IMG/VR virus record: IMGVR_UViG_3300040971_000190
Location: 1-37,026 of that record
DNA: 37,026 nucleotides
Origin: a virus
Lineage: Duplodnaviria; Caudoviricetes
Direction: 5' to 3' (one strand)
The notes below the pieces were generated by a model. That model saw nothing but the letters and a program-made list of their open reading frames with translations. It did no database searches and was not told where the DNA came from. Position numbers and translations under genes: made by a program. Positions within the stretch are counted from its first letter, which is position 1. The number at the start of each line of letters is the position of its first letter. Shown one piece after another: positions 1-37,026 of this stretch.

Positions 1-1503
1 ACGGATGGAAACATTGGTAAAGCTCCACATGTCGATATCTGGGTAAACGGGGAACGCCACCGCTATATTCCGGATGAGGCCTATAGTTTTATCCAGCAAG
101 AGTCGATTATTTTTGCCAGCGATATTGGAGAAAAGAAAAGCCAACGTGAAATTGTTGCAATTTTGTCTGCCTTTTTAAAGAAGGCATACCTTTTCGATGA
201 TGAGTCGTTGCCAAGAATTATTGCCTATTACATTATGATGACCTGGATTTACGACGCATTTGATGCTTTATGTTATTTGCGTGCCATTGGTCCAGCAGGG
301 TGCGGAAAAAGTGAGCTAATGAAACGAATTGGATGGTTGTGTTACCGTCCAACGCGAAGTAATGGTAATGATACTGTTGCTACCATGTTTCACACGACAG
401 AATTGTTCGGCGGCACCATGGTTATCGAAGAATACGACCAGGCCAGCACAGAAACCACCGATGGATTTGTTAAAACGTTGAATTCAGGCGCCATGCGCGG
501 CGGCCAAACAAAACGTATGGTTGAATTCAACCGGGCAGACGGGACAAAGAAATTGAGGCCTGAGGGATATTCAGTTTACTGCCCTAAATTATTGGACGGT
601 CGTGTTGATACTAAAGATGACGCGGTTGGAACACGCTGTTTGACCTTCAGAATGATGAAAAAAACAACCACAGAGCTGTTAGACGCGGATATTCCGTTTT
701 TTATCGACAACGAATTCAAAAGAAAAGCCCTGGCCATTCAAAACCTGATGCTGCGCTGGAGGTTAGAGACGTGGAAGAAAAATATACCGATCTTTAAATC
801 TGATGTTGATCAGATGATCTCGCCGCGCATGAATCAGGTAACCCTATCCATGAAGGCCATTGCCAGGCTAAGCGAAGACGATGAAGTAACCAAAGATTTA
901 ACTGCCTTATTGAGAGAAATGAATAATCAGGAAGTTTTGAGCAAGGCAGACACTATTGAAGCCAGGGTGGTTGAGGCTGTATGGAGAATATTCTTATATC
1001 CTAAATACCACAAAAAATATGTGATTGATATTGACGGAAAATTGTGCCTCTATCCCAAACATGTTGGATTAGTAACCAACTCGATCATCGACCAGATGAA
1101 TAACCCGGACAATGCTGATAAACCCAATAAAAACGGCGCTTCAGTTTCATCTCAAAAAATAGGGCATATTCTCGGCAAGGAATTCAATCTACGAAAGAAG
1201 CCAAGAACAGCCAGTGGTTATCCATACGAGTGGCATGAAGCAAAAATGATTGGCATGGCTCAATCATACGGGGTGGATTGGCAAATGGTACTGGCTTCCA
1301 TTCTAAAAAACTACGAAAAAGAGGAAATTCCTGTTCAACTTTTCCATTTAGCTGAAAAGAGAGATGTGGATCCAAACGACTATTTGGTTTTTGAAAAGAT
1401 TATGGATGTAGACATTGATGAAAATGTAGAGATTTCAGAGGAAAAACCCCTTAAAAAAGAGAAAAGTCTACAAAAAGGCAATCAGAACTCTCTATTAGAG
1501 TAG
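1..1503 (+). CDS. C-terminal part (P-loop NTPase/helicase-like) of the primase-helicase that starts at 35553
   Basis: Frame is open from base 1 (TDGNIGKAPHV...); Walker A GPAGCGKS and Walker B-like MVIEE; in frame with the ORF leaving the right end. Confidence 0.8.
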   Translation, partial: TDGNIGKAPHVDIWVNGERHRYIPDEAYSFIQQESIIFASDIGEKKSQREIVAILSAFLKKAYLFDDESLPRIIAYYIMMTWIYDAFDALCYLRAIGPAGCGKSELMKRIGWLCYRPTRSNGNDTVATMFHTTELFGGTMVIEEYDQASTETTDGFVKTLNSGAMRGGQTKRMVEFNRADGTKKLRPEGYSVYCPKLLDGRVDTKDDAVGTRCLTFRMMKKTTTELLDADIPFFIDNEFKRKALAIQNLMLRWRLETWKKNIPIFKSDVDQMISPRMNQVTLSMKAIARLSEDDEVTKDLTALLREMNNQEVLSKADTIEARVVEAVWRIFLYPKYHKKYVIDIDGKLCLYPKHVGLVTNSIIDQMNNPDNADKPNKNGASVSSQKIGHILGKEFNLRKKPRTASGYPYEWHEAKMIGMAQSYGVDWQMVLASILKNYEKEEIPVQLFHLAEKRDVDPNDYLVFEKIMDVDIDENVEISEEKPLKKEKSLQKGNQNSLLE

Positions 1504-1537
1504 ATGAGGTCAGAAAATGGATAAAAAAAGGCTTTCA

Positions 1538-1912
1538 ATGTATATTTTACAGTTTTTTCCGGTATACACCCCCTACTGCAATGTTTTGTTTGTGCGAAAA
1601 AAAGAGGAAACACAATATAACAAAACATTTATAGGGGGGCATACATCCGGAAAAATATACAAAATATACATCCGGAAAAATATTTCAAACCAATTAGGAT
1701 ATTGGTTCACCTATTCATTAATTGAATACTATCTTTTTAATAGAAAACTATATATAATAGTGTATATTATGTATTTATATGTATATATATACCGTGTTAA
1801 GAAAAAATTTTCAACTGCTGTATGCCCCTTAGGCCCTATTACGAATGTATATTTTAAGCCAAATATACATTCTTGAAAAAACACTTTGGTAAATGGTTCA
1901 CAAAATATACAT
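1538..1912. repeat. AT-rich iteron-like region, probable replication origin
   Basis: AAAATATACAT or its complement at 1538, 1661, 1845, 1902 and near-copies at 1652 and 1861; 18-bp direct repeat ATACATCCGGAAAAATAT at 1641 and 1666; directly downstream of primase-helicase. Confidence 0.65.
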
Positions 1913-1935
1913 AAAAACAATGAAAGGACGGAAAA

Positions 1936-2376
1936 ATGAGTAAAACCGAGTTGAAAACGACATCACGGCAGATAGAAGTTGTATCAGAAATTATGAAAAA
2001 TTTATCAATTGAGCTTGCTGTTTTGAGCAAAGAGATTGTTAAATTGAATATTCCGCAGGATTTGCATGTTGTGATTGAAAAGCCAAAATTGGGGAGAAAT
2101 GAGCTATTGGTTTATCAGGTTTTGGTAACAATCGCGAATCTAAGCGGAAAAGACGGACAATTCAAAGCTTCATTTGTATTAATTGTAGAACTTTCCAAGT
2201 TTAATGTAACTTCTTTTCAGGTAGGGAGGATTTTGAGACATGTATTCTGTTTTGAAGTGAGGCGTGAAGGACCTGGGATGTCTACGTTTTACACTGTCGA
2301 TGATTTGAAGCGGGCTGAAAAAATTCTATTTGAGGCGGGAGTGATTGAAGATGAAGATTTATCGATGCAAGAATAA
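1936..2376 (+). CDS. Hypothetical protein, possibly winged-helix DNA-binding
   Basis: 146-aa ORF with AAAGGA RBS; first gene of an overlapping-gene operon. Confidence 0.6.
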   Translation: MSKTELKTTSRQIEVVSEIMKNLSIELAVLSKEIVKLNIPQDLHVVIEKPKLGRNELLVYQVLVTIANLSGKDGQFKASFVLIVELSKFNVTSFQVGRILRHVFCFEVRREGPGMSTFYTVDDLKRAEKILFEAGVIEDEDLSMQE

Positions 2377-2542
2377 GGCTTGCCGGGCTGAGATTGGGAA
2401 ATTGCGAGCTGGAAGATCGGGAATGTCGCAATTAGAGTTACCGGATGGACGGAAGTTTGAGACGTCGGTGCGGGTGGAATGCCCGGTTTGTAAACGACAG
2501 CAGTTGTATGTGGCCATGAGGGCAGAAACGGCGAAGTTATGA
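2345..2542 (+). CDS. Small zinc-finger protein (Mu Com-like)
   Basis: RCKNKAC and VECPVCK motifs; stop overlaps next start. Confidence 0.55.
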   Translation: MKMKIYRCKNKACRAEIGKLRAGRSGMSQLELPDGRKFETSVRVECPVCKRQQLYVAMRAETAKL

Positions 2543-2745
2543 GTAAGTTTTGGGTTTGTGTGGTTTTGTCGATCCCATGCGCGCTTTTTTGGGCGATGGT
2601 GGCCAGCCTGGTTTGGGGCTGGAAATATTTTATTTGGGTTTTCATGGCGCTGTTCTTTTTGGTGATGGCAGCCATGGATTATTTTATTGAATCTGCCTGG
2701 GGCAGTATAGGAAAGGTGCCGAATGAGAAACATATTAAAAAGTGA
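2539..2745 (+). CDS. Small membrane protein
   Basis: Two hydrophobic segments; ATGA coupling with upstream gene. Confidence 0.55.
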   Translation: MSKFWVCVVLSIPCALFWAMVASLVWGWKYFIWVFMALFFLVMAAMDYFIESAWGSIGKVPNEKHIKK

Positions 2746-2917
2746 TGGCACACTCGGAAGATTTGATCAGGTTTCACGGCCAGAAGACAAATCACAAACG
2801 CAGGTTGGAACCATTGTTTGCCCGGTGTGCCATGCCCATATTATACGTCCAAAATCGCCAGTTTATAAGGTTCGCTGCCCAGGCTGCGGATCTGATTGCT
2901 TTATGGAGGGATTATGA
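2723..2917 (+). CDS. Small zinc-ribbon protein
   Basis: CPVC and CPGC motifs; stop coupled to polX start (ATGA). Confidence 0.55.
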   Translation: MRNILKSDGTLGRFDQVSRPEDKSQTQVGTIVCPVCHAHIIRPKSPVYKVRCPGCGSDCFMEGL

Positions 2918-3528
2918 GCAAGCCTGAGTTGAGATTAGCTTATGAAGTAGGGATGAAGTATGCAGCGCGGCTTATCGATGTGATTCAGCCTGCGTGTTCC
3001 CGTGTGCGTATTGCCGGGTCTCTGCGGAGACACAAGCGGGATATTGGGGATATTGAGGTTTGTTGTATTCCAGCAGCGCATTCAGATATGTTTGATGCGC
3101 CGGTATACGATGCATTTGAGGTTAAGAAGCTGTTACGCCAGGCAGGTTACCGGTTTGAGGTAGCAGGCGAACTGTATATCAAGGCGTTTGCTGGTGGTGT
3201 GCAGCATGATATATTCCTGACAACACCTGAGAAGTGGGGAGTAATCTTTATGCAGCGGACTGGGTGCGCTGAGTTTTCCACCAAGATGGTGACACAGCGG
3301 AATAAGGGCGGCGTATTGCCTTCCCATCTGCGGGTAAAAGATGGCCGGGTGTGGTCTGGTGAGCAGGCCTTGGATACACCAGAGGAAGTTGATTACTTTG
3401 GTTTGACATGGTTAAAGTGGATTGAACCTGAGGATAGAACTTCAGAGGAAGCGCAACGGCTGACAATACGTCTGCGGCGTGGTGGTGGAGTGACGTTGAA
3501 AGATAAGTTGGTGAGAAATGAAATCTAA
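2914..3528 (+). CDS. Minimal DNA polymerase X family nucleotidyltransferase (palm and thumb only)
   Basis: IAGSLRRHKRDIGDIE, QHDIF, RTGCAEF and PEEVDYF...WIEPEDR match PolX/Pol beta motifs; GGAGG RBS before ATG 2914. Confidence 0.85.
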   Translation: MSKPELRLAYEVGMKYAARLIDVIQPACSRVRIAGSLRRHKRDIGDIEVCCIPAAHSDMFDAPVYDAFEVKKLLRQAGYRFEVAGELYIKAFAGGVQHDIFLTTPEKWGVIFMQRTGCAEFSTKMVTQRNKGGVLPSHLRVKDGRVWSGEQALDTPEEVDYFGLTWLKWIEPEDRTSEEAQRLTIRLRRGGGVTLKDKLVRNEI

Positions 3529-3700
3529 TCAGGACAAGGTAGAAATTACTTTAACTGGCAGTAAGAAATTGCGGAAAATGGTGGTAGACAAGATATTTGA
3601 TTTGCTGTTTGGACCGGATGGTTTACCGGATATTGATGGACATGATTTCAATTTGAATGTCACGACGACATTGGAACCAAGCGACGAGGCTGAAGTATGA
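3518..3700 (+). CDS. Hypothetical protein
   Basis: 60-aa ORF overlapping both neighbours in the operon. Confidence 0.5.
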   Translation: MKSNQDKVEITLTGSKKLRKMVVDKIFDLLFGPDGLPDIDGHDFNLNVTTTLEPSDEAEV

Positions 3701-3954
3701 GCCTATTAACTGCTTTGCTTATTTTTCTTGTGATTGTTTCCGGGGTTGTGCTGATGTGGTGGGTGTGGATGTTGAGCACGTTTCTGCATCCGGCACGATT
3801 GGCCAACAGCACCGGGAATGGCGATATGGTCCATCCGGATCCCAACAGCAATTGTGGCGATGGCACCAGGTTCCCTTCAGTACCGCTGAAAACGGTGGTA
3901 CGTCCGGATAAAAAACATAAATCAAAAGGTGGATCTAATGAAAACATTAATTGA
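3697..3954 (+). CDS. Hypothetical protein with N-terminal transmembrane helix
   Basis: Hydrophobic N-terminus; ATGA coupling. Confidence 0.5.
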   Translation: MSLLTALLIFLVIVSGVVLMWWVWMLSTFLHPARLANSTGNGDMVHPDPNSNCGDGTRFPSVPLKTVVRPDKKHKSKGGSNENIN

Positions 3955-4387
3955 ATTCATTCAAAGTTTGCTGTTTGTTTCTTTCTTTCCTGAGAAGTAT
4001 AAAAAAGCTCTGCATCAGTGGGATAAAAATCAGGCTGTATTACGTGAGACAGTTGAAGAGTTTTGTAAAACCATTGGTCTTTCCGATATGGAAATTCATG
4101 AATTTTTGGAGCGTGACCCGGCTGAAGTGTTGGATCAATTCATTTGTGACCATCCCAGAGCATTCAAATTACTGTTGCGCCGGGAAAACTTTATTGTGAT
4201 CCGGGATGATGAGCCGTATTTCAAGAAAGTCTATAGCATGATCCGTGATGATCAAGTTCAGAGAAAATTGCGTTGGGATGAAATCGACGAATACGATTAT
4301 ATGAGATTTGTACATAACAACATGGCAGACTGGTATCGCAATGATGTCCTGAAAAAAAGCGGTGACGGGGTGAAAGATGGCAAATGA
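3929..4387 (+). CDS. Hypothetical protein (start may be ATG 3938)
   Basis: 152-aa ORF in operon context. Confidence 0.55.
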   Translation: MDLMKTLIEFIQSLLFVSFFPEKYKKALHQWDKNQAVLRETVEEFCKTIGLSDMEIHEFLERDPAEVLDQFICDHPRAFKLLLRRENFIVIRDDEPYFKKVYSMIRDDQVQRKLRWDEIDEYDYMRFVHNNMADWYRNDVLKKSGDGVKDGK

Positions 4388-4715
4388 TGCTCTTTCCCTG
4401 CGGCCATGCGATAGCTGTGGTGGTCCGATTGCACCAGTGTTCTTTGTGGTGCGGGTCAGCCAGGCGCTGATCAATGAGCCGGTGGTCAACCGGTTTATTG
4501 GCATGGCGCATTTCTTTGGCGGGAATGTGGGCATCTCTTCGGTGTTTGACCCGGGCGACGATGCCTTTGTGATCATGGGCGATAAGAATAAAGAACTGAT
4601 GAATGAGGTTTTTATTTGCAATCGCTGCATGTTTGAAAAATTCTCCGATCTGTTTGTGTTGGTAGAAAAACAGGACCACATCAGAAACAGCGATGCGGGA
4701 TCCGGAGACGAATAA
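4377..4715 (+). CDS. Hypothetical zinc-binding protein
   Basis: CDSC and CNRC pairs. Confidence 0.55.
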   Translation: MANDALSLRPCDSCGGPIAPVFFVVRVSQALINEPVVNRFIGMAHFFGGNVGISSVFDPGDDAFVIMGDKNKELMNEVFICNRCMFEKFSDLFVLVEKQDHIRNSDAGSGDE

Positions 4716-4805
4716 GTTAGGGATGCAGGCCTGCGGCGGTTCGGACAATTACACGATTGATGCCTTGTATGCGTATCGTTAGCGCCGCGGGCCAAGGGAT
4801 TTTCC

Positions 4806-5210
4806 ATGAAAAAAGAAACTATTGAGTTGATGGTTATTTTCGCGGCTCTGATCGGTTTTATTTTGCTGGCCAACTGGAACAGGATCAGAAAGCCAAAGAA
4901 TGAAGGCCTGGGTAATCTCAAGTTTGAGATATTAGAAATCAGCCACGGTCATGTTCTGCTGCGCTCAGATGCCGGGTCTATGATAGACCACGGCTTGCGT
5001 GAGGATATGGACGTTTTGGGAGCCGGCCACCAGGAGCTGATCAGCCATGATGAAAACGGAATGGTTTTCAGGGTGACTGTCAAAGATGGTGAGGATCCAC
5101 AGCGGGTTGCAAAACGATTGAAGGCCAGGCACAGCATGCGGGTCAATCCAACAAATGATTGGTCCGGCCGGGAAGATTTTAGGACATTATTGGAGGATTG
5201 GGATGGTTGA
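4806..5210 (+). CDS. Hypothetical membrane-anchored protein
   Basis: N-terminal hydrophobic helix, 134 aa. Confidence 0.55.
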   Translation: MKKETIELMVIFAALIGFILLANWNRIRKPKNEGLGNLKFEILEISHGHVLLRSDAGSMIDHGLREDMDVLGAGHQELISHDENGMVFRVTVKDGEDPQRVAKRLKARHSMRVNPTNDWSGREDFRTLLEDWDG

Positions 5211-5366
5211 GGTCAAGGTTGTACCTATTGCGCTCCGTGATTGGGCGGTAGTAGTTGGTAATGATATTGTGGCTATTTATCCGCTTAAGCCGATGGCTGA
5301 GCGGGCAGCGAATGAAGCGCGGTTGAGACTGGCGTTTGGGAAGATGGGAGAGGGAGAGGAAGGCGA

Positions 5367-5579
5367 ATGATGAAACTTACGTTATCTGTTTTTGTGGCGG
5401 CAGTTTTTGGGTGCCTGGCGTTGGGTTCGGTGTGCTGGCAGTTGGGGTTGATAGTTTTTGCCGTGGTTTTTGTAGTGTGTTTGCTGGTTTTATGCTTGTA
5501 CGGTTGGCTGGCCAGCGTGCGTGCGCACAGAAATATGGTAAAAAACCACAATACAGCAGTGGGGGAGGGGGATGATTGA
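5367..5579 (+). CDS. Small membrane protein
   Basis: Two hydrophobic segments; GAGG RBS. Confidence 0.5.
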   Translation: MMKLTLSVFVAAVFGCLALGSVCWQLGLIVFAVVFVVCLLVLCLYGWLASVRAHRNMVKNHNTAVGEGDD

Positions 5580-6165
5580 GATGGACTATCCACGATTGAG
5601 AGAGCCTATTTTATTGAGCCTGTTGGCTGTATTGTGTCTGGTGGTGGCAATGTGGGAAGAACGATTGCCGGATTGGCTGCGTGGTTTTCTGGTGTTTGCA
5701 GGCGTGATATTTTTGGCCTGGGCAATATTTACAACGATAGACCTTATCCGTTACCGGGTCAATTTGCGGATGAGGGAACAATTAGCGGCAGCCGCGGTGA
5801 CAGAACGGGTGTTGATGCTCAGGGAATTGAGGCACATGAACCGGGATCAAATGGACGCTTTGAGCCGGTGGACTCCAACATTAGAAATTATCGCTGCCAC
5901 AACCGGCCCAGTGACGTATCTAAACACGTTTGGTGTGTTGATCCCGATGGTGTTTATTGCTGAGTTTTTGCAGGATGGCGAAGGGCCTTATTTATGCCGG
6001 ATCAGAAAATTTGGTGAAGGGACCAAAGAACGGCAATGGGCTGAACTGTTCACCAGGTACGTGGTTGGACAGGGATGGGCCGAACGGTCTAATGGACCTT
6101 ATGCAGCCAGGTGGAAAAATCAGGAACTGGCGTGGAAGAGTCTTGGGTTTGATGTAAGCGGGTAG
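5572..6165 (+). CDS. Hypothetical membrane protein
   Basis: Two N-terminal TM helices plus soluble domain; GGGAGG RBS. Confidence 0.6.
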   Translation: MIEMDYPRLREPILLSLLAVLCLVVAMWEERLPDWLRGFLVFAGVIFLAWAIFTTIDLIRYRVNLRMREQLAAAAVTERVLMLRELRHMNRDQMDALSRWTPTLEIIAATTGPVTYLNTFGVLIPMVFIAEFLQDGEGPYLCRIRKFGEGTKERQWAELFTRYVVGQGWAERSNGPYAARWKNQELAWKSLGFDVSG

Positions 6166-6177
6166 GAGAAATAAAAC

Positions 6178-6423
6178 ATGAAAAAGAGTAAAAACGGTTA
6201 TTTTATTCAGGACATTCGACTTAATAACGGGCAAATCGAAAAATTGATTGATATTGACCAGTTAATTGGTAGATCTGAAGAGGAACATAACGGCATTCTT
6301 CTCGCTCAGGTTTTTCCTGGAAAAGCGTTACTGCGAGTTGTTTTTATTCCTCCTAACATAGAGATCAAAATTATGGATATTTTGAATAGCAACGAGGAAA
6401 AACATGAAGAAACAACGATTTGA
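6178..6423 (+). CDS. Hypothetical protein
   Basis: AGGAG RBS; 81 aa. Confidence 0.55.
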   Translation: MKKSKNGYFIQDIRLNNGQIEKLIDIDQLIGRSEEEHNGILLAQVFPGKALLRVVFIPPNIEIKIMDILNSNEEKHEETTI

Positions 6424-7081
6424 TATTTCGCAGGTTTTGATTTTTGCGGCATTGGTGGTAATGGTGGCGCGGTATATTGGCGCATTTCTGGCATCCGATA
6501 TGAACCGGGTGGATGGGCTAATTTCCGAGGTTTTGACGGGTTTGATTGCCGTTTCAGGCGCTGGTATGGGTGTGCTGGATGTGTTGGGCATGGCCGTTGT
6601 TTTTGACGGATGGCGGCATGCCTTGCCAAGGTTGGGAGCGCGTTGGAGTGCGAGGTTTCGAATTCTTACAGCGATTGTAGTGCTGATGTTTGCCTCCGGA
6701 ATAATGATTTTGGTGCCTTTCACCATGTCCAGGGTGTTAGGCCAGGAAATGAGTGTGGTTTTATCCACCGGGTGGTTATGGGTCTGGGCCATTGCCGTAA
6801 ATCTGGCACCATACCTGTTGATTGGTGGAATCATGTTCAGTCAGACAAGTGTACAAATAAAGGCAGTTCCGGTTATACCTCCAACGACAGATGTCGTAGT
6901 TGTAAACGGAGATGCGACTTTGGCAACGCTAAGCGAAGAACAGCTTTTACGGCTTGCGACGCCTGAGCGACGCATTACGGACGCTTCCAGCGCATGTGCG
7001 TGCGGATACGTCGCTAAAAATCGCTTTGCTCTGAGCGCTCATACTCGCTGGTGCGACCAAGCGAAAGCGACAGCGAAATGA
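6404..7081 (+). CDS. Four-TM membrane protein with C-terminal zinc finger
   Basis: Four hydrophobic segments then CACGYVAKNRFALSAHTRWC (C2HC finger). Confidence 0.65.
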   Translation: MKKQRFDISQVLIFAALVVMVARYIGAFLASDMNRVDGLISEVLTGLIAVSGAGMGVLDVLGMAVVFDGWRHALPRLGARWSARFRILTAIVVLMFASGIMILVPFTMSRVLGQEMSVVLSTGWLWVWAIAVNLAPYLLIGGIMFSQTSVQIKAVPVIPPTTDVVVVNGDATLATLSEEQLLRLATPERRITDASSACACGYVAKNRFALSAHTRWCDQAKATAK

Positions 7082-7153
7082 GCGTCGCAAAAGCGTTGTT
7101 AGCGTTTGGATATGATGTAAAATCTGATTATCGGAAAGAGATAAAATTGATAC

Positions 7154-7181
7154 TTGAAATTATGCGAAATGCTGTTATACT
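7154..7181 (+). promoter_or_regulatory. Sigma70-type promoter of cassette 1
   Basis: TTGAAA-16 bp-TATACT with extended -10 TG; homologous to promoter at 26891. Confidence 0.75.
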
Positions 7182-7188
7182 ATGCATA

Positions 7189-7365
7189 GAGACACCAATC
7201 TTGAAATGAGCGCGTTTTGTATTAATACCGCTCCATAATTCAAAATCCTATTGTGGGCAAAGTCCCGTAGTGGCTGCGATTCGCTCAGAGATTGGTGTCT
7301 CCAGCGGTTTATACCACTACGGGATTTTGTCTTAATTTACTTTATTCTCTATAAGGAGACACCAA
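7189..7365 (+). ncRNA. Structured antisense riboregulator leader, cassette 1
   Basis: 19-bp stem 7255-7273/7314-7332; enclosed seed AGATTGGTGTCTCC (7289-7302) is complementary to the 5' end GAGACACCAATCT (7189-7201) and to the RBS GGAGACACCAA (7355-7365). Confidence 0.8.
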
Positions 7366-7683
7366 ATGAAAGACAAGAACGGACTGAGCAAGAAAGATAT
7401 TGAAAACCTGGAACGCCAGGCAGAGGAAGCCAACACCTTTGGTAATTACCCTGTGCAATTTATGCACGAACTGATTGATGCCACGCTGGAAAAGCTGGAT
7501 GCGGTTTGCATGGAAATGGACAAACCGGCGCTATCGAGCGCCATCCGGGATCTGGTGGTCATTGCCGGGATTGCAGAGCGGTTTGCCTGTGATTTCAAAT
7601 CACCGATTGACCAGGTGACATTTGCACAAACCCTGCCGGTATTGGCAAGAACTCTGGTTGCGCTGGGTGAGGTGGATCAATAA
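7366..7683 (+). CDS. Unknown alpha-helical protein, paralog of 27085..27486
   Basis: GNYPVQFMHE...KPAL...IAERFA aligns without gaps to GNLPPQFLHE...VPAL...IAERFA; AAGGAG RBS. Confidence 0.8.
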   Translation: MKDKNGLSKKDIENLERQAEEANTFGNYPVQFMHELIDATLEKLDAVCMEMDKPALSSAIRDLVVIAGIAERFACDFKSPIDQVTFAQTLPVLARTLVALGEVDQ

Positions 7684-7767
7684 CATTTTGGCCCCGTGGC
7701 AAATGGGGTAGATTACGTGAAATGCCCACCCCAACCCCTCCCAGATGGGAGGAGTGTGATGAGAAAG

Positions 7768-7801
7768 AAAGGACCCAGGTTATGAGCCTGGGTCTTTTTT
7801 T
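7768..7801 (+). terminator. Intrinsic terminator of cassette 1
   Basis: GGACCCAGG-TTATGAG-CCTGGGTCT followed by T run. Confidence 0.85.
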
Positions 7802-7906
7802 ATTGATGTTTTTGTGTGTGAAAAATGCATAAATATATTCACTGTGTATATTTTGTGTATATACACGGATATGCAAATATGTTATATTGTTGATGGAGTT
7901 GTGCCC

Positions 7907-8248
7907 ATGGTGGATAAATTCAGTGTTGTAGATCCATTAGGACGTACTGTAACTTGTGATTTATCCAGATGGATGGATCATGTACTTAAACGCAGACGTT
8001 GGGATGAAGAAGCCGGATGGGAAGTTGTTGTTATAAAGGCAATTAGACAACCATTGATGATTTGTAGAGATTCAGGAAGCCCAGAAACTAAAATTTGTTA
8101 TTATTACACACCATCGGTCACAACAAAATATATGGTTGTCTATGTAGAATTTTTACATGATGATAAAAAAGGTGAGTTAGTTACAGCAATTGAGAAACAC
8201 AAAGGAAAATCTGGAGAGGTATTATTATGGCCGTTTTCAAAGACTTAA
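7907..8248 (+). CDS. Putative BECR/RelE-fold ribonuclease toxin-like protein
   Basis: Pattern DPLGRTV..RW.DHV...I.QP..I..D...YYY...KYMVVYV...LVTA...K.GEVLLW resembles PBECR-type proteins that pair with DUF2283; GGAG RBS before 7907. Confidence 0.55.
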   Translation: MVDKFSVVDPLGRTVTCDLSRWMDHVLKRRRWDEEAGWEVVVIKAIRQPLMICRDSGSPETKICYYYTPSVTTKYMVVYVEFLHDDKKGELVTAIEKHKGKSGEVLLWPFSKT

Positions 8249-8631
8249 ATACAGCGCTTTTTAAACGATTTTTGAACAAAGAGATTGAACCAACATTGGA
8301 ATTCGATGAAGTGTCTGACGAACTCTTAATTCTCTTCGGCGATTTAAGTAAAAATTATATTGCCGTGGATGTAGACAGTCATCTATCATTGCTTTATTAC
8401 CCTGGCGATAAGGAAGTTATTGGTGTCAGGATTGAAAACTTTGAATATTCTTTTTTGAAGAAATTTCCTGACATTGGAAAGATTTGGTTTGTTCGGGATG
8501 ATTGCAAAGAAGGTCAGACTATTTTCCAAGCCGAAGAAAAGATAGAAGTTCGAAAAGAAGATTTAGCCTGGCGTGTCAGTAAGATGGCATATCCTAAGGT
8601 AGGTACCGGTGGATTATTTGTTTGTGTTTGA
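8227..8631 (+). CDS. DUF2283-like protein (putative antitoxin partner)
   Basis: FDEVSDELLILF...LLYYPGDKEVIGVRIENF resembles the DUF2283 signature; overlaps upstream gene. Confidence 0.6.
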   Translation: MAVFKDLNTALFKRFLNKEIEPTLEFDEVSDELLILFGDLSKNYIAVDVDSHLSLLYYPGDKEVIGVRIENFEYSFLKKFPDIGKIWFVRDDCKEGQTIFQAEEKIEVRKEDLAWRVSKMAYPKVGTGGLFVCV

Positions 8632-8641
8632 CAATAATTGA

Positions 8642-8824
8642 ATAAGTAAAACTTATAATACCCCAATAAATTGGGGTATTTTTTGTTAAATAACTGGCAT
8701 ATCATAAGTAAAACTTATTGATACTGGGGAAAAATAGCCATAAAACAAATATAACTATAAGTAATACTTATGTAAATTGAAGAATATTACCCAGAAATTG
8801 AAACAAACTATAAGTTTTACTTAT
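8642..8824. repeat. Four palindromic ATAAGT-N3-ACTTAT sites
   Basis: Copies at 8642, 8704, 8757 and 8810. Confidence 0.85.
8657..8684 (+). terminator. Intrinsic terminator after the TA-like pair
   Basis: AATACCCCAAT-AA-ATTGGGGTATT then TTTT. Confidence 0.7.
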
Positions 8825-8832
8825 ATTGACTC

Positions 8833-8861
8833 TTGTTAATTTATGCGAAATCTGTTAAAAT
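8833..8861 (+). promoter_or_regulatory. Probable late (lysis/morphogenesis) promoter
   Basis: TTGTTA-17 bp-TAAAAT with extended -10 TG; spacer contains TTATGCGAAA as in cassette promoters. Confidence 0.55.
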
Positions 8862-8980
8862 AATAGTAATCAAGTAAATGATTTTAGCCGGGTCGGACGG
8901 AGGCCCAGCGAAAACGGATTGGGCGCCGGTTCTATCATGGGCACGGCGCCCATTGATTCTTTAACCTCAGGAGGTGTGTT

Positions 8981-9418
8981 GTGGAAGGTACTCAGGATAG
9001 TTGGGTTAGTTTGGTGCAAGCGATATTGATGATTCTCATTACGGTATTGCTGCCGGTGTTGGCCGCATACGCGCGGGTTTTGCTGATGAATAAAATTGAT
9101 CAGGCGAAAGCTAATTTGACCAATGAGCAATACCAGGCAGTCAGCCGGGTGGTTGATGATCTGGTGCGCGCGGCTGAACAATACGATCTGGCGACAAAAA
9201 TAAAACGCGTGGGCAATGAAAAGAAAGCCTGGGTTGTTGGTGAGACACAGCGATATCTTGACTCTGTCAATTTCCCGATCGATACACAATTGATTTTCAG
9301 CCTGATCGAATCATCGGTTTACAACGGTTTTACCCAGCCGGATAAATGGTTGCCTGTAGTGGAAGAATTACCGGAATTACCAGCGGGTACCGATTATGGC
9401 TCCGAAAAAACGACCTAA
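8981..9418 (+). CDS. Holin (LL-H family-like)
   Basis: Single N-terminal TM helix, LVRAAEQ...GNEKK...LIESSV pattern; AGGAGG RBS; upstream of endolysin. Confidence 0.75.
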   Translation: MEGTQDSWVSLVQAILMILITVLLPVLAAYARVLLMNKIDQAKANLTNEQYQAVSRVVDDLVRAAEQYDLATKIKRVGNEKKAWVVGETQRYLDSVNFPIDTQLIFSLIESSVYNGFTQPDKWLPVVEELPELPAGTDYGSEKTT

Positions 9419-9431
9419 CAGGCGCAGACGC

Positions 9432-9893
9432 ATGAGCGAAACATTGATGATCACGCTGATCGGAGTCGCTTCAGGACTGATTACCTCAGTCCTGACTTAC
9501 CTGTTTACCCGCAGGAAAGATAAGGCAGATATCACGGATAAGCTGACGGATACTGCCGGGAAGCTGATCGACAAACTGAATGTGCGCCTGGATGATCTTG
9601 AAATCGAAAACAAGGATTTGCGACAACTCGCAAAACGGATGGATGAGCTTGAGGACGAAAACCGGGATCTGCGAAAAAAAATTGACCAGCAAGATCTGGA
9701 ACTTTCCAGGATCCGCAAGATGGTTGGCGACCTGACCGAAACCGTAAACCTGTACCGTGACCGGCTGAATTTCATGGTGATGATCGCGCGTGACATCATT
9801 TGCCAGTGTAAGGATGCCGGAATTATTCCAAAACGTAAACTGCCCGCATGGGCTGAGGAGTTTGCCCAATATGGATGCGACGACTCTGAGTAA
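9432..9893 (+). CDS. Membrane-anchored coiled-coil lysis-cassette protein
   Basis: N-terminal TM helix followed by long heptad-rich region; between holin and endolysin; start uncertain (9396 or 9432). Confidence 0.6.
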   Translation: MSETLMITLIGVASGLITSVLTYLFTRRKDKADITDKLTDTAGKLIDKLNVRLDDLEIENKDLRQLAKRMDELEDENRDLRKKIDQQDLELSRIRKMVGDLTETVNLYRDRLNFMVMIARDIICQCKDAGIIPKRKLPAWAEEFAQYGCDDSE

Positions 9894-10902
9894 TATCCAA
9901 AAAAGAATGCGTTACCCCAACCTGCCTATTCCTTCAGGAGAATTACCTGAGGGTAAAGGCATGTTTTTGTACGTGATCGACAGGATTGGAACAGCGGTAG
10001 AAGTGGCTGAAAAGGCCAAAGCCGCTGGTTTTGACTGGGTTGCGATCAAGGTCCAGAACGGCCGGTTGCTGACCGATGGCGGCAAGGATGAGCGCTATTT
10101 CCTCCAGCTGCCGATCAAGCAAATGTTTCAGGAACTGCAAAAACGCGGCATCCAGGCTATTGGCTGGGGGTATGTTTACCTGAACAGCGATGAGCAGGTT
10201 TTGTATGAAGCTGCCACAACGCTGGATGCCATTCGCCTTTATGAACCGGATGGCTGGATTATCAACGCCGAGGGTGAAGCACGCGGCCAGCATACCCGGG
10301 TACAGCGATATCTTGAAGGCCTGCGTCACTGGCTGAAAAATGATTATGTTCTGGGATATTCAGGATACCGGTTCCCAAAAACATACCAGCCGGATTATCC
10401 GATCAAGCAGTTTGCCACATTCTGTAATTATGCGGTTCCGCAGGTGTATTGGGTTGGAGCACATAACCCAGGTGAGCAGCTGGACCGGTGTCTGGCAGAA
10501 TATTTCGAACTGGACGCACTGTACGGAACACGCACAACGATCATCCCCGCGGGTGCGGCTTATCCATCCGGGAACTGGAAACCGAGCGTTACCGAACTGC
10601 GTTTGTTCTATACAGCCGTAAAGTCTCACCGGCTGCCGGGATGGACGTATTGGGAATGGTACTACGCCAAAAACGAACCGACCTGGTGGGCAGAGATTGC
10701 CAGCCAGATTGCCGATGAGGAAAACCCGAGCGGGGATTATAAGGCGCTCCTGTTGGAGTGGTTTGCCTTTTTAGGAATGGAATCTACCCGGATTGAAGAC
10801 GCTACAGAACAGGTTTTGCAGATGGCCGAAGATTTACGGGCTTATACGGCAGAAATTGAAGCCAAACGTAAACAGATTGAGGACCAACTGAAGCATGGAT
10901 AA
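9871..10902 (+). CDS. Probable endolysin, TIM-barrel glycoside hydrolase (GH25-like)
   Basis: FDWVAIKVQNG, GWGYVY, WIINAE, PQVYW motifs; position after holin; GAGGAG RBS before 9871. Confidence 0.65.
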   Translation: MDATTLSNIQKRMRYPNLPIPSGELPEGKGMFLYVIDRIGTAVEVAEKAKAAGFDWVAIKVQNGRLLTDGGKDERYFLQLPIKQMFQELQKRGIQAIGWGYVYLNSDEQVLYEAATTLDAIRLYEPDGWIINAEGEARGQHTRVQRYLEGLRHWLKNDYVLGYSGYRFPKTYQPDYPIKQFATFCNYAVPQVYWVGAHNPGEQLDRCLAEYFELDALYGTRTTIIPAGAAYPSGNWKPSVTELRLFYTAVKSHRLPGWTYWEWYYAKNEPTWWAEIASQIADEENPSGDYKALLLEWFAFLGMESTRIEDATEQVLQMAEDLRAYTAEIEAKRKQIEDQLKHG

Positions 10903-11578
10903 AGACGTGCTTTCCCTTCAGCAAAACGAAGACGGCGATATTTCGCCGATTTTCGCGTTTGACCAGGTACCAGCGCAGCCGGGAATATTCCCCGGCCTGG
11001 TGGATGAGGAACCCACGCCGCAAGCGATTGCCGATGTGGCCTGTTCCGCTTTGGATGGCCTGTACGAGCGCTGGTATACCGGAGATTTGAAGGAAAAAGA
11101 AAAATTATCGGTTGTGGAAACCGGCTGGTTAGCCATTTACCAGATTGAACGTGAGCGGGGACGTGATTTCCGCGTGGCGGCTTTGATTGCCTGGAAGTCC
11201 TGGCCGGGGGAGAAATGGCCTGCCAACCAGCAGGATCTGGCAAAAATGCTTGGTATGAAATCTGACCGGCGTTTTTACGTGTGGCGCAATGAAGATCCAA
11301 CTATTGATGAGGAAATCAACCTGATCTGGGAACGCATGATGGCCGACCAGGTGAAAGAGGTTGATTCCGTGAACTTGCAGGTTGCCAAACTGGCAGATTA
11401 CAAGGCCACCCAGGAACGCCGCCTGTTCTACCAACGGCGCGGATTGCTGGAAGGTGAAACCCCGGTACGGGTAAATATCAACAATATCCAGAATTTGAGC
11501 GAAGCCGAACTGGATAAACTGATCAATGCCGGAAAAGTACTGGAAGGCAAGTTTGAGGTGACCGATGATGGCGAATAG
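10895..11578 (+). CDS. terS: Terminase small subunit
   Basis: HTH-like QQDLAKMLGMKSDRRFYVWR; C-terminal LSEAELDKL; directly upstream of terL. Confidence 0.65.
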   Translation: MDKDVLSLQQNEDGDISPIFAFDQVPAQPGIFPGLVDEEPTPQAIADVACSALDGLYERWYTGDLKEKEKLSVVETGWLAIYQIERERGRDFRVAALIAWKSWPGEKWPANQQDLAKMLGMKSDRRFYVWRNEDPTIDEEINLIWERMMADQVKEVDSVNLQVAKLADYKATQERRLFYQRRGLLEGETPVRVNINNIQNLSEAELDKLINAGKVLEGKFEVTDDGE

Positions 11579-13223
11579 CGTTACCGAAAAACAGCATGAA
11601 ATTTTGCAGTTAAAGCAGAAGGCCGAACTGGTACGCGCCGAACGTGAAAAAGCCCGGCGGCACCTGTATGACTATCACCATTACATGCATCCCGAATTTA
11701 TCCGAGCCATCCACCAGGAGCTGATCGCCACAGAGTTGGAAAAGGTTTACCGCTATGTTGAGACCGGCGGCGATGAAGGCACCAGTAAACTGATGATTTT
11801 TGCCCCTCCACAAACCGGAAAGAGCACCATGACCAGCATGGATTTCCCGGCGTGGGTATTGGGTAAACGTCCGGATACGAAAATAGCGCTGACCTCCTAT
11901 GTTTCTACTCTGGCAGAACGCAACAGCCGTAAGGTACGCGATCAGGTAGAAGACCTGAAATTCAACCTTTTGTTTGGTGATCAATCGGTTGTGGATGTGC
12001 CGGTTGAACTGAGCCAGGATTCCCGTTCCGTAGGCGACTGGCTGATTGCCAAGCCGCATGAAGGCGGGGTATTGGCACGCGGTGTAGGCGGCGGTTTGAC
12101 CGGTTTTACCCAGGACATTATTGTTATTGACGATCCGTTCAAGGATCGTAAAGACGCTGAATCCGAAGGACGCCGTGAAGACGTATGGGATTGGTATGCC
12201 TCTCAGATTGTTACCCGAATTCGGCGCGGCGTAGCACAAATATTGATGCATACGCGCTGGAATAATGACGATTTGGCCGGAAAGTTATTAAAACAAATGG
12301 CTAAGCAGTCTGAGCGCAAACACTGGAAAGTGCTCTTTATTCCTGCTCTGGCATTGAACCGACCTGACGCTTTGCCAACGGCTGGCGGCAATGAAGTTCT
12401 ACCAACCACCGCAGAAAGCCCGGAAGAGGCATTGGATTTACTGGACAGCCTGGACCGGTACGCCAAAGACAGCGATGAGACGCGGCGTTTCATGGAACGC
12501 GGGGTTTACCTGCCTACGGAAGACCCACTGGGCAGGGAACCGGGAGAATCGGTCAATGAAGAAATGTATCCGGTTGAACAACTGACGGACAAACGGGAAA
12601 CAATTGGAGAGCCAGAATTCGCGTCGGTTTACCAGCAGATGCCAAAAACAAAGTCCGGGCAGATGTTCCCGCGTGAAAAGATAAAAATCTTACCCACGTT
12701 GCCAGCCGGATGCGTATTTATGCGCTATTGGGATAAGGCCGGTACAGCAGGCGGCGGCGGTGCAAAATCATCCGGGGTTTTGATGGCCAAGACACCGGAA
12801 AAGCGTTATGTCGTTGTAGATGCTATTGCCGGGCGATGGTCCATATCAGACCGTAACAGCCAGATTGTCAACACAGCGGTCAGCGATAAAGCCAAGTACG
12901 GGATTATACCCACCTGGCTGGAACAGGAACCGGGATCAGGCGGCAAGGAAAGCGCGGAGATCTCCGTTATTGAACTGGCCGGATATGACGTCCATACCGA
13001 AACAATGAGCGGCCAGGGAGATAAAACCCTGAGAGCCGAACCGTTTGCCGCACAATGGCAGGTTGGCAATGTGGATTTACTGGTAGGGGATTGGAACGAA
13101 CTGTACCTGAAAGAACTTGAAGCATTTCCCTTCGGAACCATCAAGGATTTAGTTGATGCCTCTTCCGGAGTGTTCAATAAACTGGCTTTGATGAAGCCGA
13201 AACGCGAATCGAGGATTTACTAA
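11565..13223 (+). CDS. terL: Terminase large subunit
   Basis: Walker A PPQTGKS, Walker B IIVIDDP, HTRW.DD coupling motif, nuclease YWDKA and DLVDA. Confidence 0.95.
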   Translation: MMANSVTEKQHEILQLKQKAELVRAEREKARRHLYDYHHYMHPEFIRAIHQELIATELEKVYRYVETGGDEGTSKLMIFAPPQTGKSTMTSMDFPAWVLGKRPDTKIALTSYVSTLAERNSRKVRDQVEDLKFNLLFGDQSVVDVPVELSQDSRSVGDWLIAKPHEGGVLARGVGGGLTGFTQDIIVIDDPFKDRKDAESEGRREDVWDWYASQIVTRIRRGVAQILMHTRWNNDDLAGKLLKQMAKQSERKHWKVLFIPALALNRPDALPTAGGNEVLPTTAESPEEALDLLDSLDRYAKDSDETRRFMERGVYLPTEDPLGREPGESVNEEMYPVEQLTDKRETIGEPEFASVYQQMPKTKSGQMFPREKIKILPTLPAGCVFMRYWDKAGTAGGGGAKSSGVLMAKTPEKRYVVVDAIAGRWSISDRNSQIVNTAVSDKAKYGIIPTWLEQEPGSGGKESAEISVIELAGYDVHTETMSGQGDKTLRAEPFAAQWQVGNVDLLVGDWNELYLKELEAFPFGTIKDLVDASSGVFNKLALMKPKRESRIY

Positions 13224-15265
13224 TGAATTTATTTGATCGTTTCCGCTTAACACTGGCGAAGGGCATCAAGGCCAGTACGAACCTGACATTTATGCCGGAG
13301 TGGTACCGCTATTCAATTGCGCCACTGGCTTTCCGGGCCCTGATCATCCAGGGATATAAAAAGAATTCGGCTGTTTTTGCCTGCGTTACAGCGCTGGCAT
13401 TTGGTTTTCCTGAACCAAAACTGGATGTATATAAAGAACTGCCGGATGGCAGCACAGAAAAAGACCTGAAAAACAAACGGCTGCGCCAGTTATTGCTAAA
13501 ACCAAACCGCAGCATGAGCCAGGTTGAATTCATGCAGTTTTGCGTGGTATATGCTTCCCTGGGTGGTGAGGTGCTGATCTGGAAAGAGCGCAATGAGACT
13601 GGCGACGTGATTGGCCTATGGCCGTTTACCGTGGATGTGATCACTGCGATTCCTTCGACTGATACATCCAAAGGGCTGGTTGACCATTATGAATTGAACA
13701 ATGGGGAAGGCGCACCGCTAACTATTCAACCCAGGGATATCATCCAATGGAAGTGGATGGTTGACCCGCTGCGACCGTGGCGCGGTATGGGTGCATTGGA
13801 AGCCGCCTGGCAGGATGTGGCCAGCGACAACGAAGGCACCAGTTACATGTATTCTTTGCTAAAAAATAACGCGGTGCCACCGGTTGTGATTACGCTGGTA
13901 CAGGGCGACGAACTGACAGAGCCAAAAGCCAAACGGCTGAAGAAGCAATGGATGCAGCGTTATGGCGGCGCAAACCGGGGCATGCCGGTATTTTTGGAAG
14001 CGGGTATGACCGTTCAAAAAATGGCAATGAACCTGGAAGAGATGGCCTTTGAAGTGCTCAAAAACGTACCTGAAACGCGGATCTGCGCTGTCTTTCGGGT
14101 GCCTCCGGTAATCGCTGGTGTGAATGCCGGATTGAAACGATCGGATTATGGCGATAAGCATGCCCGGCGTGGATTTGTTGAGGACACTTTGGCATCCCTA
14201 TGGCGCCAGTTCTCTGCCGAAATGGAAAGCGGCTTGCATGAGGATTTTTACGGCGATTGGATTTTGCAATTTGACCTGTCTAAAGTGCGTGCTTTGCAGG
14301 AGGATGAAAGCCAGGTATGGACGCGGGTTACCCGCGCATGGCAGGCCGGATTGATCAAGCGATCGACCGGAAAGCGGATTCTTGGAATCCAGGTGGATGC
14401 TGAGGATGAGGTTTACTTTACGGATTTCTACGCGCTTCAGGACCCTAACGCCAGGGCTAACGATGGCGCGGAAGCCGAAAGCGGAAAACGCAAAACGAAG
14501 GCAAGAAAAGCGGATGTAACTGCGCTGATGGCCTCCCTGCGCGCCAAACGCGAAAGCACTACCCAGTCGATGATTCCGGTTGTGGAAATGTTTTTCTCAG
14601 ACCTGGCAGAAAAAATTGTGGCCCGGGCTGAAAACGAAAAGTCGTACCGCAAGGAAATTGGGATTACCGTAGAGGATTTGTTTGAGGATGAAGATTGGTC
14701 TGAATTATTAGAGGTCAATAAACGATTCATTCTCAATCTTTTGAGATTGTCCTGGGGTGATTGGAACACGATGCTGGATAGCGAAATGGCATTTGACCAA
14801 ACCGATCCGGCGATTACCCAAGCGCTGAACAATTCCGGAAGCCAGATCAAGGATATTGAACAAACCACAAAAGAAGCGGTCCAGGATTTGCTGAAGCATG
14901 CCAATGAAAACGACTGGTCAATTGACCAACTGGTACGCGGTGATGAGACGCACAAGGGATTGCGGGATCTGGTTGAACAAACCTATGAAGGACGCGCTGA
15001 AAATATAGCCCGCTGGGAACTTGGCCATGCACAAAACAGCACCAGCCTGGAACGCTACCAGGGCAGCGGTTTAGAAAAAGTTATGGTGCTGGATAACGGT
15101 TTTGACAACAGCAATGAAAACTGCAAATGGATCGACGGACAAATCAGGTCCCTGGCCTGGTGCGAAAGCAACCATCCGGGAGAAGGCCCGAGCGGCATTA
15201 AGAACCCATTGCAGCATCCGCGGTGTGTAAGGGCGTACGCGCCTTATTTTGATGATGAGGAATAG
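13223..15265 (+). CDS. HK97-family portal protein fused to a Mu gpF/SPP1 gp7-like minor head domain
   Basis: N-terminal portal motifs (NSAVFAC, GMGAL, RICAVFRVPP); C-terminal RAENIARWE...HPRCVRAY. Confidence 0.88.
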   Translation: MNLFDRFRLTLAKGIKASTNLTFMPEWYRYSIAPLAFRALIIQGYKKNSAVFACVTALAFGFPEPKLDVYKELPDGSTEKDLKNKRLRQLLLKPNRSMSQVEFMQFCVVYASLGGEVLIWKERNETGDVIGLWPFTVDVITAIPSTDTSKGLVDHYELNNGEGAPLTIQPRDIIQWKWMVDPLRPWRGMGALEAAWQDVASDNEGTSYMYSLLKNNAVPPVVITLVQGDELTEPKAKRLKKQWMQRYGGANRGMPVFLEAGMTVQKMAMNLEEMAFEVLKNVPETRICAVFRVPPVIAGVNAGLKRSDYGDKHARRGFVEDTLASLWRQFSAEMESGLHEDFYGDWILQFDLSKVRALQEDESQVWTRVTRAWQAGLIKRSTGKRILGIQVDAEDEVYFTDFYALQDPNARANDGAEAESGKRKTKARKADVTALMASLRAKRESTTQSMIPVVEMFFSDLAEKIVARAENEKSYRKEIGITVEDLFEDEDWSELLEVNKRFILNLLRLSWGDWNTMLDSEMAFDQTDPAITQALNNSGSQIKDIEQTTKEAVQDLLKHANENDWSIDQLVRGDETHKGLRDLVEQTYEGRAENIARWELGHAQNSTSLERYQGSGLEKVMVLDNGFDNSNENCKWIDGQIRSLAWCESNHPGEGPSGIKNPLQHPRCVRAYAPYFDDEE

Positions 15266-15275
15266 GAGGCCTGTT

Positions 15276-16046
15276 ATGGCAAAAAATAGAACAACTGAAA
15301 TCAAGGCGCTGCCGGTCACTATCAAAGAGATATCGGGCCGAATCGTTACCGGTTTTGCCAGTGTGTTTGGCGTGCTGGACAGTTACGATGACATCGTACA
15401 TCCCGGAGCGTTTGCAAAAACACTGGTTGAACAAAACGGCAGGATCAAGCATTTGTGGCAGCATGATTACTGGGCACCACCCACCGCGGTGATCCGCGAG
15501 CTGCGTGAGACCGGGCGGGATGAACTGCCTGATGATGTAAAAAACAAATATCCGGAAGCGACCGGTGGTTTACTGGTCAAGCGGGAATACCTGGACACAC
15601 CGCGCGGGAATGAAATTCTCTCCGGAATTGTTTCAGGTGCGATCAACGAAATGTCGTTCATGTATGACACCATCCAGCGCACCTGGGAAGAATTGCTGGT
15701 AAACGGTCAAACGATGGCCGTGCGCAATTTGTTCGAATTGCGTTTGTGGGAAACCAGTGACGTAATCTGGGGCGCGAATGCAGCCACGGTAGCCAGCAAA
15801 GGCGCAGGGCCGGTGGGTGTACGGATTGACCATTTATCTCATGAGGTGGAAAGCCTTATGGGTTTATTGGATGGGAATAAAGGCCGGGGACTGGATGCAG
15901 ACCGGCTTCGGACCGCGCTTGAGGCTGTGCAAGCAGCGCTCATCGATGAGCCGGAAACAACCAAAACAGTTGTAGACCACTCTCGATTGCAGTCCAAAAT
16001 GCGAGCCGTTGCCATGAAAATGCGCACACTCGAACTGCAAAACTAA
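15276..16046 (+). CDS. HK97-family prohead protease
   Basis: GFASVFGVLDSYDDIVHPGAF, LWQHD, EMSFMY, WETSDVIWGAN; AGGAGG RBS before 15276. Confidence 0.92.
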   Translation: MAKNRTTEIKALPVTIKEISGRIVTGFASVFGVLDSYDDIVHPGAFAKTLVEQNGRIKHLWQHDYWAPPTAVIRELRETGRDELPDDVKNKYPEATGGLLVKREYLDTPRGNEILSGIVSGAINEMSFMYDTIQRTWEELLVNGQTMAVRNLFELRLWETSDVIWGANAATVASKGAGPVGVRIDHLSHEVESLMGLLDGNKGRGLDADRLRTALEAVQAALIDEPETTKTVVDHSRLQSKMRAVAMKMRTLELQN

Positions 16047-16078
16047 TTTACTAAAAATCTTATTTTGAGAGGTCCATA

Positions 16079-17371
16079 ATGAAACGATCTGAAATGTTAC
16101 TCAAACAGGCATCCGAGAAATATTCTGAATGCCAAAAGCTGATGGGCACTGATGGCGCCGCACTCAGCCCGGAAAATGCTGTAAAAGTTGATGCTCTGCT
16201 GGCAGAGATCGACGGTTTGAATACCCAGGCTGAACAGGCCAAAAAAGCGGAAGCGCTGGAAGCCAAATTCAACACACCCGCGGTCAGCCTGCCAACAGGC
16301 GCAAAACGCGCTGGTGATCCTGATTTTGCTTCCGCGCAAAGCCCGGAAGACCGGCCGTTCAAATCGCTTGGCGAGCAATTGAAAGCCATCCGCGATTATT
16401 CAACCAAGAAAATCTATGATCCGCGTTTTGACGGATTGAAGATTTCAGGCATGAATGAAACCATCGACGATGAAGGCGCTATTCTCCTTCAGAAAGATTT
16501 CGCCGAAGGCATTTTTAAAGCCGCGTTTGATACCGGTACGCTGGCCAGCCTGGTACGACGCTACCCAATTGCTGGCAATTCCATGCGCATCCGTACCGTA
16601 GATGAGACCAGCCGGGTAACCGGTTCCCGCTGGGGCGGCGTGCACATGTACTGGGTCAAGGAAGGCGAAAAATTCGATTCCAGCAAGTTGAAATTTGGCG
16701 GGGTTGATCTGAAGCTGAACAAACTGGCCGGGTTATGGTATGTGACGGAAGAAGCGCTTGAGGATATTCCGTACATGACCAGCGCCGGGCAGGATGCCTT
16801 CACGGATGAAACAGCCTTCATGCTGGACGATGCGATCTGGGAAGGCAATGGCGCCGGGCAGCCTTTGGGTATGTTCACCTCCAATGCCAAAATTGAAGTG
16901 GCTAAAGAAGCCGCGCAGGCAGCGGACACAGTTGTGGCTGCCAACGTTGCAAAAATGTTCGCACGCATGCCAACCCGCAGTATAAAAACTGCCATCTGGG
17001 TATATAACCCGGATGTGTTCCCGCAGCTGGTGACCATGACCATTGGTGACGTGCCTGTATTTGTTGGTCCGAACGGCATCAAGGATGCCCCATTTGGCAC
17101 CATCCTGGGCCGTCCGGCATTCCCGTTTGAACCATGCAGCACCGTTGGTGACGCTGGCGATATCGCTTTCGTTGACCCGAAAGCCTACGGGATGATCCAA
17201 AAGGGCAGCGGGACCGTTTCACAGTCCATGCATGTCAAGTTTGAAGAAGATGAGATGGCCTTCAAAATCAAGATCCGTGTGGATGGCGCTCCTCTTCTCA
17301 AATCCGCTATCACCCCGTTCAAGGGCAGTAACAGCATGAGCACCATTGTTACTGTGGCCGCACGCGCCTAA
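16079..17371 (+). CDS. Major capsid protein (HK97 fold, N-terminal delta domain)
   Basis: Coiled N-terminus, WVKEG, GNGAGQPLG, GTILGRP, RVDG motifs. Confidence 0.95.
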   Translation: MKRSEMLLKQASEKYSECQKLMGTDGAALSPENAVKVDALLAEIDGLNTQAEQAKKAEALEAKFNTPAVSLPTGAKRAGDPDFASAQSPEDRPFKSLGEQLKAIRDYSTKKIYDPRFDGLKISGMNETIDDEGAILLQKDFAEGIFKAAFDTGTLASLVRRYPIAGNSMRIRTVDETSRVTGSRWGGVHMYWVKEGEKFDSSKLKFGGVDLKLNKLAGLWYVTEEALEDIPYMTSAGQDAFTDETAFMLDDAIWEGNGAGQPLGMFTSNAKIEVAKEAAQAADTVVAANVAKMFARMPTRSIKTAIWVYNPDVFPQLVTMTIGDVPVFVGPNGIKDAPFGTILGRPAFPFEPCSTVGDAGDIAFVDPKAYGMIQKGSGTVSQSMHVKFEEDEMAFKIKIRVDGAPLLKSAITPFKGSNSMSTIVTVAARA

Positions 17372-17389
17372 GCGTAATTTTGTTTATCA

Positions 17390-17417
17390 CCTGGCGGTTT
17401 CAACTGAGACCGCCAGG
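17390..17417 (+). promoter_or_regulatory. Stable hairpin after capsid gene (mRNA stabiliser or attenuator)
   Basis: CCTGGCGGTTTC-AACT-GAGACCGCCAGG; no T run. Confidence 0.5.
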
Positions 17418-17451
17418 CTATCAGAGTAAACCTGTAATCAAGGAGTTTGTG

Positions 17452-17922
17452 ATGGAAACTTTTGTTCAAGAAAAGAAAGTTGTTGAGGCAATAGCCCCGG
17501 CCACCAATGCAGCTGCATTGACCGGCGATTATGTCAGCATGCGCAACCTGCATAAGGTTACCGCTATTTTGCACATTACCCAGGGCAACGCGGCCACCAT
17601 CAAGGTGGACGTTCTGGAAGCTACATCCGTAGCGGGTGGCGGCGCTCAGGCGATTACTGAAACTATGCCGATCTGGGTAAACCAGGATCTGGCGGCCAGT
17701 GATGCGATGACACGCCAAACGGATGCCGCTGATTTCACCACCAGCGCCGCTGTAAAGCACAAGATGGTGGTGGTTGAAATTGACCCGGCAATTTTGTCGG
17801 AAGGTTTTGACTGCATTGCCGTGCGGGCTGGTGCTTCGGATGCGGCCAATATTGTCGAGGCAATATATGTGTGCGATCCGCGCTATCCTGGCGCTGATTC
17901 ACCGTCCGTGATCGTTGACTAA
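17452..17922 (+). CDS. Capsid decoration/cement protein
   Basis: Small Ala/Val-rich beta-type protein right after capsid; AAGGAG RBS before 17452. Confidence 0.65.
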   Translation: METFVQEKKVVEAIAPATNAAALTGDYVSMRNLHKVTAILHITQGNAATIKVDVLEATSVAGGGAQAITETMPIWVNQDLAASDAMTRQTDAADFTTSAAVKHKMVVVEIDPAILSEGFDCIAVRAGASDAANIVEAIYVCDPRYPGADSPSVIVD

Positions 17923-17929
17923 GTAAATG

Positions 17930-17971
17930 CGGGCCGGTTGCCAGGTGGGGTTCCACCTGGTCGGCCCGGTT
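17930..17971 (+). terminator. Long hairpin ending the high-expression head transcript
   Basis: CGGGCCGG..CCAGGTGG-GGTT-CCACCTGG-TCGGCCCG then GTTT. Confidence 0.5.
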
Positions 17972-17981
17972 TGGAGCTGTC

Positions 17982-18500
17982 ATGAGTAGTCTGGTTAGTC
18001 CTGCTGAAGTGCGTGTGCTGGTAAAAAATGGTTTATCGGATGTTGAGCTGCAAGCGGTCATCGACCGGGTTGAGGCTGAGATTACCGAACTGATTGGCGT
18101 GCCACAAGATGAATCGAATACGGTTGAGATCACTGAAACAATCCTCGGTGATGGCGACGGTGATTCTCTTTTTCTGCCTCAGCCGATCTACAGCGTTACC
18201 AGCATTACTGATGAGGATGCTGAAACGGTTGACAGTGACGATTACCGCGTGTTTGCCAAAGAAGGCCGGATTGAGGCTGTTGCGCCGTTCGCGTTTTTGG
18301 ATGAGGTTTATACGGTGGTTTACAAACCGTTGAACCAAAACTCGAAACGCAAGCGGGTAACGATTGAACTGGTGCGTCTGGATCTGAGCCGCTCGGCGAT
18401 GAAATCTGAAAACATTGCCGGTGAATATCAATTCAGCGCTCCGGATTGGAAGCTGGAACGCAACCGGCTGTTAAAAGAATTGACCTTTCAGGTGATATAG
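17982..18500 (+). CDS. Head-tail adaptor
   Basis: Synteny; LVSPAEV N-terminus and KSENIAGEYQFS motif. Confidence 0.7.
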   Translation: MSSLVSPAEVRVLVKNGLSDVELQAVIDRVEAEITELIGVPQDESNTVEITETILGDGDGDSLFLPQPIYSVTSITDEDAETVDSDDYRVFAKEGRIEAVAPFAFLDEVYTVVYKPLNQNSKRKRVTIELVRLDLSRSAMKSENIAGEYQFSAPDWKLERNRLLKELTFQVI

Positions 18501-18501
18501 C

Positions 18502-18849
18502 ATGATTGAATCCGGGTTTATCCATTTAGTCAGCAGTAAGCGCAATGTGGCCAGCGGTACGGATGCATTTAACAACGCAACGTATACCGAAACTACCATC
18601 CTGACCAATGAACCGTGTCGCCTGGTGGAAAAAGAGCGCACCTTTTTCCGGTCTGAAACTCAGGAGGGATCGGTTATTTCAGAATTCCGGCTGTTGATTG
18701 GGGATGTAAATATCATTCCGGATGACATTCTAACGATCACGCTTGAGGGTGGTACGGTTCTGAGTTGGAAATTCAGGGTGGTACGCATGCGCCAGCGCAG
18801 AACAATAGCCCTACACCATAAATCGGCTGTGCTTGAGGTGGTGCAATAA
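18502..18849 (+). CDS. Head closure (stopper) protein
   Basis: Synteny, size 115 aa, beta-rich. Confidence 0.65.
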   Translation: MIESGFIHLVSSKRNVASGTDAFNNATYTETTILTNEPCRLVEKERTFFRSETQEGSVISEFRLLIGDVNIIPDDILTITLEGGTVLSWKFRVVRMRQRRTIALHHKSAVLEVVQ

Positions 18850-19289
18850 TGCAAAAAAGCAGCGGCAAAGGATGGGAACTGCGCTGGAATGGGCAGGAAG
18901 TATCTAACAGGGTGTTGGATACGGTCCTGATTCCCGCGTTTTCAGATTTTGCATTGGACGTGGAAGGCACCAGTAAACGCCAGTTGAAGCCGGGAGCCGG
19001 AAAACTGACGGGTACTTTACAGCGATCCATCCACGCGGCTGACCCGGATTACAAATGGTCTCAGGATGACATTCCACCGGTCAGAGGATCTGCCGAAAAG
19101 GGTGGACGTAAGGTTTTGGCCGTGCGCAAAGGTAAAACCATCATCATTCTGGTCGGGTCCGGATTGCGTTACGCGCTGCCGGTGCATCAGGGTCATGGCA
19201 GTTATGCCGGGATACCGTATCTGAAAAACGGATTGGGAGCCGCCCAGGGCCGATTAAAACGGCACATAGAAAGGTACAGCGTCAAATGA
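18849..19289 (+). CDS. Neck/tail completion protein (HK97 gp10-like)
   Basis: TGTLQRSI, YALPVHQG and PYL motifs. Confidence 0.75.
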   Translation: MQKSSGKGWELRWNGQEVSNRVLDTVLIPAFSDFALDVEGTSKRQLKPGAGKLTGTLQRSIHAADPDYKWSQDDIPPVRGSAEKGGRKVLAVRKGKTIIILVGSGLRYALPVHQGHGSYAGIPYLKNGLGAAQGRLKRHIERYSVK

Positions 19290-19711
19290 GCCTGATCAAT
19301 CCGGTTGAAGTGGTAATTAATTGGTTTCTGGCCAATGCCGCCAGTTTTGGCGTTGGTACGCGCGTGGCCGGCCAGCATCGTTTTGGCACGGAAAACGCCT
19401 GGACTCCAGGCCAGCGCTGTATTACGGCTCGTATGGATGATGCCGAACTGAGCAATTATGTCCCGCTGCATGCGGTACGTTTGGAAGTGCGTTTTTATGG
19501 CGCCAGCCAGGCAGACGCGGCGGCGATGTGGATGGCCATGCTGCCATTAGCCAGAGCGGTACGACGCAACGCTATCAGTACAGATCTGGGCAATGCATTA
19601 CTGCACAGTTTAGTGCAGTCATCCGGGCCATCCATGCTATACGATCCGGAGATCAACGTTGATTATGTGCTGATGTTCTGGACCGGAATCATCGGAGAGA
19701 ATTCGATATGA
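19286..19711 (+). CDS. Tail terminator
   Basis: Synteny before major tail protein; 141 aa. Confidence 0.65.
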   Translation: MSLINPVEVVINWFLANAASFGVGTRVAGQHRFGTENAWTPGQRCITARMDDAELSNYVPLHAVRLEVRFYGASQADAAAMWMAMLPLARAVRRNAISTDLGNALLHSLVQSSGPSMLYDPEINVDYVLMFWTGIIGENSI

Positions 19712-19899
19712 AACAGGTAGATAGTGAAAATAAGGCTTTTACGCCAGGCGGTGACAACAAAGGCACCGTAAAGGTCAAGCTGAAAGAAAATCGCGCAATT
19801 GCCGGTAAAAAACCGGGCGATATTGTCGTTGTCTCTCCGGCCTATGCCAGAGAATTAATACATTCGGGTTATGCCGAAAAGGTGGTGAATGATGGATAG
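19708..19899 (+). CDS. Small protein resembling ribosomal L9 N-terminal domain
   Basis: KVKLKENRAIAGKKPGDIVVVSPAYARELIHSGYA; coupled to neighbours. Confidence 0.55.
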   Translation: MKQVDSENKAFTPGGDNKGTVKVKLKENRAIAGKKPGDIVVVSPAYARELIHSGYAEKVVNDG

Positions 19900-20473
19900 T
19901 TTACAAATTTTGGTTGGAGCCGGGAAGTTGTATATGGCTCCGTTGGCCACTGCGTTCCCTTTAGTCGATGCCGCGCCTGCCGTGGCATGGGTGTTCCTTG
20001 GTGAAACAGATGGCGGTGTAACCGTTACCAAAAAACAGACCGTGGATGTACACCGGGTAGATCAGTTTACCGGTCCGATCAAAGCCACACGGTCTGAAGA
20101 GGATGTGGTTATTGAAACCAGCCTGGCCGTGATGACGCTGGAAAATATGGCGGATGTCATTGGAAATGCGGTAGCAGATACCGCGCCAGGCGCAGGAACT
20201 GCCGGTTATCGCAAACTGGGATTGACCAGCGGTTTTGATGTGGATGAGCATGCATTTCTTTTCCGTGCTGATTCCCCGTATCTGGCTGGAAAATATGCCC
20301 AGTATGAACTGCCAATTGGTGTGTTCAACCAGGATGAAGTTGGCATGGAATACGTCAAGGATGGAAAAACATTGATGCCGATCAGCATTCTGGCGCTGGT
20401 AAACCCAAGTGCCGCTACCGAAGACGAGCAGTTTGGCCGTCTGGTAGCGCAAGATGCCCTGCCCACAGGATAA
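19889..20473 (+). CDS. Major tail tube protein
   Basis: ILVGAGKLY...WVFLGETDGGV motif; synteny. Confidence 0.85.
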   Translation: MMDSLQILVGAGKLYMAPLATAFPLVDAAPAVAWVFLGETDGGVTVTKKQTVDVHRVDQFTGPIKATRSEEDVVIETSLAVMTLENMADVIGNAVADTAPGAGTAGYRKLGLTSGFDVDEHAFLFRADSPYLAGKYAQYELPIGVFNQDEVGMEYVKDGKTLMPISILALVNPSAATEDEQFGRLVAQDALPTG

Positions 20474-20479
20474 ACAAAA

Positions 20480-20878
20480 ATGACAACCGAGAAACCCACA
20501 AAAAAATTGAATTTGGATGAGATCTTCGGCGTTGATCGACCGATATTAATTGAGTTGAAAGGCGTCCAGTATCCCTTGCTGCGGCCGGAGTCCATGCCAG
20601 CGGAAAGGATTTTGCGCTGGGAACGTATGGAAGAGGGTATGCGGCAAATCTCCAAAAGTGAAATTGACGATGAAACTAAAGCCGCGAAACTGGAGGCGGT
20701 TATCGTTGATTTACTGGAGATGGTTTGCGGAACACCAAAACTGCCGGTACATGAAATGTCGTTTTTGATGAAGACCACGGTTTTGGAATTTTATACCAGC
20801 GAGATTGGTGCTGTAAAAAACGCACCAGCTCCTCAGCCGGAGAACTTGCCGACTGGGGAGACGTCTTCGCCGAGTTAA
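20480..20878 (+). CDS. Tail assembly chaperone (gpG-like)
   Basis: Between tail tube and tape measure; in-frame slippery heptamer near the 3' end. Confidence 0.8.
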   Translation: MTTEKPTKKLNLDEIFGVDRPILIELKGVQYPLLRPESMPAERILRWERMEEGMRQISKSEIDDETKAAKLEAVIVDLLEMVCGTPKLPVHEMSFLMKTTVLEFYTSEIGAVKNAPAPQPENLPTGETSSPS

Positions 20879-21162
20879 TGTATTGGTGCGGCCTGGGTTT
20901 CTCGGATCTGGCCTCCATGCCGATGGCAACCGTTCAAGTGATTTACGAGCGGTTGCCACGGCTCAAGGCAGAGCATGAACTTATGTTGATTGAGGCAAAC
21001 AGCGTTGTCAGTATGAAGGAATCCGATCGCAGATCGGTTATGCAGCGCCTGATGTTAGAGATCAGCGGCGAACCCAGGATCAAAGCCAGAGTAGCCAGTC
21101 CGGATGAATTGGCAAGAATCGGCATCAAAGTGGTAGGAATTGGAGTGGAAAGGATCATGTAA
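20815..21162 (+). CDS. Tail assembly chaperone extension (gpGT-like) via -1 frameshift
   Basis: A-AAA-AAC at 20815-20821; -1 frame open to 21162 and includes ORF 20878..21162. Confidence 0.75.
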   Translation, partial: KKRTSSSAGELADWGDVFAELMYWCGLGFSDLASMPMATVQVIYERLPRLKAEHELMLIEANSVVSMKESDRRSVMQRLMLEISGEPRIKARVASPDELARIGIKVVGIGVERIM

Positions 21163-22964
21163 TGGGACTTTTTGGAGGAGATGCATCACTAGGCGCTGCC
21201 ATTTTGAAACTGGGTGCTGATCAGAGCCAGTTGGACCAGGACATGAATAAAGCCCGGTCCGGGGCGTTAGGCGTGCTCAAAAATATGGCATCCGTAGCAG
21301 GTGGGATTATCTCTGCGGATTTGATTATGCGCGGGGTAAAAGCAGTTATCGGCTTTGGCAAAGAAGCCGTTCTCTCCGCTGGCGACGCCATGGAAACTAT
21401 GGGCAAGTTTGAGGTTTCCTTTGGAGATGCGGCCGGAAGCGCACAAAAAAGCCTGGAAGAATTTGCCAGTGCGGTGGGTAGAAACAAATATGAACTGATT
21501 GAAATGGCTGCCAACCAGGGGGCAGTTTATAAATCGCTTGGTCTTGGTGAAAAAGCAGCCGCGGATTATTCCACCAAGCTGTCTCAACTGGCTGTGGATG
21601 TTGGTTCGTTCAATAATGCAAAATCTGAGGACGTATCCAACGCATTTACCAAGGCGATGACCGGAGAATTTGAGTCTCTAAAAACGTATGGTATTGTGCT
21701 CAATCAAACCATGCTTCAGGAAAAATTGCGCAGCATGGGCATTACCGAAAATATCAACAAGGTAGATCAGGCAACCAAGGCAGAAGCCATATATTCTCTC
21801 TTGCTGGAGCGCACCAGCGACGCGCAGGGGGATGCTACACGTACCAGCGGAAGTTTTGCGAACCAGATGCTGGCACTCAAGAGCCGCCTGGAAGAAGCAA
21901 AAACAACCATCGGTTTACAGTTGCTGCCAGTGTTAACTCCCATGCTGGGAAAATTCAATGAGATGGCGTCCACCGTTTTGCCGCAGGTGATTGCAGGATT
22001 TGGTAATTTCGCCTCCTGGTTGGAGATTGTGATTACCGATGGCGACTTGCTGAATGATTACCTGTTGAATATGATTCCACCGTGGCTGAAAGATGAAATT
22101 TATGGTTTGGGAACGGCGGCTTCGAATTTGCAATTGGCATTCCAGCAGTCCTGGCCGATGATCCAGGGGCATGTAAAAGCGTTTGCGGATTGGTACCAGG
22201 CCAACGTGCAGCCAACGGTTGAAAATTCGACCAATAATATTAAGGACATTCTCAACCAACTGGCTATTTTCTGGAAAAACCATGGCGATGAAGTCATTCA
22301 GATCCTGACGGTGGCGTTCGAGATTATCACTGTCACCATCGGTGGGGCAATGAACCTCATCACCGGTCTGGTTTCTGCAGGTATGCAAGCAGCTTCCGGG
22401 GATATGGAAGGTGCCAGTCTGACCATGAGAAATACCTGGACAACCTTCATGAATTCAGTCCTTTCAATTACCGGTACCAATATGACAGAATTCAACAAAG
22501 TTTGGGCTGGTAATTGGGAAATGGCAAAAATTATTGTAGATCAGACGATGGAAAATATTGCCAGAACCCTGGTTGGGTTTGTGGTGAAATTTTATCTGGC
22601 GGGTCAGAACATTATCAATGGGTTGATCAACGGTATAGAAAGCCGCCTGGCAGCGTTGAAGAGTGTCATTGCGGATGCAATGCGGCTGGTGATCCGGATT
22701 GTTGAAATAACGATGAATATGCAGAGTCCATCAAAAGTGATGGATCAAAAAGGCGCGTATATCATGAGCGGTCTGGAAAACGGGGTACGTAAAAACACCT
22801 CACGTCCAGTCAATGCCATGCGTGATTCGATGAATGCCATCCTCAATACCGCGACCAACAGCATCACCAAGAAGACGGATTACAACATGATTGCACAGTA
22901 TCCGTATCAAAGCCCGATCAGTCTGATGGATCAGGTCAAAATTATGAATTTATTGGAGGCATAA
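21162..22964 (+). CDS. Tape measure protein
   Basis: 600 aa, Ala/Gly-rich helical, periodic W/F residues, MQSPSKVM motif. Confidence 0.92.
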   Translation: MGLFGGDASLGAAILKLGADQSQLDQDMNKARSGALGVLKNMASVAGGIISADLIMRGVKAVIGFGKEAVLSAGDAMETMGKFEVSFGDAAGSAQKSLEEFASAVGRNKYELIEMAANQGAVYKSLGLGEKAAADYSTKLSQLAVDVGSFNNAKSEDVSNAFTKAMTGEFESLKTYGIVLNQTMLQEKLRSMGITENINKVDQATKAEAIYSLLLERTSDAQGDATRTSGSFANQMLALKSRLEEAKTTIGLQLLPVLTPMLGKFNEMASTVLPQVIAGFGNFASWLEIVITDGDLLNDYLLNMIPPWLKDEIYGLGTAASNLQLAFQQSWPMIQGHVKAFADWYQANVQPTVENSTNNIKDILNQLAIFWKNHGDEVIQILTVAFEIITVTIGGAMNLITGLVSAGMQAASGDMEGASLTMRNTWTTFMNSVLSITGTNMTEFNKVWAGNWEMAKIIVDQTMENIARTLVGFVVKFYLAGQNIINGLINGIESRLAALKSVIADAMRLVIRIVEITMNMQSPSKVMDQKGAYIMSGLENGVRKNTSRPVNAMRDSMNAILNTATNSITKKTDYNMIAQYPYQSPISLMDQVKIMNLLEA

Positions 22965-22966
22965 AC

Positions 22967-23851
22967 ATGGCACTTAGTTGGACTTTGGACGGTGTGGAAT
23001 ACGACCTTGAAAATGGTGAACTTTGCTACCACCAGGGCAATGCCGGGTTTGGTATGGCGCCATTCCACCGGCTTGAGGAGCGCGGACCATTGCAACACGG
23101 GGTTACAGACCGGGGTTACCGCCTGGATGCGCGTACCATTCAACTGGCTTTAGCGTTATTTGCACACACCAGAGAGGATTTGTATATCAAGAGAAATCAG
23201 ATCCTGGCTATTTTTCAGCCGTTGGAGGTTGCAGGTACGCTGAAATCGACAGAGGGCACCCGGGTGCGCTGTATCGATTGTTATGCCCAGGGTGGCGGGT
23301 TAGCTTTTTTGACCAGTGATCGCAAGGGATTCTGGCAAAAGGCAGCGGTAATTTTAAAAGCGGATGACCCAACCTGGTATAACCCGGATGGTAAAGCCGT
23401 GACATTCTCTCTCTCCGGCGGTGGGTCCGGGACACCGGTTCCGACACCGGTGCCAACCAGCGTTGGTGCATCGACGATCAATGAGTCTTACACGATTGAT
23501 TACAGCGGTACGGCTCCCTCGTTTCCGCATCTGATCCGGTTTACCGGACCGATCACAGATCCGGTACTGATCAACAATTCGACAGGTGATAAGCTGGATT
23601 TCACCGGTACAACCATCGTGGACGGCGATTATTACGACATTGATCTGCGTTTCGACAAAAAAACCGTAGTCAATGCGGCTGGGGTAAATAAAGAGCATTT
23701 ATTGAGTGATGATTCCAGCATTACTACCTGGAATATTGAACGCGCACCGGTTGCGCCAGGTGGTCAGAACTCGATCACAGCCACCGGAAGCGGGGCAAAC
23801 GCCAATACAAAAATAGATATTTCATATTATGAACGGGATTCAGGAGTATAG
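22967..23851 (+). CDS. Distal tail protein (Dit)
   Basis: Follows tape measure; LKADDPTWY and GPITDPVL motifs. Confidence 0.8.
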   Translation: MALSWTLDGVEYDLENGELCYHQGNAGFGMAPFHRLEERGPLQHGVTDRGYRLDARTIQLALALFAHTREDLYIKRNQILAIFQPLEVAGTLKSTEGTRVRCIDCYAQGGGLAFLTSDRKGFWQKAAVILKADDPTWYNPDGKAVTFSLSGGGSGTPVPTPVPTSVGASTINESYTIDYSGTAPSFPHLIRFTGPITDPVLINNSTGDKLDFTGTTIVDGDYYDIDLRFDKKTVVNAAGVNKEHLLSDDSSITTWNIERAPVAPGGQNSITATGSGANANTKIDISYYERDSGV

Positions 23852-23853
23852 TC

Positions 23854-24855
23854 ATGGCAGAAAAAAGTTATTTATGGACAACCGGTGGTGCCGGTGATGG
23901 ATCGGCCACCTACAGCCGAGCGGATTGGTCAAAAATTGTACAGATCGTGGCAGCCTGCCTGGCGCAGATTGGTATTGCACCGAATGCTTTGAACGCCTGT
24001 GCCGGATCTATCCCGGCTGCCAACACCGTGCGCGTGGCCAGCGGTATGGCGATTGTGGACGGTATATCGTATATCAGTGACGCCAATGTGGATGTAGCTA
24101 TTCCATCCGCGGTGGGTGGTGGCAATACACGAATTGACCGGGTAGTTTTGCGGGCCAACTGGACAGCACAGACCGTGCGCGTTACCAGAATTGCAGGAAC
24201 AGACGCGGCCACTCCGACCGCACCGGCATTGACGCAGACCAGCGGAACAACCTATGACGTTCCTCTCTTCCAGGTAACGGTAAACACTTCCGGAACGGTG
24301 ACGATCACCACAGATGAGCGCCTGATGGCGCGCGTGCAAACAAACGGGATTACCGATGCCAATATCACGGCGGCTAAGCTGGCGACAGATGCTGTGGAAA
24401 CTGCCAAGATAAAAGATGCCAATGTAACAGCGGTAAAACTGGCAACCGATGCGGTAGAGACTGCCAAAATAAAAGATGCCAATGTCACGTTGGCAAAACT
24501 GGCAGCCGATTCGGTGGATGACACGAAAGCCGGGAACAGGATTGCTCAGTTTTACCGGCGCCAGGGTGGCAGTTCCAGTAATTGGATAACCAGTGGAACA
24601 ACTACTTATACACCTACAGCAGTTCGTGCTCAGATGGGCATTGCATATTTAGCAACGACAGGGACTGAGACTATAACTTTCCCAGTTGCATTCTCAAACG
24701 CGCCGATAGTTTTGGCGTGTGCATATAATCCGTCACAGCCAATGGTGGTAAGTGTTTCCAATGTTTTAGCGACAGAGTTTAGCATAACCCGTCATAACTT
24801 GTCAGGTTCCCAAATGGCAGGCGCAGTAACCTGGATTGCTATAGGACCGGAATAA
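23854..24855 (+). CDS. Baseplate/tail fibre protein with 20-aa repeats and C-terminal lectin-like domain
   Basis: RIDRVVLR and YDVPLFQV baseplate motifs; DANVTAxKLATDAVETAKIK repeats; TITFPVAFSNAP...WIAIG C-terminus. Confidence 0.75.
   Translation: MAEKSYLWTTGGAGDGSATYSRADWSKIVQIVAACLAQIGIAPNALNACAGSIPAANTVRVASGMAIVDGISYISDANVDVAIPSAVGGGNTRIDRVVLRANWTAQTVRVTRIAGTDAATPTAPALTQTSGTTYDVPLFQVTVNTSGTVTITTDERLMARVQTNGITDANITAAKLATDAVETAKIKDANVTAVKLATDAVETAKIKDANVTLAKLAADSVDDTKAGNRIAQFYRRQGGSSSNWITSGTTTYTPTAVRAQMGIAYLATTGTETITFPVAFSNAPIVLACAYNPSQPMVVSVSNVLATEFSITRHNLSGSQMAGAVTWIAIGPE
24355..24527 (+). repeat. About three tandem 60-bp coding repeats
   Basis: GATGCCAAT units start at 24355, 24415, 24475. 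Confidence 0.85.
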
Positions 24856-24856
24856 G

Positions 24857-25960
24857 ATGGCTAACGATTTTCGCATCGATCTGTTCTCTCCGGCCGGGGT
24901 GCGTTTTGCGCAGGTCAACCGCTTTACTGCGCTGGCATTTCGAAGTGAAGTAAATTGGGCGGGCCGACTGACGGCCCGCTTCAACGCAGCCGATGCCGTT
25001 GTTTCGCAGTTGGAAGATAAAAGCCATGTGGAACTGTACTGGCGGGATAAGGCGCTCTCTCCCACCTGGATTAAGTTGTTTGGTGGAATCTACCGCAAAC
25101 GCCATTTTGAGCAGCAGGACACTAAGGTGTTTGAGCTGACCGCGTTGGACTATAAAATTATGCTGGCGTATAGGGTGAATGCGTTCTATGCCAACCTGTC
25201 CAATAAGACAAAATTCATCGGTGTGGCGGCTGAAACGATTATGAAAACGCTGGTACAGTACAACCTGACCAGCAGCGCAACCACTGTAAATGGCAGGCTA
25301 AGAGCTGGAACCAATTGGCCATCCACAGTGATCAGTTTGCAGGCTGATGCCGCTGGCGGGAATGCGCTGGATTGGTACTGCGCTCAGGTGACCATCCTGG
25401 AAAATTTGCGCGATTTAGCGCTGATTTCCGGGGGAGATTTTGACCTGATCAAAACTGGCACGAATGCATTTCAATTTCGCTGGTATTCCGGTCAGCGTGG
25501 CACAGATAAGCACACAACCGTTATATTCTCTGTTGCTCGGGGTAATATGGGGTCACCAACCTATGATCTGGACCTAAGCCAGGAGTTTACATCCGGAATT
25601 ATTGGCGGTCAGGGAGAGGACAGCGACCGGGATTTTGCAACAGCGACCGGGGCCAATTACGCAGCCGGGAATGATATAGAAACATTTGTGGCGGCCACGC
25701 AAATAGAAAAAGGCAACCTGGCAGGTTTGGCCGACGCTGGTGCAAAACGCCTGACAGAATTGCAGGCGTATGACGTGTTTGGATTTGATATTCTTCAAAC
25801 GCAGAATACACAGTTTGGTGTGCATTATGGACTGGGTGACCTGGTGAGCGTTGTCAATCCGTTTACGGATGTAGCCAGTACACTGAAGGTCTGGGCTGTC
25901 AATGGCGAATTGCAGGATACAGGAATGACTAAATTGAGCGTGGAGGTAGGTACGCCATGA
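24857..25960 (+). CDS. Baseplate hub/minor tail protein (ReqiPepy6 Gp37-like)
   Basis: GGQGEDSDR and FGVHYGLGDLVSV motifs; synteny. Confidence 0.75.
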   Translation: MANDFRIDLFSPAGVRFAQVNRFTALAFRSEVNWAGRLTARFNAADAVVSQLEDKSHVELYWRDKALSPTWIKLFGGIYRKRHFEQQDTKVFELTALDYKIMLAYRVNAFYANLSNKTKFIGVAAETIMKTLVQYNLTSSATTVNGRLRAGTNWPSTVISLQADAAGGNALDWYCAQVTILENLRDLALISGGDFDLIKTGTNAFQFRWYSGQRGTDKHTTVIFSVARGNMGSPTYDLDLSQEFTSGIIGGQGEDSDRDFATATGANYAAGNDIETFVAATQIEKGNLAGLADAGAKRLTELQAYDVFGFDILQTQNTQFGVHYGLGDLVSVVNPFTDVASTLKVWAVNGELQDTGMTKLSVEVGTP

Positions 25961-26706
25961 ATGAATATGAGGCGATAGCACAGAAAATAAGCTCGCTCCA
26001 GGCAAGAATTAAAGAGCTTGAATTGCGGCCTGTTCCGGTTACGTCAACATATATTTTTGATACAGATCCATGGGTGTATGTGGCAGCCGATCAGTTCAAA
26101 GTGGTTGGCAAAGATGTTAGAAGCCGATTCACGACTGGAACAAAAATCAGGTGTTTTAATTCGGCCACAAAATATTTCACTGTGTTAAGTGCTGCGTTTG
26201 GCACAGATACGACGGTAACCTTGACTGGTGGATCGGATTATGCTCTGGCAAATGCCGCAATCAGCGCCAATTATTACAGTTATGTATTCCCGCATGATTT
26301 TCCTGCGTTGTTCAGCTATTCGCCGATATGGACAGCGGCAACCACAGGCCCGGTTTTGGGTAATGGTACGCTCATCGGACAGTTTCATATTAATGACAGA
26401 AGTTTGCGCTGCTGGGGTGCTTTGGTTATAGGATCAACTACAACGCTTGGCTCGGGAACCTGGTCAATTTCAATTCCGGCTGCGTGCATCGTGCAACCCA
26501 GCGTACAGTTTCGTTCTCTAGGAAATTTCTGGATCAATGATGTCAATTTGAGCGCAAACAGGCGGGTTGGCTCTGTCAGTGTTGTACGTTATCAAACTGT
26601 AATGAACACGTTTTTTAGCGGCACTCAATCAGTAATTAATGCAACTGCACCATTCGCGTGGGAGGATGGAGATACTCTTCAGTGGGATGTCACTTACCCG
26701 ATCTAA
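25957..26706 (+). CDS. Tail fibre/receptor-binding protein
   Basis: N-terminal coiled coil, Thr/Gly-rich beta C-terminus (GNGTLIG, GSTTTLGSGTWSISIP); last tail gene. Confidence 0.65.
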   Translation: MNEYEAIAQKISSLQARIKELELRPVPVTSTYIFDTDPWVYVAADQFKVVGKDVRSRFTTGTKIRCFNSATKYFTVLSAAFGTDTTVTLTGGSDYALANAAISANYYSYVFPHDFPALFSYSPIWTAATTGPVLGNGTLIGQFHINDRSLRCWGALVIGSTTTLGSGTWSISIPAACIVQPSVQFRSLGNFWINDVNLSANRRVGSVSVVRYQTVMNTFFSGTQSVINATAPFAWEDGDTLQWDVTYPI

Positions 26707-26711
26707 AACGA

Positions 26712-26811
26712 CTATAATACCATCTGGCCACGGCAGGGAGGGATGATGCATCGGTAACGCGCCATTTCATTGCTCCGGAGCAGGACCCTGTCTGTGGCCG
26801 TGGTATTATAG
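26712..26811 (+). ncRNA. Orphan stem-loop RNA unit A
   Basis: CTATAATACCA/TGGTATTATAG plus GGCCACGGCAGGG/CCCTGTCTGTGGCC stem; loop carries CATTTCATTGCTCC, the complement of GGAG-7 nt-ATG. Confidence 0.6.
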
Positions 26812-26875
26812 AAATGTCCGGGTGGAAGAAATTGCTAAGAGTAGATCGCTCATGCAGTTTTCCACCCGGGCATTT
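26812..26875 (+). ncRNA. Orphan antisense RNA unit B, homologous to cassette 2 regulator
   Basis: AAATGTCCGGGTGGAA..AATTGCT-AA-GAG-TAGATCG-CTC-AT-GCAGTT-TTCCACCCGGGCATTT has the same layout as 26991-27059. Confidence 0.7.
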
Positions 26876-26890
26876 GTTTTAAATTGGTGC

Positions 26891-26918
26891 TTGACATTAT
26901 GCGCAAACTTGTTAGAAT
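26891..26918 (+). promoter_or_regulatory. Sigma70-type promoter of cassette 2
   Basis: TTGACA-16 bp-TAGAAT with extended -10 TG. Confidence 0.8.
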
Positions 26919-26925
26919 AGTGATT

Positions 26926-27084
26926 GAGTAGTCAGCTCAATAAAGCGGTTTTTTTTGTTAACTGCCACATAATCTTATATAATTGTGGGTAATTGCCCCA
27001 GATGGAATCTGAATCGCTATAGAGCTGACTACTCCGGCGGTTGTCCATCTGGGGCATTTATCTTAATCAAAAAGGAGTAGTCAA
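26926..27084 (+). ncRNA. Structured antisense riboregulator leader, cassette 2
   Basis: 20-bp stem 26987-27006/27044-27063; seed GAGCTGACTACTCC (27022-27035) complementary to 5' end GAGTAGTCAGCTC (26926-26938) and RBS GGAGTAGTCA (27074-27083). Confidence 0.8.
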
Positions 27085-27486
27085 ATGAATAAGCTTACGG
27101 AAAGTCAGAACGTGTCTAAAGGCCAACAGGCCGAATTGGAGCAAGAATCAGGCAATTTACCGCCACAATTTTTGCATGAAATTGTAGGAATCGCTTTAGA
27201 CAACATCCAGGCCGCGGCAGTTGAGCTGGATGTGCCCGCTTTGGGTGATGCGGTAAAGAGCGCGGTGGCTATCACACAAATCGCGGAGCGCTTTGCCTAC
27301 GGTGATAAATCCGATGTGGATATGGCGGAAGTGGCCAAGCAAGTGCCCATTCTGGCCTGGTCATTGACCCACATGGATGAACAGATCGATGATGGTCATA
27401 TTGTCTTTGAGGATGATAAACAATCGGCGAAATACGATGTCAACAAAACGCCGCGTGAAAACATGGACAATATTGTCAAAATCTAA
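27085..27486 (+). CDS. Unknown alpha-helical protein, paralog of 7366..7683
   Basis: Shared GNxPxQFxHE, PAL, IAERFA, KSxxD and PxLA motifs; AAGGAG RBS. Confidence 0.8.
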   Translation: MNKLTESQNVSKGQQAELEQESGNLPPQFLHEIVGIALDNIQAAAVELDVPALGDAVKSAVAITQIAERFAYGDKSDVDMAEVAKQVPILAWSLTHMDEQIDDGHIVFEDDKQSAKYDVNKTPRENMDNIVKI

Positions 27487-27504
27487 TTTGTAGAAAATAA
27501 AGCG

Positions 27505-27537
27505 AAAGGGCAGGTGATGAGCCTGCCCTTTTTATTT
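27505..27537 (+). terminator. Intrinsic terminator of cassette 2 (possibly bidirectional)
   Basis: AAAGGGCAGG-TGATGAG-CCTGCCCTTTTT. Confidence 0.85.
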
Positions 27538-27660
27538 GTCCGGACGTATCGTCATTTTTATCGGTATTGGCCAATTGTTTTTATTTGGCCACCATCGCCA
27601 TATTTGCGATGGTGACCCGGGTGATCATCGCCATTGCTGGCGGTATTTCCTGGATGTTTC

Positions 27661-28362
27661 TTACCTGGTGGTATCGCTTAAATCGGCGTGTAGGTCCTGA
27701 ATGGCTGCCAGAATAGCCAGGCGTTCCAATTGCGGCATGGTTTTCAGGCGCTCCGACCATCGGAGCTTTTTTCTTTTGATACGTTCCCGTTCGCGGAAGT
27801 TCTCACCCAGGTAGCGGTAATCGTGCAGTTGGGTTGGTTCGGGGTAATTCATCCAGGCAATTTCTTCAACAGGCCCGCCATGGGTTTGAGCGGTGTAGGA
27901 TACTTTGCGCCAGCCTGCCAATTCGCGATTGTACAGATCGGATGGATAGCCGGATATGATGACCATGCAGTTCAAGCGGCGAACCAGGTGCAGCATTTTG
28001 ATATGCTCTTCTTCAGTGCCAAACTCATGTTTGTAATATTTGCGGTTGGACCTGGTAGAAAACAAATAGGGAGGGTCGAGATAAATCAGCGTAGCGGGTA
28101 AATCACGGCCAACCTGATTAATCAAAAACTGGCATACATTTCCATGGCGCAAACCTAAATTTGGTATTCCATGGTCCATGCTTTTCCACATATCAATTAC
28201 TGCAGCATCGGCATCTATAGCGATAGAGGCCTTTGCCGGGCGCTTGTAGCGCAAGATCGCGCCAGATCCAAGGAAACCTTCCACGTACACTTCGTGGGGA
28301 GGCATGAGACTGATGATTTTCTGATAAACGCCTGATCCGTTTTTACCGCCTGGATATTGCAT
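27661..28362 (-). CDS. DNA adenine methyltransferase (Dam/D12-like)
   Basis: YPGGK, YVEGFLGSGA SAM-binding motif, YLDPPY catalytic motif; AAAGGAG RBS. Confidence 0.9.
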   Translation of the reverse strand: MQYPGGKNGSGVYQKIISLMPPHEVYVEGFLGSGAILRYKRPAKASIAIDADAAVIDMWKSMDHGIPNLGLRHGNVCQFLINQVGRDLPATLIYLDPPYLFSTRSNRKYYKHEFGTEEEHIKMLHLVRRLNCMVIISGYPSDLYNRELAGWRKVSYTAQTHGGPVEEIAWMNYPEPTQLHDYRYLGENFRERERIKRKKLRWSERLKTMPQLERLAILAAIQDLHADLSDTTR

Positions 28363-28443
28363 AGTTCTCCTTTAGCTAAAGCATCGCCGTTTGTGGTGAT
28401 GTGTTCCGGATCCAGTATCGCTTAAAATGGTGTGGTTGTCAAG

Positions 28444-28474
28444 AAAAGAGCGGGGGATTAGCCCGCTCTTTTTT
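28444..28474. terminator. Bidirectional intrinsic terminator downstream of integrase
   Basis: AAAAGAGCGGG-GGATTAG-CCCGCTCTTTTTT. Confidence 0.85.
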
Positions 28475-28476
28475 GG

Positions 28477-29424
28477 TTACAGACGCCAGTTGTCCACCGG
28501 CGATGCGCGTTTGTGAGCCGCGCTAATGTCTTCCTGGGAAATGGACAGGTAATAATTGACCATTTTCATGGAATTGTGGCCCAGCAGCCGTTTGAGCGTG
28601 AATGGATCACCGCCATTGCGCAGGTACTGGATGGCAAAGGTGTGCCTGAAGCGGTGAGGATGCACTTTTGTGACATTAGCATCCTTACCCAGACCGGTGA
28701 CCATCTTCAGCAAACTGCCACGGTTGAGCGGGTCACCCAGCTTGGAGAGAAACAGCGGTTCGTGCTGTTCTACCTCCCCGCGCTCTGCCAGGTAACGCCA
28801 GATTGCGGATCTGGCAGCCTTTCCCAGGGACAGTGTGCGCGGTTTGGATTTCTTACAGCTCTCGAACGATCTCACCCGAATTTCGCCGTTTTTCAGATCG
28901 GTATCAGCGATCGTTACGCGGCATAGTTCACTGGCACGCGCGCCAGTGTCCAACAGGGTGAGGATAATCGCAACGTCCCTTTTCTCGGTGGGGCGGTGCA
29001 TGCGAAACGCAGCCCGGCGCCTGGTGTTGGCCTGTTTTGTAAATCTTGCGGCCTTTATCAGTGCGGCTACGTCTTCGCTGGCAAATGGTTCCACGTCGGA
29101 TTCCGTCCGTTGACGTGATTTCAAGGTTGAGAGGTCTGGTTCTTTGGTTTCAAACTCTGTCGAGACCCAATTTAGAAACAATCGAAATTGTTTTAAGTAG
29201 GTTCTCTGGGTTTCTGAACTGCGGCCTGTCTCTTTCAACTTTGCCAGGTATCCCTGGATACGATCCCTATTGATTGATTCTAATGGCGGGTTATCCCACT
29301 TCTGGCACAGTCGCTTCAAATTACCTGTATAGGTTTCTATGGTTGAAGTGCTGTATCCAGTTGCCATCATCCAATAGGAGAAGCCACTCAAGGCTTCAAA
29401 AAAACTAATTGAACGGGTGTTCAT
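28477..29424 (-). CDS. int: Tyrosine integrase
   Basis: TGARASE, HPHRFRHTFA, LGHNSMKMVNYY catalytic motifs; adjacent to attP; GGAGG RBS. Confidence 0.93.
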   Translation of the reverse strand: MNTRSISFFEALSGFSYWMMATGYSTSTIETYTGNLKRLCQKWDNPPLESINRDRIQGYLAKLKETGRSSETQRTYLKQFRLFLNWVSTEFETKEPDLSTLKSRQRTESDVEPFASEDVAALIKAARFTKQANTRRRAAFRMHRPTEKRDVAIILTLLDTGARASELCRVTIADTDLKNGEIRVRSFESCKKSKPRTLSLGKAARSAIWRYLAERGEVEQHEPLFLSKLGDPLNRGSLLKMVTGLGKDANVTKVHPHRFRHTFAIQYLRNGGDPFTLKRLLGHNSMKMVNYYLSISQEDISAAHKRASPVDNWRL

Positions 29425-29511
29425 GGATGTTACCTCCGGTTCAGTGGTGGTGATTGGGATGTTGAACCTAAGGCCTCTAACCTTTGCATTCCTGCGTGGA
29501 ATGCGGACGGA

Positions 29512-29559
29512 GGTGGGCGGAACAGGGCTCGAACCTGCGACCTCATCTGTGTAAGAGAT
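29512..29559 (-). other. attP: attP core: 3' half of tRNA-Val(TAC)
   Basis: Minus strand reads ATCT-CTTACAC-AGATGAGGTCGCAGGTTCGAGCCCTGTTCCGCCCACC: anticodon loop with TAC, T-arm GGTTCGA and acceptor 3' strand; D-arm and 5' strand absent. Confidence 0.88.
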
Positions 29560-29675
29560 TAATCGGCAAAAAGTAACTATGGGGTTTTAAATGTGCTGAT
29601 TGTGCCGGTATTGATACCTACGGTGAGGCGTGTTCGATGTGTTGGATAGATGCCTATGGTACACAAATACATTTA

Positions 29676-29711
29676 TAAAATCAGCCGGTCTATTCAGGAC
29701 CGGCTTTTTTT
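29676..29711. terminator. Terminator downstream of the repressor gene
   Basis: AGCCGGTC-TATTCAG-GACCGGCT followed by T run, A run upstream. Confidence 0.7.
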
Positions 29712-29713
29712 AT

Positions 29714-30109
29714 TTATTCGGTAAACGTTATGTTGTGTTTTTTGAACACCTGCATGGTAAGTTTGATAGCATCCGGGTCGTTTCGATCCAAATTAGACGC
29801 AGCCATTTGTTCACCCAGCTCCTTGAGGGCGATTTTTAGTCTGGCTTTGAAATCGTCTGACAGGGGTTCCAGTTCATCTGTAGATGGTCTGGACATGCCC
29901 ATGACGTCATAAATCTCATCACCCAGGGCTTCGGCTAATATGGGTAAATATTTTCTACCCGGTTGATAGCGTCCGTTGACCCATGCGCTCATCATGGGCT
30001 GGGGGACACCGACGAACTCAGCAAACTGGACCAACGTTTGACGTTTCTGTTGGTCGCGTTGCCAATCCAAGAATTTCATGTTTAACCAATTAGTAAAAGT
30101 GTTTTCCAT
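29714..30109 (-). CDS. CI-like XRE helix-turn-helix repressor (no S24 peptidase domain)
   Basis: TLVQFAEFVGVPQPMMSAWVNGRYQP HTH; divergent from early operon; next to int/attP. Confidence 0.85.
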   Translation of the reverse strand: MENTFTNWLNMKFLDWQRDQQKRQTLVQFAEFVGVPQPMMSAWVNGRYQPGRKYLPILAEALGDEIYDVMGMSRPSTDELEPLSDDFKARLKIALKELGEQMAASNLDRNDPDAIKLTMQVFKKHNITFTE

Positions 30110-30181
30110 ATTTTTATTATATAACGTGTATGTTATGTGTAGTATCTAGGTATTGACAATTCGATTGAAAACCACTAATAT
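30110..30181. promoter_or_regulatory. Divergent lysis-lysogeny promoter region
   Basis: Rightward TTGACA (30153)-17 bp-TAATAT (30176); leftward TATAAT (30121-30116) 6 nt before repressor ATG; inverted repeat ATAAC-N6-GTTAT at 30121-30136. Confidence 0.65.
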
Positions 30182-30212
30182 ATAAGAAATCACATAAATA
30201 ATTGGAAAACAT

Positions 30213-30380
30213 ATGAAAACAAGAAATGAACAAATCCACGTGCGTTTGAGCGCTGACGAAAAAGAGAAACTACAACAAGCTGCCGATGATATCGGTTTAG
30301 ATTTGAGCACATTTGTACGGATGGCGGCAATTGAAAAAGCTGTAAAACAGAATGCTGAAGAGGTCCCCAGTGTTCAGTGA
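30213..30380 (+). CDS. 55-aa ribbon-helix-helix protein in the cro position (not in ORF track)
   Basis: MKTRNEQIHVRLSADEKEKLQQAADDIGLDLSTFVRMAAIEKAVKQNAEEVPSVQ, typical RHH pattern. Confidence 0.8.
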   Translation: MKTRNEQIHVRLSADEKEKLQQAADDIGLDLSTFVRMAAIEKAVKQNAEEVPSVQ

Positions 30381-30678
30381 CTCGGATATGCGTTTTGCAA
30401 AGCAAATGCAGGAATTGGAAGAAATACAATTCATGGCATCTCAAATTGCCAATGCATTGGCAAAATTAGCTGATCAGATCAAAGCCTCGCTTTTTGATTT
30501 TGTTGTGATCGCGTCCTATTGGAACCCATCCGGGCGCGTTACGTATTCTCCTACCTATATGTTTTTATTAGTTCATCTGGTTGCTCCTTTCGAAAGCCGT
30601 GCTCCTCCCGGGGCACGGCAAGGGTATTTTGTTTTATGTCGTAAGTAAAAATCAGTGAATAGTTGAAAAGGTGAAAAG

Positions 30679-31581
30679 ATGAAAGAAACAAAGAAAAATC
30701 AATCAGTAGAAATTATGTTACCGTCCTGGCAGGGGGAATTTGCAGAAAGTTATTCAGAATTAGCGAAGAATTCGCGGTTGGCCATCCAGCATGATATTGA
30801 TGTGTTTTTGGCATGGTGGAAAACGGAAAACGAAAATGAGTTCTCCCTGGAGAAATTGACCTCCTGGGATCTGCATGCATTTCGGCGCCAGCAGGTAGAA
30901 GAAATCCAGGTAGAACCGGCTACATGGAATAGACGATTGTGCAGCCTGACAAAATTGGTGAATTTTGCGACTAAATCAGGTTATGTTCAGACAGATATTC
31001 TGACCGGCATAAAACGGCTTCCGGAAACAAAACAGGCACCAAAGAGTTTGCGCAAAAACATATTTGCAGAGTTTATGCGGCAGGTGGAACGCAACCTGAA
31101 TACAGCAAAATTTCAGCAGCGGATCCAGATCGCCGCTCAGGATATGGCCATCGTGGCATTGATGACCTATGGTGGTCTGCGTGAAAGCGAAGTCACCAAA
31201 CTGACTAAGCAAGATATTGAGCTGGGTGAGCGGTCCGGATGGGTAAAGGTAAACCGGGGGAAACGTGAAAAAAGCCGAAAAAACCCGTTGTCAGTAGAGG
31301 CACGCAGGTTAATAAAACCATGGCTGGAGCGTTGTACTACAGATCAACTTTTTGATATGACACCCAGGACAATCCAAAACCGGATTGGCAGCATTGGCAA
31401 ACAAATCGGTGAGAATATTACACCGCACCAATTACGCCACACGTTTGGTAAACGGATGGTAGACGCTGGTGTGAGCCTGGAAAAGGTCCAGCAGCTCATG
31501 GGACATTCTGATTTGCGTACAACAGGCCGTTATATTGGCCCGGTATGGTCAGATTTAGAAGATGCAGTAGAAAAGATTTAG
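30679..31581 (+). CDS. Second tyrosine recombinase (XerC/D-like)
   Basis: GLRESEV, RGKREKSR, TPHQLRHTFG, GHSDLRTTGRY; full catalytic set. Confidence 0.9.
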   Translation: MKETKKNQSVEIMLPSWQGEFAESYSELAKNSRLAIQHDIDVFLAWWKTENENEFSLEKLTSWDLHAFRRQQVEEIQVEPATWNRRLCSLTKLVNFATKSGYVQTDILTGIKRLPETKQAPKSLRKNIFAEFMRQVERNLNTAKFQQRIQIAAQDMAIVALMTYGGLRESEVTKLTKQDIELGERSGWVKVNRGKREKSRKNPLSVEARRLIKPWLERCTTDQLFDMTPRTIQNRIGSIGKQIGENITPHQLRHTFGKRMVDAGVSLEKVQQLMGHSDLRTTGRYIGPVWSDLEDAVEKI

Positions 31582-31589
31582 GAGCCAGA

Positions 31590-31808
31590 ATGAATTCAAA
31601 ATTTGTGCAGGTACGTATCACTGGAGAAAAGGATCAATTGATCCAATTGAGAGAACGAATCAATGCGGTTATGCAAGCCATGGGATTTGATATGTTTGAA
31701 GTTGGTTTGCCTAAATCACGGGATGGCGGTTTTGTTTTGTACCTCACTGGTCAAGAAAAAAACGCACCGGCCGGGCCTCAGTATATCGATCCAATAGAAA
31801 GCGCGTAG
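31590..31808 (+). CDS. Hypothetical protein
   Basis: AGGAG RBS before ATG 31590. Confidence 0.5.
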   Translation: MNSKFVQVRITGEKDQLIQLRERINAVMQAMGFDMFEVGLPKSRDGGFVLYLTGQEKNAPAGPQYIDPIESA

Positions 31809-31815
31809 GGCTGAA

Positions 31816-32181
31816 ATGGAAAAGATGACACAGGCATTGGTAGCAATGCTAATTTCAGGCACTTTTATGGTCGTTCTGCATTATATTCCATGGCAGCAGT
31901 TGGGGAATTTAGCGGATAAATACCCGCATGTGATTGTTCGATATATTTCCGGTGTTTTGGCGTTTTTACTGCCGTTCACTGTCTTGCTTATCGTATGGCA
32001 GGAATATATTATTCTGGCCACGATTTGGGCATTGATTGTGTTTTCTGGGTCTATGGTCATGGTTTTACACCTGGTTGATGCATTTTTGAACGAAAAATCC
32101 CAGGCGACCATTGGCAGAATTATGAAAACTACCAGAGATAGTTTATTGGAGGATGCGCATGAAACGCGGATTGATGGATAG
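31816..32181 (+). CDS. Three-TM membrane protein
   Basis: Three hydrophobic segments. Confidence 0.6.
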   Translation: MEKMTQALVAMLISGTFMVVLHYIPWQQLGNLADKYPHVIVRYISGVLAFLLPFTVLLIVWQEYIILATIWALIVFSGSMVMVLHLVDAFLNEKSQATIGRIMKTTRDSLLEDAHETRIDG

Positions 32182-32401
32182 AAAAACTGAGACGATTCGC
32201 GCAAATATGGAAAATGCGCTGGCTATTATTGGAACATCCGTAGTGCGCATTGAAGATGCCAGACGTGTAGTTTTGCAGGTTCGTAATCCTTCCACTACTG
32301 CTTTTATGCAAGCCGAGCTTGCAGAGATATCTAACAGTTTGCAGAAATCACAGGGAATTATCTGTCTGGCTATGAATCAGTTGATCGGAAGGGAAGAATG
32401 A
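32153..32401 (+). CDS. Hypothetical helical protein (start uncertain)
   Basis: Stop coupled to methylase start (ATGA); GGAGG upstream of ATG 32159. Confidence 0.5.
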   Translation: MRMKRGLMDRKTETIRANMENALAIIGTSVVRIEDARRVVLQVRNPSTTAFMQAELAEISNSLQKSQGIICLAMNQLIGREE

Positions 32402-33855
32402 AAAATTCTTATTTGACGGTCACTGATCAATTTTGCGGAGCTGGCGGGTCATCCATTGGCGCAACTAATTCAGGAGCTGAAGTAAAGCTGGCTATGAACC
32501 ATTGGCAACTGGCAGTTGAAACACATAACACGAATTTTCCGAACGTTCAGCATGATACAGCCGATATTTCAGCCGTAAACCCACGACGTTATCCCAGTAC
32601 AAATATTTTGATTACCAGCCCTGAATGTACCAATCATTCACTGGCAAAAGGGAAACCGCGCAGATTTTACGCTAATGATCTGTTTGGAAATGTTCTGATC
32701 GATCCATCTGAAGAACGCAGCCGGGCAACTATGTGGGATGTGCCAAGATTTGCGGAATATCACGACTATGAAATCATTGTTGTGGAAAACGTTGTGGATG
32801 CCGGAAAATGGCGGCTGTGGGATTCCTGGATACATGCTATGCATGCATTGGGGTATGACCACCAGGCTGTTTATTACAATTCAATGTTTGCCTGGCCAAC
32901 TCCGCAAAGCAGAGACAGGCTATATACCGTTTTCTGGAAACATAATAACACTAAGCCGGATCTGGATTTTCGGCCTGTTGCCCATTGCGATAATTGCGAA
33001 ATTAACGTAGAGGCTATTCAGACATGGAAAAAGCAGAAAGTTTGGGGACGGTATAAAGCGCAATATTTTTACCGTTGTCCTGTTTGCACCAGGGAGGTGT
33101 TCCCGTTTTATTATGCCGCATTTAATGCAATTGATTGGACCATACCAGCAGAACGGATTGGGGATCGAAAAAAACCACTAAAGCCAAAAACAATTGAACG
33201 TATAAAATACGGTTTGGAAAAGTATGGTCGTACACCAATGGTTGTAACCGGCAGATATACAACGGGCATTGACTGCCGGGTTAGAGATGCGATTATTGAT
33301 CCATTCCCCACCCAGCCAGGTGATGCAAGCCACTCAGTAGTTTTTCCATGGTTGGTTGAAACAGGATATACCGACGATAATAAAAACAGATCCAGCAGTG
33401 TTATTCAGGCTGGGAATACTCAAACTGCCAGGCAGTCAATAGGATTGGTTGCACCGTCTTTTATAGCAGAACTTCATGGCGAATCTAAAGCTGGTGGGGT
33501 AAATGAACCATTGATGTGTGTTACCGCTGGCGGTGGTCATCATGGCCTTTTATCATCGGATGCTTTTCTTTCCTATTACTACGGAACACAGCAAGCCAGT
33601 AATATCACAGATCCAATACGCACTATTACAGGCAAAGATCGTGCTGGTCTAGTAGGTTCTTTGGAAGCATTGACTGTTGATGATCTCACATTCCGTATGC
33701 TGAAGAGTAACGAGGTAGGATCTGCAATGGCCTTTCCTCGGGATTATGTTGTCCTGGGTACGGAAAAAGAACGTGTTAAACAGTATGGAAATGCTGTCAC
33801 ACCACCGGCCATGAAATTGATATTGGACCGGTGTATTACTTCATTAAATAAATAG
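32398..33855 (+). CDS. DNA (cytosine-5) methyltransferase
   Basis: DQFCGAGG, SPECTNHS, ENV, PQSRDR and QYGNAV motifs; CxxC-CxxC insertion. Confidence 0.92.
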   Translation: MKNSYLTVTDQFCGAGGSSIGATNSGAEVKLAMNHWQLAVETHNTNFPNVQHDTADISAVNPRRYPSTNILITSPECTNHSLAKGKPRRFYANDLFGNVLIDPSEERSRATMWDVPRFAEYHDYEIIVVENVVDAGKWRLWDSWIHAMHALGYDHQAVYYNSMFAWPTPQSRDRLYTVFWKHNNTKPDLDFRPVAHCDNCEINVEAIQTWKKQKVWGRYKAQYFYRCPVCTREVFPFYYAAFNAIDWTIPAERIGDRKKPLKPKTIERIKYGLEKYGRTPMVVTGRYTTGIDCRVRDAIIDPFPTQPGDASHSVVFPWLVETGYTDDNKNRSSSVIQAGNTQTARQSIGLVAPSFIAELHGESKAGGVNEPLMCVTAGGGHHGLLSSDAFLSYYYGTQQASNITDPIRTITGKDRAGLVGSLEALTVDDLTFRMLKSNEVGSAMAFPRDYVVLGTEKERVKQYGNAVTPPAMKLILDRCITSLNK

Positions 33856-33865
33856 GAGGTTGGTA

Positions 33866-34036
33866 ATGTCTGAAAAAATTAGATTTACCGATATTGATAG
33901 AGAAATTGCAGAAGAAGAACCATGTCCTACTTGTCCTGAATGTGATGGATATATGAAATATCGTGCGGATTGGTCAGACGGTTATTATCGTCCGTTTGCG
34001 ATTTGTGAAAATTGCGGCTATGAAAGTGATCTTTGA
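33866..34036 (+). CDS. 56-aa zinc-ribbon protein (not in ORF track)
   Basis: AGGAGG RBS; CPECDG and CENCG motifs. Confidence 0.7.
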   Translation: MSEKIRFTDIDREIAEEEPCPTCPECDGYMKYRADWSDGYYRPFAICENCGYESDL

Positions 34037-34040
34037 TTAG

Positions 34041-34505
34041 GTGAATATGTCTAACGAAACACTGATCCATAATGAAATATCACGGTTCGGTTTGCGGTCC
34101 ATTCGGGTTTTATCGAGTGAGCCTGTTATGGCAGATAACTGGATAGAGTGCATTCCAGGTGAGTGTGTCGATTTGGATATTGTCAGATGGGAAAATCAGG
34201 ACCTGGGTTTGTATTATGCTGATTTTACATGGCATGCACGCGGAGATCTGGTCAGTATTCCGGGCCGTGATACGGAAAGTGTTTTGTGGTGGATATATCC
34301 AGTAGAGGCAGGGGTTTCCTGGAACGCGGCATTGGCGGCAGCGGCGTTCAGGGTTGCAAAAGGCGTATGGCCGTCAAAAATACTTATTCAGAAGCTCCCT
34401 GAGAAGGCAAAGAAAGAGATTTCTGCAGAATTCTCGGGAGAAGTTGTATCAATTCCGCTGGAAATCGATCCTGCAATTCCGTTTCGGTTTGTAGCGGCCA
34501 TTTAG
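34041..34505 (+). CDS. Hypothetical protein
   Basis: 154-aa ORF in operon. Confidence 0.55.
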   Translation: MNMSNETLIHNEISRFGLRSIRVLSSEPVMADNWIECIPGECVDLDIVRWENQDLGLYYADFTWHARGDLVSIPGRDTESVLWWIYPVEAGVSWNAALAAAAFRVAKGVWPSKILIQKLPEKAKKEISAEFSGEVVSIPLEIDPAIPFRFVAAI

Positions 34506-34521
34506 CAGAAATGGAGATGTT

Positions 34522-34920
34522 ATGTATCACCAATTAGTTTTAGCTGGCCATTTAGGCCGTGATCCTGAGATGCGCTTTACCCCTTCAGGGGCAAAGGTAA
34601 CTACCTTTCCAGTAGCCATTAATGATGACTATGTTAATGCAGCAGGTGAAAAGATCAAGCGTACCATTTGGGTGCGTGTGAGCGTCTTTGGCAATGCTGC
34701 TGAGGCATGTAATAACTACCTGGCTAAGGGTAAGAAGGTTCTGGTTGTGGGTACGTTGAATGGGGATAAAAACGGCAATCCTACCGTATTCCAGCGTGAT
34801 GATAAAAGTTATGGTGCGTCCTTCGAAATGAAAGCCGCAAAGGTACGCTTTTTGAGTGATGCTGATAGCACTGCTACGGATCAACCTGGTCACGTCCAGG
34901 AAGAAGATCTTCCATTCTAA
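34522..34920 (+). CDS. ssb: Single-stranded DNA-binding protein
   Basis: LAGHLGRDPEMRFTPSG N-terminus, acidic EEDLPF tail. Confidence 0.95.
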   Translation: MYHQLVLAGHLGRDPEMRFTPSGAKVTTFPVAINDDYVNAAGEKIKRTIWVRVSVFGNAAEACNNYLAKGKKVLVVGTLNGDKNGNPTVFQRDDKSYGASFEMKAAKVRFLSDADSTATDQPGHVQEEDLPF

Positions 34921-34930
34921 GGCGGTTGTA

Positions 34931-35167
34931 ATGGCTAAAAAAGGTAATCCAATACGCTGCGGTCAGATGACCCTGGACAATTCGTTCAGGGCCATTTCAG
35001 CAGCAGTAATTGAGTTAGCTGTAACTGAAGCCAGGCGCGGCAATATCTCTGCGATTGATTTTCTTATCAGGGATGGCGGTGGTGTCTACGCTGATATTCT
35101 TGGTATTCACCCAGACCGGATACGGCGATGGGCACAGTCCGGATTTGTGCAGGGGGGTGGTAGATGA
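34931..35167 (+). CDS. Hypothetical protein
   Basis: 78-aa ORF after ssb. Confidence 0.5.
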   Translation: MAKKGNPIRCGQMTLDNSFRAISAAVIELAVTEARRGNISAIDFLIRDGGGVYADILGIHPDRIRRWAQSGFVQGGGR

Positions 35168-35318
35168 TAGCAGGCAGGTATGTTCTGTCCACCCTCCCCG
35201 CGCCCCGGTTAGTAGTCAAGGCAGTAGATAAAATAAGGAAAATATACACTAATACACCCGCGTTAACTGCCGGGGGCACGCACTGCACAGAAAAGGGGGC
35301 GGGGGTGGTGCTCTGTGG

Positions 35319-35346
35319 ATTACGCATAATAAGGATTATGCGTAAA
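35319..35346. other. dif-like tyrosine recombinase site
   Basis: ATTACGCATAA-TAAGGA-TTATGCGTAAA: 11-6-11 layout with GCATAA-N6-TTATG core as in Xer dif sites. Confidence 0.7.
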
Positions 35347-35552
35347 GTTTACGGCTGTTTTCCCGGGGTTGGGTGGGGTATATGCCCGTGTAACAATGTT
35401 TTTATGCTTCGCATAATAATTACGGCTCGAATAATCCCAGGGTACGGGGAGCCTCGTTTGAGTGCGAATAGCTTTTTTTGGGGGTAAGCCGGTCGGCATC
35501 CCTGGTAAGTTGAAATATTTGTAAGAAACGCTTCAAACAAGGAGAAAAAACA

Positions 35553-37026
35553 ATGCCCGTCGATATTGATGAAATCAAGCGCGAAAATCCTATTGAAAAG
35601 GTGATCGGTGAAGACTTTGAATTGCGTGGCCATGGTGATGAACTGGAAACGAAGGAACATGATAGCCTGAAAATAAAAGTGAACGAGGGCTACTACTACT
35701 GGAATCAGCGTGGGCACGGCGGCGATGTAATTGATTGGTTGATATACCATCGCGGATTGGATTTCAAAACTGCTATTGAAACTCTGGCCAGGCGCGCCGG
35801 ATTGCCTGACCCAGATTGGGCAAGGGGTGAAGTGCAGGAACGCCTGGCTGCTACTGCTCGGGCTGATGCCTGGACGGTGGCGACCAATACATTCAAAAAA
35901 TGGTTATTTGGTTATGAAGATGCGATTGCCTATGCCAGATCGCGCGGGTGGACTGATGAGACTATACAGAAATCTGCACTTGGATATACAGGACCGGCTG
36001 CTGATCGTGCAAAACTAAAAAAGGAATTGCGCGATGAACTTATTTTATTTGGCATAAAAGAAAATTCACCTGCTGCTGTGGTACTGCTGGGTTTCAATGG
36101 TGATGTTGAAAAATGGGCGTGGGATCACGATCTTACGGATATCGTCAAAGAAAAAAATAAAAAGTGGATTGAGCAAAGCTGGATCCCAGGGATGATTGGC
36201 AATGATAGCCTGGTTTATCCGCATATCTACCAGACAAAAACAATCTACTTCTCACAGCGCGGGATCCACGAGAAAACGCACTTGAATATTGCAAAAACAA
36301 TAGCCGGTGAGCGGCGCATCTATTTGAATTCTGAATGGGGTCCACAAAAACCGCGTTATGTTATCGTAGAGGGCCAGGCGGACGCTGTCACTTTGGCGCA
36401 GTGGGGTATTCCTGCCATCGCTTTGTGTGGAACAAATTCCATAAAAACAATTAAAAATCTGATCAAAAAAGACGCAAATATATTCATAGGATTAGATAAT
36501 GATGCTGCTGGTCAACAAAATGTAAAAAATGTTGTAGAAACGGCGTGGCCATTAGCGCGCGTTTTGCACTGGCCTGAAGAGCTTGGCAATGTTTCCATAA
36601 AAGATGCCAATGATATGCTCAGGTTTTGGGTGAAAGAAGGTGTTGAGCATCAAAAACAATTGGATTACCTGACGGCATTGAATGCCAATTCAATATCTTA
36701 TATAGAAGAACTGGCTGCTACTGTTGGAAATACGAAGGATGCCTCCGAACGCGATTCTAAAGAACTTGAATGCATCCGATTATTTTTGAAACTGGATGAA
36801 ACCCAACAGACACAATACCAACAACGGGTTGCAAAAGCGATGAACCGCCAGTTACGTGATTTCAACCGGTTGATCAAACAAATGGCCACCAGCGGGGATA
36901 TTCAGAACAATGATAAACCTGCAAAAATCATATCCACGTATGGAGGTTATTACCATGAATGGTTACTGGATTATATGTATGACCCGGAAACAGAAACTGC
37001 TGCTTTGGCTTATAAGGATCCGGATG
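35553..37026 (+). CDS. DnaG-type primase (N-terminal ZBD-like and TOPRIM domains), 5' part of a fused primase-helicase (not in ORF track)
   Basis: AAGGAG RBS; GGDVIDW...GLDFKTAIETLA, YVIVEGQADA and GLDNDAAG motifs; runs off the right end without a stop. Confidence 0.88.
   Translation, partial: MPVDIDEIKRENPIEKVIGEDFELRGHGDELETKEHDSLKIKVNEGYYYWNQRGHGGDVIDWLIYHRGLDFKTAIETLARRAGLPDPDWARGEVQERLAATARADAWTVATNTFKKWLFGYEDAIAYARSRGWTDETIQKSALGYTGPAADRAKLKKELRDELILFGIKENSPAAVVLLGFNGDVEKWAWDHDLTDIVKEKNKKWIEQSWIPGMIGNDSLVYPHIYQTKTIYFSQRGIHEKTHLNIAKTIAGERRIYLNSEWGPQKPRYVIVEGQADAVTLAQWGIPAIALCGTNSIKTIKNLIKKDANIFIGLDNDAAGQQNVKNVVETAWPLARVLHWPEELGNVSIKDANDMLRFWVKEGVEHQKQLDYLTALNANSISYIEELAATVGNTKDASERDSKELECIRLFLKLDETQQTQYQQRVAKAMNRQLRDFNRLIKQMATSGDIQNNDKPAKIISTYGGYYHEWLLDYMYDPETETAALAYKDPD

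Follow-up and report, generated by a model that had tools for sequence, protein, structure and literature searches.

Two paralogous cassettes of a temperate phage carry putative antisense RNAs with different seeds and matched targets

Two cassettes in the genome of an uncultured phage each contained, in the leader of a small protein gene, a hairpin RNA with an apical seed complementary to the 5' end of its own transcript and to the ribosome-binding site (RBS) of the gene that follows. That the seeds differ between the cassettes, with the targets matched in each, had been claimed in an earlier note on this DNA. This was confirmed, and a related, syntenic phage (L126) had a third copy (c3), with a third seed and with both the 5' target and the RBS target altered to match. 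From these sequences, the hairpin is very probably an RNA lock with the logic of the C4 and CI RNAs. If it is, action of the RNA in trans is, with similar confidence, to be expected.

The window, meaning the whole stretch of 37,026 nucleotides analysed here, contained every part that the two cassettes had been said to share. Their locations, together with a related promoter-like element, are as follows.

7154..7181, + strand: cassette 1 promoter, with -35 TTGAAA, 16-nt spacer and extended -10 TG-n-TATACT
7160-7169, + strand: TTATGCG-n-AA spacer box of the cassette 1 promoter
7189..7212, + strand: cassette 1 upstream target; 13-nt seed complement (7189-7201) at the predicted transcript 5' end
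7207-7212, + strand: TGAGCG of the cassette 1 upstream target, able to pair with the inner-helix 5' strand
7208..7256, + strand: cassette 1 small leader hairpins, the first (7208-7233) weak, the second at 7233-7256
7255..7336, + strand: putative antisense RNA 1, an unbranched long hairpin with inner helix TCGCT/AGCGG and TAAT tail
7289-7302 and 7325-7332, + strand: seed and U-rich 3' strand of antisense RNA 1
7355..7365, + strand: RBS target 1, 11-nt seed complement spanning GGAG and spacer
7366..7683, + strand: cargo gene 1 (105 aa, pI 4.6, four helices predicted, without family)
7765..7801, + strand: cassette 1 terminator-like hairpin
8832..8869, + strand: promoter-like element 5' of the holin-lysin-terminase-head-tail operon, TTATGCG-n-AA box at 8841
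26891..26918, + strand: cassette 2 promoter, with -35 TTGACA, 16-nt spacer, extended -10 TG-n-TAGAAT and box at 26897-26906
26926..26950, + strand: cassette 2 upstream target; 13-nt seed complement (26926-26938) plus AGCGGTT (26944-26950)
26944..26988, + strand: cassette 2 small leader hairpins (two)
26987..27067, + strand: putative antisense RNA 2, a long hairpin with inner helix TCGCT/GGCGG, U-rich 3' strand and TAAT tail
27022-27035, + strand: seed of antisense RNA 2
27074..27083, + strand: RBS target 2, 10-nt seed complement, 10 nt past the stem base
27085..27486, + strand: cargo gene 2 (133 aa, pI 4.4), paralog of cargo gene 1
27504..27532, + strand: cassette 2 terminator-like hairpin

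Pairing between seeds and targets exceeds chance. On both strands of the 37 kb window, the longest complement of each hairpin outside its own stem was its own 13-nt 5' target. The RBS matched the seed over 11 nt in copy 1 and over 10 nt in copy 2, the latter being exceeded by two unrelated 11-nt matches elsewhere in the window. For each of the three leaders, the 5' match was reached in none of 5000 dinucleotide shuffles, and the RBS match in 1, 3 and 1 of 5000. When GGAG was kept fixed and the spacer was shuffled, the RBS match was reached in 140, 15 and 16 of 5000.

The pairings were also largely specific to each copy. Binding of the RNA to its cognate 5' target, opening costs included, was calculated at -15.1, -17.3 and -15.7 kcal/mol, and the best of the six non-cognate pairs reached -4.8 kcal/mol. 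Cognate RBS binding, calculated in the same way, gave -7.6, -12.8 and -9.2 kcal/mol. The pairing matrices were diagonal, with the cognate pairing strongest in 3/3 copies; one exception, the c3 RNA with the start of gene c1 (-7.1), came near cognate strength. Among 51 chosen gene starts, more than 7 bases matching the seed were found at the cognate RBS only. The leaders of c1 and c3 were 72% identical and differed at four seed positions. Within a core that was otherwise conserved, the seed changed fastest, which fits a specificity code.

In all three copies, the RNA formed a single unbranched hairpin with one apical seed, which includes the anti-Shine-Dalgarno sequence CTCC, and with a stem that starts with GGG. 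Long hairpins 1 and 2 had z-scores of -7.5 and -5.6, and 0/200 shuffles were equally stable. The outer stem had two-sided changes at 9/20 pairs among the three sequences, a covariation count that is small, as it comes from three RNA copies, and inflated by their relatedness. Two small leader hairpins, also described in the earlier note, were located. Only 81% of cells were paired in the first, which is weak; CATAAT/ATTGTG, the second, was invariant at 6/6 pairs in 3/3 copies and thus has no covariation support. The terminators of cassettes 1 and 2 (z = -6.2 and -5.7) both had the proposed TnATGAG loop, and no such terminator lay directly 3' of the L126 copy. A YUNR U-turn had been proposed for the seed loops, and as a family feature it was dropped, since the loop of the third copy (L126 1226-1233) has none. 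The antisense-lock reading lost this argument; it is supported by the third matched seed, the diagonal pairing matrices, the compensatory stem changes and the absence of any Rfam, Pfam, PHROG, NCBIfam or PADLOC match. Chance similarity or a decayed duplication would agree with the very few relatives found, but is next to impossible given the shuffle tests, the compensatory changes, the intact reading frames and the third matched code.

Folding models indicated that the leaders (3/3) are likely to act as co-transcriptional switches, in which the 5' target pairs with the seed and its flank and the RNA then flips to the long hairpin. When the leaders were folded by truncation, an approach that takes no account of kinetics or of the footprint of the polymerase, the nascent RNA had the 5' target-seed duplex as its minimum-energy structure up to positions 7326, 27054 and L126 1260. 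The U tracts start at 7325, 27056 and L126 1257, at or near the end of this duplex phase, so that the predicted flip coincides with a tract of 6 U in 8 bases. In the full leader, the duplex was 3-6 kcal/mol above the hairpin fold. The RBS was predicted to be partly paired in both conformations, and folding alone is therefore no demonstration that the ON state leaves it open. Copy 1's long hairpin was not among the calls of a terminator scan.

Two folds and a U tract would suffice for a switch in cis, and the leader could be a purely cis-acting attenuator or timer, with no free trans RNA and with seed differences due to neutral drift. We regard this as quite improbable. The RBS tracks the seed in 3/3 copies, although the copy 2 loop should hardly reach the RBS in cis: this RBS is only 10 nt from the base of a ~30 bp stem, a geometry that places the loop too near. 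Moreover, the seed changes fastest within the conserved core, as a specificity code would.

In the trans-acting lock that we favor, the 5' end of a leader under transcription would pair with the seed and the inner-helix strand and keep the long hairpin from forming up to about the U-rich tract. With the hairpin blocked, read-through would follow, and the RBS would have no access to the seed. Some transcripts would refold or stop at the U tract, and termination, trimming or both would yield a stable hairpin of ~80 nt. This RNA could then bind in trans to the free 5' end of new transcripts, allowing the long hairpin to form, and could also cover the RBS of read-through messages, which would make a positive-feedback off switch. 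The small protein would be expressed in a short burst in a cell without the matching RNA and silenced in a lysogen. By analogy with P1/P7, a new seed would evade the RNA of a resident relative, and two locks with different codes might both add to immunity and improve the odds of breaking in. The model as a whole, a self-silencing lock with the protein made briefly at entry, off in the lysogen, and an antirepressor-type cargo, is held with slightly less than even confidence.

The phage lifestyle is temperate, judging from its gene content: the genome encoded two tyrosine recombinases and a repressor-like HTH protein, and beside the integrase lay the 3' half of a tRNA. The host may belong to the Chloroflexota, going by the SSB and repeat motifs. 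Both cassettes were found in accessory-gene slots outside the immunity region, which counts against the entry-lock model. The cassette of L126 sat in the slot of cassette 1. In the DNA contigs from a sample that may be the source, cassette 1 was without variants, and no joints skipped cassette 1 or 2. No additional close phage was retrieved with terminase, lysin and small-terminase queries, and the cassette was absent from three minor-tail relatives.

The TTATGCG-n-AA box was common to both cassette promoters and to the element before the lysis/virion operon. This element had the same box and -10 as the cassettes, but a poor -35, and its L126 counterpart was 92% identical over 38 bp. The shared box suggests late or repressor-linked control of the cassettes. 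Candidate regulators are the repressor (29714-30109), which may act on 30110-30212, an RHH protein at 30213, a recombinase-like protein at 30679 and an HTH protein at 34856; a palindrome at 35320 is a further candidate site. It was counted against a simple entry burst, which leaves the box unexplained.

The two cargo proteins were 41% identical over 86 aa (E 2e-22). A cargo profile search over 1.84 billion representatives found four proteins, including the two of the window, and a further profile search brought in nothing new except one member with a longer start. One relative (P0003) is encoded on a contig of 93.6 kb. Within these searches, the family comprises four distinct proteins, with three RNA copies. 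Its members have 104-133 aa, pI 4.3-4.6, GRAVY -0.06 to -0.35, and 18-24 acidic residues versus 11 basic ones, a moderate acidity. The cargo is predicted to be a soluble, acidic, four-helix protein. One candidate relative (L003) was rejected as a chance match. No fused or longer forms were present among 7996 candidates (0/7996), no relatives in cultured phages, and phmmer returned the query alone.

The protein and its RNA, which the earlier note had not recognized, indeed had no Rfam, Pfam, PHROG, NCBIfam or PADLOC assignment. The cargo matched 0 PHROG families, had no Pfam or NCBIfam match near the cut-off, and contained no known antirepressor domain. ASH (PF10554) had 0 matches in the genome, and the cargo was neither Icd/ASH nor Ant. 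Foldseek with the cargo model gave no match at E <= 0.001, and the ESM Atlas gave no named lead with a useful score. The best structural Z, 7.9, was within the range of common helical arrangements. Fold matches to Aqs1 and dCTPase (E ~3) were weak and were rejected as common helical bundles, as were several uS15 chains (Z 6.9-7.9); the cargo is acidic, unlike S15.

Genes behind such locks are wanted on at entry only, and the gated protein may for this reason well represent a new family of antirepressors or anti-defence proteins. Our best guess, a tentative one, is an antirepressor-type cargo. Behind the same RNA lock, an anti-defence protein might instead be made briefly at entry and kept off so that the lysogen retains its defences, with new seeds keeping it expressed despite related prophages. 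The family members are small, soluble and acidic, and the phage encodes two DNA methyltransferases, one of them beside cassette 2. In addition, c4 RNAs were reported near STAXI motifs, which are themselves near antirestriction genes (PMC2864571). We nevertheless hold an anti-defence role to be unlikely: the acidity is only moderate, neither sequence nor fold connected the cargo with a known anti-defence protein, and two copies are explained more easily by immunity codes than by dose.

Somewhat less likely again, behind the same lock, is a growth inhibitor comparable in role to P1 Icd or P4 Kil, or a toxin whose pairing with an RNA antitoxin would protect the lysogen through abortive infection or addiction. 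Type I toxin-antitoxin loci typically occur as several orthogonal pairs, and the slot of cassette 1 in L126 also has a SocA/Panacea-like antitoxin gene and its partner. The first gene behind P1 C4 is icd, a division inhibitor (PMC8198154). Against a toxin, the RNA is derived from the transcript that also carries the message and is a very stable hairpin, so that it should outlast the mRNA, while addiction needs the opposite; nor is the cargo, at the GRAVY values above, a small hydrophobic peptide, or ASH.

Pattern scans for the leader RNA returned at least 119 viral stretches in the first scan, which covered 43 of 64 parts, and 33 viral, 14, and 9 GTDB stretches in the later ones. Among the matches listed, 66 distinct ones were folded, and a seed-target match was seen in the window's own two only. 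Among the stretches listed, the four scans gave no further copies, with strict patterns that may miss distant members. An RNA model (R2) found no true member in 47 pattern-scan loci, four first-scan loci and L123-L125, and none in nine GTDB loci or records G001-G003. Searches with blastn against 50,697 phage and 72,556 plasmid records gave no match. No Rfam family matched the leader RNAs, with nothing related to P4 CI or IsrK-type RNAs at E <= 10. The C4 model RF01695 had 0 matches at E <= 1, in a search that gave no positive control, as nothing passed the cut-off in the 14 control genomes either. No paper on this RNA or protein family was found in a literature search that covered few subscription journals.

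The weight of these findings is limited by the size of the family, three RNA copies and four distinct proteins. In its most extended form, our reading is of an independently evolved one-hairpin lock, with the RNA as its own terminator, gating a new antirepressor or anti-defence class, stacked in orthogonal copies during an arms race of related prophages, and under the same promoter box as the lysis/virion operon. This combination is doubtful. If it were true, one phage factor and one RNA code would jointly decide whether a superinfecting phage breaks immunity. The three natural, mostly orthogonal seed codes offer a test set for lock diversification and a compact programmable switch.

The RNA would work like P1 C4 and P4 CI, yet is a member of neither family: the logic is very probably the same, while there was no Rfam match and the C4 stems and loops are lacking. 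C4 is matured by RNase P at the 5' end of its outer stem, and P4 CI RNA has a branched shape. As with P1/P7 C4 (RF01695), a putative RNA of ~80 nt lies inside the leader of the controlled gene in a temperate phage, complementary sites lie upstream and over the RBS, and a few covarying bases would set specificity (4 nt between c1 and c3; a 4-nt difference also separates P1 from P7, PMC5320573). C4 RNA is made up of three stems, with its antisense sequences in two separate loops (PMC5320573), and in P1 gates icd-ant (PMC8198154), whereas the present RNA is one unbranched hairpin with a single apical seed, precedes an unrelated cargo gene and occurs as two coded copies in one genome. P4 CI has its pairing sites upstream (seqA) and downstream (seqC), and its control is likely by premature termination (PMC4825925). 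The present leaders likewise have complementary sites upstream and downstream, with the upstream target at the transcript 5' end. Unlike in P4 CI, the hairpin ends in a U tract and may itself be the terminator, and unlike in P4 CI, IsrK/STnc1160 and the N15 immA processed RNA, there was no Rfam match and the cargo is unrelated. Type I toxin-antitoxin loci are similar in having an RNA that blocks the RBS of a small gene and in their orthogonal paralogous pairs, but here the RNA is on the same strand, inside the message, and the protein is soluble, acidic and 104-133 aa long. C4/CI-type RNA immunity was described from Proteobacteria and their phages, with a branched RNA ahead of genes of the icd/ant type (PMC2864571; PMC5320573). 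That a simpler RNA and an unrelated protein follow this logic in the present phage lineage suggests either convergence or a very deep divergence.

Both cassettes of the earlier note (cassette 1, 7154-7801; cassette 2, 26891-27537) were confirmed in the window sequence with all listed parts: promoter, 5' target, small hairpins, long hairpin with an apical seed, ribosome-binding site (RBS), cargo gene and terminator. Their small cargo proteins are indeed paralogous, with 41% identity. The long hairpins and terminators of both cassettes were more stable than 200 of 200 shuffles each. Leaving the hairpin itself aside, no stretch of the window was complementary to either hairpin over a greater length than its own 13-nt 5' target, and the RBS complement of the seed measured 11 nt in cassette 1 and 10 nt in cassette 2. 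For each of three leaders, these two and the one described next, the 5' match was reached in 0 of 5000 shuffles. The RBS match was reached in 1-3 of 5000 leader shuffles, and in 15-140 of 5000 trials when only the spacer was shuffled. Judged by sequence, the cassettes represent a real, well-supported sequence-coded RNA switch.

A protein profile search revealed two cargo relatives outside the window, plus a longer-start form of one. One relative is encoded on L126, a related phage with the same gene order and 35-60% protein identity over six neighbouring genes. Its leader contains all parts. The seed is a third variant, and both its 5' target (1120-1132) and its RBS (1284-1294) have altered to match. 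The proposed covariation of seed and targets thereby gained an independent case, both targets having changed in step. By position the L126 cassette corresponds to cassette 1, with 72% identity and 4 differing seed bases; cassette 2 is more distantly paralogous (58% and 64%). In the three-leader alignment, pairing holds in 94.7% of 133 cells; two-sided changes affect 11 of 45 pairs, including 9 outer-stem pairs. This level was reached by 0 of 500 column shuffles, three related sequences being a weak sample. The YUNR U-turn suggested for the seed loops does not extend to the third copy, whose loop lacks the motif. In L126 (1610-2320), no terminator directly follows the cargo gene; two further genes precede the next terminator-like hairpin, and the lock may therefore gate a short operon there.

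Plain duplex energies between RNAs and targets were diagonal, the cognate pairs being strongest. With the opening costs of both partners included, cognate 5' binding was -15 to -17 kcal/mol, and non-cognate binding was -4.8 kcal/mol or weaker in all six pairs. Cognate RBS binding was -7.6, -12.8 and -9.2 kcal/mol. Five of the six non-cognate RBS pairs were at -3.8 kcal/mol or weaker, the exception being the L126 RNA with the start of the cassette 1 gene (-7.1 kcal/mol). In a set of 51 gene starts chosen from the window, no site other than the cognate RBS matched a seed over more than 7 bases.

A second pairing, missed by the earlier note, could form between the leader motif TGAGCG/AGCGG and the inner-helix strand TCGCT, and would bring the duplex of 5' target and seed to about 20-25 bp. 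For each of the three leaders, the lowest-energy fold of the nascent transcript is this duplex (-40 to -45 kcal/mol as the seed just emerges). It is predicted to last until 7326, 27054 and L126 position 1260, with the long hairpin favoured thereafter; U-rich tracts start at or near these flips (7325, 27056 and L126 1257). In the full leader, the duplex form lies 3-6 kcal/mol above the hairpin form. Such predicted folding is the pattern of an attenuator. The anti-terminator would be the leader-seed pairing. A possible terminator is the long G+C stem and its 6-of-8 U tract; a terminator scan did not call the long hairpin of cassette 1. Free hairpin RNA supplied in trans would bind the 5' end, so that the anti-terminator is lost, and would also cover the RBS. 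In cassette 2 just 10 nt separate the RBS from the base of the stem, which would argue for action in trans. The RBS is predicted to be weakly paired in both folds, a caution against over-reading the switch model.

The window reads as the circularly permuted genome of a temperate tailed phage, the permutation being read from a primase-like frame that overruns both window ends. PHROG matches were as follows.

Genes of the window with PHROG matches
8981, holin
11565, terminase
16079, capsid
21162, tape measure
28477-29424, minus strand, integrase
29714-30109, minus strand, HTH regulator, repressor-like
30679-31581, XerC-like tyrosine recombinase, second integrase-type gene, in the early rightward operon
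Also in the window: portal, protease and tail genes; two methyltransferases, SSB and primase

Beside the integrase lies a tRNA-Val(TAC)-like 3' half (about 29510-29559, minus strand), with tRNA-like loose ends at 29559. ARAGORN called no whole tRNA there, and the sequence is probably the attachment site. A divergent switch region (30110-30377) sets the HTH gene against a 54-aa ribbon-helix-helix-like gene (30213). A 210-aa protein (2896-3528) weakly matches the DNA polymerase beta palm (E 0.012), as a stand-alone PolX-like fragment. Window DNA was present in only four sequencing runs, all from one hydrocarbon metagenome sample, which may be its source.

Cassette 1 and the holin flank a slot (window 7814-8631; L126 2321-3205) whose gene pair differs per phage; the slot looks like a defence-gene hotspot. 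The L126 pair comprises a SocA/Panacea-like antitoxin and a MAG6450-like partner; the window pair has no assignment. Short C-rich/G-rich inverted repeats recur in this phage group (window 7727-7757; L126 2228-2276; 3' of tail genes in two further records, L123 and L124) and resemble REP-type elements.

The promoter-box pattern TTAT[GA]CG-n-AA-n5,6-TA-nnn-T occurred at three window sites (7160, 26897 and 8841, the last preceding the holin), at two sites in L126 (its cassette and upstream of the holin) and at none in L123-L125. The pre-holin element (window 8832-8869; L126 3308-3345) is 92% identical over 38 bp between the two phages, compared with about 67% for their matching coding DNA. It carries the TTATGCG-n-AA box with a poor -35, whereas the cassette promoters have a good one. 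Standing before the lysis/virion operon, it is likely a late promoter or operator. Since the box is common to both, the cassettes likely share a regulator, a late activator or repressor, with that operon. We take the box to resemble the P1 late-promoter box near -22. Elsewhere, a palindrome at 35320-35345 has two TTATGCG-containing arms and a 6-bp spacer, with a third half-site at 35410-35416, in a 385-bp gap before the primase. Its geometry resembles that of a dif-like tyrosine-recombinase site; candidate roles are origin, recombination site and strong operator. In L124, a more distant relative, TTATGCGACGAATA occurs as an inverted pair (20501 and 20580). The switch region has two TTATGTG near-copies of the box and no TTATGCG.

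The cargo family comprises four distinct sequences of 104-133 aa (pI 4.3-4.6). They had no matches in PHROG or PADLOC, and none near the Pfam or NCBIfam cut-offs. An AlphaFold2 model from the four-row alignment has four helices (mean pLDDT 86.8), and the fold check proposed earlier, a structural search with this model, gave no significant match. From context, we rank an antirepressor-type function first, because P1/P7 heteroimmunity predicts coded, duplicated locks with constant cargo; an anti-defence factor and an Icd/Kil-like inhibitor follow.

Excerpts of PMC5320573 describe C4 as an RNA of about 77 nt with three stems, loops a' and b' and RNase P involvement, differing by 4 nt between P1 and P7. 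The c4-icd-ant operon appears in a portion of PMC8198154, and passages of PMC4825925 report that P4 CI pairing with seqA and seqC causes termination. The c4 and c4-a1b1 motifs with their taxa, and N15 immA, are covered in parts of PMC2864571 and PMC4488713; PMC12197685 and the references of PMC3632133 were also consulted. By analogy, the cassette leaders would work like these C4/CI-type systems. However, model and structure tests placed neither the RNA nor the cargo among them. As far as sequences can tell, the RNA family and the protein family are new, and the regulatory logic is one already known.
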